Assembly (NCBI GenBank): GCA_046290225.1
Contig: JBKAGE010000041.1
Location: 1-64,000 of the forward strand
Length of the DNA: 64,000 bases
From: Bradymonadia bacterium
GTDB taxonomy: Bacteria > Myxococcota_A > Bradymonadia > UBA7976 > UBA1532
Direction of reading: 5' to 3'
Shown piece by piece: positions 1-64,000 of the stretch (positions within the stretch are counted from its first letter, which is position 1; every line of letters begins with the position of its first letter). The notes beneath the pieces are model-generated. The model worked only from the letters and a program-made list of their open reading frames with translations. It did not search any database and was not told the origin of the DNA. The position numbers were made by a program, and so were the translations under genes.

Positions 1-80
1 CGGGTATTCGCTGTACTGGGTACGGGTGGTGTTCTCAGATGCCTCGCATCAAGATCCAAAGCGACAATCCAATTGGTACA

Positions 81-342
81 GGGCACGGGCACGAGTTGAT
101 TCATCTGTGGACCCGTGGCCCGGCATGGCTCAGGGCGAAGGCTGAGATTGAAGCTGAGATGATGTGTTGTTGAATGGCCTGAGAGTTCAGGTCTTGGGGT
201 GTATGGAGGTCAAAACCTCCAATGAGAGACACATGGGGCTGAGTAGAGCTTCCACCATCACACACCCACGAGCAGAGTCATGCTGGGCCACGGGTCCACA
301 CCCGAATCAACTCGTGCCCGTGCCCGTGCCCGTGCCCGAAAA
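81..342. repeat. MITE/REP-like element with ~51-bp terminal inverted repeats ending in (GGGCAC)n arrays
   Basis: 81-131 GGGCACGGGCACGAGTTGATTCatcTGTGGACCCGTGGCCCgGCATGgCTC is the reverse complement, with few mismatches, of 275-325; the right arm has 4 GTGCCC units. Confidence 0.7.
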
Positions 343-353
343 CTGATCTGCGG

Positions 354-2425
354 ATGAACAACCGCCCAGAAGAGGCGATCGGGATCATCACCGCCCTGAG
401 CCCCTTGAGTCGGGTCACCCGCGACGCGGCCCGGGCGCTGGCCATGGCTCAGATGGACATGGGCAGACTCGAGGCTGCAGAGCAGATTCTCGAGCGGCTG
501 CTCTCAACGCGTTTGCTGGCTTACGAGACCACCGGTCAGGCCCTCGACGCCCGCGCCACAGAGGTGCAAGATAAGGCTGTGCGCGACGCTCGGGCCGGGC
601 GGCTGCCCCTCGACCTCGAGATGAGGATGACGGGGCCAACGAAGAGCAGCAGATAAAAATCTTCTCTGAGTGGCTCGTGACGCATATCGGGCAAGACGTC
701 GAAGTCGTACGCCTCAGAGCGGCCTACGTGGCCCTTGGTGACGTCGTGCCCACGGCATTGTCGCTGGGCATGCTCAAGATGAGGCGGGCCGCCACGGTGA
801 GTGGTGAGGAGAAGCAGCGCCTGCTCGTCGCCGCTGAGAAACTCTTCCTGGCGATCCAGGCCGAGGGCCAGGGCACCGCGGCCTACCACTTGGGCCTCGG
901 TCAGGTGTACCACCAGATGGGCAAGGTCGAAGAGGGCGAGCGCGAGCTGAAGGTGCTCCTCGATCGTAAGGATCCCGAGACCACCCTGGCCGTGGCGCGG
1001 GTGTATCGCTCATTGGGCATGGAGGAGCGGGCTCAGGCAGAGGCTGGCCCCATCGCCGAGTCGAGCACCGAGCCATACAAGAGCAGCGCTGCGGTCATGA
1101 TGTCGCTCATGGCCGCCGACGAAGACGAGCAGCGCAAGTGGCTCTCCAAAGCAGACAAGACCAATGACTATGTGCGCATCTCGCTGGTGGATCTCGACGG
1201 CCGCGAGGCGTTGAAGCAGGGTCACTGGAAGCTCGCCGACACCAAGCTCGCCGAATCGCAGGCGTACTATGCCGCCAACTCCGAGGTGTCCTCTGTGGCA
1301 GCGAACAACGCCGCAATGTCTGCTCTGGCGCGTTATCAGAGCACTGGCGAGGCGAGTCGCCTCGCGGAGGCCCTCGACTATATGAACAAGGCGCGGGCTC
1401 AATCGCCGAGCGATGCCATGATCGTGGGCAACCTCTCGGGCATCGAGGCCACCCGGATCATCCACGATGTGCTGGCTCCCCAGGCCGACCTGGCTGTGTT
1501 GAAGCTGGCCGATGATGAAATGTCGACCGTACTCGAGGCGCTGTTGAAGGGTGATGCCCACGAGAAGCTCGTCGATCAGATGCGTCGACACAGCACGCTG
1601 AGGGGCATGTTTGAGCACTTGCGGGAGGCGCAAATTCTCGCCCCGGCTCGGGTGAGCTTGACGACGGATGAGCTGAGCTGGGCATCACATACCGAAGACG
1701 CTCCGCGGATGGCCGCGATCAAGGCACGACTGGAGCAACAGCCATTGCCCGGTGCGCAGGAGCGCGCACAGGCATGGGTCCTCTGGCTCAGCGGCGGAGA
1801 AGATCAGACCTACAAGAAAGTCCTCACCGAGAAACTCCAGCGGCTGGAGCGCGCTTCGAAGCGTGTGCGCAAAGCCCATGACAAAGCGATCGTGGCGTTT
1901 TTGCAGAGCGACGTGTTGAGCGTTCTGGCGCTCGTCAGCGGGCCTGATGCTCCGAAAGTGCAAAGTCAGGCCATCGCCGCTGTTCGCCAGGCGGTGTCTC
2001 ATTGGCCCGAGGCAGGCTTTGAGTATCCCCTCGCCTGGCGTCTGGTGGAGCAAGCCATCACCGAGGTCGCCGCTCAGAACCCCGACGTGGCCAAAGCCTG
2101 GTCCGAAGAGCAACGCCGCCTGCGCACCGCGGCCTTCGCCCTGAAGCACCTCGACGATGCGGAGATCATGGGGCCGATTCGAGCGCGGCCAGAGCTGAAA
2201 GAAGCGATCAAGGTGCTCGGCGAGCGCATGCTCAAGTCTTCGGCGCCCACAGTGACTGACTGGGTGCTCGCGCGGCTGCTCGAACAGCCTCAGTGGGTCG
2301 CACACGCCGAGCAGGCCCTGAGCAGCCCCGTGCTGGTGGACGCAATCTTCATCGGCGCCCTGGTGTCACCGCACGATCCCCGCGCCCAGCTCTTCAGCGA
2401 GCTGGTTCTGCAGGAGCGACAGTGA
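354..2425 (+). pseudogene. TPR-repeat protein split by a frameshift near 632 (ORFs 354-656 and 677-2425); probably 5'-truncated
   Basis: TPR-like helices (ALAMAQMDMGRLEAAEQIL; YHLGLGQVYHQMGKVEEGE). Adding one G to the G4 run at ~632-635 joins the frames (…MTGANEEQQIKIFSEWLVTHIG). Could be a sequencing indel. Confidence 0.65.
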
Positions 2426-2452
2426 CCAGAGTAGACAGTGACCAGAGCACGA

Positions 2453-4030
2453 TCACAGCGTCTCGGTGGCTTTGATCGGATCCACTGAGGTCCCATTACG
2501 CGTCGAGGGGTGGTGCAGGCTCCACCAACGACGTGCTGCGTCTTTGCTCCAGCGTTCAATCTCGAGGGCGTGCAACGCCTCTGCGAGAGCCGCCGCCGAT
2601 GCTGGTCGATCCTCCGGGCGTTTCTCCAGACACCACATCACAATGCGCTCCAAGGCCTCGGGGATCTCGACGTCGACGATCTCCGAAGGTGGTGTGGGTG
2701 CCTCGTTCACGTGGGCCAGCATCGTGGCCATGACCGAGCGGCCCTCGAAAGGGGACTGCCCTGTGAGCAACCAGTAGGCCACCCCACCCAGAGCGTACAG
2801 ATCCGCTCGGGGGTCGACCTCGTCTCCGGTGACCATCTCGGGGGCGATGTAGGCCGGCGTGCCCGCCACCACACCCTCACGGGTCAAGCGGGCGTCTTCA
2901 GCTTTTTCGGGTGCCTGTCCCAGCGCCACGAGGCCGAAGTCGAGCACCTTCACAAAGTCGTAGTGCAGGCCGTGGTGACACAGGAACAGGTTGGCGGGCT
3001 TGATGTCGCGGTGCACCAGCCCTTCGGTGTGGGCTTCCGAGAGAGAGGCGCAGGCGTGTTGGAGGATGTGTACGACCCGGGCTGCGGAGATGGGCCCGAA
3101 CTGCGTGATCAGCTGGTCGAGGCTGAGGCCGTCGAGGAGCTCCATCACGTAATAGAACGAGCCATCTTCCGAGACGCCGAAGTCGTACAGCTGAATGGTG
3201 TGGGCCGACTTGAGATTCGCCGTAACCTGGGCCTCGCGCTCGAAGCGCTGTAGAGCCAGCGTATAGTGCTCGGCATTGGTCTGAGACTGAGGGGCCTTGA
3301 CGAGCTTGATGGCCGCCTCGCGGCGCAGCATCACGTGGTTGGCTCGATACACCGCCCCCATGCCGCCCTCACCGAGCTTCTCGTCGAGGGTGTATTGCCC
3401 AAGACGGGTCATGTCTCGCACCTGGCGGTGTAGATTGTAGATCACATGAGAGGTTACAGCGGTGATCAGCACGAAGGCACAGCTCATGAAAATGATGCCT
3501 TCGAAGATGTGGTCCTCCATGGTGTTGAGCTGGGGCCAGAGTCCTGCGAGCAGGCTGGCCGCGCAGGCCAGACTGATGGCCACCGTGCGCAAGGTAGGGC
3601 TCGGCACCAGAGCCGCGCGCATCGTGATGAGCATGATCATGCCGATGAGAGAGAGGGCCGGTGCGACCTGCGGGTTCTCAGCGGTGTAGGCCGTGCTCAG
3701 TAAGATGTACGTGAGGTTGAGCCACAGCGTGACCCCACCCTCGATGAGCACTACGGCGAGGCGCCCTGGTTGGCGAAAGCGTGTGATGAGCCACGTGACC
3801 AGCAGCGAGCTCGTCGCCGACCACCTGATCACGTGTGTGCTCAACGAGACGTCGGGGTAGACCCCACCAAACAGCGCCCCGACCAGGTCACCCAGGCGGG
3901 AGAACAGCTCGAGGACCAGGAGCACTTGGATATAGAGCCGTACCCGGTCGCGCAGGTGGTCGAGTCCCTCGGGGTTGGTGCTGTGGGCGGAGCGGGTCGG
4001 GGTGGGCAGGTTGAGGTGCACGGTCTTCAT
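2453..4030 (-). CDS. Membrane-anchored Hanks-type Ser/Thr protein kinase
   Basis: Several N-terminal hydrophobic helices; GEGGMGAVY, AAIK, HRDIKPAN, DFG and APE motifs. Confidence 0.93.
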   Translation of the reverse strand: MKTVHLNLPTPTRSAHSTNPEGLDHLRDRVRLYIQVLLVLELFSRLGDLVGALFGGVYPDVSLSTHVIRWSATSSLLVTWLITRFRQPGRLAVVLIEGGVTLWLNLTYILLSTAYTAENPQVAPALSLIGMIMLITMRAALVPSPTLRTVAISLACAASLLAGLWPQLNTMEDHIFEGIIFMSCAFVLITAVTSHVIYNLHRQVRDMTRLGQYTLDEKLGEGGMGAVYRANHVMLRREAAIKLVKAPQSQTNAEHYTLALQRFEREAQVTANLKSAHTIQLYDFGVSEDGSFYYVMELLDGLSLDQLITQFGPISAARVVHILQHACASLSEAHTEGLVHRDIKPANLFLCHHGLHYDFVKVLDFGLVALGQAPEKAEDARLTREGVVAGTPAYIAPEMVTGDEVDPRADLYALGGVAYWLLTGQSPFEGRSVMATMLAHVNEAPTPPSEIVDVEIPEALERIVMWCLEKRPEDRPASAAALAEALHALEIERWSKDAARRWWSLHHPSTRNGTSVDPIKATETL

Positions 4031-4087
4031 GGCCGGCAAGCTATCACAAGGGGACAGGTGGCTGTATCAGCAGCCCCGGCAGGCGCT

Positions 4088-6835
4088 TCAGCGGGCAGGC
4101 TCGGGCTCTTCGTAGAGCGCGGTGATCTCATCGGGGCTCAGGGCGCGGTCGTAGACCCGCACGTCGTCCATGCGACCGGGGAACCCGCTGAACTCATCTG
4201 GGGTGCTGCTGCTGCACTGGCTGCCGTCAGGGAAGGCCCCTGCGTAGATGCGGCAGCCATTGTCGAGGATGGCGCCGGGCTGCGTGTCGCTGCCCACGGC
4301 GTTGCCGTTGCGGTACAGCGTCAGCTCGACATCACCACCCACCTCGCGGGCGACGCCGGCGTAGTGCACCCACTCGTCATCGCTGTGACGGCCGTTGTCG
4401 CGGGCCTCGAAGCCATCGGGGTGCAGGCCGTCGAGGCGGCCGAAGGCCACACGGTCGCTCGAGGCGAAGTAGAGGTTGAAGCCGTTGCCCTTGCCCAGAA
4501 TCCGCTCCCCGTTGCCGTTGGAGTTGGCGTGGATCCAGACCGAGAAGGTGAAGGCGTTGCCGAGATCGATGTCGGCCACCGACACCAGACCCAGCTGACC
4601 GGCGTTGTTGCCGTTGAGCAGATCACCGGCCTGCTCCCCTCGGCCGAAGCGGTCCGTGGCGAAGCCGGGGTTCTCGTAGTCACCGTCGTTGCCATTGTTG
4701 CTGGCGTCATAGATGTAGCCGTTCTCCACCGAGGCTGAGTCGAAGTCGTAGTGCAGCACCAGGCCGTCCACAGCGACGCCGGAGTGGAAGCTGATGGTGC
4801 TCGGCGCCGACTCGAGATCACCGTCCCAGGCGATGACCTCGGCGGTGAAGGTGCCCGAGCGGTCGTAGCGGTGGTTCAGGGTGGCCATGGTCTGGTCTTG
4901 CTCCAGGGCCACCATCTCCAGGGGGCTGCCATCGCCCCAGTCCACCGTGAACGACTCGACCCAGTCACCGCTCTCGGCGTTCTCGTCGGCCACCGTCACC
5001 GTCAGGTGGGTGGTGAAGCCTTCGAGCTCTACTTGCAGGTCGGTCACCTCAGGGGCCACGTTTACGATGGCTTCGGTGGGGTCCGTGCCCAGCTGGTACT
5101 CCTCATAGTCGTCCACGCCGTCGTGATCGGTGTCGGTGCGCAAGGGGTTGGGGAACACGCGGCGCTCGTCGCCGGTCTCGGCGTCGGTGATGGTCCAGCC
5201 CCAGGCCTCGAGGGCGTCGCCGGCACCGTCACCGTCGGTGTCGGCGTTCTCAGGATCAGTGCCGTAGAGGAACTCGGCCCGCTCGCCGAGGCCATCGCGA
5301 TCTGCGTCGCTGATGCGCACGAGGTGCAGAATATGGCCGGACTTGAGGGTGAGCGCGTCGAAGTCGAAGCCCTCGAGGATGGGGTTGTAGTAGTCGGTTT
5401 GGGTGTCGGCGCCGCCGTCGATAGGGTAGGTGTGGGCCACGAGCCAGTAAGCGCTCTCCTCATCGCTCATCTCGATGCCGCGCACACCCGTCACGCCCTG
5501 GAAGCTCTCCCCGGGGGTGGCCTCGGCGCCGAAACGCCATGGGCTGGTGCCGGTGGTGTAGGGCACCCGCAAGATGTCGGTGAACACCTGCTGCGCCGTC
5601 ACCCCCTGACGATCGTCGCCAAGGACCGTAGCCACACGGTAGCTCTCCTGCTTGCGGGCGTCGCCGAAGTCGATGATGACCTGGGCGGTGCGGGCGTTGA
5701 TGTTGGTGGCTTCGAGTTCGAAGGAGCGCCCGTCCTGGTCGAGCACCACGCCGGTGGCGGGGGCGACCACCATGTTCCGGGAGTCGGCGAGCACATCCTT
5801 GATGGTGGGCAGGTCGACATCGGCGGCGAAGTTCAGGGGCGCCGTGGCGTCGCCCGGCAGCACCACCGTCCGGGGGAAGATGTCGAGGCCGTCGTTGTAG
5901 AAGAGGTTGCCGATCGACCCGAGCTCGAGGGGGTTGCTGGGGTCGAGGTTGTAGGCCGAGAGGCTCAAGTCTTCGAGCATGAAGGCCAGATGACCGGTGT
6001 TGCGGACCACGACGGTGGTGACCACGGCCCCGCCGGTGATTTCGACCGACTCGCTCTGCTCCCGCTCCTCGATGCGGGCGAGGGCCTCGGAGTTCTCGCG
6101 GCTCTGGTCCTGGTTCCAGTTGGTGCTGGTCTCGTTGGTGGTCGAATGGCTGAACTCGTAGCTCAGGCTGGCGCTGGCGCTCACCCCACCGAAGAGGCCG
6201 ATCTCCACCTCGGTGCTCACCTCGACACCGGCGGTGTGGGTCATTTCGACCGAGTGGGACTGGCTGCCGCCCCAACTGCGGGTGGTGCCTTCGGTGATGC
6301 TCTGCTCGTGCTCGGTGCCTACAGTGCGGCCGGTCTGGTTCCCCTCGGAGTACACCATGTAGAACTGCGGCGTGCTCGTGAGCTCGATCTCGTACTGGGG
6401 CACGTCGGCGATGAGCGGGTTGAACTGGAAGTTGTTGTTCTCGGCGTCGAAGGCTTTTTCGACCACCTCGTTGTAGTCGTCGAAGCCGTCACCATCAGTG
6501 TCGGCCACGAAGGGGTTGGTGCCGTAGCGCTCGAGCTCTTCGACGTCGGTGAGGCCGTCTTCGTCGGTGTCGAGTGTGGGGTCGATGGGCTCCACAGCCC
6601 CACCAGCGCCACCCATGGCTTCACCACCGGCGCCGCCCATGGCTTCACCGCCGGCGCCTGCCACGGCGCCTCCGCTGCCCCCCGGATCTCCCCCTGAGCC
6701 AGCTGCACCACCAGCACCACCGATGGTGCCCCCGGTGTTGTCGGCGGGGGCGGAGGTCGTGTCGTCGCCACAGGCGCTCAGGCCCATGGTCATGGCGATG
6801 CCAGCGAGCAGGGTGCGGGAAGCCTTGGTGTTCAT
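4088..6835 (-). CDS. Lipoprotein with anthrax PA/binary toxin B-like pore-forming core, Ca-binding DxDxDG repeats, PKD and LamG domains (copy 1)
   Basis: Lipobox LSAC, Gly-rich linker, DTDGDG repeats; NPLIADVP, Ser/Thr-rich hairpin, VRNTG and INARTAQVII match PA motifs; VDWGDG (PKD); FTFSVWI…WVHYAG…MDDVRVYDRALS (LamG). Confidence 0.8.
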   Translation of the reverse strand: MNTKASRTLLAGIAMTMGLSACGDDTTSAPADNTGGTIGGAGGAAGSGGDPGGSGGAVAGAGGEAMGGAGGEAMGGAGGAVEPIDPTLDTDEDGLTDVEELERYGTNPFVADTDGDGFDDYNEVVEKAFDAENNNFQFNPLIADVPQYEIELTSTPQFYMVYSEGNQTGRTVGTEHEQSITEGTTRSWGGSQSHSVEMTHTAGVEVSTEVEIGLFGGVSASASLSYEFSHSTTNETSTNWNQDQSRENSEALARIEEREQSESVEITGGAVVTTVVVRNTGHLAFMLEDLSLSAYNLDPSNPLELGSIGNLFYNDGLDIFPRTVVLPGDATAPLNFAADVDLPTIKDVLADSRNMVVAPATGVVLDQDGRSFELEATNINARTAQVIIDFGDARKQESYRVATVLGDDRQGVTAQQVFTDILRVPYTTGTSPWRFGAEATPGESFQGVTGVRGIEMSDEESAYWLVAHTYPIDGGADTQTDYYNPILEGFDFDALTLKSGHILHLVRISDADRDGLGERAEFLYGTDPENADTDGDGAGDALEAWGWTITDAETGDERRVFPNPLRTDTDHDGVDDYEEYQLGTDPTEAIVNVAPEVTDLQVELEGFTTHLTVTVADENAESGDWVESFTVDWGDGSPLEMVALEQDQTMATLNHRYDRSGTFTAEVIAWDGDLESAPSTISFHSGVAVDGLVLHYDFDSASVENGYIYDASNNGNDGDYENPGFATDRFGRGEQAGDLLNGNNAGQLGLVSVADIDLGNAFTFSVWIHANSNGNGERILGKGNGFNLYFASSDRVAFGRLDGLHPDGFEARDNGRHSDDEWVHYAGVAREVGGDVELTLYRNGNAVGSDTQPGAILDNGCRIYAGAFPDGSQCSSSTPDEFSGFPGRMDDVRVYDRALSPDEITALYEEPEPAR

Positions 6836-6916
6836 ATATTCCTTTTTGAATGTTTTGATGCGGAGAATGCGTTTCGCCAGCGCATTTAAAGTGAGCTGGC
6901 AGACGGCCGAGCAGTT

Positions 6917-6933
6917 AGCGAAGGCCATGCCAA
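6917..6933 (-). promoter_or_regulatory. Putative sigma54 -24/-12 promoter
   Basis: Minus strand TTGGCATGGCCTTCGCT = GG-N10-GC; an equivalent site lies upstream of the paralog. Confidence 0.65.
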
Positions 6934-7054
6934 CAACGCTGGTGCATATGTGGCGTGTTTCTATGGGGTTTTGAGGGGGCGTGCGGTGAAGCGTGTCACT
7001 GACACGTGGCTGATCGATGTGCCAGTTGTGCCAGCTGTGTCACTTCAGAAAAGA

Positions 7055-8776
7055 TCAGCTCGAGGGTGATCTCGGGGGCGCGAAGTGCTCGGCGAGCATG
7101 TCTTGCAGATCTTTGAATCGCACAGGTTTAGGCAGGAATCCGTTCATGCCGGCGTCAAGGCATGCTTGATGATCTGAAGCGAGGGCCGAGGCGGTCATGG
7201 CGATGATGACAGGTTGCCGCTCGGGATCAGCGATGCGGCGGATGGCGCGACACGCCGTGAAGCCGTCCATCACCGGCATCTGGCAATCCATCAGAATCAC
7301 CGCATAGGGGTGGCGTGTATAGGCCTGCAGGGCTTCCTTGCCGTTGGTGGCGAGGTCGAAGTCATAGTGGGCCCGGCGGAGCATGGCGCTGGCCACCTTC
7401 TGGTTCACCGGGTTGTCTTCCACCAGGAGCACACGCCCCTTGGGGCCGGTCATGGGTGTCGGAGAGATCGTCGAACTCATCACCATCCGCCTGGCGCCCT
7501 TGAGCTCCGACAATGTGCGGACGAGGGCCTGGCGGCGAATGGGGCGAGAGATGATGTGGGCCTGCCGGTTGATGTGCTCAGGGGCCTGGTGTGGGGCCAG
7601 AGGCTTGATGAACGCCACCCGGCTGGACTCTTCAGCGAGCAGGCCATGCAGCTGCGCCGGTGAGAGCATGGCGAAGTCGGCCAGGGCGAGGAGCGCGGGA
7701 TCTTCGTGCAGTCGGGGCAACAGCTCCTCGGGTGCGCACAGCACGCTATGTCGACCCTGGAGTTCGAGCTGGTTGATGAGCGTGTCCTGGTCCGGCGCGT
7801 CGGGCGGCAAACACAGCAAGACACTCTGAGCACACCTCGACGGCGTCTCCCGGTACTCAAGGGTGGGGATAGGCAGCCGGGCGGCGAAGGTCGAGCCGCG
7901 ACCTGGGGTAGAGGTCACGGTGAGCTCGCCACCCATCAGCTCCACGAGATGCCGGGTGATGCTCAGCCCGAGGCCCGTGCCTCCGAAACGCCGGGTGGTC
8001 GAGGCGTCGGCCTGCACAAACGGTTCGAACAGGCGGGCGATTTGCTCTTTCGAGATGCCGATGCCCGTATCGCTCACCATCAGCACGAGATCCTCGCCTT
8101 GAGGGTGCAGCGACACCTTCACCTCACCAGAGGGGGTGAACTTGACCGCGTTATTGATGAGGTTGGCCACGATTTGCCGAAAGCGCACCAGATCGCCTTC
8201 GACGCTCTGGGGCGTCTTCGGGCTGACGTCGGTGAACAGGTTCAGGCCTTTTTTGTGGGCGTTGGTGGCGAGGCCGCCACACACTTGATCCACCGCGTCC
8301 CAAGGGTCGAAGGGGGTAGACTCCAGCAACAGCAATTCAGCCTCGATCTTCGAGAGATCGAGAATGTCGTTGAGGATGCTGAGCAATGACTCCGCAGAGG
8401 TGTGGGCGGTCTCGACGAGATCTCTCTGGTGATGGCTGAGGCTCGTCTCCAATGCCAGCTCGAGCAGGCCCAACACGCCGTTCATCGGGGTGCGGATCTC
8501 GTGGCTCATGTTCGCCAGAAATGCGCTCTTCGAAGCGTTGGCGATGTCGGCGGCGGCGACGGCATCTCTCAGCGCCTCTTCCACCCGCGCGCGCTCGCTG
8601 TTCTCGTGGGCGAGGTTCTCGTGGGCCCGCATCAAGATCAGTTGAGCGCGCTCTGCCGTCGTCTCGTAGTGCTCTGCGGTCTCCCTGAGTCGAGAGATGT
8701 CCCGTGTGAGGCGTTTGTTCTCACGACGGAGCATCTTGAGCTCTGCCTGCATCTCTATGAGATCGTCATCGGCCAT
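7055..8776 (-). CDS. Cytoplasmic hybrid histidine kinase/response regulator
   Basis: Coiled-coil N-terminus, [16 protein letters not shown]-box, [21 protein letters not shown], degenerate receiver-like segment, C-terminal receiver (LLVEDN…LMDCQMP…KP). Confidence 0.93.
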
Positions 8777-8778
8777 GT

Positions 8779-9987
8779 TTACGGCGATCCCAGGGCGAGG
8801 ACGACGCAGGTCTCGTTGTGAAACCATGGCTGGCTCGAGTGAAGGGCGGTGTGCGCCGAAGTCAGGGTGGAGACCGGCGCGATCTCACCATAGCTGTAGA
8901 ACCCCGCCGTGGTCAGCTGGCTGGCCTCAGCGGAGGCTTTGAGCGCTCGGGCCTCTTGAGAGATGCGAGAGCCCAGGATCCATTTGCGGGCAGCACACGA
9001 GATGGTGAAGAGCCCGGCAGGCGTGCCCGAGAGACCTTCGAGGGCAGAGTCGATCGCCGAGCGCGCCGCCCGGATCATGCTCTCGGTGTCTACAGAGGTG
9101 GTGCACACGTGGGTACCCTCAGGGATGGTTGCGGTACATCTGAGGCTGTTGCTTTCTATGTCGAGGCTCAGAATCGCCCTCAAATAGAAATTGTCGCTCT
9201 TGGCGTCGGGGAACACGGCGAGCGGGAACTCCACCAGAGAGTGTTGGGCCACCTCTTCGACGCTCAGGCCCACCGCCTCAGCGAAGACCTCGGCGGCGGG
9301 GCGGTGATTGAGGGTGCGGATGACGCTGCCTTCGACGTGGGTCACCTCGAGGGGTACCCCCAGCGGCACCCACCCTGAACCCACGCCGATCGAAGCGGTC
9401 AGTTCGCCTCTGAGCAGGAGCACAGGGATGGCGTCGCGGAGAGCCTTGCCATTGCAATACTGCCAGCTGTCGCTCTGTACGAACCGCTGTTTTCGCTCGC
9501 CGGTGGTGCCCCCGATGACCAGGGTGTCTGGTGTGAGGCAGCCGGAGAGCGTCTCCACAGGTACGGTGAGATCCCCGGCGTTGCCGTCAGGGGTGGTGAT
9601 GCACAGACTTGGAGGCCCGGAGAGTCCCTCGAGCGCCTGACGTACAGCAGCTTGGGTCGCAGCCTCTGGGGCATCACTCAGCGCCAGCCCATATCCCGCA
9701 GAGAACTCGATGTCGTCGCTCACGAAGAGAGTGAGCAGGATGGCGTCAGGCATGGCCTCGCCGAGGGCGTTGAAGCACCCATCGGTGCTGCCGCCGATGA
9801 TGGCTGTGTCAGGAAACTGGCCAGAGACACGCTCGATCACTCGTTGGTGGTCGTGATCTGAGGTGGTGAACAGGAGCGCAGCCGCAGGGGAGCGACCGTC
9901 GAGCGCCGACTCGGCTTGCTCGAGCAGGGCGTCGAGGGTGGGCTCAGTGTCGACCTCGTCAGCATGGAGATGAATGATGTCGAGCAT
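8779..9987 (-). CDS. FIST signal-transduction protein
   Basis: [40 protein letters not shown] and FHNET are typical FIST_N/FIST_C motifs; stop is 2 nt from the kinase start. Confidence 0.88.
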
Positions 9988-10077
9988 GGCCGCCTCAAGC
10001 TTGAAGGTGTGGCATTCAAAACGGCATCTAAATGTGTCGTTTTGAGGCACAGGGTCTATGGGGTGGGTCCCTGACCC

Positions 10078-10101
10078 CAGGCGTTCTGATCAGAACGCCT
10101 G
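10078..10101. terminator. Perfect 24-bp palindrome just downstream of the giant gene (hairpin or operator)
   Basis: CAGGCGTTCTGA|TCAGAACGCCTG; no clear U-tract. Confidence 0.35.
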
Positions 10102-10116
10102 CTCACGGCCTTCATT

Positions 10117-13100
10117 TCAAGGGGCGAGCTGGAGAGGCAGCGGGTGGGTCACGGTGCTCGAGGTGGGGGTCCACGTCGAGTTCTCCGGGTCTCGGGGTCG
10201 GTAACCCACAATGCGCTCGATGATGGGCCCGCCCTCTGCCGGCTGCGCTCTGGGGTTCACCGGGGTGAAGAGCGTGTGCCCCAAGATCTTGCGCAGGCGC
10301 AAGTCGCCGACGAACGTGCGGTTGTTGGTGATGGTGGACACCAGCTCCACCTCCACCGTGGCTTCCACTCGACCATCGCCGTTCGCGTCGGCCCCTGCGG
10401 GCACCTGGAAGGTGAGGTCGCTTTCGTTGTTGATGAAGAAGTTCACGCCAGAGCCATCCTCGAACCGCAGCCGGGCGAAGAGGTTGTCGAGGGAGGCGGT
10501 GACGTCTTCTTCGAGGGTCACCGTGCCGAACAGATCGATGCCCCAGATGGTGGCCTCGAGGGTGCCGATGCCCATGTCGAAGATCTGGCGGTTACCGATC
10601 ATGTTCGTCGGGGGGCCTCTGCGCTGGCGCATGTTGCCTGTGGGGTTCCCCGGGGCGGTGACGATGAGGGCGGGGATCCCCAGGCGCTGCATGGCCAGAT
10701 CGGCGTAGCTGTCCCACGGCACCCGCTCGTCGATGAGGACGGTGCGCCACGCGGGGCCCGTACCGCGATAGGTGCGCTTGTCGGCGCTCGCCACGCCCGT
10801 GACCGTTTCGCCGCGGTCGTAGAAGGTGCGCTCGAAGACCGGTCGCACCGAGAACGGCCCCTCGTTGCCTTCCTGGCAGAGCCCCACGCAGGAAGTGAAG
10901 CGGGCGGCGAAGTTGTTCAGTACCAGGCTGGCTCTCAGGAAATACTCCGGCAGGATCGCAGACATGACGCCACCGTCGAGCGCGGTGAAGTTGCTGCTCA
11001 CCCGGATGTTCCGGCCCGGGACGATGCGATCGGGGATGGTGATGTTGATCTCCACGGGCCAGGTCATGCCCAGGCTGCCGGAGTCGTAGTAGCCCTCGAG
11101 GCCGAAGTCCACAGAGCCCGTGGCAGAGACCGTGGCCCGGATGGGGCCGGTGTTGATGCCGAAGTCCTGGTCGCGACCGGTGATCGAGAGGCCACTGAGG
11201 GGGAACCGCAAGCGTTCTTGGGCTTGGGGTCCGGCGAGGCCCTGGTAGCGCACGAAGTAGGTGTGCCGGAACGTCGTCGTCAGCGACTCCAGGTCGCCCA
11301 CCGTCACGGTGAGATCCAGCGCCGTGGCGTTGCCTGCGGGATCAGTAGCCGTGAGCACCATGTCGATGGTGGGAGTGCGCTCGAAGTCCAGCGCCTCGCC
11401 GTTGATCAGTCGCACAGTGCCGTCTTCGAGCAGTTCGAACTGACCCGAAGGGTCGCTCAGGGTGAGCGTGGGGGTCAGACCTTCGGGGTCTGTCGCCACG
11501 TAGCGATGCAGCACCCGCCCCTGCTCCACGGCTTCTTGCACCGTGAAGGCCGTGGGCGTGCCCATGGGGAAGAACGGCGGCTCGTCGACGTTGCTCACCC
11601 GCACCGTGAGCGTGCGCTCGGTGGCGATGTTGTCGTTGTTGGTGATGATCGCCCGCACATCGAAGATCGGGTTCTGCTCGAAGTTGGGCGATCCCCCGGG
11701 GGCGACGCGCACCACGCCGTTGCCGTCGACGGTGAGGGTGTTGGAGGCGTCGATCAGCTGGTAGCTGGCGATGCCGGCGATGTCAGAGGCCTGCAGATCG
11801 CCCACTGGATCGCTCTCGAGCAAGGTGAGGCCCTGGGTCTCGATGGTGGGGGCGAGCAGCACGTTGGCGTCGCCGCGGACCATCAGCTTCACCGGGCCGT
11901 CGTCGAAGCGACGCCAGACCAGGCCGTCCACCGTGGTGAGGGGGCCCACGACCCAGCCGGAGCCGCTGGCGACGACGGTGTCTTCAGCGTTGCCGGTGAC
12001 CCACAGAGTGCGGGCACCGCCGGTGTTGCGCATGATGCGTGGGGCGTCCACGACCAGGCGATCTGCACCGGCGGCGGTGAGGTCGATGCGCTCGATGTTG
12101 CGCACCCTGCCGTTGAGCTGGGTGAGATCGAGGGCGATCCCGCCGGCGCTGCGCAAGGTGTCGAGGCCGGGGCCGCCGTCGACACGGCGGAAGGCGGTGT
12201 CGCTGATGATGATGGTGTCTTCACCGCGGCCGCCGTTGATGGCGTCGTCGCCGCCCTGGCCATCGATGGTGTCGTCGCCTCCCTGGCCGACGATCACATC
12301 GGCGCCGGCGGTGCCCGTGAGGGTCTCTGCAGAGGCGCTCCCGCGTACGGTGACGTCGCCGCGATCGTCGCGACCGAAGTAGACCATGACCGCGCCGCCC
12401 TCGGCTCGGGCGGGGGCGCCGACCACGATGTCGGCGAGGCCGTCGCCGTTGACGTCGCCCACGTCGACCGAATGGCCGAAGCGGCTCGCAGACCAGGGGC
12501 CGTCGAGGGTGAAGCCCTCACCGGCGTTGACGAGATCGTTCCACAAGGGGGTGGGGGCGTCGGGGCGGCCGTAGACCACGATGACCTGACCCTGGCTGTT
12601 GTTCCACTCGGGGTGACCCACCACGATGTCGTCGTAGCCGTCGCCGTTGATGTCGCCCATGGCCCCCTGGAACGTCCGCGGCCCTGGGATCGCGTCGATG
12701 GCGAAGCCCCCGTTGCCCGCCACCAGCTGGTTGATGCTGGGCAGGGCGCGATCTGCGCGGCCGAAGAGGCCCACCAGCTCGGTTTGGCCGTTGGGCCGCA
12801 GGGTGGAGTAGATCAGATCGTCGAGGCCGTCGCCGTTGAAGTCGCCTCCACTCGCCGCCATGTTCCGCGCCTGTGAGCGACCCTCCGCGAGCTGGTTCAC
12901 CGCGGTGTACGACGGGATGAAGTTGGCGCCGAAGGGCACGCTGGTCTCCCGGCCGTCGGTGAGATCGATGCGGCGGGTGCTCTCACGGCCCCAGATGACG
13001 TAGCTGGTGGTCGAAGGCCAGTACGAGGTGGGGTTGAGCCACAAATCGCCCAGACCGTCGCCGTCGAGATCGCCCCCGTCGCCGAAGTACTGCCCCCACT

Positions 13101-16100
13101 CGGTGGTGAAGCCGTCGAAGCGGGTCGGGGGCAGGGTGAAGTCGACGACTCGGCCCTGCTGGAGCGAGGCTGTGTCGGAGATGTCCACCTGACCGATGCT
13201 GGTGCCTCCGGGCAGGATGTACATGTTCCCGTCCAGGTTGGCGCCCTGCCTCGGGGCGCTGGCGACGAGATCGTCGTAGCCGTCGCCGTTGAAGTCCTGC
13301 ACCAACACCATCCGAGCGCCGAGGGTGTCGCCGGCGTTGGGGCGCGTGCGGCCGGTGCCGCCGATGAGCGTGTCCACCGAGGCGTCCATGCGCTGGAGCC
13401 CGCTCGCCGAGGCCCCGGAGATCATGTAGGCGCGGCCGGCGATGGGATCACCGGCGGTGCTCAGGGCCGCGGGGGCGCCCACGGCGAAGTCGGGCACCGC
13501 GTCGTCGTCGAAGAATCGCGTCCGTCGAGTCACCGAGAAGCCGAAGACGTCGCCGAGAGGCTGGGTGTCGAGACCTCCGACAGCCAAGACTGAGAGTACG
13601 TTGCCGTATCGTTGTACTGCCCGGCCACCAGACTCGCCGTGGAGCGTGAACAGCGCCGCGGTGTCGATCTGCTGATCAGCGACGTCGCGCTTGCCTCCGA
13701 CGGCGTAGACCTGACCTGCCTGAGCGGTCTCGGGGTTCGGCGAGGCGTTGGGCGCTCCGATGAGGATGTCGTTGAAGTCGTCGCCACTGAGATCGGCAGA
13801 GACCGAGACCTGGGCGCCCATGGCGTCACCGGGCTCGGTGCTGAGGATCGTGTACTGCCCGGCGGTCATCTGTACCGGCGCGCTGGCGAGGAAGGATCCC
13901 AGACGCCCCGCGGGGCTCACGGCGGCCACGTGGCATTCCACGGCGTCGCCCTCGGCGAGAGCCCCCGTGGGGTAGACCGAGCCCGTCCGAGCAGGGTCGA
14001 GCGTGCCGTTGACGTACCACGCGTAGGCGATCTGAGTGTCGCCGCCGCAGTTGGTGGGCTGCGGCGTGGCGGTGCAGCGGATGCCCTCGCCGACGACAGG
14101 CTGATCGGGGCCCACGGTGAGATCAGCGGCGCTGGCCACGCCGTCGAGCACCGTAAAGGGCAGCGAGCGGACCTCCCAGGTGTTGCCCATGGGGCCCACA
14201 GTGGCGATGCACTGGATTACGTCGTCCACGGCGAGGCCGCCCTGCAACGTCTCCGCGGCGCCATTCACGGGCTGGCCGTTCAGCTCCCAGCGGTAGCTCG
14301 CCGGCAGCGGGTTCGCCGGATCGATGATGTCGAGGCCGGTGGCGGCGCACGTGAAGGGATCGCAGAAGGTACCCTGAGGCGTGGTGATGTTGGCCTCGAT
14401 GCCCTCAGCGATGTATCGAGCGGCGCCGGGCAGGTCGACGAAGCCGCCGTCGGGGTTCACCACCCGAAGATCGATGGGCCCGGGGCCGGCGGTGCTCGCC
14501 GGCGGGGTCACGTGCAGCTGGGTGGCGTTCACGCGTGTGGTGGCCACCTCGGCGCCGTTCACCAACACCTGCACGCCCACCTGGAAGTTGCTGCCGTCGA
14601 GGGTGAGCTCCACCCCGCCGAGGAAGGTCACCTCAGTGGGGGCCACGGCGTCGAGGGCCGGGGACAGCACATAGCAGGTGCCACCGCGACAATCGAAGGC
14701 GGCGCAGTCGCTGTTGACGGCGCAGGCCCGGTTGGCCAGACAGCCGGCACAGATGCCGCCGCAGTCCACGTCGGCCTCGCCGTCGTCTTGCACGCCGTTG
14801 CGGCAGGGGTGCTGGCTGCAGATGTTGCCCAGGCACAGCCCCTCTGCGCAGTCGCCGTCTCGGCGACAGCCGCCGTCGATGGGGCACGCCGCGCAGATGC
14901 CGCCGCCGCAGTCGGTGCCCGTCTCGACACCGTTCTGCACACCGTCGTCACAGGCTGCAGCGACACACACATTGCCCGCGCACAGCCGGTTGATGCAGTC
15001 GCCGTTGCCGGCGCAGGCGAGACCATCCATACAGGGCCCGCAGCTGCCGCCACAGTCGACGCTGGTCTCGTCGCCGTTCTGCACGAGATCGTTGCACGCC
15101 GCCGGCACGCAGATGCCGTCGCCGCAGACGCCGTTGATGCAATCATCGGCGACGGCGCAGCGGCGCCCGTTCAGGCAGGGGCCGCAGGGGCCGCCACAGT
15201 CCACGTCGGTCTCGACGCCGTTCTGTACCCCGTCATCGCAGGCAGGCACGGCGCAGCGACCGGCGACGCAGCGGTTGCTGGCGCAGTCGCTGGCGATGCG
15301 GCACTGGGCGGCGTTGGGGCAGGGTCCGCAGCTGCCACCACAGTCGGTGTCGGTCTCGTCGCCGTTGGCGATGCGATCGTTACAGGCCGAAGCGGCGCAA
15401 CGGCCGGCGCGGCAGGCTGAAGTGATGCAGTCGCTGGCGATGGTGCACAGATCGCCCACGCCACATGCGGGGCAATTGCCGCCGCCGCAGTCCACGGCGG
15501 TCTCGGTGCCATTGCGTACGCCGTCGTCACAGGTGGCGGCGCTGCAGTGGTTGTTGGTGCAGATGCCTTCGACGCAGTCACCGCCCACGGTGCAGAGGCT
15601 GCCCGTGGGGCACGCGTTGGGACAGTCACCGCCGCAGTCCACGGCGGTCTCGGCGCCATTCTGCACGCCGTCGACGCAGGTGGCTGCGGTGCACGCGCCG
15701 TCGGTGCAGACACCGGACTCACAGTCACCAGGCAAGGTGCAGAGGCGGCCATCAGGGCAGGCCGGACACAGCCCGCCGCAGTCTGCAGCGGTCTCGGCGC
15801 CATTCTGTACGAGATCAGCACAGGTGGGGGCGGCGCAGCGGCCGTCGGCACACACCCGGCTGCGGCAATCAGTGCCCTCGCTACAGGTGCCGCCGTCGGC
15901 GCAAGCAGCACAGTCGGGGCCACCGCAGTCGAGACCGGTCTCGGTGCCGTTGCGCACGCCGTCGTTGCATGCAGAGGCAGCACAGACATCACCGCTGCAC
16001 ACACCAGAGGCGCAGTCGGCTCCCCGAGCACATGCCGATGCGTCGGGGCAGGGGCCACAGGGGCCGCCACAGTCCACGGCGGTCTCTCCACCATTGCGCA

Positions 16101-18385
16101 CGCCGTCGTCACAGGCCGGTGGAGCGCAGCGGTTGTCGGTGCAGATGGCGCTCAGGCAGTCACCGTCGGCCTGGCACGTCACGCCGTCGGCGCACGTGGG
16201 GCAGTCGCCGCCGCAGTCGACACCGGTCTCGGTGCCGTTGCGCACACCATCGCCGCAGGTGGGCGCTGCACAGGTGAGGGCCTCGCAGACACCGCTGCCG
16301 CAGTCACTGGGCCCCAGACAGGGGCGACCCACAGGGCAGGGCCCACAGGGGCCGCCGCAGTCGATGCCCTGCTCGCCGCCATTGCGCAGGCCGTCGTTGC
16401 AGGTGGGCTCGACACAGCGGCCTCCGGTGCAGACGCCGCTGAGGCAGTCGTCGCCGGCGATGCAAGTTGAGGCGTCTGGGCAAACGGGGCATTGGGCACC
16501 GCCGCAGTCCGCGGCGGTTTCGGCGCCGTTGCGCAGGCCATCGTCACAGGCGGCAGGTGCACATGCGCTGTCGGCGCAGACGCCGCTGAGGCAGTCCGCC
16601 CCGGCGCGGCACTGGATGCCGTCGAGGCAAGGGGCGCAGGGGCCGCCACAATCGACACCGGTTTCCAGACCATTCTGCAGGCCGTCAGCGCAGCCCGAGG
16701 GGGCACAGCGGCCGCCAGCGCAGATGCCGCTCAAGCAGTCAGCGGCGGCGTTGCAGATCGTGCCGTCGGCACAGGCGGGGCATTCGCCGCCGCAGTCGAT
16801 GCCTGCCTCAGCGCCGTTGTGGCGACCATCGAGGCAGGTGGGGGCGGCGCAGAGGCCGTTGACGCAGGCGTCGGTGACACAGTCGTCGTCGTTCACACAG
16901 CCGGTGCCCTCAGGGCAGACTGGGCAACGACCACCACAGTCGACGCCGGTCTCGAGACCGTTCTGAGCACGATCGAGGCAGTTGGCCGGGGCGCAGATCC
17001 CCGCCTCGCAGACCCCGCTGTCGCACTCCGTGGCGTGGCGGCAGGGACGCCCCACCGGGCAGGGACCACAGTCACCGCCGCAGTCCACCCAGGTCTCGAT
17101 GCCATTCTGCCGGCCGTCTTCGCACGTATGTGCGGCGCAGCGGCCATCTACACAACGGCTGCTGCGGCAGTCGGCGTCACCGAGGCACACGAGGCCCGCG
17201 CCGCAGGGCGCGCAGAGGCCACCACAGTCCACGTCGGTCTCGCCCTCGTTGAGCAGGCCGTCGACACAGCTCGACTCACGGCAGGCGCCAGCATCACAGA
17301 CGCCGCTGAAGCAGTCGCCGGGCTGGGCGCAGCCGCGGCCCTCGTCACAGGGGCCGCAGTCTGGTCCACCGCAGTCCACCCAGGTCTCCTGGCCATTCTC
17401 CACCCCATCGTTGCAAGTGGGCGGCGCGCAGTGGTTGCCCAGGCAGAGGCGGTCGACACAGTCAGCGTTGGCCCGACACACAAGGCCTTCGAAGCACGGA
17501 TCGCAGCGACCGCCGCAGTCCACGTCGGTCTCGGTGCCGTTGAAGCGCTGATCGTCACATGCGGCGGGCTGGCAGATGCCGCTCTGGCATACCCGATCGA
17601 CACAGTCGTCGTCGTTGCTGCAGACCAGGCCAGCGTCACAGGGCTCACAGCTGCCGCCGCAGTCGACGTCGGTCTCATCGCCGTTGTGGTGATCGTCGTC
17701 ACAGCTGGCGGTGGCGCAGCGGCCGCCATCGCACACCACACTCTGGCAGTCGCGGCGGGCGATGCAGTGGCGTCCGTCAGAGCAGGGGCTACAGGGGCCG
17801 CCGCAGTCGACGTCGGTCTCTCCACCGTTGCGGATCTGATCAGCGCAGGTGGCCTGGACGCACATGCCCTCGGCGCAGAGCATGCTCTCGCAGTCGGCGT
17901 TGCCCCTGCAGGCGTCTCCGGTCACTCCGGTGCCCGTGCAGGCGGGGCAGCCACCGCCGCAGTCGAGGCCGGTCTCGTCGCCGTTGAGCTGACCATCGAC
18001 GCAGCTTGGCGGCACACAGCGACCGTCATTGCACTGGCCGTCGGCGCAGTCTTAGGCAGCGGCGCAGCGCAGGCCGCTCGGGCAAGGCGCACAGCTGCCC
18101 CCGCAGTCGACGTCGGTCTCGTCGCCGTTGCCTACGCCATCATCACAGGCTGGGGCGGCACAGGTGCCCCCACTGCACACCCCCCCCGAGACAATCCGCC
18201 GGGGCCACGCAGGCCTCGCCCTCTGCGCAGGCGCCACACGGGCCGCCGCAGTCGGTGCCGGTTTCGTTGCCGTTGCGCTGCCCATCGTCGCACGTGGGCA
18301 GCGCGGCATCGGGGGTGGCTGTGTTGTTGTCTGCATCATCACAGCCTCAGAACAGCAGGAGCAGGAGTGGCCACAGTCTCTTCAT
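10117..18385 (-). pseudogene. Giant adhesin-like lipoprotein, copy A (Cys-rich repeats, IPT/Ig, FG-GAP propeller, RTX, cadherin, C-terminal domain); 5' end disrupted, 10117-18015 intact
   Basis: ATG at 18385 gives [16 protein letters not shown] (paralog [17 protein letters not shown]); TGA 18347-18349, frameshift in the C8 run at 18180-18187, TAA 18052-18054; then an uninterrupted 2632-aa ORF. Confidence 0.8.
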
Positions 18386-18542
18386 CGAGGTTCCCTCTGG
18401 CGTTCGACGCCGTACGTCCGCCCGAAGCTGCTCGGGCAGCTTGTGGGACACCGCTCGGCTCGGCGGTGGCAAACGTCACATCATTTTTTCTGTGCAGAAG
18501 TGGGAATGCCCCGTTTTGGGCCGGCTGTCGAGGTTGGCATCG

Positions 18543-19101
18543 AGCTCTCTGTGTCTGGGCGATGAGGTAGGCTGTGGCTGGGCCTTTGTAGGCAGTCGTC
18601 GCTGCGCTCCGCCTGCGTAGGCAGCTCTGTCGGCCGGCCTTCGGCCCGCCTTGGAGCTGCGTACACGTCGGTACACTCGCTGGCGCGAGCAGGCCTCCGG
18701 GTAGGCAGGGTCGCTCAGGGCTTCGCCCTGTTTGCTCGCTCCCCTGCGTAAAAAGTCAGTTCTGGTGTGACTTTGAGGGCACCCCCAATACTGTTGGGGC
18801 TTTCGCCGAGCCTTGGGACACAGGAGCTTACAGGTTCGCGGTAGGTCGAATCCCGGGGGGGTTCAGCAACAAGAAACAGAAGAAGCTCTTTACGCAGGGG
18901 AGCGAGCAAACAGGGCGAAGCCCTGAGCGACCCTGCCTACCCGGAGGCCTGCTCGCGCCAGCGAGTACGTCGACGTGTACGCGCCAGACGAGGCGCATCG
19001 AAGATGTGCCGAAGGCCCGGCGCCTACGCAGGCAGAGCGAAGCGATGACTGCCTACAAAGGCCCAGCCACAGCCTACCTCATCGCCCAGACACAGAGAGC
19101 T
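18543..19101. repeat. ~560-bp palindromic element (~210-bp imperfect inverted arms, ~135-bp spacer)
   Basis: AGCTCTCTGTGTCTGGGCGATGAGGTAGGCTGTGGCTGGGCCTTTGTAGGCAGTC at 18543 is mirrored ending at 19101; inner arms 18661-18752 and 18889-18980 are also near-perfect. Confidence 0.85.
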
Positions 19102-19106
19102 GAGTG

Positions 19107-21824
19107 TCAGCGGAAGCTGTCAGGCTCGAGGTAGAGGGCAGAGATCTCTTCAGGGCTCAGAGCGCGGTTGTAGACCCGCACGTCGTCCATCAGCCCCGGG
19201 AAGCCGCTGAACTCGTCCGCCCTGGAGTCGTTGCACTGGTCACCGTCAGGGAAGGCCCCAGCGTAGATGCGGCAGCCATTGTCCACGATGAGGCCCGGCA
19301 TGTTCGCCGAGGCCACGCTCTCGCCGTTGCGGTAGAGGGTCAGCTGGGTCGAGCCGTCCATGGGCAGGGCTACGCCCACATAGTGCGTCCACTCGTTGTC
19401 GGCGTGGGTGCCCATGTCCCGAGCTTCAGCACCATCAGGCTGGAGCCCATCGAGGCGACCGAAGGCCACCTTGTTGCTCGTGGCGAAGTAGAGGTTGAAG
19501 CCGTTGCCCTTGCCCAGAATCCGCTCTCCGTTGCCTCGGGAGTCAGCGGAGATCCAGACCGAGAAGGTAAAGGCGTTGCCCAGGTTCACGTTGCGCACCG
19601 ACACCAGGCCCAGGTTGTCTGCTTCGTTGTTGTTGAGCAGATCGCCAGCGCGCTCGCCGCGGCCGAAGCGGTCAGTGCCGAAGGCCGGGTTGTCGTACTC
19701 CCCGTCGTTGTTGGCGTTGCTGGCGTCTTCCATGGTTTGGCCGTTCACGCTCTGCCGATCGAAGGTGTAGTGCAGCAGCAGATCTTGAGTCGGCACCTGT
19801 GGCTCGAACGTGCGGATCGTCGGCTCCGAGGCGAGGGCGCCGTCCCAGGCCATGACCTCGATGGAGAACGTCTCAGAGCGGTTGTAGACGTGCTCCACGG
19901 TGACCTGGTTCATGCCCTCCTCGAGGAGCACCACCTCGTCTCTGCCATCACCCCAGTTGATGCGGACCTCTTCCACGCGGTCACCAATGTTGGCGTTGGG
20001 ATCGTCCACAGTCACCGTCAGGATCGCCGCCACCCCGCGGCTGTCGATGCGCAGGTCGGTGATCTCCGGGGCCAGGTTGAGCGCGCCGTCGGTGGGATCA
20101 GTGCCCGCCTCGAACTCGTCGCAGTCGCTGACGGTGTCGCCGTCGGTGTCGATCGCCAGGGGGCTGGGGAACACGCGGCGCTCTTCGCCGGTCTCTTCGT
20201 CGGTGATGATCCAGCCACCGGCCTCCAGTGAGTCGGAGCAGCCATCACCGTCGGTGTCGGGGTTCTCGGGATCAGTGCCATAGAGGAATTCGGCGCGGTC
20301 GCCGAGGCCATCGCGATCCATGTCCTCGATGTAGACGAGGTGCAGGATGTGGCCCGACTTGAGCACCAGGCCGTCGAAGTCGAAGTCCTCGACGATGGGG
20401 TTGTAGTAGTCGGTCTCGGTGCCAGCGCCCGCTTCGGTGGGGTAGGTGTGGGCCACGATCCAGTATGCGCTGCCAGGATCGTTCATCTCGACCCCGCGCA
20501 CTGCGGTGACGCCGGTGAAGCTGTCGGTGGGGGCATCGTTGGTGTCAAAGCGCCATGGACTGGTGCCGGTGGTGTAGGGCACCCGCAAGATGTCGGTGAG
20601 CACCTGCTGCGCCGTCACCCCCTGGCGATCGTCACCGAGGGCCGTGGCCACGCGGTAGCTCTCCTGGGCTCGGTTCTGACCGAAATCGAGGATGACCTGA
20701 GCGGTGCGGGCGTTGATGTTGGTGGCTTCGAGCTCGAAAGAGCGCCCATCCTGGTCGAGCACCACGCCCGTGGCCGGGGCCACCACCACGTTGCGAGAGT
20801 CAGCGAGCACATCTTTGATGGTGGGCAGGTCGACCTCGGCGGCAAAGTTCAAAGGCGCCGTGGTGTCACCGGGCAGCACCACCGTCCGGGGGAAGAGATC
20901 AGCGCCGCTGTAGAAGAGGTTGCCGATCGACCCGAGTTCGAGGGGGTTGCTGGGGTCGAGGTTGAAGGCCGAGAGGGTCAGATCTTCGAGCAGGAAGGCG
21001 ATGTGACCCGTGTTCTCCACCACGACGGTGGTGGCCACGGCCCCGCCGGTGATCTCCACCGACTCGCTCTCTTCGGTCTGCTCGATTCGGGCCAGCGCGT
21101 TGGTGTTCTCGCGGCTCTGATCCTGGTTCCAGTTGGTGCTGGTCTCATTGGTGGTCGAATGACTGAACTCGTAGCTCAGGCTCGCGCTGGCGGTGGTGCC
21201 ACCGGTGAGCCCGAACTCGTGCTCCACGCTGATTTCGACGCCGGTGGTGTGGGTCATTTCGACCGAGTGGGACTGGCTGCCGCCCCAGCTGCGGGTGGTG
21301 CCCTGGGTGATGCTCTGCTCGTGCTCGGTGCCTACAGTACGACCCGTCTGATTGCCCTCGGAGTACACCATGTAGAACTGCGGCGTGCTCGTGAGCCGAA
21401 TCTCGTACTGGGGCACGTCGGCGATGCGCGGGTTGAACTGGAAGTTGTTGTTCTCGGGATCGAAGGCTTTTTCGACCACCTCGTTGAAGTCATCAAAACC
21501 GTCGCCATCAGTGTCGGCTACGAGAGGGTTGGTGCCGTGCTGGTTGATCTCGTCTACGTCGGTGAGGCCATCACCATCGGTGTCGAGATCAGGGTCGATC
21601 ATGCCCCCGGCACCACCTTCACCAGCACCACCGGCCTCGCCGCCCGCGCCACCCATCATCTCACCACCAGCGCCACCGCCGGCGCCCCCGGCCATGCCGC
21701 CTGCGCCACCGGCCATGCCGCCGGTGTTGCCGCCCGGGTCGGAAGAGCTGTCGTCTCCACAGGCGCTCAGGCCCATGGTCATTGCGATGCCGGCGAGAAG
21801 AGTGTGGGTGGTCCTGGTATGCAT
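19107..21824 (-). CDS. Lipoprotein with anthrax PA/binary toxin B-like core, PKD and LamG domains (copy 2)
   Basis: Close full-length paralog of 4088-6835 with the same motifs. Confidence 0.8.
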   Translation of the reverse strand: MHTRTTHTLLAGIAMTMGLSACGDDSSSDPGGNTGGMAGGAGGMAGGAGGGAGGEMMGGAGGEAGGAGEGGAGGMIDPDLDTDGDGLTDVDEINQHGTNPLVADTDGDGFDDFNEVVEKAFDPENNNFQFNPRIADVPQYEIRLTSTPQFYMVYSEGNQTGRTVGTEHEQSITQGTTRSWGGSQSHSVEMTHTTGVEISVEHEFGLTGGTTASASLSYEFSHSTTNETSTNWNQDQSRENTNALARIEQTEESESVEITGGAVATTVVVENTGHIAFLLEDLTLSAFNLDPSNPLELGSIGNLFYSGADLFPRTVVLPGDTTAPLNFAAEVDLPTIKDVLADSRNVVVAPATGVVLDQDGRSFELEATNINARTAQVILDFGQNRAQESYRVATALGDDRQGVTAQQVLTDILRVPYTTGTSPWRFDTNDAPTDSFTGVTAVRGVEMNDPGSAYWIVAHTYPTEAGAGTETDYYNPIVEDFDFDGLVLKSGHILHLVYIEDMDRDGLGDRAEFLYGTDPENPDTDGDGCSDSLEAGGWIITDEETGEERRVFPSPLAIDTDGDTVSDCDEFEAGTDPTDGALNLAPEITDLRIDSRGVAAILTVTVDDPNANIGDRVEEVRINWGDGRDEVVLLEEGMNQVTVEHVYNRSETFSIEVMAWDGALASEPTIRTFEPQVPTQDLLLHYTFDRQSVNGQTMEDASNANNDGEYDNPAFGTDRFGRGERAGDLLNNNEADNLGLVSVRNVNLGNAFTFSVWISADSRGNGERILGKGNGFNLYFATSNKVAFGRLDGLQPDGAEARDMGTHADNEWTHYVGVALPMDGSTQLTLYRNGESVASANMPGLIVDNGCRIYAGAFPDGDQCNDSRADEFSGFPGLMDDVRVYNRALSPEEISALYLEPDSFR

Positions 21825-21915
21825 GTGAGCCTTTCTGCGGAGCGTATTGCGGAGTTCGAGACCGGCTGGCGCATCATGTGTCGGGGTGATGTGTCAGCGT
21901 ACACAATAGGCCTTT

Positions 21916-21932
21916 GGCGAAAGTCATGCCAA
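21916..21932 (-). promoter_or_regulatory. Putative sigma54 -24/-12 promoter
   Basis: Minus strand TTGGCATGACTTTCGCC = GG-N10-GC. Confidence 0.65.
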
Positions 21933-22047
21933 TTGTCGCAGAATTTCTCGGGTCAGTGTTTTCGGTGGGTTATGGCGCTGTTCAAGGTGTGGGTCGATGG
22001 CACAGAGCCTGAGAAAGTGCCAGATGTGCCGATGTGTGTGACACCTC

Positions 22048-22680
22048 TCAGAGGTTGAACGCCCACCCCAGTGAGACGTTGGCGAAGACGCCGAAGTCCT
22101 TCGCCTCGTGCACCTCTCCGGTGTCGAAGGTGTGCTTGTCGTCGTCGAGGCTGGACCAGATGTTGGGCCAGTAACGCAGATAAATGTTCGTGTGCAGGCC
22201 GTCCCAGATGAAATAGCGCCACGCCAGCACGGGGCCGATGCTCACGGTGGTGTACGACAGCGACTCTCCGCCCGGGTGGTCGATCTCGAAGCGGTGTCCC
22301 TTGAACTCTGCGCCGAGATACAGCTCGTCCAGCAGCACATAGCCTATACCAGCCCCTGTGCTCCACGGGGTGAACACCTCGAGGTTCTGACGCTCCTCTT
22401 CTTCGGTGAGCGCCACCCCGCCGGCGGCGTTGAAGTCGAGGTTCATGCCGTGGGAGTACTCGAACACCCATCGCTTGTAGCGACCCTCCACCGCAACGTT
22501 GAAGCCGTTGATCAACAGCTGGCTCAGGCCGAAGTTCACGCCCAGCTGCCCCGAGTCCGCGCTTCGAGCTTCGAGCTGAAACTCGTGACCAGGGAAGCCC
22601 TCACTGCCAGGGCCGTGGGATTGGGCGGCAACGGGGTAGAAGAGAAGCAGGCAAAACGGGATCAACAGATGGTGTCGCAT
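22048..22680 (-). CDS. Exported protein, probable small outer-membrane beta-barrel
   Basis: Signal peptide, alternating amphipathic strands, C-terminal VSLGWAFNL. Confidence 0.6.
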   Translation of the reverse strand: MRHHLLIPFCLLLFYPVAAQSHGPGSEGFPGHEFQLEARSADSGQLGVNFGLSQLLINGFNVAVEGRYKRWVFEYSHGMNLDFNAAGGVALTEEEERQNLEVFTPWSTGAGIGYVLLDELYLGAEFKGHRFEIDHPGGESLSYTTVSIGPVLAWRYFIWDGLHTNIYLRYWPNIWSSLDDDKHTFDTGEVHEAKDFGVFANVSLGWAFNL

Positions 22681-22766
22681 GTGGCCTCGTCGTTCAGGTG
22701 GGGACTGCCCTCAAACTAGCGAGCGACCATGCGGGTCGACAGTGCAGCAGCGGCCAATGAAATGAC

Positions 22767-23765
22767 CTATCTGGCCACCTCGCCGGTGCGGGCGAAGACA
22801 CCAGGGGCGACGCCGAACCATCGACGAAATGCCCGAGTGAAGGCGCTGGCGTCCGAATAGCCGAGCTGCCACGCCACCTCGGCCACCGTGGCGCGGCCAC
22901 CCTTCAGTTGAGCCTGTGCTTCGTGTTGTCGCACCCGGTCGAGCACCTCGGAGTAGCGGGTGTTGGTGGCCTGAAGTCGTCGACGGAGGGTCCTCGGGCT
23001 CACTCCCATGTCCCGGGCCATCTCTTCCAATGTGGGGGTGCCCGACGGCAGCCGGCTCAGCAACAAGCGCTCGACCTGACCGATGATGGCGTGCTCGACG
23101 ATGGGCATGCGGGCTTCGAGCTGCGCTTCGAACCAGGCCGCCATGGCCGGGTTGGCCATCTTCGGGGCCTGAGACATGCACGTGTCGGAGAAGCTGAAGC
23201 CGTCGGACTCGGCGCTGAAGCGTGGCTGCAGGCCGAAGAATTCGGTGTGGGCCTCGATGTTGGGCGGCGCTCGGTGGCGAAAGCGCACATCTGAGAGCTC
23301 GACAATGCCCATAAGCGCGCGCAGGACCTGCACCCACTCGGCGATCACCCCCTCGTTGGCCGCTCGATAGCCCAGGGCGGGCGGGCCGGTGCGGTGCCAC
23401 TCCATGTGCACCTGGCCGTCCGCGAGACTGTAGGTCCAGTGAGACGAGGGGCAGTGCAGCGTTTGATAGCGAATGCCTCGGCGTAGGGCTTCGGCGCCAT
23501 CTGGCGCGGTCATCACCGCGAAACCCACCACGGAGTAGTCTTCCGGAGAGAGCTTCGAGGCGAGGCGCACGGGCCAGCCGGGATCATCGAGGCGGCGGAT
23601 GATGTCGCCGTAGACCGCATAGAACACGTCGAGGTTCACCGGGTGGAGGGGGTCTTCAACACCCTCCAAGCCCAATTGCACGCGATAGGGCTGGCCGTCG
23701 AGCCCCTCCGCCTCGGCCAGGCGGATGGTGTTCCAGGCGATCTGAGCAACGATGGTGCGTACCAT
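22767..23765 (-). CDS. AraC-family transcriptional regulator (OruR/arabinose-binding-2 type N-domain)
   Basis: LEEMARDMGVSPRTLRRRL…VAEVAWQLGYSDASAFTRAFRRWFGVAP. Confidence 0.92.
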   Translation of the reverse strand: MVRTIVAQIAWNTIRLAEAEGLDGQPYRVQLGLEGVEDPLHPVNLDVFYAVYGDIIRRLDDPGWPVRLASKLSPEDYSVVGFAVMTAPDGAEALRRGIRYQTLHCPSSHWTYSLADGQVHMEWHRTGPPALGYRAANEGVIAEWVQVLRALMGIVELSDVRFRHRAPPNIEAHTEFFGLQPRFSAESDGFSFSDTCMSQAPKMANPAMAAWFEAQLEARMPIVEHAIIGQVERLLLSRLPSGTPTLEEMARDMGVSPRTLRRRLQATNTRYSEVLDRVRQHEAQAQLKGGRATVAEVAWQLGYSDASAFTRAFRRWFGVAPGVFARTGEVAR

Positions 23766-23820
23766 GGGGTCGAGCTTCGGAGATGTCGCTCACTTGCGCA
23801 AGTGGTTGCTCGCGCTCGAG

Positions 23821-26800
23821 TCAGGGTTCCTCGGGGGGCGGCGGGGGGGTCAACTGCAGGGGCAGCTCGAACGAGCGCCCCGGCGCCGTGGGGGTCCAGG
23901 CCGCGGGCATGGGCTCGGTCACGGGGTTGCGCACCACCGTGTCGAAGAATGGGCCGGCCTCACGGGTCGGGAAGGCGGGGTTGCTGGGCTGGAAGATCAC
24001 ATGGCCGGCGAGCCAGCGCAGGCCCATCTCGATGTCGAGGTGGCGGTTGTTCACGGCGCTGGCCCGCATGTCCACGCTGATGGAGGCCTGCACCCGGCCA
24101 TCTCCGTTCACGTCGGCCCCAGCGGGGATCTGCACGTTGGCCGGCGTGCCGACATCGAAGGTCACCATTGAGCCGTCTTCGAGGGTCATGGTGGCCTCGA
24201 CGCCGTCGAAGGTCATGGTGATGTCTTCGTCGAGGTGGATGAAGCCGAAGACGTTCATGCCGTAGATGGTGGCCGTGAGCGTACCTCCGCCGATGTCGAT
24301 GATCTGTCGGTTGCCGACGAGCCCAGCCCCCGGCAGCGTCCGCCGACCGCCGGTGTCCGGCGGTGCGGGCAACAGGAGTAGACCCCCAGGGACCCCGGTT
24401 TGTTGGAGGATGTAGTTGATGTAGTCGTCCCAGGGGATCTCCTCACGCACGATGCGGGTGCGCCAGGCCTCCCCCGTGCCTCGGAGCGTGCGGCGATCTG
24501 CGCTCACCGTGCCCTCCACGATCTCGGGGAAGTCGGTGAAGATCCGCTCGAAGAGAGGCTGTTGGGTGAAGGGGCCGATGGCGAGCTCCTGGCAGCCGCC
24601 GACGCAGGCCCGCATGCGGACGGCGAAGTTGTTCATGAGGGCCCGCACCGTCACCGAGTAGTTCGGTAGACCTGCCCGCAGCCGTGCACCCTCAAGCATG
24701 GTGAAGCTGCTGGTGATGGCCACGTTCTGCCCCGGCACGATGCGGTCGGGGATCGTGATGCTCACTTCGACCGGCCACTCTGCGGCCATGCGCCCGGTGT
24801 CGTAGTAGCCTTCGAGGCCCAGGGCGAGCTGCCCGGTGCGGAGCACATCCACGTTCACAGGGCCCACGGGTCCGGTGAGGAGGCTCCGCTCCCCGTCGAT
24901 CTGAATCCCCGAGAGGGGGATGGGCGCCCGCTGGGTTTCACCGCCCACGAGGCTCTGGTTCGCGATCACATAGGTGTGCCGGAACCGCGTCGTGAGGGAC
25001 TCAAGGTTGGTGACGGTCACCCTGATGTTCACCTCGTTGGCGTTCCCCGAGGGGTCTGTCGCCGTCAGCACGAGATCGATGGTGGGGGTGCGCTCGAAGT
25101 CGATGGCTTCGGCGGTGGCCACCTGCAGCGTGCCGTCGGCGAGCAGCTCGAAGGCCCCCGTAGGATCAGTCAGCTCGAGAGTGGGGCTCAAACCTTCAGG
25201 ATCAGTGGCTACGTAGCGGTGCAGTACTCTGCCGTGCTCCACGGCCTCTTGCACCTCGAAGGCCGTCGGTGTGCCTGGGGCGAAGACCGGGGCCTCGTCG
25301 ACATTGCTCACCCGCACTGTGATGGCGCGGCGAGTGGCGACGCCGTCGTCGTCGGTGATGACGGCTACCACGTCGAAGGTCGGGTTCTGCTCGAAGTTGG
25401 GATCACCGCCAGGGGCCACCCGCACCACGCCGTTCGCGTCCACCGTGAGGGTGCCCGAGGCGTCTTCCAGGGCGTATGCTGCGATGGCGCCGTCGTCGGT
25501 GGCGCGCAGATCACCCACGGCGTCGCCGGGCAGGGCAGTCTCGAGCAGCGTCAGGCCCGTCGTGAAGACGCTCGGGGCGAGCAGCACTTGAGGCTCACCC
25601 TGGACCATCAGCCGCACCGGACCATCATCGAAACGTCGCCAGGTTTGTCCCTCGAGCACCATCTCACTCCCCGTCACCCAGCCCGAGCCGCTGGCGACCA
25701 CTGTGTCCTCGGCGCTGCCGGTGACCCACAGAGTGCGGGCGCCGCCGGTGTTGCGCATGATGCGCGGGGCGTCCACCACCAGGCGATCTGCACCGGCGGC
25801 GGTGAGATCGACGCGCTCGATGTTGCGCACCTTGCCGTTGAGCGCGGTGAGGTCGACCACCAGGCCCCCAGCGGTCCTCAGAGTGTCGGTCCCGGGGCCA
25901 CCGTCGATGCGGCGGAAGGCGGTGTCGCTGATGACGATGGTGTCGTTGCCGCGGCCGCCGTTGACGGCGTCGTCGCCACCACCGCCGTTGATGGTGTCGT
26001 TGCCGCCCTGGGCGACGATGACGTCGGCAGCGCCAGTGCCCGCAAGGGTCTCGTCGTTGTCATTGCCCCGCAGCGTGATGACGCCACGATCATCGCGACC
26101 AAAGTAGACCATGACCGCACCACCCTCGGCCCGAGTGGGGGCGCCGACGAGGATGTCGGCGAGGCCGTCGCCGTTGACGTCGCCCACATCGACGGAGTGA
26201 CCGAAGCGGCTTGAAGGCCAGGGCCCGTCGAGGGTGAAGCCCTCACCGGCGTTGACGAGGTCGTTCCAGAGCGGAGTAGGGGCGTCGGGGCGCCCGTAGA
26301 CTACGATGACCTGACCCTGGCTGTTGTTCCACTCGGGGTGGCCCACCACGATGTCGTCATAGCCGTCGCCGTTAAGGTCGCCCATGGCACCCTGGAACGT
26401 CCGCGGCCCTGGGATCGCGTCGATGGCGAAGCCCCCGTTGCCCGCCAGCAGCTGGTTGATGTTGGGCACGACACGATCAGCGCGGCCGTAGACGCCCACC
26501 AGCTCAGTCTGGCCGTTGGGCCGCAGGGTGGAGAAGATCAAATCGTCGAGGCCGTCGCCGTTGAAGTCGCCTCCGCTCGCCGCAGTGTTCCGGGCCTGTG
26601 AGCGGCCCTCGACCACCTGGTTCACCACAGTGAACGAGGGCGTGAAGTTGCCAAAGAGCAGGCTGGTCTGCGTGCCATCCGTGATGTCGATGCGGCGGGT
26701 GGTTTCGCGGCCCCAGACCACGTACGAGGTGATGGAGGGCCAGTACGAGGTGGGGTTGAGCCACAGATCACCCAGGCCGTCGCCGTCGAGATCGCCGGCG

Positions 26801-29800
26801 CTGCCGAAGTACTGCCCCCACTCGGAGGTGAAGCCGTCAAAGCGGGGCGTGGGCAGGGTGAAGTCGATGACGCGGCCCTGCTGCAGCGAGGCTACGTCGG
26901 AGATGTCCACCTGGCCGATGTTGGTGCCCCCGGGCAGGATGTACATGTTCCCAATCTTGTTGGCACCCTGCGTCGGGGCGCTGGCGACGAGATCGTCGTA
27001 GCCGTCGCCGTTGAAGTCCTGTACCAGCACCATCCGCGTGCCCAGCGTGTCGCCGCCGTCGGGGACCGTGCGGCCGGTGCCGCCGATGAGGGTGTCCACA
27101 CCGCCCAGGCCCTGCAGCCCGCTCGCCGAGGCTCCGGAGATCATGTAGGCGCGGCCGGCGATGGGATCACCAGCGGCGCTCAGGGCTGCGGGGGCGCCCA
27201 CGGCAAAGTCGGGCACCGCGTCGTCGTCGAAGAACCGTGCCCCTCGGGTCACCGAGTAGCCGAAGACGTCGCCGAAGGGTTGGGTGTCGAGACTACCAAC
27301 GCTGAGGGACGTGAGCACGTTGCCGTACCGGGCCACCGCGCGGCCGCCAGACTCACCGTTGAGCGTGAACAGCGCCACGCCGCCTCTGGGTTGCTGGTCT
27401 GCAGTGTCTCGTTTGCCAGCGATCGCATAGACCTGGCCCGCCTCGTTGGCCTCTGGCGTCGGCGCGGCGTTCGGCGCGCCGACGAGCATGTCGTTGAGGC
27501 TGTCGCCGTCGAGGTCAGCAGAGACCGACACCTGCGCACCAAAGGCGTCACCGGCGGTGCCGCTCAGGATGTCGTACGTCCCACGGTTGACCACCGAGGG
27601 CCGGGTGGTGGTGAAGGATCCCAGGCGACCGCCGGGGCTCAGCGCCGCGGCGCGACACTCAACGAGATCGCCGTCGGCGAGGTTGTCGGTGACATAGGTA
27701 GAACCCGACTGTGCTTCGTCGAGAACGTCGTTGACGTACCATTCGTACACGATCTCGCTGGGATCGCCGCAGTTCGTGCTCAGTGGGGTGGCGGTGCAGC
27801 GGATCACCTCGCCGATGACGGGCTGGGCGGGGCCGGTGGTGTAGTCGGTGACGGTGGCCACGCCAGCGAGCACGGTGAGGGTCGGCGTGCTGAGCTCCCA
27901 GGTGGCGCCGGGGGGACCGACGGTGGCGGTGCAGGTGAGGGTGTCCCCGATGTCGAGGTTGTCGAGGGTGTCGGGGTTGCCGTTGACGGGCTGGCCGTTC
28001 AGGGTCCAGCGGTACGACACGGGGAGCGGGTTGGCGGGATCGATGATGTCGAGGCCCGCAGCGGCGCAGGTGAAGGGGTCGCAGAAGGTACCCTGAGGTG
28101 AGGTGATGCTGGCAGTGACGCCCACCACGACATATCGAGCAGCGCCGAGCGATTCGACAAAGCCGCCGTCGGGGTTCTCTACGTAGATGTCGATGAGGCC
28201 CACCCCCGCAGCGCTCGCAGGGGGCGTCACGGTGAGCATGCCCTCGTCCACGCGGTCCACGGCCACCTCGGTGTCGTTGAGCCACACACGCACCTCAGGC
28301 TGGAAGTTCGACCCCGTCAGCGTGATGTCCACGTCGCCGATGTGAGAGACCTCCAAGGGCGCCACGGTGTCGAGTACCGGAGGCTCTACGAAGCACACCC
28401 CGCCACGGCAATTGAGACGCGCGCAGTCTTCATGGCCCACGCACACCTGATTGCCCAGGCAGCCCGGACAATCACCGCCACAATCCACGTCCGTCTCGGT
28501 GCCGTTGCGCACGCCATCGTCACAGGCCGGCGCCGCACAAGCGTCACCGGCGCACACCCCGCTCTCACAGAGACTGGGCTCGGCGCAGGGTGTACCTGTG
28601 GGGCACAGCGGGCAGGGCCCGCCACAGTCCAGGGCGAGCTCGCCTCCGTTCTGCACGCCGTCGTCGCAGGCGGGCACCGCACAGGCCCCCCCTGTGCACA
28701 CGCCGCTCGCGCAGCTGTCCGGGCCAGCGCAAGGGGTGCCCGCGAGGCACAGCGGGCAGGGGCCGCCACAGTCTACGGCGGCCTCGGCGCCGTTGCGCAC
28801 GGTGTCGTCGCAGGTGGGCGCCGCGCAGGCCCCCTCGGCGCACACGCCAGAAGCGCAGTCACCCGGCTGAGCGCAGCTCAGGCCATCGGCGCAGGTGGGG
28901 CAGGGGCCGCCACAGTCCACGTCGGTCTCGATGCCGTTGCGTACGCCGTCGTCACATGCGGGCGCTGCGCAGTTGCCCTGAGCGCACACGCCGCTCTGAC
29001 AGTCATTTGGCTGGACACACAGGGCGCCATCGGCGCAGGCGGGGCAGGAGCCACCACAATCAACATCGATCTCGTCGCCGTTGCGCACGGTGTCGTCACA
29101 GGTGGGCGCCGCGCAGGCGCCGTCGGGGCAGACCCCCGAGGTGCAATCGCTGTCTGCGATGCATGCGTCACCATCAGCGCAGGGGTCACAGGCGGGGCCG
29201 CCGCAGTCGGTGTCGAGCTCGTCGCCGTTGCGCACGGCATCGTCACAAGCAGGGGTTGCGCAGACACCATCGGGGCATACCCCCGAGGTACAATCACCAT
29301 CCTCTACGCACGCCCCACCATCGGCGCAGGGGCCACAGGTGGGGCCACCACAGTCGGTGTCGGTCTCATCGCCGTTACGCACGGTGTCGTCACAGGCGGG
29401 GGTGGCGCACACGTCATCAGTGCAGATCTGACTCTGGCAATCGCTGGGTTGAGCGCATCCCTGGTCTGCCAGACAGGGCCCGCAGATGGGGCCACCGCAG
29501 TCGACGTCCGTCTCTTCCCCGTTTTGCACCGTGTCCATGCAGGTGGGCGGAGTGCAGAAGCCGTCGACGCAGGGGATGCCGTCGCAGTCTTCAGGGGCGA
29601 GGCACTGACCGCCGGGTCCGCAGGGCGCGCATTCGGGGCCGCCGCAATCGATGTCGGTCTCATCGCCGTTCTGCATGCCGTCATCGCAGGTGGGCTCTGG
29701 GGGCATCGCATCAGGTACGACGGCATCCGGCACCATGACATCCGGCACCATGACATCCGGCACCATGACATCTGGCATCATGGCATCAGAGAGCGTCGCA

Positions 29801-30024
29801 TCTGGCTCGGGTGGCATTGCGTCGGGATCAGGTGCCAGGGCGTCAGGCTCACCGATCTGTGCGTCGGGATCACCGAGGGCTGAATCTGGCTCAAAAGGCT
29901 CCATGTCGAGCTCTGGTGTGGCGTCGACCACGACCATTGCGTCGGCTGGTGGATTACCTCCATCATTTCCGCCATCGTCACAGGCCCACAAGAGCAGGCA
30001 GAGGACAGGCCACAGTCGTTTCAT
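23821..30024 (-). CDS. Giant adhesin-like lipoprotein, copy B (PDA/PDV linker, 9 Cys-rich repeats, IPT/Ig, FG-GAP, RTX, cadherin, C-terminal domain)
   Basis: Lipobox LWAC; [17 protein letters not shown] repeats; GDxNGDGxDDxx[39 protein letters not shown] cadherin motifs. Confidence 0.88.
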
Positions 30025-30237
30025 CGGAGCTCCCTCGAACAGGTCTTCATCTCGGCATGCCCAGATTCAGGCATTCACATGCCGTGTGACACCGCTCATG
30101 CGAGAGGTGGCAAACAACCTTCGACATTTTTCGAGCCGGCGCATGATTCGGATCAGGCAGATTCAACTCAACTGAAAAAGATGCGCTGGTACGCCATGGC
30201 CTTGAGCGGGACCACTGCACGCTGTAAGGGTCGTGCC

Positions 30238-31263
30238 ATGCAGACGCTCACTCTCCGACGACCCGACGACTGGCATCTCCACTTACGCGACGGCGCGGCG
30301 CTCCATGCCGTGGCCGGCGCCACGGCGGCGGTCTTTCGCCGTGCCCTGGTGATGCCTAACCTGAAACCCCCGGTGCGCACCGTGGCGGATGCCCAGGCCT
30401 ACCGCAGGCGCATCCTCGAAGCGGCGCCCGAGCTGGTGCCGCTGATGACGCTGTATCTGACAGATCAGACCAGCCCTGCGGACATCGAAGCAGCAGGGGC
30501 CGACCCTCACGTGGTGGCCTGCAAGCTCTACCCCGCCGGGGCCACGACGAACTCCGACTCTGGAGTCACCGACATCGGTGGCCTCGACCCTGTGCTCGAG
30601 GCCATGGCCGAGCATGGTGTGGTGTTGTGCGTACACGGCGAGGTCACCCACTCAGAGGTCGACGTCTTCGATCGCGAGGCGCGGTTCCTCGACGATGTGC
30701 TTTCTCCTCTGGTGGCGCGGCATCCGAAGCTCAAGGTGGTGCTCGAGCACATCACCACCGCCGAGGGCATCGCCTTCGTACAGGCCCACGACCAGAACGT
30801 CGGGGGCACGGTGACCCCACAGCACATGCTCCTGAACCGGAATGCGCTCTTCGAAGGTGGGCTGCGACCGCATCACTACTGTCTGCCGGTGCTCAAGCGA
30901 GAGACCCACCGACAGGCCATCGTCGAGGCGGTGACCTCAGGGGATGAGCGTTTCTTCTTGGGTACCGATTCTGCCCCCCACGCCAAGGGCGCTAAAGAGT
31001 CGGACTGCGGCTGTGCGGGCGTGTACAGCGCCCCCCATGCATTGCCGCTGTATGCCGAGGCCTTCGAAGACGCAGGGGCGCTACAGCACCTCGAAGGTTT
31101 CGCCAGCCTCAATGGCCCGAAGTTCTATGGGCGCGCGCCCAACCCCGACACCGTCACCCTGGAGCGGGTGGAGACGCCAGTGCCTCCGGTGTTGCCGTTT
31201 GGTGATGACGAGATCGTACCGTTTCGCTACGGCGGCACGGTGCGTTGGCGGGTCAGTGGGTAA
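30238..31263 (+). CDS. pyrC: Dihydroorotase (homodimeric type)
   Basis: [48 protein letters not shown]. Confidence 0.96.
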
Positions 31264-31294
31264 GGCTTGCAGGTGGCGATGACGCCTGCCCCAC

Positions 31295-34200
31295 TCACTC
31301 TGTGGGGGCTGTGCCCAGATCGATGGTGAGCAGGTTGTCACCCAGCTGATTGGCGCTCGTACGTGACGTGCGATCACCTTGGCCGAGCTGTCCGGCGTTG
31401 TTCATGCCCCAGCACTTCACTCGACCGTTGTTCAGCACTGCGCAGACGTGATCGTGACCGGCGGAAATTTGCGCCGCAGTCAGATCCGTACCGAGATCGG
31501 TGACAGGGAGGTTGTCGCCCATTTCGTTCGGCGCATTCCCGATGCCATTGCCCCAGCACTTCACCGCGCCATCGTGGAATCGAGCGCATGCGCGGTAGTA
31601 ACCCGCCGAAATCTCCACCGGGTTGCGGCCTCCGCCCAGGTCGACGAAGGGCAGGTCGTCGCCCATCTCTCCGGGATCGTCGCCGCGGTTCTCTTCATCG
31701 CCCGAGCCGAGCCGGCCCTGACGGCCGTCGCCGAAGCACTTCACAGAGTTGGACGTCAGCAGAGCACATGTGAAGACCGAGCCCGCCGCGGTCTCGGTTG
31801 CACTTTGCCCTGTGCCCAGGGCCACAGGGGGCAGGTTGTCGCCCATGTCCCCGGCATTGCTGCCCCGGTTGTTCGTGTCACCCTGGCCGAGCTGGCCAAA
31901 GGCGTTGTGGCCCCAGCATTTGACAGTGTGGTTGTCGAGTGTGGCGCAGACATGCGCGTTGGAGCGGCTGATCGAAATGTGCGTTGCCGATCTGCCAACG
32001 CCGAGGTCGACGCTTTCGCCGGGATTGGGGGTACCGAGTGCACCTGTGCTGTTCGAGCCCCAGCACCTGACGGAGCCATCTTCGAGCAGTGCACACGTGG
32101 CGAAGAGACCGGCGGCGACCTGAACCGCTCTGAGGCCGAGGGGTACAATGGGCAGGGCGTCGCCCATCTCGCCTGCTTCGTCCCCCACATGGCCAGAGCC
32201 TGCAATCGCATCCGGGTTTCCGAGCTGGCCATAGTCGTTGTTGCCCCAGCATTTGACCGTGCCGTCGTCCAGGATGGCGCAGGTGTGCTTTCCGCCCGCG
32301 TCGACCCGGACCGCTGTCCGGCCGGTGCCCAGGTCGACGGTGCCCAGGCGATCACCCATCTCGTTGGGGTTGTCACCTCGATCCTCGGTGTCGCCCAAGC
32401 CCAGCTGACCGCTCGTGTTGCGGCCCCAGCACTTCACGCTGCCATCATCGAGCAGTGCGCAGGTGTGATAGTCGCCCGCTTCGATTTGCAGAGCGGTGGT
32501 ACACCCAGGATCTTCGTCGATCTGGCCGTCGCAATCATTGTCGATGTTGTCGCCACAGATATCGGTCACGTCAGCGTTGATCACAACACACTCGACGCTG
32601 GCGCCGACACACATCAACTGGCCCTGACAGACATTGTTGGCCCCCGTCGTACATGCATTGCCCACGTTGGCCACGTCGTCCACCGTGCCGTTGCAATCGT
32701 CATCGAATCCGTTACATGTCTCGGCGCTGGGCGCGCTGGGCTGGCAGGCCAGAGCACCCGCCTCACACACAGTCGAGCCGTTGGCGCAGTTGCCTTCGGC
32801 GCCGGCAGAGCAGTCGAGCCCCACATCGGCGACCTCCTCGTCGATCTGGCCGTCGCAGTCATCGTCGATGTTGTTGCACTGCTCTGAGCTGCCGGCGATC
32901 CGCAGGGCATCACAGATCACGCCTGTGCCGTCGCCGTTGCACACCAGGGTGCCGTCAGAGGTACAGGCACCCGTGCCCACCGAGCACGGATCTCCGAGTT
33001 CATTGAGGAAGTCCTCGTCGATGGTGCCGTCACAGTCATCGTCCTCGCCATTGCACAGGTCGAGATCGTGCGGATCACACCCAGGGTTGTCGGTCTCTGG
33101 CAGTGGGGCGCCGATGGCCCGCAGCGCGATGCCCAGCTCGCTGTCGGCGCTGCTGCGGGCGCTGAGGTTGATCATGTGGAACTGCTGATCGCCCTGGGTG
33201 GACGCACAGAGTGTGGAGCCTGGGAGATCTCGAGGAGGCTGTACCTGAGGGCAGGCGCCCCAGGTGGGCTGGCCGTCGTGATCATTGAGGCGGCCGAGGT
33301 ATTCCCAGCCGAGAATGACCTCCACGGCGCTCGCGGTGCCGCTGGCCCGCGCCTCGTAGTCAGCGTCGTTGCAGATGAAGGCCACGGCGAGCTCGTCGTT
33401 GTAATCGATGATGCCGGAGAGACGCATGGGGCGGAACTGGCCATCAAAGCCCGTGGAGGTGCACCGCAGATCACCATCTTCACCGGCGAGGGCTGCAGGA
33501 CAGGGACCCCAGGCCTCCGTACCGTCCAGCGCTTCGCCCGCATCGCGTGACGATGCGCCGAGATAGAGCGCACAGTGATTCTGGAACCAGGCCGCCAGGC
33601 CGGGCTGCTCTGCGTCGCTGCAGGTGAAGGCCACGGCGAGGTGATCGCCATCTTGCAGCTCGTCAGTGACACCGAGAGCGCGGAAGCGATCGTCTCGTCG
33701 GGTCGACGTGCACCGTGTCTGGCCTTCGGTGTCGAGTGCGCTGAGCATGCACTCGCCAAACTCAGCCACCGGTCTGACTGCGAAGTCTTGCCCTGTGGCT
33801 TGACCGAGCCAGACCTCACAGTTGCGCGAGACGTACGTGCCGCAGCTGCTGCCCTCGTCGACGAGGCCATCACAGTCATCGTCGAAGTTGTTGCACAGCT
33901 CCTCTGAGGGGGCGCCGGCAACAGCGTTACATGCTGCTTCTCCCTCAGGGGTGCAGGTGATGGTGCCGCCTTGCTGGCAGAGCCCGACACCGGTCATGCA
34001 GAGCTCACCGAGCAGCGGGTAGTCTTCGTCGGTCTGCCCATCGCAGTCGTCGTCTGCGTCGTTGCACAGCTCGGCTTCAGGCCTTACTTCGCCCTCGCAC
34101 CCGCCCCATTGCCCCGCAGCGCATGTGCTGATGCCCTCGCGGCACTGGCCCGCACCTGCAGTGCCCTCAGGGCCGGTGTAGCAGGCTTGCGAGAGGCCCT

Positions 34201-36076
34201 CGTCAGTGTTGCCGTCGCAGTCCTCGTCATGGTTGTCGCAGGTCTCGTCGAACGCTCCAGGGGTGGCCTGAGGCACACAGATCATGCCCTGAGCGCCTTC
34301 ACAGCGGGTTCGACCCTGGGCGCAAACGCCGGCAGCGTCCGCGACACAGTCTTCGTCGAGACCGGTCAACGCATCATCAGCGAGGCCATTGCAGTCGTCA
34401 TCGAGGCCGTTGCACACCTCTGCGGCAGGTGCTCGGGGTGTGGCGTCGCAGGCTGATTCGCCTTCTGGCGTACAGGCCACGACCCCAAATGACAGACACT
34501 CACCCTGCCCCGCTTCACACGCCGCACCCAGCCCAAATCCCTCGTCCACACGGGTGTCACAGTCATTGTCCATGTTGTCGCACAGCTCAGGCGTCGGGGT
34601 GCAGATGGGTGTGTCAGGCTCACCGTCCCCGTCGCCATCCACGGGTTGCTCGATGACCTCGTTGGGCACGCCATCTCCGGTCGTGAATCTGAACGCCTCA
34701 GGCGCTTCGAGGACCAGGCCACCGAGAGACTGCAGGCCTGCTGCCAGGGAGATGGTGTAGGTGGTTTGCGGTGACAGTGCCTCAGTGGGGTCGAACGTCA
34801 CTTCGAAGCCAGAGCGTTGAGTCAGCACGAGGCCCTCGACTTGAACACCATCCGGGTCGAGCAGTTGCACATGATCCCGCAACCCATCTTCGCTCACAGG
34901 CCGGTTGAAGCGCGCTGTAATCGTGACATCGAGCGGCACCGCAGTGGCTTCGTGCTGGGGATCGAGGCGGGTGAGCTCGAGGGCCGTTGCGCTCGCATCA
35001 CCTGTGGGGGTCTCCCCCTCGATCTGGAATGTGGCGTCGAGCGATCTGCCCAGCATCCGCCCCTGATCATCTTCGAGCTCAGCATCGAGCACGAGGGCAT
35101 AGCGGCCCTCATGTCGCAGCGGAATCTGAGGCAAGAACTGCACATGTCGACCGTCATCGAGCAGCTGCACCCACGTCGGCACCTGAGTCTGCTCGTCGAG
35201 ATCCATCACACGCAGGCGCCCTGCGAGGATCGAGGTCGCCGACACCGGGTGTGTCAGCCAGACCTCGGGCACGATCGCCAGTGGCACATCGGTGGCTTCG
35301 GGCTTTGGATGCATCTTAAAGGGGAAGAACGGCAGCGTGTCGCTCTCTGAAGGCAAGGTGTCTTCATCACGCTCGAGGACATCATCGACACCATCACCGT
35401 CTGCATCGGGATCCTCACTGTTGGGGATCCCGTCGAGATCGGAGTCGAGGAGCGCATTGGGGTTGTTCTCCGAATTACAGATGGCGCCATTGGGGAGCAG
35501 GCCGCCGAGGTCGAGGGGCACACCGTCACCCTCGAGGGCGTCAATTTGCCTGCCGAAGACCCGACTCGATGACCCCAACCCAGAGCGAGGCCCTGCAGGA
35601 TCTCGCGACGAAGATCCAAGGCCAGCCCGAGCATCGAGGGGGAGCACCAGCAAAGGAGAGAGGCCCATGGTCTCAAGGGAGACAGGGAACATCAAAGATG
35701 AGACGAAGCTGCCTTCATTGAAGAGATACAGGGTGTAGGTGTGCCCACCAGGGAGCTCCAACGCCACCTGCCCTTCGGCGTCGAAGGGGGTTGAGAGCGG
35801 CTCGATGTCGGCACAGAAGGCCACCAGCTCCATGCCCGGGACGGCCTCTGGCAGCTGGGCCTGGATCACCCAGGGCTCTGGCGTGCCTGCGTCCAAATCA
35901 ACATGTACGCCACCATCGAGGTTGGCCCGTTGAGGCACCCCCTCGTCGTACAGCCCGGCCTCGGGCACCCCGGTTTCGCCGTGTACCCCTACCTCTTTCT
36001 TGCCCAGATCCGTCGCCTCACAGGCGAGAAGGGCGGTGGAGAGGAAGGCGCTCCAGAGCAGTGTCGACGTACGCAT
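31295..36076 (-). CDS. Large lipoprotein: two Ig-like (Big_5/SbsA) domains, Cys-rich 'ExCxxxDxDCDGxxDE' repeats, a triple repeat of unknown family, RCC1 repeats
   Basis: Lipobox LLAC; PxxEATxVPL…FNRPV; CNGLDDDCNG; AGxxHTCAxLxDGxVKCWGxNxxGQLG repeats. Confidence 0.85.
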   Translation of the reverse strand: MRTSTLLWSAFLSTALLACEATDLGKKEVGVHGETGVPEAGLYDEGVPQRANLDGGVHVDLDAGTPEPWVIQAQLPEAVPGMELVAFCADIEPLSTPFDAEGQVALELPGGHTYTLYLFNEGSFVSSLMFPVSLETMGLSPLLVLPLDARAGLGSSSRDPAGPRSGLGSSSRVFGRQIDALEGDGVPLDLGGLLPNGAICNSENNPNALLDSDLDGIPNSEDPDADGDGVDDVLERDEDTLPSESDTLPFFPFKMHPKPEATDVPLAIVPEVWLTHPVSATSILAGRLRVMDLDEQTQVPTWVQLLDDGRHVQFLPQIPLRHEGRYALVLDAELEDDQGRMLGRSLDATFQIEGETPTGDASATALELTRLDPQHEATAVPLDVTITARFNRPVSEDGLRDHVQLLDPDGVQVEGLVLTQRSGFEVTFDPTEALSPQTTYTISLAAGLQSLGGLVLEAPEAFRFTTGDGVPNEVIEQPVDGDGDGEPDTPICTPTPELCDNMDNDCDTRVDEGFGLGAACEAGQGECLSFGVVACTPEGESACDATPRAPAAEVCNGLDDDCNGLADDALTGLDEDCVADAAGVCAQGRTRCEGAQGMICVPQATPGAFDETCDNHDEDCDGNTDEGLSQACYTGPEGTAGAGQCREGISTCAAGQWGGCEGEVRPEAELCNDADDDCDGQTDEDYPLLGELCMTGVGLCQQGGTITCTPEGEAACNAVAGAPSEELCNNFDDDCDGLVDEGSSCGTYVSRNCEVWLGQATGQDFAVRPVAEFGECMLSALDTEGQTRCTSTRRDDRFRALGVTDELQDGDHLAVAFTCSDAEQPGLAAWFQNHCALYLGASSRDAGEALDGTEAWGPCPAALAGEDGDLRCTSTGFDGQFRPMRLSGIIDYNDELAVAFICNDADYEARASGTASAVEVILGWEYLGRLNDHDGQPTWGACPQVQPPRDLPGSTLCASTQGDQQFHMINLSARSSADSELGIALRAIGAPLPETDNPGCDPHDLDLCNGEDDDCDGTIDEDFLNELGDPCSVGTGACTSDGTLVCNGDGTGVICDALRIAGSSEQCNNIDDDCDGQIDEEVADVGLDCSAGAEGNCANGSTVCEAGALACQPSAPSAETCNGFDDDCNGTVDDVANVGNACTTGANNVCQGQLMCVGASVECVVINADVTDICGDNIDNDCDGQIDEDPGCTTALQIEAGDYHTCALLDDGSVKCWGRNTSGQLGLGDTEDRGDNPNEMGDRLGTVDLGTGRTAVRVDAGGKHTCAILDDGTVKCWGNNDYGQLGNPDAIAGSGHVGDEAGEMGDALPIVPLGLRAVQVAAGLFATCALLEDGSVRCWGSNSTGALGTPNPGESVDLGVGRSATHISISRSNAHVCATLDNHTVKCWGHNAFGQLGQGDTNNRGSNAGDMGDNLPPVALGTGQSATETAAGSVFTCALLTSNSVKCFGDGRQGRLGSGDEENRGDDPGEMGDDLPFVDLGGGRNPVEISAGYYRACARFHDGAVKCWGNGIGNAPNEMGDNLPVTDLGTDLTAAQISAGHDHVCAVLNNGRVKCWGMNNAGQLGQGDRTSRTSANQLGDNLLTIDLGTAPTE

Positions 36077-36334
36077 ATGTCAGAGTCCGAATTCGAGACA
36101 TCGACACAGAGAGCGGGTGGTTCAGACATGCCCTGGAAAGGGTGGGTTTGAGGGATGGGTCAGTTTGACGATGAGCCCTCAAGATGGTCGCTTTCATGTG
36201 AAGCGCGAGAGTGCCCGCAGCTTCTCCCTCATGACGTTCCATGCCAGTGAGGCTCATCGTATTTGAAGAGGAAAGCTGCTCAGCGATGCCCGAGCTACGC
36301 CGCGCATCGAAAGCGCGACAGATAAGAAAAGCAG

Positions 36335-36700
36335 TGGAGGTGCCGGGAATCGAACCCGGGTCCGCAAGTGGTCCACAACGTGGCGTCTACATGCTTAGTT
36401 TCGTGTTTTGAATTCCCCGAAGAGGCGCCCACGATCAGGCTCCTCTCCAAGTAGATCTCTGAAAAATCTCACTCCACCGGCCAGTGACCACACCGGTGAA
36501 GCCAGCCTGCTAATTTTGATGTCCCGAAGCGCCCGCAAGCACTGCTCTTCAGAACAACTCTCACTGCTTAATTAAGCGGCGAGAGCGAGCTCAACGTCGT
36601 CGTTGGCAATTGTGTTTTTCAAGCCTTTACTAACGCGCTGACCTGGAAGCGCGACATGCGACCACGGCTTCAACACCCACGTCGAAACCTTGTCACCCCC
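36335..36700 (-). ncRNA. ssrA: tmRNA; tag peptide ANDDVELALAA (36572-36607)
   Basis: 5' GGGGGTG pairs with 3' CACCTCC-A (G3:U70 Ala identity), TTCGA T-loop, tag ORF ends LAA-stop, adjacent to smpB. Confidence 0.95.
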
Positions 36701-36794
36701 ACATGTCAAAGATCATGAACGCCCACAAAGGGCTGATCTGCAGCGAACCGTAAGGACCCACCCAGACCCTGTCAAGCTGCACTCATACCAACAC

Positions 36795-37265
36795 TCAGAA
36801 GCGCTCGCGGATTTGGCGCATCTCACGACGGTCTGTCTTTTCACGTGCAGCCTGGCGTTTGTCATGCAGCTTGCGCCCCTTGCCGAGGCCCAATTCCAGC
36901 TTCACCCGTCCACGCTTGAAGTAGAGCTGCAATGGCACCGCAGTAAAGCCCTTCTCAGCAATGCGGCTTTCAATCCGAGCGATCTCATGCAGGTGAAGCA
37001 ACAGCTTACGCGGCCGCGTCGGCTCATGATTGAAGAACGATCCGTGCTCGTACTCCGGGATGTGCACCCCAAAGAGCCAGATCTCCCCACCCTTCACCTG
37101 GATAAACCCCCCCGTGAGGGTCACTTTCCCCTCACGCAGGGTCTTCACCTCGGTCCCCTGAAGCACCAAACCCGCCTCAAAAGTATCCGAGATCTCGTAC
37201 TCATGACGGGCTTTGCGCCAAGAGGCGATCACCTTCCGCCCGTCACCAGATTGAGTACCCATCAA
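36795..37265 (-). CDS. smpB: SsrA-binding protein
   Basis: KARHEYEI…EAGLVLQGTEVK…RKLLLH…GKGRKLHDKR. Confidence 0.97.
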   Translation of the reverse strand: MMGTQSGDGRKVIASWRKARHEYEISDTFEAGLVLQGTEVKTLREGKVTLTGGFIQVKGGEIWLFGVHIPEYEHGSFFNHEPTRPRKLLLHLHEIARIESRIAEKGFTAVPLQLYFKRGRVKLELGLGKGRKLHDKRQAAREKTDRREMRQIRERF

Positions 37266-37443
37266 AGCTCTCCCACAGTGTCTTTTCAGAGCCTACCCTT
37301 CGGGCGCTTCTGCGCTCCTCCGGCTTCGCCTCTGTCGACTCCGAAGCGTCTGGCCACAGGCCAGACAGGCTCTCTGCCCAAAAAAACTCTCCACCCAAAC
37401 CCCTCAAAGGTCTTCAGCCCAACGCCAAAGACAGCAGTGCGGA

Positions 37444-37599
37444 GCGAGGTTGGGGGTCAACCGGCCCGGATCGCGCAGGGCAGCGCCGCGAGACGGCGTG
37501 AAAAAAGCGCAGGGATGGCCGGAGGCCCTCTCGAGCATTTTTTCGCGTCGTCTCGTGGTGCTGAGCAAGCGAGGCGGGTCGGTTGACCCCCAACCTCGC
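37444..37599. repeat. ~155-nt long hairpin (REP/MITE-like or structured RNA) between rnpB and smpB
   Basis: GCGAGGTTGGGGGTCAACC…GGTTGACCCCCAACCTCGC outer stem; GCGAGACGGCGTGAAAAAA…TTTTTTCGCGTCGTCTCGT inner stem. Confidence 0.7.
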
Positions 37600-37660
37600 G
37601 GAGCGAAAGGCGAGGCGGGTTGGTTTGACCATCACCTCGCGGAGAAAAGAGAAGCAGGCC

Positions 37661-38036
<376 letters not shown>

Positions 38037-38047
<11 letters not shown>

Positions 38048-38792
38048 GACCCACCTCGGGATCTATCTCCACCACCCCGTTGAGGGCGGCAGGGTAGTAC
38101 AGGAGACGCTTGCAGTTGGAGCAGCTCTCCATCGTTTCGAGCTTGTTGAGGCGGATGAACTGCTGAGGGGGCACCGCCATGTTGCAGGCCGTGCACGTGC
38201 CCTCTTCAGTGACCGCCACCAGAGCCAGGCCGTTGCGGCCACGGGCGATGCGATCGTAGCGGGCCATCTCCGGCTTCGGCAGCTTCGCGCGGATCTCCTC
38301 GCGGCGGGTGTTGTGCTCCGCCGCCTGGCCCTTGCGCTCGGTGAGCTCCGCCTCGAGCTTGGCCACCGCCTCGTCCATCTTGGTCTTCAGCGCGTCGCGC
38401 TCCGCCACGCGGCGGTCGTGCTCCGCCTGAGCCTCGGCCACCTGCTCATTGAGCTGCTTGAGCTCTTCCTGGCGCTGCGTGTTGGCGCGGCGCAGGTTGT
38501 CGAGCTCTTTCGTCAGGGCGTTGAGCTCGCGCTGATTGGTCACCGAGGTGATGCGGGACTTCGAGCGGGCGAGGTTGGACTCCGTCTCTTGGAGGTTCTT
38601 CTCGCGCTCCCCGTGAAAGGCTCGGGTCTCTTCTATTTGAGCTTCGGACTTCTGCAACATGACCGCGAAGACCTCGAGGCCTTTGGCGTTGTCCGCCTGC
38701 ACCTTCGTCAGACGGGCCTCTGCCGCCCTCAGCTCGCGCATCGAATCATCGATGGCTTGAAGGTCGACCAGCATGCTCAGAATCTCTCTCAC
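38037..38792 (-). CDS. C4-type zinc-ribbon coiled-coil protein (DUF164 family)
   Basis: LVDLQAID, long coiled coil, YDRI, CTAC…CSNC.RLLY; usual position downstream of rpoD. Confidence 0.88.
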
Positions 38793-38853
38793 GGCTGAAG
38801 CTCCACTCGGTACCGGATTTGTGTGGTGTGGATGCACGATCCACCGCGCTCAG

Positions 38854-38927
38854 TGGGCCCACTAGGACTCGAACCTAGAACCAACGGTGTATGAGACCGC
38901 TGCTCTAACCAATTGAGCTATAGGCCC
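38854..38927 (-). tRNA. tRNA with CAT anticodon, probably tRNA-Ile2 (lysidine); CCA not encoded
   Basis: GGGCCTATAGCTCAATTGGTTAGAGCAGCGGTCTCATACACCGTTGGTTCTAGGTTCGAGTCCTAGTGGGCCCA folds as a cloverleaf; Ile2 versus Met is inferred from sequence type and position after rpoD. Confidence 0.9.
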
Positions 38928-38934
38928 AGTGACG

Positions 38935-38965
38935 CCTGCCCTGAGGCAAACACCCTCAGGGCAGG
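38935..38965 (-). terminator. Stem-loop between rpoD and the tRNA
   Basis: CCTGCCCTGAGG-CAAACAC-CCTCAGGGCAGG, 12-bp stem. Confidence 0.45.
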
Positions 38966-38983
38966 GACGGCGGTACTCTACAC

Positions 38984-40720
<1,737 letters not shown>

Positions 40721-42796
40721 TCAGCCTGCTCCCTGGGGAGGTGTCTGCGGATCCGAAGCTTCACCGCGAAGGTGGCGGTTGTAAGCGTCGGTGGCCGCTT
40801 TGAGTTCGTCGTATGCTGCTCTGAAGAGGTCAGCGTCTTGTGATGCACGGGCGTCGAGCAACTTCTGGCTGGCCTCTTCTTTCCTTCGCTTCAAGTAACG
40901 AGCTCTGAGTCGTCGCAGGCTGGTGTCGATGGCCGCAGTGATGCTCTCTTCAGTCTGAGTAGGTCCGCGCTCCATGAATCCCGCCAGGGTTCGGGAGAGA
41001 GCACGCTCTTCTATTTGCATCAACAAGCGGTCTTCGTTGGGTACCTGTCCAGATGCCACAGCGTCGTAAAGGCACGAAACAAAACCAGCCAGACCTGAGT
41101 GAGTCAAGCACTCCAAGCCACCATTTGACCTGAAGTGCATGACCACATGTGGGTATTGAAGAATCATATCAACCACATGCAGCTCATCGGCTGGCGGCGG
41201 GGCAGAGCCTTTGTTGGGGTCAATCCACCCGGGACTTCCAGCCCCACCGGGGCCCATGGACCCCGGAGCAGCCATGTCGAAGTGGCCCTCGAAGCCGTCG
41301 GTTTCGGTCTCCTCATAAGGTCCGTCATCGAAAATGTGATGCTCGAAACCATCATGAGGCGTCAACTCGGTGGTCGATTCTGACCCTTCTTGCCCCTCGG
41401 CCTGCTTTCGTCGGCGGGCTGCGGCCTCGCGTTTGGCCTGTCGCTCCGCCTCTTTGCGTTTTTGATCACGATGCCCCTTCAGCGCGAGATCGAGCATGGC
41501 CTCGTCGACGCTGAAGGTGGTGGTGATCTTCTTGAGGTACATCGCCCGGGTGATGGGCTCCGAGAGGGCGTCGAAGGCCGGCACCACCGCCTTGAGGGCC
41601 TCGGCGCGGCCCACAGGATCTTTGGGGTGGCTGGTGTCGAGGTGTTCGATCAGCTGATCGAGCAGAGGGCTCGCCTGCTCGAGCAGGCCGATCAGAATCT
41701 GGCGCCCCTCGCTCTTGAGGAACGTATCCGGGTCGTGCCCCGTGGGCAGCATGACCGCTCGGGGCTGCAGGCCCTCTTCGAGGAAGGTGAGCAGGCTGCC
41801 GAATGCCGCCTTCCGGCCGGCGTCGTCGCCGTCCATCACGACGTACAGCTCGCTGGAGAGCCGCTTGATCTTCCGAGCCTGACTCGCAGTGAGGGCGGTG
41901 CCCAGGGCGGCGCAGGCGTTCTGCAAACCGGCCTGCCAGAGGGCCACCACGTCGAGGTTGCCCTCGCAGACGATGACCCGGCCACTCTGCCGGGCCATCT
42001 GCTTTGCCTGCCAGCCCCCGTAGAGATGATCGCCCTTGGTGTAGACCGGGGTCTCGGGGCTGTTGATGTACTTCGCCGCCTTGGTGTGCTTGTCGATGAT
42101 GCGGCCGCTGAAGCCCACCACCTCGCCGCTGAGGTCGATGACCGGGAACATCACCCGCTCTCGAAAGCGCAGGTAGCCGCCGCCGAGGGGCTGCTCCGGG
42201 TCCCAGCCCTCTTCAGGCTTCACCACGATGCCCAGCAACTCGAGATCGGCCACGCTGGCGTCTTCTTGCTCGTCGAGCCAGGCCTGCATAGCTTTCTTGT
42301 CGCCGGTGGCCCAGCCGAGGCGGAAGGCCTTCACGGCGCTGTTCTTGATGCTCCGGGTGCGCAGGTATTGCCGGCCCCGGGCGCCGCGGGGGCCGTAGAG
42401 GGTGTCGCTGTAGTACAGCGTCAGTCGATCTTGAATCGTCAGCAGCCGCGCCTCGAGGCTCTTCTTCTCTTTGCGGGCGGTCTTCTCTTCTTCGCTGATG
42501 CGCCGGGGCTCCGGCACGGCCACACCGTAGCGGGCCCCGAGGTGGCGCACCGCCTCGGGGAAGCTCATACCCTCGGTTTCCATCACGAACTTGATGCTGT
42601 GGCCGTGAGCGCCGCAGCCGAAGCAGTGATAGGTGTTCTGAGTGGGGTAGACGACGAAGGAGGGCGTGTTCTCGGAATGGAAGGGGCAGCACCCCTTCAT
42701 CAGAGTGCCCGCCTTCTTCACCGTGGTGACTTGGTTCACAAGCTCGACCAGATCGGCCCGTTCGAGCACCTCGGTGATGACTTCGTCTGGGATCAC
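40721..42796 (-). CDS. dnaG: DNA primase
   Basis: CPFHSENTPSF…CFGC zinc finger, KYINSPET, EGNLDV, DGDDAG TOPRIM; abuts rpoD. Confidence 0.96.
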   Translation of the reverse strand: MIPDEVITEVLERADLVELVNQVTTVKKAGTLMKGCCPFHSENTPSFVVYPTQNTYHCFGCGAHGHSIKFVMETEGMSFPEAVRHLGARYGVAVPEPRRISEEEKTARKEKKSLEARLLTIQDRLTLYYSDTLYGPRGARGRQYLRTRSIKNSAVKAFRLGWATGDKKAMQAWLDEQEDASVADLELLGIVVKPEEGWDPEQPLGGGYLRFRERVMFPVIDLSGEVVGFSGRIIDKHTKAAKYINSPETPVYTKGDHLYGGWQAKQMARQSGRVIVCEGNLDVVALWQAGLQNACAALGTALTASQARKIKRLSSELYVVMDGDDAGRKAAFGSLLTFLEEGLQPRAVMLPTGHDPDTFLKSEGRQILIGLLEQASPLLDQLIEHLDTSHPKDPVGRAEALKAVVPAFDALSEPITRAMYLKKITTTFSVDEAMLDLALKGHRDQKRKEAERQAKREAAARRRKQAEGQEGSESTTELTPHDGFEHHIFDDGPYEETETDGFEGHFDMAAPGSMGPGGAGSPGWIDPNKGSAPPPADELHVVDMILQYPHVVMHFRSNGGLECLTHSGLAGFVSCLYDAVASGQVPNEDRLLMQIEERALSRTLAGFMERGPTQTEESITAAIDTSLRRLRARYLKRRKEEASQKLLDARASQDADLFRAAYDELKAATDAYNRHLRGEASDPQTPPQGAG

Positions 42797-42923
42797 GGCG
42801 TCGCGCTTACTGTCGAGAGTGCTGTCGAGCTTGCTCGGAGCAAAGACTGCTGAAGAGTTCTCAGCGTAACGGGACAGGTGGGTGAGTCAAGGGCCCACGG
42901 CCCTCGGGGTGAGGTGGCCCGGC

Positions 42924-43847
42924 TCAGGCCTCTTCGCTCTCCGCGAGGTAGTATTCCTGGCGGTCGATGCGGTGGCCCTTGAAGTGACCGCGGAAGCGCT
43001 CCATGAGGGCCTTGCTGGTGCGGTGCAGGGGCAGCTGAATGAAGGGGCGCAGGTTGCGACGCTCCACGCCGACGTAGAACGCCTCGGCATCCTTGCCGTC
43101 CATCTTGCCGGCCCACACCGCCCGCAGGAACACCTGATCGAAGTCCTCGGGCTCGGGGGGCAGCAGGGCGATGAAGCGGCGCACCCAGCCGATGTCGCGA
43201 TCGGCGAAGCGGGCCCGCAGGCCGCTGCGGGTGCGCTCATAGCCTTCTTCCTCGGCGAGCAGCTCGTTGAGGCCGTCGAGAGAAGCAGGGTGGGCGAAGT
43301 TGATCTCCACCTCGAGATCGAGCCGGCTGTCCTCGAGGTTGAGGCTCTTGCGGTCCTGGATGTGGTTGATGTTGTCACCGATCCACTGGAAGGCCCGGAA
43401 GAACAGGTTCCAGACGTCTTCGAGATCCATCACCGGGGGGTAATCGGCCTCTTCGTCGTCATAGAAGTAGTGAAAACCCACCGAGGGCCCCGAGTGGAAC
43501 CGGCAGCCCTTCTGGTTCTGCCAGTTGAAGCCGTAGAGGGCACCAGCGGTGCGGCTGGCCATGCCCACGGCGTCTTTCACCTCTTTGTCTTCGAAGAGGT
43601 CGAGATCATCCGAGAAGACGTACAGGTTGCGATCAGAGTCGCGCAGCTCGACGAGGCCGCCCTCGTCTCCCTCGATGGTGAAGACCACCGAGCGCTCGTC
43701 CCATGCCGCGGCGATGTCATCGCCCTGGTAGTACAACTCGCCGTCTTCTTCGCTGTAGACGAGCCCTTCCTCTTTCAGGAAGGTGCGGACTTTGCCGACC
43801 CACTCGAGGAAGTTGAAATCCTTGGGATCGACGACGTAGAACTCCAT
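42924..43847 (-). CDS. Acidic hypothetical protein
   Basis: Strong GC3 codon bias and a GGAG RBS before the ATG; no recognisable motif. Confidence 0.7.
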   Translation of the reverse strand: MEFYVVDPKDFNFLEWVGKVRTFLKEEGLVYSEEDGELYYQGDDIAAAWDERSVVFTIEGDEGGLVELRDSDRNLYVFSDDLDLFEDKEVKDAVGMASRTAGALYGFNWQNQKGCRFHSGPSVGFHYFYDDEEADYPPVMDLEDVWNLFFRAFQWIGDNINHIQDRKSLNLEDSRLDLEVEINFAHPASLDGLNELLAEEEGYERTRSGLRARFADRDIGWVRRFIALLPPEPEDFDQVFLRAVWAGKMDGKDAEAFYVGVERRNLRPFIQLPLHRTSKALMERFRGHFKGHRIDRQEYYLAESEEA

Positions 43848-43994
43848 GTAGCTCCCCAGGTCTCCGGGCACAAAAGGGAGCGGATATTATGCCATCGCCT
43901 TCCTCAGGGCAACCGGCCCTGGGCTCACCCTTGTAATTCGTGTGTAAAACACGCACCCTCTGCCTCCTCAAAGACATGAAAGTCGGAGCAGATC

Positions 43995-45617
43995 ATGGGT
44001 GCCCTTCGTGTGATGTGGCGGGGTCGTGTGCTGTGGAGCTGTCTCGTGCTCATGGGGTGTACTGATGCTGAAGAGGCGTCGACACCGCCCCCCGAGCAAG
44101 CCCCTGACTGTGCACAGGCCGCCGAGGCCATCGCCCAGTGTTACGGTCAGTCTGCTGCAACAGAATTCTCGGCGATGTGTACCCCCGAGCGCGCTGCAGA
44201 GGTTTTGCCCCTCGACTGCGTCAACGACGACAGCAAGGCCGACCTGGTCCAGAACAACTGGCTGTGTCGGAACCTCGGAGTGCTCTGCGACACTGTGGAG
44301 ACCTTCGAAGACGACGTCGAGCACTTCAAATATGGCACGCTGGGCACCGAAAACCCCGGCCTGCCCCTCGCCCTGATCCGCGCCCTGCCCGAGATTTGCC
44401 CAGATTTGTGGCCCGAAGACGGCTGGGCAGGCTTCGGCATGATCCAGGAGCCCGGCCGCACTCTGCCCATCGGCTGGTCTACCCGGCGCATCGCCGGCAT
44501 CACCCTCGCGTCGGGCAACTGCGCTCGATGTCACGTGTCGACGGTGAGAGAGGCCCCCGATGCTGATCCCATGATCTTCATGGGTGGCCCGGGGCAACAG
44601 ATCGATGCCGTGGGCATGACCGACTTCCAGCTCGCATGTTTGAGTGATCCGCGCTTCACCCGCGGGCGCCTCTACGAGGTCCTGAGCGAGCTGCCCGATG
44701 TGGGCACCGTGGAGCTCGCCGCCATGGTCCTCGCCGCAGGCCTGTTCAACGACAAGGCCCAGGAGACCGCCGAGCAGCTGCGCTATCTGATCACTGGTGA
44801 TCGCACCCCAGGCCCTGGCCGAAGCGACGCCTTCAACGTGGGGGCGGTGCAGTTGTTGGGCTGGGATCTCGAAGATCCGCCCTTCGCCAACGCTGACTTC
44901 GGTGTCTCGTGGCGGGCCGCTGCGGCGCCGGGCGACTTGGTGAACTGGGACGGCAACAGCGACGACATCCACGAGTCCAACATCTCGGTGGTCCTCACCC
45001 TCGGTGCTTCTGAAGAGGGGGTGGATCACCCCGCCCTGGAGCGCGTGGAGGCGATGCTCGACGCCATGGAGGCGCCGAAGTACCCCTTCGAGATCGACAC
45101 CACGCTCGCCGAAGCCGGCGCCGAGGTCTACGCCGAGAAGTGTGCTGAATGCCACGCGCGGAGTGGTGAGCGATTCAACACGGTGATCAGCCTCGACGAG
45201 ATCGGCACCGACGGGGAGCGGGCTCAGATCACCGACGAAACCCTCGTGGAGGCGATGCACGAGATCGGCGCTGGCTTCGACTGGCAGTTCAAGAGCTTCC
45301 GGCCTTCGAAAGGGTACGTGGCCTCACGCATCGACGGCGCGTGGCTGCGAGGGCCTTTCTTGCACAATGGCTCGGTGCCCACCCTCTGGCATCTGCTCAG
45401 CCCCGTCGACGAGCGACCCGAGATCTTCTTCCGCGGTGGCGATGTGTACGATCAAGCGGCCTTGGGTTTCATGTCCGACAGCCCCACTCAGGGCAACCGG
45501 GTGCTCTTCGAGTTCGATACGAAGAAGCCTGGCAACGGGAACGGCGGCCACCTGTTCGGCACCGACCTGCCTGATGAAGATCGCCGAGCCCTGCTGGAAT
45601 ACCTGAAGACAATTTGA
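43995..45617 (+). CDS. Di-heme c-type cytochrome lipoprotein (RoxA/cytochrome c peroxidase-like superfamily)
   Basis: CARCH and CAECH heme motifs; GPFLHNGSVPTLWHLL; GNGNGGH…LLEYLKT; lipobox LMGC. Confidence 0.85.
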   Translation: MGALRVMWRGRVLWSCLVLMGCTDAEEASTPPPEQAPDCAQAAEAIAQCYGQSAATEFSAMCTPERAAEVLPLDCVNDDSKADLVQNNWLCRNLGVLCDTVETFEDDVEHFKYGTLGTENPGLPLALIRALPEICPDLWPEDGWAGFGMIQEPGRTLPIGWSTRRIAGITLASGNCARCHVSTVREAPDADPMIFMGGPGQQIDAVGMTDFQLACLSDPRFTRGRLYEVLSELPDVGTVELAAMVLAAGLFNDKAQETAEQLRYLITGDRTPGPGRSDAFNVGAVQLLGWDLEDPPFANADFGVSWRAAAAPGDLVNWDGNSDDIHESNISVVLTLGASEEGVDHPALERVEAMLDAMEAPKYPFEIDTTLAEAGAEVYAEKCAECHARSGERFNTVISLDEIGTDGERAQITDETLVEAMHEIGAGFDWQFKSFRPSKGYVASRIDGAWLRGPFLHNGSVPTLWHLLSPVDERPEIFFRGGDVYDQAALGFMSDSPTQGNRVLFEFDTKKPGNGNGGHLFGTDLPDEDRRALLEYLKTI

Positions 45618-45641
45618 GCGGTGTGCTCAGAGGGTGGCCAC

Positions 45642-46838
45642 TCAGCGCTGCTGAATGTAGCCGTTCTGCATGAGGTAGAGCATGTCCTGCCACGTCTCGA
45701 GATCCGAAGCGTCGCTGGCGTTGAGGATCTGAATCACCTGCCCGAAGTTCAAAATCAGCTGCAGCGTGTCGAGGGTCTCTGCAGAGAGATCCGAGAGCCG
45801 CGGGGTGAGCGGGTGAGCCAGCTTGAGGTGTCCGCTGGCGCCGGGCAGGTGTCGGCTGAACTTGCGCAGCTCGTCCCATTGCCGCACGCCCTCGAGCAGG
45901 AGGTTGCGGGTGTTGTCTTCGATGTGACCTTCGAACTGAGGCAGCGCGTCACCCGTGAGGAAGCGGAAGTCGCCCTCTTGCCAGGTCAGGGTGCGATAGA
46001 GCGCCTTCACCGGATCATCTGGGCGATGATCCGTGCCGTCGGTGGCCTGACTGGACAGGGTGGCGTAGTAGAGATGCCCCTCTTTGAAGAAAATGCGGGT
46101 CTCTTGCACCCAGTGATCGTCGTTGGAGACGAGCAGCACCCCATTGCGGCGGCCAGCATGGAACAGCTCCACGAGATCGGCGACGGTGATGTCGTCGTCG
46201 GGGAACCGCCCGCGCATGGCCTCCTTGAGGCCTGGCAAATCAGGGTGATCAGGCGCTGCGCTTTCCTGCGTACCGCCCGGGTTGAACCCTGGCGCCGGCG
46301 TGGCGATCGGCTCGGCCCGCAGCTGCGAGGGCGCAGCCACGGTGGACATCGGCGCCGGGGTGTTCGGATCCATACCCACGGGGATGTTCACCCGGCCACC
46401 GGCGGGGGCCGTAGGCTGTGAGCCAAGGGGGTGATCACCCTGTGGTGGCATCGTCGCCGGAGGCAGCGTCGCCGGAGGGCCAGCAGGAGCGGGCGTCTCT
46501 TCGATGCCCAGGGTCTGCTCTGTGGACTCCATCTCCATGAGCTGCATGAGCGAGGTGCCCACGAGTACACGATCGCCCACCTGCAGGCGCGCCACGGTGA
46601 TCTTCTCGCCGTTGACGAAGGTGCCGTTGGTGCTCTTGAGATCTTGCAACACGATCTTGCCGTGCAGCGTGATGATCTTGGCGTGGCGACGCGACACCAT
46701 GTCCTCGTGGAGGACCATGTCGTACTCGCTGTTGCGACCGATGATGATCTCGCGGTTGGGTCGGAGAGGGAACTCACCACCCTTGTACTTGCCCGCGATG
46801 AAGCGTAGGGCGTAGGACGCCTTCCTGGGATCAGCCAA
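45642..46838 (-). CDS. FHA domain and DUF4388 (PATAN-like) protein
   Basis: IIGR…VSRRHA…DLKSTNGTFVNG (FHA); Pro-rich linker; IFFKEG…WQEGDFRF…LLLEGVRQWDE. Confidence 0.88.
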   Translation of the reverse strand: MADPRKASYALRFIAGKYKGGEFPLRPNREIIIGRNSEYDMVLHEDMVSRRHAKIITLHGKIVLQDLKSTNGTFVNGEKITVARLQVGDRVLVGTSLMQLMEMESTEQTLGIEETPAPAGPPATLPPATMPPQGDHPLGSQPTAPAGGRVNIPVGMDPNTPAPMSTVAAPSQLRAEPIATPAPGFNPGGTQESAAPDHPDLPGLKEAMRGRFPDDDITVADLVELFHAGRRNGVLLVSNDDHWVQETRIFFKEGHLYYATLSSQATDGTDHRPDDPVKALYRTLTWQEGDFRFLTGDALPQFEGHIEDNTRNLLLEGVRQWDELRKFSRHLPGASGHLKLAHPLTPRLSDLSAETLDTLQLILNFGQVIQILNASDASDLETWQDMLYLMQNGYIQQR

Positions 46839-46945
46839 GGACGCCAGCCTCCGGTCGTCCGATCAATGAAGAATTTGTGGGTATCACGCCGGGCACATCA
46901 GGGCAAGGGTCGATGTCCGAGGCTCGAGGCTCGAGAAGGGGCGTC

Positions 46946-47437
46946 TCAGCTCTCTGGCGCCATGATGAAGGGGAACGAGGCCTTACAGGGCTCGCCCTGA
47001 GGCTTTGGAAACCGCATACGCCCTATGGCGCTCTGGATGCAGGTTTCGACGGCATCGTGGTTGAGCGTGCTGTACTCGACGAGCACGTCAGATGCCTTGC
47101 CGCTCCGCTTGATTTGCCAATTTAAGGCGATCTTGCCCATGAGCGTGGGGGTCTTTTTCAGGTGCTTCTCGTAGCAGCGCTTCACGACACTCGACTTTCG
47201 CTCGAGGACTGCGAGCACCCCCGCTGCGGTGCAGGTCGAGGTGGTGGTGCCTTCCAGGATTTTGAGCCGCCCCTGCACGGGCTTTTTCTTCTGAGGTGGG
47301 CAGACATCGAATGGTTGCAGTGGGTGACAATCCGGGACGCAGGGGCGGAGCGGGTCATGAGGGCACTCTGGCGGGTGTGCTGTGGCCCTGGGGGTCCACA
47401 GAAGGGAAAGCATGAATATGCAGGTCAGTCGAATCAT
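46946..47437 (-). CDS. AgmX/PglI C-terminal (TonB_C-like) domain exported protein
   Basis: VKRCYEKHL…GKIALNWQI…VETCI…MRFPKP…ASFPF. Confidence 0.8.
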   Translation of the reverse strand: MIRLTCIFMLSLLWTPRATAHPPECPHDPLRPCVPDCHPLQPFDVCPPQKKKPVQGRLKILEGTTTSTCTAAGVLAVLERKSSVVKRCYEKHLKKTPTLMGKIALNWQIKRSGKASDVLVEYSTLNHDAVETCIQSAIGRMRFPKPQGEPCKASFPFIMAPES

Positions 47438-47698
47438 GTTTTTCAAGGCTCGAAAGTGAACAGGGAGTTGACCTGGCAGAGGCCACCCTTGTGGAAGCGC
47501 CAGCGCTTGATGTTGCGCAGCATACAACTCTCTGCTTCCAACAGTGTTTTGGGTCAGAGTTCAGCGTCACCGGCGGATCGATGACTGCGCCCTGCGTTGG
47601 TGGGTGTGACATCGCCTGAGACTGAAAGTTCCGGTAAGAGTCTGTCGTTTCAGACTTTGACGCTTTGTATGTCACCGGCAGGTGAGAGGAGATTGCAC

Positions 47699-49780
47699 AT
47701 GAGAATGCGGATGGGCGTGTGGGCGTGCCTGTTGAGTCTGCCGTTGACCGCTGGGGTGGCCAGGGGCGCCGAGACCGACGAAGAGAAAGCGCTCCGCCTC
47801 GACCTCGCCCGCATCGCCGGCCTCGAGGCGCGGCGCGATCTCGCCTCGGGCTGGCTGGTGAAACAGCTCGAGGACGAGCGCCCGGAGATCAGGCGCCGGG
47901 CTGCGCTCACGCTGGGCCGCATCGAACGGGTAGAGACTCGGAGCGCCCTGGCGAAGGCCCTCGGCGACACCGACGTCGCGGTGCGCAGACATGCAGCCTT
48001 CGCCCTCGGGCAGCTTGGGCTGGGCTCAGCGGACATCATCATCGGGCGCCTCGAGGTCGAGCAGAGTCCCGAGGTCAAGGGGGCCCTGCTGAGGGCTCTG
48101 GGGCAGGTGGCCAACCTGTTGCACGAGAAGCCCTTGAAGGCAGCCCTCACCGACGCCGACGCCGGCGTCAGAGCTCAAGCATTCACGGCGCTGGCGTTGT
48201 TGGCCCGTCGGTTCGACGGGCGCATCGACGAGACCGGCTTGGAAGACATCGCCAAGGGCCTCTCCGATGCCGACGAGAGGGTGAAGCGCGCCGCTGCCTA
48301 TCTGCTCATGCGCCAGAAGGTGCACACCGGAGATGACGCTCTGGGCCATGTGGCCACCTGCGCGAGCAAAGGCCCCGTCGACGGGCGGGTGTGGTGCACC
48401 CAGGCGCTGGCGCACTTCGGCGAGCGGGGCACCGCGGCCTTGAAGGCAGCCATCCTCGATCCAGAGTGGCGGGTGCAGGCTGCAGCAGCCCAGGCCATGG
48501 GTGCCTTGAAGATCGACACTGGCAACAAGGGGGCCCTCATCAACGAGACCTTGTCTGTCTGGGCCACGAAGATCGCCGAGCAAGGTGGCAGATTGCCCGC
48601 GAATCATGGCTTGCCGTTGATGTCACTGCTCGACAGCGGGCTGGCCCTCGATGTCGCCGTCGCGAACAAGCTCGTGCCCGGCGCTCAGGCGGTCTTGAAG
48701 GCCGTGAAGATCCCTGATGGGCCCGAGGGGCGCACCGCCTCGCACGTGCTGTGTCGGGCGGCGGCCCTCGCTGATCGGGCCCGAGGCAAGCTCAAGGCCC
48801 TGCGCAAGTGTGGTCAGCCCGACTTCCCTGAGCAGTTCCGGCAGGTCCTCTCGGTGCGGGTGGCCGACAAAGTGCCCCTCAAGAAGAGGGCCCGAGCGCT
48901 CACGAAGCTCTACAAGAAGGCTTCTCCCCTCGGCCGGGTGGCCATCATGTCGGCCCTCGAAGGTATGGGGGCGATAGCACCTGGCGTGGAGAACCTCGTC
49001 ATCAAGGGTCTCGGCGACGCGGATCCCGGGGTGATCACCGAGGCCGCCCGAGTGGCAGGTGTGCTGGCCCTCGAGGAGGCCGCTCAGCCCCTCGTCAATG
49101 CCTACCAGCGCATGATGCCTGCCGAAGAGCTCGAGGCGGTGCAGGCCATCTTCAAGGCCTTGGGTCAGATCAAGCCGTTGGGCGTGGCGCCGATCCTGGA
49201 GAATCACTTGTCTCACCCCAACCCTGCCTTGAGGCAGTCAGCGGTGCAGGCCCTGCAAGCGGTGAAGGGCCACGAGGGGCGGGCCATGGCGGTGATCCCC
49301 CGAGGGACCGCCGGTGAGCCTGTGCCCGATCTGGCCCAGGTGGAGATCACGCCCTATCGCAAGGCCACGGTGACCACCAGCAGAGGTGACGTGGTCATCG
49401 CCCTGCGGCGAGAGGCCACCCCTGGCACGGTGCGCAACTTCGTGAAGCTGGCGAAGAAGGGGTTTTACAACGGGCTGACGTTCCATCGGGTGGTGCCGGG
49501 CTTCGTCACCCAGGGGGGTGATCCTCGAGGGAACGGATCCGGCGGTCCGGGGTACACCATCCGCTGCGAGCTCGACACCGAGCCCTACGTGCGAGGCGCT
49601 GTGGGCATGGCCCTCGCGGGCCGGGACACCGGGGGTAGCCAGTTCTTCGTCACCCACGGGCCGACCCCGCACTTGGAGGGCGGCTACACCCTCTTTGGCC
49701 ACGTGGTCAAAGGCATGCAGGTGATCGACACCCTCACCCCAGGAGACACGATCGTGCAGATCAGCTTCAGTCGGAACTGA
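47699..49780 (+). CDS. HEAT-repeat protein with cyclophilin-type peptidylprolyl isomerase
   Basis: HEAT repeats (VRRHAAFALGQL); FYNGLTFHRVVPGFVTQGGDPRG…GSQFFVTH. Confidence 0.92.
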   Translation: MRMRMGVWACLLSLPLTAGVARGAETDEEKALRLDLARIAGLEARRDLASGWLVKQLEDERPEIRRRAALTLGRIERVETRSALAKALGDTDVAVRRHAAFALGQLGLGSADIIIGRLEVEQSPEVKGALLRALGQVANLLHEKPLKAALTDADAGVRAQAFTALALLARRFDGRIDETGLEDIAKGLSDADERVKRAAAYLLMRQKVHTGDDALGHVATCASKGPVDGRVWCTQALAHFGERGTAALKAAILDPEWRVQAAAAQAMGALKIDTGNKGALINETLSVWATKIAEQGGRLPANHGLPLMSLLDSGLALDVAVANKLVPGAQAVLKAVKIPDGPEGRTASHVLCRAAALADRARGKLKALRKCGQPDFPEQFRQVLSVRVADKVPLKKRARALTKLYKKASPLGRVAIMSALEGMGAIAPGVENLVIKGLGDADPGVITEAARVAGVLALEEAAQPLVNAYQRMMPAEELEAVQAIFKALGQIKPLGVAPILENHLSHPNPALRQSAVQALQAVKGHEGRAMAVIPRGTAGEPVPDLAQVEITPYRKATVTTSRGDVVIALRREATPGTVRNFVKLAKKGFYNGLTFHRVVPGFVTQGGDPRGNGSGGPGYTIRCELDTEPYVRGAVGMALAGRDTGGSQFFVTHGPTPHLEGGYTLFGHVVKGMQVIDTLTPGDTIVQISFSRN

Positions 49781-49840
49781 TCTCCGACTCCGCTTTCGGT
49801 ATACTCTCCGCTTATCGACCTTTTGCGCGGAGTACCGACA

Positions 49841-50128
49841 ATGCAATCCATCACCCACACCGGCGACCTCCTGCAGGCCATCTGGACCCCAGGCCCAGGT
49901 GAGCTGTTGTTGATTCTGGCCATCGTGCTGGTGGTCTTCGGCGCCAACCGCATCCCCCAGCTCGGCGAGTCCCTGGGCAAGGGCATCCGGAACTTCAAGA
50001 AGTCGTTCAGCAGCGACGAGATCGAGACCCAGCCCACTCAGCACAATGTCAAAGAGGTGGCTGACCACACCGTGGAGCCTCTGGAGAGCCGCCTGGGCAA
50101 CACGCAGGAATCGAAGACCAAGATCTGA
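49841..50128 (+). CDS. tatA: Twin-arginine translocase subunit TatA/E
   Basis: GPGELLLILAIVLVVFGANRIPQLGESLGKGIRNFKKS. Confidence 0.92.
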   Translation: MQSITHTGDLLQAIWTPGPGELLLILAIVLVVFGANRIPQLGESLGKGIRNFKKSFSSDEIETQPTQHNVKEVADHTVEPLESRLGNTQESKTKI

Positions 50129-50149
50129 GGCTTCGCGCCTCATTTCGAT

Positions 50150-50947
50150 TCAGTGCATCTGGCTGTTGCTCAACAGCTCCCGTGCCCGCCTTTGCAGTGC
50201 TTCACTGAGTAGCCCGTCGTACGAGACACCCTTCAAAGTGCGCGTGTCCATGAGGGGCAGTAGATTGATCCCCATATCCACCGGTGAGTAGGGGTTGAGG
50301 AGCAATGCTTTTTGCACCTCACCTCGACGCCCCCAGCGCGGATGCCCGAAGACCACCTCGAGGCAGGTGGCGAGGGTGGGTCGCCGCGCGGCGACCCGGA
50401 TGACGTCCTGCTCCACCATGAGCGGATGATCGAGCACATGACGCAGCACCACCGGATCAGGATCGAAGAGCAGTCGGCCCAACAATGTACGATCAGCTGT
50501 GCGGGCCATCATCCTGCGGTGCCCCAGCGTGATCTCGCGACCCTCACCACCGAGCTGGGGCTCTTTGATGTGGGTGGCCACCGCCGCCGGTGGGGGGGCG
50601 GTGGGCAGCAACAGCCGCATGACGTCGATGTCGCCTCTTTCACGGGCGGCCTCGTAGATCACCCGCCGGCGCTCGTGGTGCGCCTCGGCGGCCCGCCGGC
50701 TGATGCCGTGGGTGTCACGACCCGAGTGTTGTCTGAGCCAGATGACCAGTGAGATGTAGGCGGTCCGGTAGGGCTCTTCGCGGCGTTGCACCCCGGCGAA
50801 GAGCTGAGAGAGCAGCAGGATCAAGTCATCGGTGGGGCAGGTCTCGAACTGCTCGGCCCAGAGCGCTTCTTGCATCTCGGGCTCGGTGATCGCCGCCAGA
50901 CGCCTGACGAAGGCCTGAGCGCGTGACGATGGTTCGGTCAGACTCAC
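50150..50947 (-). CDS. Helical hypothetical protein of a type common in myxobacteria
   Basis: TLGHRRMMAR…LLFDPDPVV…VIRVAARRP…LLLNPYSP; coding bias. Confidence 0.7.
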   Translation of the reverse strand: MSLTEPSSRAQAFVRRLAAITEPEMQEALWAEQFETCPTDDLILLLSQLFAGVQRREEPYRTAYISLVIWLRQHSGRDTHGISRRAAEAHHERRRVIYEAARERGDIDVMRLLLPTAPPPAAVATHIKEPQLGGEGREITLGHRRMMARTADRTLLGRLLFDPDPVVLRHVLDHPLMVEQDVIRVAARRPTLATCLEVVFGHPRWGRRGEVQKALLLNPYSPVDMGINLLPLMDTRTLKGVSYDGLLSEALQRRARELLSNSQMH

Positions 50948-50983
50948 CGGCTCTCCCTGGGCTGTGCCCGGTGGGGTGGGTGA

Positions 50984-51907
50984 TCAGGGAGAACGCGTAG
51001 CTTCCGAGTGCTTGATCTCGGCATATGGGGTCAGTTCGCCGAGGGCCGTGCTGCCCTCCTTCAAGAAGACCACATTGAACAGTCGCCGACCCCCTGGGGG
51101 GATTTTGATGTCGGCGAGCTCTGGGAGGAACGTGGCGAAGTGAGGGTGCCCTGGATCAGCAGCCACCTTGGCGGCTTCGGCTTCGTCGAACGTGGTGCAG
51201 CACGGAATCACCCGGCGGTGCAGCGGCAGATTGCCCTGCCTCAGCTGCGCTTCGATGGTGACGGCATGGTGCACCCCCTCGGTGGGGTTGCTGATTTGAC
51301 CCGTGAGCAGCGCGTGGCCTCCGGGGAGGGGTTCGACAGTGACGTCGACCACCTCGAGGCTGCCGATGGGCGCGGTCGGCTTGGGCGCCGGGGGCAATGG
51401 TTTTGCCGGTGCAGGTCGCGGATCGTGACCTGTGAAGGCGATCTGCGCTGCGATCTTGGGGTTCTCCCAGATGATGGGCTGGAAGTTGTTCTTCCACGCG
51501 ATGAAGAGCCCCACGCCGATGATGGCGAGCAGCAAGGTCAGGATGATGAAGCGCCCGATGCGGGGCTGACGGACGACGGTGATGTCGACGCTGTCGTGGG
51601 CATTCGGGCGGTTGGGGTAGTGAACCTTCTCGTCTTCTTCGTCGGTGATGGCGCTCAGCTCGAGGGTCTGATTCGGATCACCTTCTACGAGGTTGAGCTT
51701 GCCCGGCTCGGGTAAGACAGGGGCTGCAGAGAAGTTCACTGCTGGCGTGAGCGGTGAGCTGAAGGCCAGGGCGGCGCTGACCTCGGGGTCGATCTCCACC
51801 TGCTCGTCGCTGTGATCGCCGAGGACCTGCATGTCGACGATGACCTTGGCGTCATCGGCGCTAGGCCCGTCTTCGAGTTGCTTACGTGGTTGATCGACGC
51901 TGCTCAT
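50984..51907 (-). CDS. Single-pass membrane protein, DUF3426-like
   Basis: Acidic disordered N-terminus, TM helix (FIILTLLLAIIGVGLFIAW), LLTGQISN…IPPGGRRLFNVVF. Confidence 0.6.
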   Translation of the reverse strand: MSSVDQPRKQLEDGPSADDAKVIVDMQVLGDHSDEQVEIDPEVSAALAFSSPLTPAVNFSAAPVLPEPGKLNLVEGDPNQTLELSAITDEEDEKVHYPNRPNAHDSVDITVVRQPRIGRFIILTLLLAIIGVGLFIAWKNNFQPIIWENPKIAAQIAFTGHDPRPAPAKPLPPAPKPTAPIGSLEVVDVTVEPLPGGHALLTGQISNPTEGVHHAVTIEAQLRQGNLPLHRRVIPCCTTFDEAEAAKVAADPGHPHFATFLPELADIKIPPGGRRLFNVVFLKEGSTALGELTPYAEIKHSEATRSP

Positions 51908-52046
51908 AACAGTGCCAGAGGATCGCACTTCCGAGGCCTCAAAACAACCAGGAACCACCACCAAAGCACCCCGTCGTCAGTGGCTGTAGCTTGCTTTGGA
52001 CCAGTGATGGTGGTGTGCTCCCCTTCTTCTCATTGGAGGTGTGGTC

Positions 52047-53225
52047 GTGACCATCGACGAGCAGATGCAGACGCTGTTGATCCGCGAGGGGCTGACGCGC
52101 TCAGAGTTTCAGGAGACGAGCGCCCCGATCTACATGACCTCGGGCTATGTCTACGACTCCGCCGAAGAGGCCGCCGCGGCCTTCACTGGTGAGCAGGAGC
52201 GGTTCATCTACAGCCGTTACGGCAACCCCACGGTGCAGATGTTCCAGAGTCGCCTGGCGGCCCTCGAGGGCGCCGAGGCCTGCTTCGCCACGGCGAGTGG
52301 GATGGCGGCGGTCTTCGCCGCCCTCGCGTCGCAGGTGAGCGCTGGGGATCGCATCGTGGCGCCGAAGGCTCTCTTTGGCTCGTGTCTGCAGATCCTCACG
52401 GTGATTCTGCCCCGCTTCGGGGTAGAGGCCACCCTGGTGGACGGTACGGATCTCGATGACTGGGCCCGGGCCCTGGAGACGCCGGCGAAGGTGGTATTTC
52501 TGGAGAGCCCTTCGAACCCGGCCCTGGAGCTGGTGGATCTCGAGGCGGTGGTGCCCATGGCCAGAGCTGCGGGAGCACGTGTGGTGGTGGACAACGTCTT
52601 CGCCACGCCGATCCTACAAAAGCCGCTGGCCTTGGGCGCCGACGTGGTCATCTACTCGGCGACGAAGCACATTGATGGTCAGGGTCGGGCCCTCGGTGGC
52701 GCAGTGCTCGGCACCACTGAGTTCATCACCGAGGTGTTGCAGCCCTTCGTGAGACACACGGGGCCGAGCATCAGCCCCTTCAATGCCTGGCTGATGCTCA
52801 AGGGCCTCGAGACCCTGCAGCTGCGGGTACGGGCCCAATGCGACAACGCCCACGGCCTCGCGGATTGGCTTGAGCAGCACCCGAAGGTGAAGTCGGTGCG
52901 CTACCCAGGTCTGCAGAGTCACCCCCAGCACGGGCTGGCAAAGCGTCAGATGACCGGCTTTGGCACCCTGGTGGCGTTCCAGCTCGAAGGCGGACAGCCT
53001 GAGGCCTTCCGCATGATGAACGCTTTGAAGCTGGTGGACATCTCGAACAACCTCGGCGACTCGAAGACGCTGATCACCCACCCACCCACCACGACGCATC
53101 GCCGGGTGAGCGAGGCCGATCGCCTCACGCTGGGCATCACGCCTTCGATGGTGCGTTTGTCGGTGGGTTTGGAGGGGCTCGCCGATCTTCGAGCCGACTT
53201 CGAGCAAGCGCTCGCTGCTGTGTGA
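52047..53225 (+). CDS. metZ: O-succinylhomoserine sulfhydrylase
   Basis: YSRYGNPTV, ASGMAAV, ESPSNP, VDNVFATP, SATKHIDGQGR, SNNLGDSK. Confidence 0.88.
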   Translation: MTIDEQMQTLLIREGLTRSEFQETSAPIYMTSGYVYDSAEEAAAAFTGEQERFIYSRYGNPTVQMFQSRLAALEGAEACFATASGMAAVFAALASQVSAGDRIVAPKALFGSCLQILTVILPRFGVEATLVDGTDLDDWARALETPAKVVFLESPSNPALELVDLEAVVPMARAAGARVVVDNVFATPILQKPLALGADVVIYSATKHIDGQGRALGGAVLGTTEFITEVLQPFVRHTGPSISPFNAWLMLKGLETLQLRVRAQCDNAHGLADWLEQHPKVKSVRYPGLQSHPQHGLAKRQMTGFGTLVAFQLEGGQPEAFRMMNALKLVDISNNLGDSKTLITHPPTTTHRRVSEADRLTLGITPSMVRLSVGLEGLADLRADFEQALAAV

Positions 53226-53313
53226 TCCCCATCTTGCTGGGACCTCTTGGCGATCTGGGCACCGGGTTTTCGGTATAAGCATTCGTAACGATGGCTCGCT
53301 GGAGCAGCACCTG

Positions 53314-55455
53314 ATGACCGTTCTCTCTCGTCACCTCTTCATCTCCACCCTCGCGCTGGCGCTCGCGGCCTGTGAGGACGACTCACTGCCGTCGCCCTTC
53401 GATGCCGCTGTCCCCGACGCGCGTTTGCCCGACGCCGCCTTCGACGCCGGTGCCGACGACATGATGGTGGAGATCCCTGATGCAGAGCCGCCACGGCCCG
53501 ATGCTCGGCCTGACCTGCGGTGCGAGGAAGCCTGCGCCACGCTGGCGGCATGTGCAGCCTCTTCGGATCGTTGTCCGGGTGTCGGCGCAGAGGATGAGGC
53601 GAGCTACGCCGAAATCTGTGTACCTGCCTGTGAGGTCAACGCCAGCCTGCTCGATCTCGTCGACGGCTCGGCGTGTGACGACACTGTCTCTCGCATTCGC
53701 GCCCTGAGCGACGACTTCGACACCCGTTGCCAGTCCACGTACACCCTCACCGTGCTGCACACTGCAGGTGGAGTGAGCGATTTGCTGCCTCAGCAGGCAG
53801 AGCTCGCTGGAGGTGGCGATGCGTTGGTGGGCGGTGGTGCGCGGGCTGCGGCGTTGATGCGGCAACTACGGGCCAGCGCAGGGACTGATGGCGTAGTGGC
53901 GATCCATACTGGGGATCACCTGATCCCGGGGTGGGCTTACGACGTCACGCAAGATCTGCCTTTGTCGGCCATGGGCCCGGTGCTTCAAGGGGCCACTGTG
54001 GATGTGGCGGCCCTCGGTGAGCAGGACTTCTTCATCGGCCCCGAACACCTCGCTGCCTGGATCACGGCCTGGGGAGACAGCCCCACCGTGGTGGCCAGCA
54101 ACCTCGGCGACAGCGAAAGCGAGGCACTGCAGGCTCTCAGGGACACCGGGGTGATCTCCACTCGGGTCGTGGTCGAAGCTGGCGGCGCGCGCATCGGCAT
54201 CATCTCGGCCCTGCCAGGCGATCTGCCAGAGATCGCCAGCCCGCTCTCCAATGTGCTCGATCCGCTGGCGGCGTTGATCCTCGAGGTGCTTGCCCTTCAA
54301 GAAGAAGGCGTCGACAAGATCGTGATGGTGAGCCACCTCGATCGTTTCGAGGAAGATCGCATCCTCTCCCTCCAGGCCATCGGGGTCGACGCGGTGATCG
54401 CCGCCGGTGGCGGGGTGTACCTCGGCGATATGGAGGACCAGCGCCTGGTCGGCGACACCCTTGATCCGGTGCTGACCTATCCAACCATGGTGGTCGATGG
54501 TGCTGGTGGGGCGCTGCCCGTGGTGGCCGTTCCGGGTGGCTTCCGCTATGTGGGCCGTCTGGGGCTGACGTTCAACGATCAAGGTGATGTGATCGCCATT
54601 GACGAGACCAGTGGCCCTGTGGGCGTGTGGGCCGATGAGCGTGTGCCTGTCGACCAGGGCACGCTCGATGCGCTCCAGACCTCGGTGGAGCAGCCGCTGC
54701 AGATGGCCCTCGAGGCCCCAGGCCCGATCCTCGCCACCACCTCGGTGGAGATCAGCGGGGTCAACTCGACAATGCAGGAGGTCAACGCCGGAGATCTCGT
54801 CGCCGACGCGATGCTCTGGCAGGCCCGGGCATCGGCTGCGGCATACGGCGCTGATCCTGCGGTGCCCATCGTGGCCTTGGTGGACGGCGGTTCGATTCAG
54901 CCAGTGGCCTGGCCCGTCGCCGAAGACGCCCTCACCCTCGACCTGGTCTACGACCTGGTGCCCGAGCAGGCTACGGTGGTCCTGGTGGAGCTGAGCCGCA
55001 CCCAACTCAAAACAGTGTTGGAGCACAGCTTCTCAGAGCCCATGGGCATGGCGGCGGAGTACTTCCCGCAGGTGGCGGGGATGCGGTTGATGCGCGCTCT
55101 GGGTGAGGAAGCCCGGGGCACGGACGAGAACGGCGCAGGCATCCCTGGCAGCCGTGTACGGGATGTACAGATCGAAGGCCCAGTTGATGGCGGCGCCCGG
55201 CTGGTGAGCGAGGGCCGCGTGCAATCACCCTCCGATGGGCAGTCCGCGACGGTCTATCTGGCGACGACGAATCGCCTGGTGGCGGGTCTGTGGGATTACC
55301 CCTTCAATCTGTTCCCCGCTGCGGCGCGCATCCCTGTGGGTGAGACGGTGCAAGGCGCGTTGCGCGCCTACATCGTCGATGCTCTGGAAGGTGAGATCGG
55401 CCTCGACGACTACCCCACCAAGGGGCAGGATCGCATCCTCGACGTGAATCCCTGA
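53314..55455 (+). CDS. 5'-nucleotidase-like lipoprotein with degenerate metallophosphoesterase motifs
   Basis: Lipobox LAAC; TLTVLHT, GVDKIVMVSHL, YVGRLGLTF, EVNAGDLVADA, FPQVAGMR. Confidence 0.75.
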   Translation: MTVLSRHLFISTLALALAACEDDSLPSPFDAAVPDARLPDAAFDAGADDMMVEIPDAEPPRPDARPDLRCEEACATLAACAASSDRCPGVGAEDEASYAEICVPACEVNASLLDLVDGSACDDTVSRIRALSDDFDTRCQSTYTLTVLHTAGGVSDLLPQQAELAGGGDALVGGGARAAALMRQLRASAGTDGVVAIHTGDHLIPGWAYDVTQDLPLSAMGPVLQGATVDVAALGEQDFFIGPEHLAAWITAWGDSPTVVASNLGDSESEALQALRDTGVISTRVVVEAGGARIGIISALPGDLPEIASPLSNVLDPLAALILEVLALQEEGVDKIVMVSHLDRFEEDRILSLQAIGVDAVIAAGGGVYLGDMEDQRLVGDTLDPVLTYPTMVVDGAGGALPVVAVPGGFRYVGRLGLTFNDQGDVIAIDETSGPVGVWADERVPVDQGTLDALQTSVEQPLQMALEAPGPILATTSVEISGVNSTMQEVNAGDLVADAMLWQARASAAAYGADPAVPIVALVDGGSIQPVAWPVAEDALTLDLVYDLVPEQATVVLVELSRTQLKTVLEHSFSEPMGMAAEYFPQVAGMRLMRALGEEARGTDENGAGIPGSRVRDVQIEGPVDGGARLVSEGRVQSPSDGQSATVYLATTNRLVAGLWDYPFNLFPAAARIPVGETVQGALRAYIVDALEGEIGLDDYPTKGQDRILDVNP

Positions 55456-57282
55456 TCACTCCTCGACGGGCTCGCCAGGAGCCACGTCAGCGCGCAAGTG
55501 CACATAAGGCGCTTCCGGATCGGCCCAGACTGCGGCGTTGGGAAAGCTCAAGGGCAGAGGCAGCACGTCGTCACCAAGGCTGAAGGTGGTGTCGGCGAGC
55601 AAACCGGGCAGCGCGCTGACGAGGGCGCCCAGCTGATCTTCGAGGCGGGCTTTGTCCACGGGGCCACGGGGGGTCTCAGCGACGTCGAGCCAGGCCTCTA
55701 CATCGAGCTCAGGTACGATCTCGATGCCATTCCCTGGGGTGATGCTCACGCTCATATGCACGACGAACTGTGCTGCGATCGTGACCAGAATCTCGTCGTT
55801 CTCAGTGAGTAGATCGATGAACAAGTCACCAGCCTCGATGACGAGGGGGCGAGGGCCATCCTCCACGCGGGACACCAGCGGCAGGGGTGGGCGCAAGCGC
55901 AGCTTGATGTTGCTCGACGGATCGATGCCCTCTGCTGCCTCACCGAGGCCCGCTTGAAACAGGCTGAGGCGCAAGGGGATGGGCAAGTTGATGTCACCGC
56001 CCTCTTCGAGGGTGAGGTCGAGGATGCCGGCGGCCCAGACGGCGTGCAGGATGCGCGAGGTCAGATCGGTGGCCACAGCGAGATCGATGTCCCCTGATCG
56101 GCTGGGATCCATCATGGTCGGGCTGCCGGCCTCAGCGCGGACGGCGAGGCCCATGTTCACCACCTGCTCGGCGAGCACACGGCTGTCGAGCTCGAGGAGC
56201 AGTCCAGTGGGGTCAACCGTGGCCGCCTGCACACCGAGAGTCAGCTCGATGGATTGGCCGAGTAGCTCCACCGAGCGCATGAGGGCGGCGCCGTCGAAGA
56301 GTGCTGGCAAAACCAACTCGTCGACGGCGTCAGCGATGAGCCCATCTGCGAGGTTGGGGATGAAGTCCTCGAACCACTCTTCGATGCTGGAGGGCACGTT
56401 CTCGATGTCGTACATGAAGTTCTCAAAAGACGCCTCTGCGCTCTCAAGGGTGAGCTCAAGGCCACCCTCAGGCGTGCGCCCCACGACGACGCGTGCTACC
56501 AGCGTGGCGGGGTCGACGGAGGCCTCACCGGTGATGCTCAGCTCGGCATCACCGACCGGGGCGATGCCGGTGATCTCCATCTGGAGCCCATAGATTGAGA
56601 ACCTGAGCTCAAGGTACCCATTGCGCGGCAACAATAGCACCTCGAGGGCGGAGTACTCGAAGCGGGTCAACTCCAGATCGCCAGGCATGGCCTCTGCGAG
56701 CAGGGCGGGGAGGTCTTGTGACTCTACATATGCCGCCACCACCTGACCGATGCTCGTGAGCCCCGAGGGCCCCACCATGAGGGTGGCGGCGTCTTTGACA
56801 GGCTCGCTGGGATCGACGTCGGCGTCGAAGAGCACGGCAAAGCGCTCCTCGTCTGCTTGAGCCTCCGGATCGTTGGGGTCACCATCCACGCCTCGGACGG
56901 CGACGATGTTCATGCCGGGCCGGGCAGGTACGGAGACCGAGAACCGGCCGTCTGCTTCTGGCCGCGCCTCGACGCCGTCGACGAGGAGCACAGGCTCACG
57001 GCCGCCGGTGATGCGCCCTTCGACCTGAATCACACCGCCGGTGTCCCGCTGCCCACGAGGCGGGGCGGTGAGCTCGATGGCCACTGGGTCGACCGGGCCG
57101 AGATCGGGCACCATGGCGTCAGGCATGGGCACCGACATGTCTGCTGGAGCAGAGACCATGGCGTCGGAGGCTGGAGGCAGGGCGTCGTTGGCGCCGTCGG
57201 GGCTCTTGCTGTCGTCCCCGCATGCGGTGAGGGAGAGCAGAGCCAGAGCAAGGGTGGCGATACGCAAAGTGGGGGATCTCAT
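55456..57282 (-). CDS. Lipoprotein with an Ig-like domain and a possible BPI/LBP-like (TULIP) lipid-binding fold
   Basis: Lipobox LTAC; Ig-like VEGRI…DGRFSVSV…GMNIV; long beta strands with helices (GPSGLTSI…; DLAVATDLTSRILHAVWAAG). Confidence 0.55.
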   Translation of the reverse strand: MRSPTLRIATLALALLSLTACGDDSKSPDGANDALPPASDAMVSAPADMSVPMPDAMVPDLGPVDPVAIELTAPPRGQRDTGGVIQVEGRITGGREPVLLVDGVEARPEADGRFSVSVPARPGMNIVAVRGVDGDPNDPEAQADEERFAVLFDADVDPSEPVKDAATLMVGPSGLTSIGQVVAAYVESQDLPALLAEAMPGDLELTRFEYSALEVLLLPRNGYLELRFSIYGLQMEITGIAPVGDAELSITGEASVDPATLVARVVVGRTPEGGLELTLESAEASFENFMYDIENVPSSIEEWFEDFIPNLADGLIADAVDELVLPALFDGAALMRSVELLGQSIELTLGVQAATVDPTGLLLELDSRVLAEQVVNMGLAVRAEAGSPTMMDPSRSGDIDLAVATDLTSRILHAVWAAGILDLTLEEGGDINLPIPLRLSLFQAGLGEAAEGIDPSSNIKLRLRPPLPLVSRVEDGPRPLVIEAGDLFIDLLTENDEILVTIAAQFVVHMSVSITPGNGIEIVPELDVEAWLDVAETPRGPVDKARLEDQLGALVSALPGLLADTTFSLGDDVLPLPLSFPNAAVWADPEAPYVHLRADVAPGEPVEE

Positions 57283-57441
57283 CAGCAAGCACTCACACGG
57301 ATAACGGCGGGGGGTGTTTGAAAGCATCCTTAGAGCAGTATGCGAAAGGAACTGATGCAGCAGGTCATTTCGTATACTGCTCTAGTTATAGCGAGTACAT
57401 GAGGGCAGATGTAGTCGGAGGGCGCTTCGTGGGTGAGTCTG

Positions 57442-57621
57442 TTTCGGGCACGGGCACGGGCACGGGCACGGGCACGAGTTTTACGGGCGTGGACAGTGCA
57501 GCCTGAGGCTGCATGTCTTGGAGCGAGTGGAGGGGGGCGCAGCCGGCCGGAGGGAGCGGAAAGACACCCAAAGGGCTGTCCACTGTTTGGCCTGACAGTA
57601 CAGCCTGAGGCTGCATGTCTT
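57442..57621. repeat. REP-like cluster: (GGGCAC)5 array plus two 28-bp palindromic direct repeats
   Basis: TTTC(GGGCAC)5GAGTT at 57442-57480; GACAGTRCAGCCTGAGGCTGCATGTCTT at 57492-57519 and 57594-57621. Confidence 0.75.
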
Positions 57622-57631
57622 CCAGGCGGGC

Positions 57632-59896
57632 TCAGCGGCAGAATTGCTGTGCGAGATCGTTGTTGGGCACGCAGCCCGAGACCCCGAAGATGCTGCAGCA
57701 GACGTTGTCGCCAGGGCAAACCTGGGCGTCGTTGCAGGACAGCACGCAAATCTGACCGGCCAGGAACACGTCCTGACACTCTTCGTCCGCCGTGCAGGCG
57801 TTCGGATCATCGCCACAGGCAGGCGGGCCGGCGTCGCCCCACTCGCTCATCATGCGATCCGCGCCGCCCACCTCGATGCACTCGCCGTCGATGCAGAGGT
57901 TGCCGTCACCGCAGTCGCCGTCGTCGAAACAGCCGACACATTCGCCGGTGTCCGGATCACAGACACCCTCGTCGCACTCTACGCCGGCACAGCGGCAGGC
58001 GTCGTCGCGACCGCATACCTGAACCCGCTGGCCATTGCGTTGGATCGGGGTGCAGTTCGAGCCGTCGGGGCAGACATCCTCGCCCTCGTCACAGGCCAGA
58101 CCACAGGCGCGGACCTCCTGGTTGAAGCCCAGGCGGTAGCGTACGCAGTACATGTTGTCGGGGCAGTCGGACTCGTCCTCACACGGGGCGCAGATGAGGG
58201 CCAGCGGATCGACACAGGCGTTGTCGCTGCACACCGTGCCGTCGGCGCAGTCGTCATTGCCCAGGCACTGCACGCACTCGCCAGAGGTGGGATCACAGAG
58301 TTGACCGTCGGCGCAGTCCACCGCCTCACAGGGGTCTTCGCAGACACCCGTCGCAGGATCACAGATACCCGAGGGGCATGCTTCGGGGTTGCACACCCCT
58401 GCGTCGCAGGTCTCACAGACACAGCCCGTGTTGCCCTCACAGAGGAGATCGCGGTTCTCGCCGATGACCTGCACTTCGCAGGTGGCCGGGTTGAAGCGGA
58501 AGGCTTCCCAGAGCTGACGCTCGACTCTGTTCGCCGAGTCGAGGACCTGAGGGCCGAAGTTCTGAGGCTCGGCATCGCCGCAGTTGAAGGTCAGCTGTGC
58601 TGCCCCCTGGGCGCGCTCGTCGCCCTGCGTGAACAGATCGACGCCCACCGTGTACCAGCCCGCCTCGGGCTCACCGAGACGGACCTGCTCTTCGAGGGGC
58701 AGGCGGCGTGGGCCGGCGTCACGGGTCAGGCCTGGGGTGCACCAGTCGGGGCTGCGGTTGTTGGCCCAGCAGTCGAAGGGGCTCTCGAAGTAGACGCCTT
58801 CGGGGTGGAGCACGTGTAGATCGAAGTCGAGGGTGTCGTCGCCCCAGGTGAGGGTGATCCAAGCCTGAGGGGTCAACTCGTCACAGGCGTCGCCGCGGCC
58901 GTCATCGTCGCTGTCGAGCTGGTCGAAGTTCGGTACGTCGCGGCAGTTGTCGCAGGCGTCACCGCGGCCGTCGTCGTCGACGTCGGACTGGCGGTTGGGC
59001 ACCTCGGGACAGTTGTCGGCGGCGTCGGGCACGCCGTCACCGTCGCGATCAGACTCCACGCAAGCGTCGCCGATGCCGTCGCCGTCGCTGTCTTCCTGAT
59101 CGGCGTTCACGTCGAGAGGACAGTTGTCGCAGGCATCGCCCACGCCATCTTCGTCGCCGTCGCCCTGGTTGCGGTTGGGCTCGAGGGGGCAGTTGTCGGC
59201 CATGTCGGGCACGCCATCGAGATCGATGTCGTTCTCGCCGATGGCGCAGGCGTCGCCTGTGCCGTCTCCAGCGTCGTCGGCCTGGTCCGGGTTGGCCACG
59301 TTGGGGCAGTTGTCGCAGGCGTCGCCCACACCATCGTCGTCGGCGTCGCGCTGGCTGTTGTTCGCCTGCTCGGGGCAGTTGTCCACCCCGTCGCGGATGC
59401 CGTCGTTGTCGGTGTCGGCTTCGGGATCACCACCACCTGCGCCGCCAACAGGCCCGCCACCGAAGCCGCCTTCACCGCCAACAGGCTCGCCGCCGAATCC
59501 GCCTTCGCCGCCAACAGGCTCGCCACCAAAGCCGCCCTCACCGCCGAAGCCACCTTCGCCGCCAACAGGCTCGCCGCCGAAGCCACCTTCACCACCGACG
59601 GGCTCGCCGCCGAAGCCGCCCTCACCACCGATGGGCTCACCGCCAAAGCCTCCGACAGGCTCACCACCAGCGCCAGCGACCGGGTCGCCACCCACAGGGG
59701 CACCACCGCCACCGGCTTCACCGCCGCGACCACCGGAGCCCATGCCCCCGCCGTCGACAGCAGCACCACCAGCGGCAGCGTCTTCACCCTCGGACTCGGC
59801 GACAGGATCAGACTCTTCGATACAGCCTGAGACCATCAGGGCCAGGGCCAACAGCACGCCGGCCTTTCGACCAGCGCCTTGCAGCTTCCATCGCAT
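57632..59896 (-). CDS. Lipoprotein with [11 protein letters not shown] tandem linker, thrombospondin type-3 repeats and Cys-rich C-terminus
   Basis: Lipobox VSGC; DNCPxxxNxDQxDxDxDGxGDAC repeats; ITLTW…DFDLHV domain. Confidence 0.85.
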
Positions 59897-60091
59897 GTAC
59901 AGCTCTCCGCTTCTTGAACCTGCCTTGCGCAGGTCGACGATTCTCCCGAGCATCCTCTCTGGCATACCGGCCAATCGAGTCCCGGATCAACTGCAGAGAC
60001 GTGGTGCTCGCTATGGTGCGTATGCATATGTGGAGATTTAAGCCGAACACCGCATGGGCAGATGCAGGTGTTTGGTACCAGAGGTACTCAA

Positions 60092-60748
60092 ATGACGCAT
60101 ACCCCCGGCCCGCGGGCCAAGATGGTGCCCAAAATCATCCTCGAAGGCACCCGACTCACCCAGAAGACCGACATCGCCTTCGCCCTCAACAGCCACCCGC
60201 GGATCGTGGGTCCACGGAAGTACCAGTATCACTCCCCGCTGATCTCTGCGGAGTGGTGCGGGTTCACGCCTACACCCTGGGGGCGGGGGTTGATCAACTT
60301 TGAGGCTGATGAAGCCGAGCGGGCCATGGAGACCTACGCCACCTGGGCGAGGCTCTTCGAGTTGATGCCCCACTACTCATGGATCATCGACCGGTTCCAC
60401 CTCTCGACCCAGTTGCATCAGCAGATGCACCATCAGCAGCACTACGACTTCGACTGGCTCGAAGCGCGCATGCGCCCCCTGGGCTTCGCCGTGGTGTTCT
60501 GTACGCGGCGTCCCGAGAGCTTTGCCGCCGCCCGTGAGGCGCGGCTGAAGATCTCGGGGAACCCTTCGCAGTACGACGATCTCGACATCTTCGTGCGAGA
60601 GCAGGCGCTGATGCGGCCGCTGGTGGCTCAGAGTACGTTGCCAGTGCTCGAGGTGGACATCTCCGATCGCACCATCGACGAGGTAGCCGACACCATCGCT
60701 GATTGGATGGAAGAGACAGGACTGCTGTGGGGCGAGGTTCAGAGCTGA
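60092..60748 (+). CDS. Nucleoside/nucleotide-kinase-fold hypothetical protein (thymidylate kinase-like)
   Basis: KIILEGTRLTQKT in the P-loop position; IIDRFHLS in the DR motif position. Confidence 0.55.
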   Translation: MTHTPGPRAKMVPKIILEGTRLTQKTDIAFALNSHPRIVGPRKYQYHSPLISAEWCGFTPTPWGRGLINFEADEAERAMETYATWARLFELMPHYSWIIDRFHLSTQLHQQMHHQQHYDFDWLEARMRPLGFAVVFCTRRPESFAAAREARLKISGNPSQYDDLDIFVREQALMRPLVAQSTLPVLEVDISDRTIDEVADTIADWMEETGLLWGEVQS

Positions 60749-60881
60749 GTTCAGGTATGTTGAGTCAAGCGTGACGAGGTGGGTGCTCTACGCCCTCTGG
60801 CGGTGGCCTGAGCTTGACGCTCTGGGCCGTGGGCTGGGGTGATGTACGCGCCGTTGGTGCTCAGATCGAGGGGGGGAGGCT

Positions 60882-61976
60882 ATGAGGTGGGTGGAGGGGC
60901 TGATCTTGGGCTGTGCGTTGTTGCCACTGAGGGCAGAGGCGTGCTCGGCGAATGTGTGGGTTGATGGGCTCATCGAGATACGCCCTCGGCCGTGTGAGAC
61001 GCTGCCTGCAGGCTCGCCGATCCGTGTGATGGGGCGGAGCCTCGAGGCAGATCAGTTCGATCTGCAGGTCGACGGCGCGCCCAGGGCGTTTCGCCTGGAA
61101 GAGGCTCCGGGGTTCACCGAGTCTTTCACAGGGCTCAGTTACGAGCTGATGATCAGCTCGGCGATCTATCCAGACCCGCCCACGGAGCCTGGAGATTGGG
61201 TCACGCTGCGTTGGACAAACACATCGGGCCGAGCTGGTTTTGAGTCACAGCGGCGTCACTGGACAGCCGGCAGAAGGCTGCCCGTGCTCCAAATGGATCG
61301 AGGGCCACTGCTGAGCATCGATCGACTCCAAGTGCCCAACCGGCTGAGCACCTGCGAGCACGATCGGCTGACTGATCTCTATTTCTTCTCGGTGCATGTC
61401 GACACAACCCTCGCAGAGGCTGACAGACCTCTGTATGCCGTGCTCCATCATCTCGACGAGGATGGTCGATGGGTGCCTTCGATGAGCCGTCCGGTCGCAG
61501 GGCTGGAAACCTTGCTTGTGCGCTCGCTTTTTCCTGCAACGCCCTCACCAGAAAATGCCAGGCGATACGGATCTGTTACGCCAGGGCCAACGTGCTGGCG
61601 GGCCGAGGTGGTTGACCCTGCCCTTGGGCACCGCGTGATGGGCGAGCCAGTCTGCGCGCTCTGTCGCGATCGGATCGAACCTCGTGATGAGCGCGCGTTG
61701 TTTGAGGAGACATGGTTCGAAAGTCAGTGGCTCTACAACAACTCAAGCGCTTCAGGGGCGCGCCCCCCATGGTCACCAGAAGACATGGTCGAAGGTGGTC
61801 ACTGCATCGCGCTTGTCGAAGCAGCCGAGAGCGCAGCCAGTACGCCCCCGGAGGTGACCTGCCGCCCATCAGATGAAGGGTGGTGTCAGATTCGACCTCA
61901 GACACCAGCAATGGGGTGGGTGGGGGCGATATTGGTTCTGGTCCTGACGAGAGTCAGACGGTGTAGATCGGGGTGA
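60882..61976 (+). CDS. Exported hypothetical protein with MYXO-CTERM-like tail
   Basis: Signal peptide (…AEAC); C-terminal GWCQ…WVGAILVLVLTRVRR. Confidence 0.6.
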   Translation: MRWVEGLILGCALLPLRAEACSANVWVDGLIEIRPRPCETLPAGSPIRVMGRSLEADQFDLQVDGAPRAFRLEEAPGFTESFTGLSYELMISSAIYPDPPTEPGDWVTLRWTNTSGRAGFESQRRHWTAGRRLPVLQMDRGPLLSIDRLQVPNRLSTCEHDRLTDLYFFSVHVDTTLAEADRPLYAVLHHLDEDGRWVPSMSRPVAGLETLLVRSLFPATPSPENARRYGSVTPGPTCWRAEVVDPALGHRVMGEPVCALCRDRIEPRDERALFEETWFESQWLYNNSSASGARPPWSPEDMVEGGHCIALVEAAESAASTPPEVTCRPSDEGWCQIRPQTPAMGWVGAILVLVLTRVRRCRSG

Positions 61977-62057
61977 AACGTTGATTCCAGGAGGTTGACG
62001 AAGTGGCGTGCTGACACTCACGATGCTCAACACACCATTCAAGGAGACCTGTAGACG

Positions 62058-62834
62058 ATGAGCATTTTGAGCCATCGAGGCATGTGGGTGGCCCTTTTCG
62101 CCCTCGCTCTGTGTGTGCCTGCTGGAGCATCCGCTCAGGGCAAGGGTCGAGGGAAAGGCAAAGGCAATCCACACGCTCAGGCAGAAGGCGGCGATCACGG
62201 TAAGGGCAAAGGCCACGGGAAGCCTGATGGGAAGGGTCACGGCAAACCTGAGGGCAAAGGGCACGGCAAGCCTGGAGGTCATCCAGGGAAAATGGGCGGG
62301 CCGCCCATGGGCAAGGGTAAGCCCGACGGGGTAGGCAAGCCGGATGGAAAGGGCCGTCCAGAAGGCAAGGGCAGGCCTGATGGAATGGGTCGCCCGGATG
62401 GCAAGGGTCGTCCGGAGGGCAAGGGGCCTGCTGGTGCTCCAGGGAAAATGGGTGGGCCGCCTATGGGCAAGGGCAGGCCTGATGGGATGGGCAAGCCCGG
62501 TGGTATGGGCAAGCCTGGTGGGATGGGGCGGCCAGAAGGCAAAGGGCGCCCGGAAGGTAAGGGCAAGCCAGCCAAGGCTGCGAAGCGCGCCGCCCGCAAA
62601 GATCGGATCAAGAAGAACAAAGACAAGATCAAGGCCGCCAAGGGCAAGCAGAGCGCGTTGGCCAAGGAGCAACGCAAGCACCTGAAGCGCTTGGCCAACA
62701 TCGACCGGCTTGCGGAGATGGGTGCGGAGAAGGGCAACCAGACCCTCGTCGAGAAGGCCAAGATGCTCCGTGAGAAAGAGATGAAGCGCCACGGGCGGAA
62801 GATGGATCAGCTCAACAAGAAGGCAGAGAAGTGA
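62058..62834 (+). CDS. Exported low-complexity Gly/Lys/Pro-repeat protein with basic coiled-coil C-terminus
   Basis: AGGAG RBS, signal peptide ending ASA, GKPDGKGRPEGK repeats. Confidence 0.7.
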   Translation: MSILSHRGMWVALFALALCVPAGASAQGKGRGKGKGNPHAQAEGGDHGKGKGHGKPDGKGHGKPEGKGHGKPGGHPGKMGGPPMGKGKPDGVGKPDGKGRPEGKGRPDGMGRPDGKGRPEGKGPAGAPGKMGGPPMGKGRPDGMGKPGGMGKPGGMGRPEGKGRPEGKGKPAKAAKRAARKDRIKKNKDKIKAAKGKQSALAKEQRKHLKRLANIDRLAEMGAEKGNQTLVEKAKMLREKEMKRHGRKMDQLNKKAEK

Positions 62835-62845
62835 AAGGCGTTAAG

Positions 62846-63097
62846 ATGATGAAGCCCTGGCTGGCGATCGCGTGTGTCTCTCTGCTCTGGGGCTGTGGCG
62901 ACAAGCCCAAGGCGGATGAGAAAAAGCCTGCTGCTTCAGGTGGTGAGGCGGCGGCCAGCGCCGCTGGCTTGACCGATCAGGAGCAGACTGCCCTCAAAGA
63001 CGAGCTCGCTGACGAGGCCGAAGCGGCCATCACGCCGGAGAACGCCGAGCAGATGGCCGAGAAGATCGAGGCCGAGCTGAACGCAGAGCTGAAGTGA
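62846..63097 (+). CDS. Small acidic lipoprotein
   Basis: Lipobox LWGC; Glu/Ala-rich helix. Confidence 0.7.
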   Translation: MMKPWLAIACVSLLWGCGDKPKADEKKPAASGGEAAASAAGLTDQEQTALKDELADEAEAAITPENAEQMAEKIEAELNAELK

Positions 63098-63142
63098 CGC
63101 TCTAAGCACGCTGACGGTCTGCATTTGCTGTAAGACAGTGAT

Positions 63143-64000
63143 CTACTTGAGGCCGAAGCGCTCCATTTTGCTGATGAGCGTAGCCCGGTTGATGCCCAAC
63201 GCCCTCGCACATGCGCTTTGGTTGTTGTTCGCGCGAGCGAGGGCTTCGGTGATGAGACTGCGCTCGTAGATCTCTACCCGCGCTTTGAGCGTGAGCGGCT
63301 CGTCGGTTGTCCCAGAGCCGTCGAAGGGGTCCTCGTCGATGTACGTGCTCGGCGCGAGGGCTACCAATCGCTCGATCGTGTGTTGAAGCTCGCGCACGTT
63401 GCCAGGCCAGGGGGCGCCCACAAGCAGCTCAAGGACTCTGGGGCTCAATGTGATGGGGCCCAGCCCGAAGCGCTCGCCATAGATGCGGGCGAAGTGTCGG
63501 GCCAGGGGGCGGACGTCGGCGCGGCGATCCCGCAGCGGGGGGAGCCGGATCGCCACGACGTTGAGGCGGTAATAGAGATCGCGGCGGAAGGTGGACACTT
63601 GATCGAGAGGGCGCCCGCTCATGGCGATGATGCGCACGTCGATGGGCTCGGCCTGCTCCGAGCCCACGGGGCGGACCTCGCGCTCTTGCAGGACTCGGAG
63701 CACTGAGGCCTGAGCCCGAGGCGCCAGGCTGTCGACTTCGTCGAGCACCAGGGTGCCGCCGTGAGCAGCCCGAAACAGGCCCTTTCGACTGCCTGCTGCG
63801 CCTGTGAATGCGCCCTTTACGTAACCGAACAACTCCGCTTCGGCGAGCTCAGCGGGGAGCGCGGCGCAGTTGAAACAGATGTAGGGCCCCTCACGGCGGG
63901 CGGAACTCTCGAGGATGGCCCGGGCCACGCACTCCTTGCCCGTGCCTGTCTCGCCTTCGATCAACACGGTCACGTCGCGGCCGGCGATGCGTTGCACGCG
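63143..64000 (-). CDS. Sigma54-dependent Fis-family enhancer-binding protein (5' part outside the window)
   Basis: GETGTGKE, ELFGYVKGAFTGA, LDEV, FRRDLYYRL, WPGNVREL, C-terminal HTH. Confidence 0.95.
   Translation of the reverse strand, partial: RVQRIAGRDVTVLIEGETGTGKECVARAILESSARREGPYICFNCAALPAELAEAELFGYVKGAFTGAAGSRKGLFRAAHGGTLVLDEVDSLAPRAQASVLRVLQEREVRPVGSEQAEPIDVRIIAMSGRPLDQVSTFRRDLYYRLNVVAIRLPPLRDRRADVRPLARHFARIYGERFGLGPITLSPRVLELLVGAPWPGNVRELQHTIERLVALAPSTYIDEDPFDGSGTTDEPLTLKARVEIYERSLITEALARANNNQSACARALGINRATLISKMERFGLK

Follow-up and report, generated by a model that had tools for sequence, protein, structure and literature searches.

The locus considered here raises the question of whether a giant adhesin-like protein and a lipid-anchored PA-like protein, encoded side by side in two copies, act together against a neighbouring cell. 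It occupies positions 4,088 to 30,024 of the window, the whole 64,000-nucleotide stretch of contig JBKAGE010000041.1 (assembly GCA_046290225.1, Bradymonadia bacterium) that was analysed. The preliminary description of this DNA proposed a surface- or vesicle-tethered system in which the first protein binds a target and the second perforates it.

Layout of the locus

All genes lie on the minus strand. The giant genes are termed G1 and G2, and the PA-like genes PA1 and PA2.

23821..30024, minus strand: G1, giant lipoprotein of 2067 aa (domain reading)
22767..23765, minus strand: AraC-family regulator (PF12625, E 9e-31; PF12833, E 4e-21)
22048..22680, minus strand: small putative outer-membrane β-barrel protein of 210 aa, a weak call (PF13505, E 0.0038, under the curated cut-off)
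19107..21824, minus strand: PA1, lipoprotein of 905 aa with lipobox Cys22
18543..19101, no strand: nested palindrome of 560 bp in the PA1–G2 interval, member of a MITE-like dispersed repeat family
10117..18385, minus strand: G2, paralog of G1, broken within its first 370 nt
8779..10050, minus strand: FIST-domain sensor protein (PF08495, PF10442)
7055..8827, minus strand: hybrid histidine kinase (PF00512, PF02518, PF00072)
4088..6835, minus strand: PA2, 915 aa, paralogous to PA1 (identity 84% in the core, 47% in the PKD part, 69% in LamG)

The gene order first described, from G1 through the regulator, the weak β-barrel match, PA1, G2, the FIST protein and the kinase to PA2, is retained, except that G2 is not a single open frame. 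The same pair does appear twice, but as one local duplication and not as two independent observations: between the copies, the PA core has a synonymous divergence of 0.40 and the FG-GAP part one of 0.37. PA1 and PA2 are 72% identical, G1 and G2 63%, and the DNA 75–78%. Both pairs derive from one old local duplication. As read from the sequence, all four genes begin with a lipoprotein-type signal, as had been stated, with a stop preceding the lipobox Cys in G2.

Three lesions disrupt G2. Codon 13 is a stop (18349–18347) that precedes the lipobox Cys, the frame shifts near 18185, and another stop follows at 18054–18052. The open frame that follows (18015–10117) encodes 2632 aa without a signal peptide. 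A general assembly error is weakened as the cause, since the genome has 49 coding-like frames of at least 2000 aa. Uniform decay would rarely place all three lesions inside the first 370 nt (p about 9e-5), and the breaks seen in this assembly could therefore be a local error near the palindrome. Nested palindromes of this type occur at 52 places genome-wide; the element had not been mentioned in the preliminary description.

Fold, anchor and stem of the PA-like proteins

PA1 contains, in order, the lipobox Cys22, a Gly-rich linker, a PA63-like core, a second Ca-binding repeat, a PKD-like domain and a LamG domain.

20325..21596, minus strand: PA63-like core of PA1, aa 77–500, domains 1′, 2 and 3 (structural and profile alignment)
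21159..21245, minus strand: predicted membrane-insertion β-hairpin of PA1, aa 194–222 (low confidence in the monomer model)
19110..19796, minus strand: LamG/ConA-like domain of PA1, which may bind a glycan or receptor (PF13385, E 2e-22; Z about 21)

The assignment to the PA family was upheld by the fold, as the core models as PA63 domains 1′-2-3 with Z of 14–15 and a colinear profile alignment. Foldseek placed Vpb4Da2 at the top for the PA1 model (E 6e-15), with CDTb, PA, Vip1 and Ib next (E ≤ 2e-9). In VIA-align, against 48,161 chains, model residues 78–515 matched the Ib prepore (Z 15.1, rmsd 4.3, 321 aligned) and residues 79–532 matched PA63 175–702 (Z 14.3, rmsd 4.4, 315 aligned). An earlier VIA-align list was occupied by matches to the LamG domain; among the best 50 rows, every one that covers the core belongs to the PA-type (Bacterial_Exotoxin_B) family. 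The core profile is colinear with Vip1 (E 2e-5) and PA63 (E 0.0035), and the Asp-rich motif of the predicted Ca-binding repeat in domain 1′ is invariant, with TSP3_bac found in 71 of 78.

Sequence searches count against the reading preferred below: single-sequence searches of PDB, Pfam and NCBIfam gave no PA link, and the cores touched Binary_toxB in 7 of 78 cases and Binary_toxB_2 and _3 in none. Identity to PA-family chains is 9–17%. The ESM Atlas gave no usable match for this core or for the tip domain of G1. A two-copy core complex prediction (score 0.01) gave no answer and counts neither way.

The core begins at residue 77–79, after the signal and Gly linker, and aligns there to PA 174–175, the start of cleaved PA63. 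No PA14 label, the mark of the N-terminal pro-domain, was present among the 120 homologs listed, and the linkers of PA1 and PA2 have no Lys or Arg, hence no basic site. The lipoprotein anchor and Gly-rich linker stand where solved family members have the pro-domain. At least 405 PA-like homologs were found across many, mostly diderm, phyla, and are named in the databases by their accessory domains only. A lipobox-like Cys, counted with a strict pattern of our own instead of a trained predictor, is present in 81 of 116 full-core homologs, Cys22 being nearly invariant. The distance from lipobox to core is at most 75 residues in 48 of these 81 and at most 20 in 22. The openly accessible literature searched yielded no description of lipid-anchored PA-like proteins.

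Of 75 homologs, 71 keep the alternating pattern of the amphipathic hairpin; over the 75 sequences the hydrophobic fraction is 0.73 on one face and 0.06 on the other. The hairpin sits on a long Ser/Thr-rich stem, the best-conserved region between PA1 and PA2 (87%). The length of the stem between Pro132 and Asn271, both invariant, is 139 residues (98 in Vip1; family range 109–169), and the stem is acidic, with a median net charge of −9. Judged by sequence parity only, the lumen face would also be acidic, with four Glu in both PA1 and PA2 and a net negative charge in 60 of 75 homologs. The Phe of the phi-clamp with its preceding Asp is largely missing: just 4 of 78 carry the Asp-Phe motif in the corresponding segment, and it was absent under each register seen in the core profile alignment. 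Strand matching suggests that the clamp loop has been deleted or shortened.

The PKD-like and LamG domains occupy the C-terminal end as the candidate binding part, which has diverged more quickly than the core, with dN/dS values of about 0.56 and 0.25, respectively. Pfam labels at this end vary among the 120 homologs listed and include LamG, PKD, RCC1, FG-GAP and one cytolysin domain 4; four homologs of 503–516 aa consist of the core without a binding domain.

The giant proteins and their linkage to the PA-like genes

G1 is composed of a signal, a Pro/Asp linker, Cys-rich repeats, a TIG domain, FG-GAP repeats, RTX repeats, a cadherin-like part and a 387-aa tip domain. The DCGG repeat core occurs 9 times in G1 and 23 times in the open part of G2.

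23824..24984, minus strand: tip domain of G1, an Ig-like base with long inserted β-hairpins and no clear fold match

The tip model has a pLDDT of 88.9, and the two tips are 44% identical. Foldseek gave no match for the G1 tip at E ≤ 0.001, and its best structural Z, 6.7, is restricted to the Ig-like part, with no family scoring higher. The tip was also considered as a second pore former and rejected, as the MACPF rows in Foldseek (E > 0.009, TM-scores ≤ 0.16) are long-strand noise. Relatives of the tip number 50 at E ≤ 0.001; a metagenome scan of 56 pattern matches contained none, and the complete giant architecture was found in few relatives. G1 and G2 share FG-GAP and RTX repeats and cadherin-like and TIG domains with the integrin-alpha-like surface proteins, and differ from them by the lipoprotein anchor, the Cys-rich repeat stalk and the tip. 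They are best explained as surface adhesin-like proteins, probably of a family separate from the PA-like one.

Each gene type has short conserved blocks of its own upstream, as was first noted.

30084..30097, minus strand: 14-bp motif upstream of G1, common to G2 and PA1
22036..22049, minus strand: 14-bp motif upstream of PA1, common to G1 and G2
18443..18456, minus strand: 14-bp motif upstream of G2, common to G1 and PA1
21917..21931, minus strand: putative sigma-54-like −24/−12 site upstream of PA1 (pattern match)
6918..6932, minus strand: putative sigma-54-like −24/−12 site upstream of PA2 (pattern match)

The 14-bp motif has 8 sites genome-wide at ≤1 mismatch by a pattern picked after sites had been seen, and three of these are the sites of G1, G2 and PA1; a degenerate copy lies in register upstream of PA2. 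This hints that the giant and PA-like genes may be co-regulated locally, and counts against the reading preferred below. The sigma-54-like pattern has 27 sites in the genome and matched none of 72 homolog upstream regions (ORF-based, with rough starts; control rate 0.4%). It is not general to the PA-like family.

The arrangement could mean that adhesin and pore are dedicated partners, the one holding the target and the other perforating it. The pair is present twice with similar synonymous divergence, the 14-bp motif is shared, 10 of the 120 homologs listed combine the PA-like core and FG-GAP repeats in one protein, and genes for other surface proteins lie beside the PA-like gene at 4 of 130 neighbour positions (L057, L076, L032, L065). 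Linkage elsewhere speaks against this. A giant-gene ortholog was near the PA-like gene in 0 of 78 GTDB loci (53 with at least 5 kb upstream, 42 with at least 5 kb on both sides) and in 0 of 6 loci in five related genomes, and none of 7 giant-gene loci had a PA-like gene within about 5 kb. Of the 113 genomes surveyed in the class, the PA-like core is present in 8 besides this one and the giant tip domain in a further 7, with zero overlap, so that the families meet only here; in the 112 other genomes, 0.5 co-occurrences are expected by chance and 7–8 if the two were coupled. One genome (G013) encodes two complete orthologs of the giant but lacks a PA-like gene, and another (G035) has three tandem PA-like genes and no giant. 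The PA-like protein also has a candidate binding domain of its own, and G2 is broken. Dedicated partnership is thus unlikely, and the giant adhesins look like local neighbours of the PA-like genes. Since the linkage failed, the conserved adhesin-plus-pore system of the preliminary description is unsupported; what survives of it is the tethered attacking pore, as the best reading of the PA-like protein alone.

Mode of action and relation to known pores

PA1 and PA2 are best read as stand-alone, surface-tethered β-pore formers that would perforate a touching cell, and that belong to a divergent, widespread branch of Bacterial_Exotoxin_B (probability roughly 0.55). The lipidated protein would be displayed on the cell surface or on vesicles, and its LamG domain would bind a glycan or receptor of the touching cell. 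The subunits would then oligomerise without proteolysis, and the stem would refold into a β-barrel. Domain 1′ is the top of the cap in PA-type pores. As the anchor is on domain 1′ and the barrel points away from it, insertion would take place in the membrane of the neighbour and not in that of the producer; the short lipobox-to-core distances counted above would not allow a return to the producer's membrane. Damage would most likely occur by leakage, given the lack of a phi-clamp and of an adjacent A subunit. At this locus, one adhesin gene and one pore gene would have lain close and been duplicated once, the second adhesin copy now being broken at its 5′ end.

The predicted acidic lumen is translocase-like and counts against a stand-alone pore, the lumen of the single-component Vpb4 being neutral (PMC13462110). 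It leaves room for a wide-clamp channel, similar to BECb, that delivers cargo encoded elsewhere into the touched cell. The acidic stem and the predicted Ca-binding sites kept in domain 1′ agree with such a role, and BECb itself translocates despite a serine clamp and a charged lumen (PMC13462110). This is nevertheless improbable: the clamp motif is missing in 74 of 78 with the loop apparently shortened, the lipid anchor would leave from the cargo-docking face, and no ADP-ribosyltransferase or similar enzyme was found among 130 immediate neighbours or in the window. An unlinked or unlabelled cargo may still exist, and in Fibrobacter loci a 140-aa gene directly upstream is a candidate for a cargo or immunity protein.

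CsgG and Wza are outer-membrane channels of the producer's own envelope. A comparable channel, or a periplasm-spanning conduit, would suit the lipoprotein signal, the long stem, the lack of a conserved immunity gene near the PA-like genes and the many non-predators among the hosts (Fibrobacter, Treponema, Thiotrichaceae). The last two points also count against the tethered pore. The cultured predator Persicimonas caeni carries a homolog (P0019). The variable lectin-like or propeller domains, the Ca-binding repeats and the Ig-like stalks all point outward, and no transport or secretion genes are conserved nearby. Presence is also patchy, at 9 of 113 genomes of the class (full-core rows only, 16 candidates scored per genome; a tally of 109 of 113, driven by the Ca-repeat alone, was discarded). 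A role in the own envelope is accordingly a poor prospect. The fold might instead have been kept as a Ca-stabilised scaffold that carries a surface lectin or adhesin, with pore formation lost. This would fit the low identity to PA-family chains and is very improbable, given the retained hairpin alternation, the conserved stem and the four homologs that have no binding domain to support.

PA1 and PA2 share with anthrax PA63, C. perfringens Ib, C. difficile CDTb, C2-II and Vpb1 (Vip1) the order and fold of domains 1′-2-3, the Ca-binding repeat, the membrane-insertion hairpin and a C-terminal candidate binding domain. They differ in that a lipoprotein anchor takes the place of the cleaved pro-domain, the clamp motif and an adjacent A subunit are lacking, the stem is longer, an extra Ca-binding repeat follows domain 3, and the hosts are mostly diderm. 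A negatively charged lumen would be common to them and the binary AB translocases. Vpb4 (Vpb4Da2, Vpb4Aa2) is a single-component pore with a neutral, charge-paired lumen, no Phe clamp and no enzyme partner (PMC13462110). PA1 and PA2 resemble it in the latter two features, and differ from this secreted protein, whose 20-kDa pro-domain is cut off, in being lipidated, without a pro-domain and apparently acidic in the lumen. BSAPs are antibacterial pore toxins of Bacteroidota. Together with the CDC-like toxins (CDCLs) of the same phylum they offer a functional analogy, in which a Gram-positive anti-eukaryote fold is redeployed by Gram-negatives against bacteria, with a MACPF/CDC fold there and a PA fold here. 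CDCLs consist of two components, need a protease of the target for activation and are paired with an immunity lipoprotein (PMC11169675); none of these three features was found for PA1 and PA2.

A broader proposal is more tentative and would, on balance, be doubted: that a PA63-type pore, pre-activated and lipid-tethered, is present in diderms of many phyla, assembling while attached to the producer's surface or vesicles and driving a long β-barrel into a touching cell. It would be a contact weapon encoded by a single gene, its binding end exchangeable, here co-regulated with target-holding giant adhesins whose tip fold is unmatched.

The PA-type pore family has been described from Gram-positives as secreted, protease-activated animal toxins. 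A large lipid-anchored, pro-domain-free branch in mostly diderm bacteria would widen its range. It would also bear on a question left open in PMC13462110, whether the family descends from a stand-alone pore or from a translocase. The giant-adhesin pairing adds little, as it is local; the PA-like protein itself offers predatory Myxococcota a candidate factor for contact-dependent killing that is open to testing.

A putatively lipid-anchored family with a PA-type core

Single-sequence searches with the PA-like lipoproteins, encoded by PA1 and PA2, returned only LamG and Ca-binding repeats. At least 405 homologs of residues 100-560 were found among 8000 scored candidates (120 listed). The closest named homologs bear the labels Polyangiaceae, Myxococcales and Persicimonas, which may point to a host of Myxococcota type, and the six named homologs looked up are annotated in databases as hypothetical or by an accessory domain. 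Hosts among 78 loci include Myxococcota, Gammaproteobacteria, Zetaproteobacteria, Planctomycetota, Nitrospiria, Verrucomicrobiia, Spirochaetota, Fibrobacter, Holophaga and Chloroflexota.

An AlphaFold model from a 76-sequence alignment has a mean pLDDT of 85, with low confidence confined to the signal, the linker and approximately residues 170-223. Foldseek ranked Vpb4Da2 top (E 6e-15), then CDTb, the anthrax pore protein PA, Vip1 and Ib. Without Foldseek, a comparison with 48,161 chains matched the iota Ib prepore to residues 78-515 (Z 15.1, rmsd 4.3, 321 residues aligned) and residues 175-702 of PA63, the cleaved form of PA, to residues 79-532 (Z 14.3, rmsd 4.4, 315 residues aligned). From domain 1' through domain 3, a core-only profile of 78 sequences is colinear with both Vip1 and PA63. 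Taken together, the ranks, alignments and profile make the PA-type fold assignment firm, and the matches to Ib and PA63 bear out the PA-like call of the preliminary description. At the position of the PA insertion loop in the profile alignment, residues 194-222 form a predicted hairpin of strict alternation (hydrophobic fraction 0.73 on one face vs 0.06 on the other), kept in 71 of the 75 sequences covering it; 3 of the 78 were left out for gaps.

PMC13462110 describes members of the family as having pore and binding domains in addition to a pro-domain. The PA-like proteins differ in that the pro-domain is missing, and a lipobox and a Gly-rich linker, devoid of Lys and Arg, directly precede the core. 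The core start aligns to PA residue 174-175, close to the start of PA63 after cleavage. A strict lipobox pattern is present in 81 of 116 full-core homologs, and several of the other 35 show a lipobox by eye. The core begins within 75 residues of the lipobox in 48 of the 81; the remainder have Ig-like or repeat stalks inserted.

The Asp-Phe clamp motif occurs in only 4/78 homologs; the HMMER register around the clamp differs between PA and Vip1, and the motif is missing under each. By strand matching only, the clamp loop appears to be deleted. From the invariant Pro132 to the invariant Asn271 the core spans 139 residues, compared with 98 in Vip1, pointing to a longer barrel. Domain 3 is followed by a second Ca-binding repeat, and the C-terminal part is variable among homologs (LamG, PKD, RCC1, FG-GAP, one cytolysin domain 4), the binding part being absent from four short homologs. 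One homolog, P0051, combines the core with PASTA and with the C-terminal domain of thiol-activated cytolysins (PF17440).

When 841 neighbouring frames were clustered and 130 immediate neighbours were labelled by Pfam, no partner, enzyme or immunity gene proved to be conserved. Only a NarL/LuxR response regulator recurs, immediately upstream in 13/66 loci, mostly of related Gammaproteobacteria (L024, L031, L035, L037, L044, L045, L047, L050, L058, L061, L063, L067, L075). In Fibrobacter loci (L079:9227-9649, L082, L086, L089, L093) the PA-like gene is preceded, at a distance of 10-11 bp, by a conserved 140-aa secreted-type gene without a Pfam label, a candidate partner or immunity gene; a 640-aa gene is often downstream.

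Layout and duplication of the locus

The gene order and positions in the preliminary description are correct, with every gene on the minus strand.

Features of the duplicated locus
30024-23821, minus: G1, giant adhesin-like lipoprotein gene; 387-aa tip domain at 23824-24984
Between G1 and PA1, minus: AraC gene, then a weak beta-barrel gene
21824-19107, minus: PA1
18543-19101: dispersed palindromic element (~500 bp family), 200-bp inverted arms, conserved asymmetric 143-nt core
Between PA1 and FIST, minus: G2, second giant gene, open frame 18015-10117; tip domain at 10120-11271
Between G2 and PA2, minus: FIST gene, then hybrid kinase gene
6835-4088, minus: PA2

PA1 and PA2, the sole genes of this type in the 8.58-Mb genome, share 72% identity, and G1 and G2 share 63%. 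Synonymous divergence between the pairs is 0.40 for the PA core and 0.37 for the FG-GAP part, values that fit a single duplication of a G-to-PA block. G2, given as 18385-10117 in the preliminary description, is broken: codon 13 is a stop, the frame shifts at about 18185, another stop lies at 18054, and the remaining open frame is without a signal peptide. Since this 7.9 kb is open and has diverged under purifying selection, the damage is either recent or a local assembly error.

The giant lipoproteins contain Cys-rich repeats, TIG, FG-GAP, RTX and cadherin-like parts, a composition that makes a Ca-dependent adhesin plausible. The tip (model pLDDT 89) has long beta-hairpins on an Ig-like base; fold searches with it gave no clear match, and 50 relatives were found at E<=0.001. 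No other part differs as much between G1 and G2 (44% identity vs 82% for the FG-GAP part). A distant third giant-like lipoprotein of 2159 aa is encoded in the same genome (L124:6987-13466, G000:C63), where Ca-binding repeats replace the Cys repeats and the gene adjoins a histidine kinase gene.

The 560-bp palindrome between PA1 and G2 belongs to a repeat family with 52 places in the genome; in copies on C77 and C34 the core is enlarged to 491 and 317 nt. A separate inverted repeat lies at 81-325 of the window (51-nt arms, spacing 143 nt). A membrane Ser/Thr kinase gene (2453-4039) follows PA2 after 49 bp and has the same orientation. Two genes from G1, 31295-36076 encodes a 1593-aa lipoprotein-like product with Big_5, Cys-rich MopE-type and RCC1 repeats, and the region around G1 is, by predicted domains, rich in large surface proteins. 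Thrombospondin type 3 repeats occur in a 780-aa frame at 57632-59974.

Independence of the giant and PA-like genes

The preliminary description proposed adhesin and pore as one candidate attack system. The best 80 of 117 stretches confirmed in GTDB genomes gave 78 loci (53 with at least 5 kb upstream, 42 with at least 5 kb on both sides). None matched the Cys repeats, middle part, RTX-cadherin part or tip of the giant, and FG-GAP repeats alone were near the PA-like gene in two. The giant gene was also absent from six loci of about 30 kb each in five related genomes, a set that may overlap the 78 in records. In one of the six, at L011-L012 (G035:C7:55000-63600), three PA-like lipoprotein genes stand in tandem with no further gene between and no giant gene.

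Among 113 genomes of the class, several incomplete and some with contigs ending close to the relevant genes, the full core was found in nine and the tip in eight, both together only in the window's genome. The overlap expected by chance is 0.5 genome, and the co-occurrence data therefore fit independence. The PA-like gene was sought in the seven other tip-positive genomes: six were negative in one search and five, including the seventh, in a second. G013 has two full giant orthologs, neither with a PA-like neighbour, and two of five PA-positive genomes have weak partial RTX or cadherin matches elsewhere.

A dedicated partnership gains no support from the loci and genomes and is judged unlikely, although FG-GAP repeats and the core share one protein in 10 of the 120 homologs listed, and a 14-bp motif is common to the upstream regions of G1, G2 and PA1. 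This motif, with eight genome-wide sites at <=1 mismatch to a pattern derived from the sites themselves, may at most hint at local co-regulation. A sigma-54-like site lies 82-92 nt ahead of the start in PA1 and PA2, 2 of 27 such sites genome-wide. The pair is a local duplication and no conserved system.

Proposed mode of action

In the PA pore, domain 1' lies opposite the barrel. Displayed on the cell surface, the PA-like protein would bind a target through its LamG domain, and its subunits would oligomerise without cleavage. The barrel would insert in trans, into another cell, because the anchor would be attached to domain 1', at the far side from the barrel, and linkers are <=20 residues in 22/81 lipobox homologs. 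Damage to the target would be leakage. The predicted lumen face is acidic, unlike Vpb4 and like translocases, and a simple Vpb4-like reading is therefore disfavoured; a translocase, to which this face would be suited, is considered improbable. That the protein is a channel in the producing cell itself is more doubtful still, and a non-pore scaffold is the least likely reading.

In PMC7460792, culture supernatant of Bradymonabacteria is reported to lack antibacterial activity and vesicle-like structures were observed. A tethered agent is compatible with these data, which do not single out the PA-like gene; 'pore' occurs 0 times in the accessible text of that paper and of PMC12428579. Searches of the literature outside subscription papers turned up neither lipid-anchored PA-type proteins nor their pairing with a giant gene. 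The real finding is the PA-like lipoprotein family, rather than the pair, and its members are somewhat favoured (probability about 0.55) to act as tethered, trans-inserting leakage pores against a target that may be a bacterium or a protist.

Follow-up and report, generated by a model that had tools for sequence, protein, structure and literature searches.

A predicted lipoprotein of a Bradymonadia bacterium with a core related to anthrax protective antigen, a candidate tethered pore toxin

The closest described systems are the B components of binary toxins (Bacterial_Exotoxin_B: PA63, CDTb, Ib, C2-II and Vip1/Vpb1) and Vpb4 (Vip4) of Bacillus thuringiensis. Vpb4 keeps a cleavable pro-domain and a neutral lumen and kills alone; the same work ties an acidic lumen to translocases (PMC13462110). 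A functional analogy only is offered by the Bacteroidales BSAP (MACPF) and CDCL proteins, antibacterial pores of the signal-peptidase-II type (PMC12853789, PMC11169675). In bradymonabacteria, neither a diffusible toxin nor a T6SS was found (PMC11509652).

Here we describe P0001, a gene for a predicted lipoprotein of 915 aa in a 64,000-nucleotide stretch of a Bradymonadia genome (the window). It shares with the B components the fold and the order of domains 1', 2 and 3, a module of the dual-calcium type, an amphipathic hairpin, an acidic predicted lumen and variable C-terminal binding domains. It differs from them in that its family has a lipobox and a tether and no PA14 pro-domain, that its stem is longer and contains a predicted helix, that it has a second calcium module and no clear canonical clamp motif, and that it has a diderm host and a separate branch in the tree, with no linked A component found. 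Vpb4 has the same core fold, is likewise encoded by a solitary gene and shows no clear canonical clamp, whereas its pro-domain and its neutral, charge-paired lumen set it apart from the P0001 family, which has no pro-domain and an acidic inner face. The resemblance to BSAP and CDCL is that of Gram-negative, signal-peptidase-II-type proteins which reuse a pore fold familiar from toxins against eukaryotic cells and owe their specificity to a variable C-terminal domain; the pore fold is a different one, and BSAP-1 and the CDCLs need protease activation, some of them having immunity lipoproteins. Two proteins of the Bacillus cereus group, WP_065705818.1 and WP_246963626.1, also lack PA14 and match the core with a probability of 97% when the calcium module is included, but of 23% without it; no lipobox was seen in them, their stem is shorter (a spacing of 115, measured in one of the two), and in the tree they fall among the Bacillus rows. 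We found no description of the P0001 family in the literature searched. Names like 'LamG domain protein' conceal its members.

Gene, domain layout and paralog

P0001 lies on the minus strand, as do all features given below, and runs from an ATG at 6835 to its end at 4088 (4088..6835). The N-terminus of a paralog and a promoter motif overlapping an alternative ATG at 6928 back this start; the alternative, located within the motif and absent from the paralog, was rejected. The signal peptide (6770..6835), judged from the sequence pattern, has a lipobox with Cys22, which is kept in at least 90% of the aligned relatives. A Gly/Ala-rich, flexible tether free of Lys and Arg follows (residues 23-84, 6584..6769). 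The preliminary description had PA14 replaced by a lipobox and a Gly-rich tether, and this view holds: Cys22 and the tether are real, and a profile of four Bacillus pro-domains, with which an untrained control scores 4.5e-12, detected PA14 in none of 250 fetched proteins and in no ORF of the genome.

The tether leads into a putative calcium-binding module corresponding to domain 1' of PA (residues 85-146, 6398..6583), recognised by a TSP3_bac match and invariant acidic residues; in the model, the structural alignment to PA begins at this module. Next come a domain 2-like pore-forming domain, delimited approximately from profiles and models (about residues 147-370, 5726..6397), and a domain 3-like oligomerisation domain (about residues 371-507, 5315..5725), placed by alignment of the model to PA 174-596/608. 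Residues 508-590 (5066..5314) form a second putative calcium-binding module, which duplicates domain 1'. It is the best-scoring stretch against domain 1' of PA and C2-II, and both modules are predicted to have the same secondary-structure pattern. At least two DxDxDG motifs are found in 129/150 relatives.

The C-terminal part consists of a PKD-like beta-sandwich, all-beta in the model (residues 591-686, 4778..5065), and a LamG or concanavalin-like domain (residues 687-910, 4106..4777). A receptor end of PKD plus LamG had been proposed, of which the LamG domain is clear (Laminin_G_3, E 1.8e-22) and the PKD assignment is not (PKD_4, E 0.0035, below the Pfam cut-off). Foldseek related the LamG domain to lectin-like domains of sialidases, an arabinanase and neurotoxin binding fragments, and it is likely to be receptor-binding.

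The paralog P0002 (905 aa, 19107..21824), located 12 kb from P0001, shares its architecture, with 82% core identity; within the pair, identity is highest in domain 2 (88%) and lowest in the PKD-like part (47%). Each gene is preceded by a sigma-54-type -24/-12 promoter motif identified by pattern match (6918..6933 for P0001, 21917..21932 for P0002). The pattern follows the sigma-54 consensus and was chosen with the sites in view; it has 2 matches in the window, one ahead of each paralog, where 0.04 would be expected. RpoN is encoded in the genome. A looser pattern matched ahead of 3/26 other core genes, with 1 well placed, so that the motif is not general, and a scan for sigma-70 promoters and terminators found none. 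The second calcium module, the paralog, the promoter motif and the longer stem discussed below go beyond the preliminary description.

Homology of the core to binary-toxin B components

The core had been likened to PA domains 1'-3 by means of six motifs. All six are present in the order given (residues 89-100, 139-146, 202-233, 275-281, 378-388 and 397-403), spanning 6571 down to 5627. Relative to the extent assigned to the region, 5560..6565, the first motif overruns the end by 6 bases, and the PA-like region runs on to about residue 510 (about 5315). The likeness itself is borne out by sequence profiles and by two independent structure predictions.

With a single-sequence phmmer search, residues 87-237 match C2-II (E 7e-4). 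The family profile matches Vip1Ac1 (E 4.8e-7) in four stretches, three of which are collinear with the motifs above and the best of which is the calcium motif. Against four Bacillus B components, hhalign gave a probability of 98.6% for residues 85-590 and of 95.9% for residues 147-507, that is, without the calcium repeats, compared with at most 0.9% in 20 column shuffles and 4-6% for reversed controls; the profile match to the B components stays collinear up to the end of the domain 3-like part. The Pfam search that had been proposed as a check came out negative, with no Binary_toxB match of P0001 at E 0.01, and Binary_toxB_2 and Binary_toxB_3 matched neither the genome at E 1 nor any of the 71 relatives scanned. 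PF03495 scored above its cut-off in 9/31 and 3/40 relatives, the set of 31 being partly chosen for such matches, and not in P0001.

In agreement with the profiles, Foldseek searches with the AlphaFold2 model of residues 85-590 (pLDDT 88) returned only binary-toxin B components among the matches listed (E 8e-11 to 3e-8), including Vip1Ac1 (E 8e-11) and Vpb4 (7mjr, E 2.9e-9), and no MACPF/CDC or aerolysin-type fold was among the structural matches listed for the core; MACPF (PF01823) had no match in the P0001 genome either. VIA-align placed the model on the PA prepore with a Z of 15.6 over 323 residues (rmsd 4.1, PA 174-608), and on the PA and Ib prepores with Z 15-16 over 310-323 residues. The Foldseek TM-scores by query are moderate (0.31-0.43), at an identity of 10-18%. 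For the ESM Atlas model, Binary_toxB is the nearest cluster (TM 0.60 over 286 residues), under the naming bar of the Atlas. A control-free dimer prediction for residues 85-512 (score 0.01) gave no verdict and carries no weight here. Homology of the core to domains 1'-3 of PA and of other binary-toxin B components is supported.

The stem and the spread of the family

The predicted barrel stem (residues 165-266, 6038..6343) has a strict two-residue periodicity, with a hydrophobic fraction of 0.42 at even and 0.10 at odd positions (permutation p 0.0001). Within it, the predicted membrane-spanning hairpin (residues 202-228, 6152..6232) alternates with fractions of 0.72 and 0.04 over 150 aligned proteins (p 0.0001), a pattern present in 84/86 and 81/86 of the gap-free rows. 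As judged from these sequences, a putative amphipathic membrane-insertion hairpin is conserved family-wide. The stem spacing of 140 compares with 100-122 in five Bacillus B components, making it 18-40 residues longer. In the monomer model the hairpin is disordered, and helices are predicted, with low to middling confidence, at residues 191-209 and 242-260, where PA has strands.

Full-core relatives make up 235 of the 250 fetched proteins. Their spread is patchy (17/401 genomes of the phylum; 6/41 relatives), and core genes often stand in tandem. By their C-terminal parts, 227 relatives sort into 42 unrelated groups with binding-type domains, among them LamG, RCC1, FG-GAP, GON, Laminin_B, Lcl_C, fn3 and PASTA. 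One relative carries a thiol-activated cytolysin binding domain at its end, and none of the domains named is an enzymatic toxin domain. Tandem paralogs in the genome G032 are 71-83% identical in their N-terminal half and 40-54% in the last 300 residues. A scan of genome contigs, driven by the calcium repeat, picked up mostly unrelated repeat proteins, with the core found by profile at 6/78 loci. Only 2 short stand-alone forms occurred among 4223 candidates, one on a 1.9-kb contig and one of 105 aa, and both may be fragments. In a quick, unrooted tree of 54 rows (30 random picks, one Bacillus row omitted), the P0001 family forms a branch apart from six Bacillus rows (SH-aLRT 99), with long branches and no order of origin claimed.

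The host is diderm, as indicated by LpxC and at least 20 MYXO-CTERM matches. A primer-motif scan found no 16S gene, and the host was placed by LpxC, MYXO-CTERM and named relatives. A lipoprotein homolog of this kind had been called unusual for a Gram-negative bacterium; the diderm host is borne out, the supposed rarity is not, P0001 being one of a large family.

Mode of action

Our preferred reading, to which we give a probability of about one half, is that P0001 is a surface lipoprotein whose core, a PA homolog free of the pro-domain, acts as a single-component, tethered beta-barrel pore toxin against neighbouring cells. It is based on the fold match, the conserved hairpin, the missing PA14, the lipobox, the variable C-termini, the patchy and tandem spread and the failure to find a partner; Vpb4, BSAP and the CDCLs serve as precedents. 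P0001 would be expressed in a sigma-54-dependent manner, exported and lipid-anchored on the cell surface or on vesicles, where its PKD-like and LamG domains would dock onto a target cell through a glycan or protein. Monomers would assemble into a heptameric or octameric ring, like those of known family members, and residues 165-266, partly helical in the monomer model, would refold via the hairpin into a barrel whose lumen is acidic and which, by scaling from Vpb4, would measure about 130 angstrom. Since the lipid anchor lies at the cap end and the tethers of many relatives could not span the distance back to their own membrane, the barrel would enter an opposing membrane, or the anchor would first be cut off; the P0001 tether, at 67 residues, is long enough for insertion into its own membrane. 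Ion leakage would then kill or damage the target, with microbial prey or competitors as the most plausible victims. Against a pore toxin speak the predicted acidic lumen, which fits translocases, the moderate TM-scores and low identity, the modelled helices in place of PA strands, the placing of Phe336 on the clamp Phe by all automated alignments, the failure to find an immunity gene among neighbouring genes of at least 90 aa and the reach of the P0001 tether.

The lumen bears directly on a second possibility, which we consider unlikely, namely that the pore is a PA-like translocase, through which a cargo protein encoded by an unlinked and so far unrecognised gene is threaded into the target. 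With faces assigned by parity, the predicted inner face of the P0001 stem carries 13 acidic and 0 basic residues; basic residues are depleted there (0.03 vs 0.08, p 0.0002) and acidic ones more frequent (0.18 vs 0.09, p 0.01), as a translocase would have it, while the stem is net negative in 146/150 relatives and the entire core is acidic in the family. The retained calcium module points the same way. Two conserved aromatic positions, 320 (Phe in 126/150 aligned proteins) and 336 (134/150), could act as a clamp, and all six automated alignments set Phe336 on the clamp Phe. Yet Phe336 lacks the acidic pair that precedes the clamp Phe, and in the model it sits mid-strand, where a manual register and a continuous strand would make the loop about 14 residues shorter. 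The two registers for Phe336 conflict, and no canonical Phe-clamp motif is evident in P0001. Cargo of an unconventional kind does exist, as one Bacillus B component adjoins two EndoU genes, but no neighbouring gene beyond kinases was common to 25 loci, in a survey whose ORF picker skipped genes below 90 aa and sometimes chose shadow frames. Vip2-type ADP-ribosyltransferases (PF03496) were not found in the genomes G000, G032 and G328, while two control plasmids scored; PF07737 had no match in a search without a positive control. The tether, moreover, would probably crowd the cap where cargo docks. Hence, of the initial designation as a binary-toxin-B homolog, the homology stands on profiles and models, and a binary (A+B) mode is unsupported because no enzymatic partner was found.

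Less probable still is a non-toxic conduit, in which P0001, fixed to one membrane by its lipid, would insert the long barrel into another, either within the producer's envelope or in a kin cell, and serve exchange or export. The lipobox pattern in 171/236 relatives (0/236 in a control window) and the extended stem are consistent with it, as are the lack of a pro-domain and of an immunity gene among neighbouring genes of at least 90 aa. On the other hand, patchy presence, tandem duplication and rapid C-terminal exchange fit conflict better than housekeeping, and calcium repeats with lectin-like ends fit a surface location. We think it quite improbable that P0001 is an adhesin, with the PA-like core kept as a scaffold after the loss of membrane insertion. 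It does adjoin giant FG-GAP/RTX and RCC1 surface lipoproteins, its C-terminal domains are of an adhesin type, and CglD and MtsD have similar calcium repeats, at scores far below cut-off; but the strict hydrophobic/polar alternation of the hairpin is kept across proteins of 32-60% identity, and domain 2 is the part best conserved between the paralogs. Finally, a merely superficial likeness, with calcium repeats and a Ser/Thr-rich hairpin of the aerolysin/ETX type producing a false match, could draw on the calcium motifs as best HMMER stretches, on sub-threshold ETX_MTX2 (E 0.008) and epsilon-toxin (E 0.012) matches on the hairpin, on the unmatched Binary_toxB_2 and _3 and on the 52% given by hhalign for residues 250-507 alone, but is largely refuted and hardly credible, since the structure matches cover domains 1'-3 in order over more than 300 residues, the profile match persists without the repeats and an independent model leads to the same nearest family.

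The P0001 family represents a much wider, diverse branch of the PA fold, without a cap, with a lipid anchor and with a longer stem. It raises the questions of what holds such a pore in check when there is no pro-domain, whether lysis or translocation was the original function of the fold, and whether it is used between bacteria. Tentatively, and as a doubtful extension of the tethered-pore toxin, the family may form a large clade of PA63-like pores that are lipid-anchored and 'pre-activated', spread over Myxococcota, Planctomycetota, Deinococcus and further bacteria, most of them Gram-negative. These would bridge two membranes, with the cap-side anchor in the producer or its vesicles and the extra-long barrel in the envelope of prey or a rival; this would be the first case of the anthrax-toxin pore fold being used against bacteria in a contact-dependent way, and would make the clade a possible source of the Bacillus and Clostridium translocases. 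In bradymonabacteria, P0001 could mediate contact-dependent killing and kin discrimination; a close relative, WP_141195899.1 (49% core identity), occurs in the cultured predator Persicimonas caeni.

Layout of P0001 and fold of its core

The predicted lipoprotein P0001 is encoded at 4088-6835 on the reverse strand and has 915 aa, counted from the second ATG. Its N-terminus shows a signal peptide and a lipobox with Cys22, assigned by pattern, followed by a Gly/Ala-rich tether of 67 residues with zero lysine or arginine. All six motifs that the preliminary description had likened to anthrax protective antigen (PA) were located in the order claimed, at residues 89-100, 139-146, 202-233, 275-281, 378-388, and 397-403. 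After domain 3 come a second calcium module (residues 508-590), a PKD-like sandwich and finally a LamG domain; the model of the latter (pLDDT 94) resembles lectin-like domains. Pfam identified LamG (E 1.8e-22) and TSP3_bac calcium repeats, with PKD_4 and ETX_MTX2 below threshold only; of the proposed receptor-binding end of PKD plus LamG, LamG holds, while PKD is limited to the sub-threshold match and the PKD-like sandwich. The suggested Pfam check was negative, as P0001 matched no Binary_toxB family and Binary_toxB_2 and Binary_toxB_3 had zero matches across the whole genome (G000).

As a single query, P0001 matched the binary toxin B component C2-II at E 7e-4, and a 150-sequence family profile reached Vip1Ac1 (4.8e-7), C2-II (1.2e-6) and PA (about 2e-5). 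The calcium motif was the best stretch of this profile match; the Vip1Ac1 alignment also brings the domain 1' end, the hairpin and the beginning of domain 3 into register, in that order. hhalign comparison with four Bacillus B components, combined in one profile, gave 98.6% for residues 85-590, 95.9% for 147-507 with the calcium repeats removed, and 52% for 250-507, the controls giving at most 0.9% in 20 shuffles and at most 6.4% with reversed profiles. Residues 85-590, modelled with AlphaFold2 from 92 sequences (pLDDT 88.4, pTM 0.88), retrieved only B components among the Foldseek matches listed (Vip1Ac1, CDTb, Ib, PA, Vpb4Da2, C2-II), the best being Vip1Ac1 at 8.3e-11, with TM values of 0.31-0.43. 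VIA-align on the Foldseek candidates gave Z 15.9 for the Ib prepore (312 residues, rmsd 4.5) and Z 15.6 for PA (323 residues, rmsd 4.1), where chain 174-608 corresponds to domains 1' to 3. In ESM Atlas, which used its own model, the top-ranked cluster was Binary_toxB (TM 0.60 over 286 residues), below the tool's naming bar. The repeat-free profile match, the superposition on PA, and the Foldseek matches bear out the claimed resemblance, and judging by the models the core almost certainly adopts the fold of PA domains 1'-3. In a quick unrooted tree, 48 family rows stand apart from 6 Bacillus rows (SH-aLRT 99).

The lipobox and tether take the place of the PA14 pro-domain, as had been described: a profile of four Bacillus pro-domains, which detected an untrained control at 4.5e-12, had no match among the 250 fetched proteins or the ORFs of G000. 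Two Bacillus cereus-group plasmid proteins likewise lack PA14, hence this loss is not unique to the P0001 family. B-like proteins of that group without PA14 (L135:2259-4457 and L139:2256-4472) adjoin a response regulator and kinase pair. On a Bacillus mycoides plasmid, a B component (L132:933-4701) lies directly downstream of two EndoU-domain genes, possibly a nuclease-cargo binary system. P0001 behaves like PA63-type pores, i.e. activated, pro-domain-free PA, in every available sequence and model comparison, whereas it differs from canonical B components by the missing pro-domain and by scores under the Pfam thresholds of domains 2 and 3; on these grounds it would be placed as a new, divergent variant rather than a canonical member.

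The predicted barrel and lipid anchor

In an alignment of 150 relatives, residues 202-228 show strict alternation, with a hydrophobic fraction of 0.72 at even and 0.04 at odd positions (p 0.0001); per sequence, counting gap-free rows only (64 gapped rows excluded), alternation was seen in 84/86 for one strand and 81/86 for the other. The parity extends over 165-266 (hydrophobic 0.42 versus 0.10, small polar 0.24 versus 0.65) and is symmetric around a turn near 215, pointing to a single long hairpin. The distance separating the domain 1' end from the invariant Asn279 is 140 residues in P0001 (family median 137, 117-157), and 100-122 residues to the equivalent position in the five Bacillus proteins measured. 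As 72 residues of the single-component relative Vpb4 form a 92 Å barrel (PMC13462110), we estimate by scaling a barrel of ~130 Å for P0001. Its predicted inner face bears 13 acidic and 0 basic residues; acidic residues are enriched (p 0.01) and basic ones depleted (p 0.0002) family-wide, and the remainder of the core is likewise acidic. In the monomer model the hairpin tip is disordered and both flanks (191-209, 242-260) are helical, unlike the matching positions of PA, so that a helix-to-strand change would be needed for barrel formation. A core of this type is probably capable of forming a pore.

By hhalign and in three MAFFT runs, Phe336 falls on the clamp phenylalanine of the B components; this pairing lacks the acidic pair that precedes the clamp residue there and requires two large gaps that offset each other. 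If the register is instead set by hand, with the Pro-Gly turn at 327 as anchor, the clamp loop comes out about 14 residues shorter, in agreement with the continuous strand 334-340 of the model. The conserved loop with Asp315 (102/150) and Phe320 (126/150) is an alternative clamp candidate.

The lipobox pattern was found in 171/236 relatives (155/235 with a stricter pattern) and in 0/236 for a control window. Tethers span 3-620 residues (median 34) and are no longer than 30 residues in 79 of the 171. A tether of 30 residues would reach about 105 Å at most, while the Vpb4 pore, whose cap is made by domain 1, is 155 Å tall (PMC13462110); the barrel of many members therefore appears unable to insert into the anchor's own membrane unless the anchor is cleaved. 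The 67-residue tether of P0001 may allow such insertion.

Paralog and genomic surroundings

G000 contains only two core matches, P0001 and its paralog P0002 (19107-21824, reverse strand), which share 82% identity over the core, 88% over domain 2 and 47% over the PKD-like part. A sigma-54-type motif lies about 80-95 bases upstream of both genes; only these 2 occur in the window against 0.04 expected, for a pattern fixed after seeing both and at paralogous sites, and it is not a general feature of the family. TGGCAC-containing words recur upstream of both motifs (6975-7050; 21985-22045, reverse strand) and are possible activator binding sites. Giant paralogous surface proteins with Cys-rich, TIG, FG-GAP and RTX repeats are encoded at 10117 to about 18640 and at 23821-30024 (both reverse strand), with 4.7 kb of DNA matching at 75% identity; close to its 5' end, the longer gene is interrupted by a frameshift and an in-frame stop. 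One of them lies upstream of each pore gene, which suggests an old segmental duplication. At 18544-19100, two inverted arms of ~215 bp, ~95 bp apart, form a MITE- or REP-like palindromic element, whose arms (at least 150 bp) recur in 87 copies on 32 contigs, 38 in inverted pairs. A membrane Ser/Thr kinase gene (2453-4039, reverse strand) directly downstream of the P0001 gene is not kept beside P0002.

The host is diderm (LpxC, RpoN and 20 MYXO-CTERM matches among the matches listed), and since the close named relatives of P0001 belong to Persicimonas caeni, Polyangiales and other Myxococcota, it appears to be of Myxococcota type.

Family, rival functions and proposed mechanism

A representative search returned 566 clusters at E 1e-30, part of them by repeats only; 235/250 fetched proteins cover the repeat-free core. 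The taxa named for relatives include Myxococcota, Gammaproteobacteria, Planctomycetota and Deinococcus, with loci also from Zetaproteobacteria, Fibrobacter, Bacteroidales and Acidimicrobiia, and their database labels name a LamG, PKD or calcium domain only. The core is present in 6/41 relatives and 17/401 genomes of the phylum, counting G000. Tandem copies occur in G032, G105, and G262, with N-halves 71-83% identical versus 40-54% for the C-ends in G032.

A binary (A+B) toxin, as first named, found no support: Vip2-type enzymes are absent from G000, G032, and G328, with two plasmid controls positive, and in the cluster table of genes of at least 90 aa at 25 loci no neighbour family recurs except kinases, in 5. 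A lethal-factor family search, run without a positive control, gave no match. We consider a translocase for unlinked cargo unlikely, and a non-toxic conduit more doubtful still.

By their C-terminal parts, 227 relatives fall into 42 groups; the Pfam-named domains are of binding type, several parts have no Pfam name, and Pfam named no enzymatic toxin domain among them. That P0001 is a plain adhesin is improbable. The relative P0188 combines two PASTA domains and a C-terminal thiol-activated cytolysin (binding) domain with a signal of non-lipoprotein type, an apparent case of domain exchange between pore families. In P0123, a single record on a 4.5-kb contig, the pore core is preceded by an N-terminal CHAT (caspase-like) domain as well as a hydrophobic segment, a layout reminiscent of defence systems that pair a protease with a pore. 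At L124:4784-14143 (reverse strand) in G150, the core is embedded in a 3120-aa predicted lipoprotein.

The Vpb4 study lists 50 relatives in AlphaFold DB, spread over seven genera and retrieved with a query that contained the pro-domain (PMC13462110). None of these genera is known to be Gram-negative. The available text of PMC3482391 mentions no PA-like pore, and no description of the P0001 family was found in the literature searched, whose coverage excludes most subscription journals. A precedent is provided by the Bacteroidales antibacterial pore toxins CDCL and BSAP (PMC11169675, PMC12853789, bioRxiv 10.64898/2026.08.05.742979), and contact-dependent predation by bradymonabacteria has been described (PMC11509652).

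The best-supported reading, with a probability of roughly 0.5, is that P0001 is a tethered single-component pore toxin, its fold and pore-forming capacity being firmer than a lytic role or a target. Upon induced expression, P0001 would be anchored by its lipid and bind a receptor via the variable C-terminal end; monomers would gather into a ring, and the stem would refold to a long acidic barrel in an opposing membrane, through which ions would leak.
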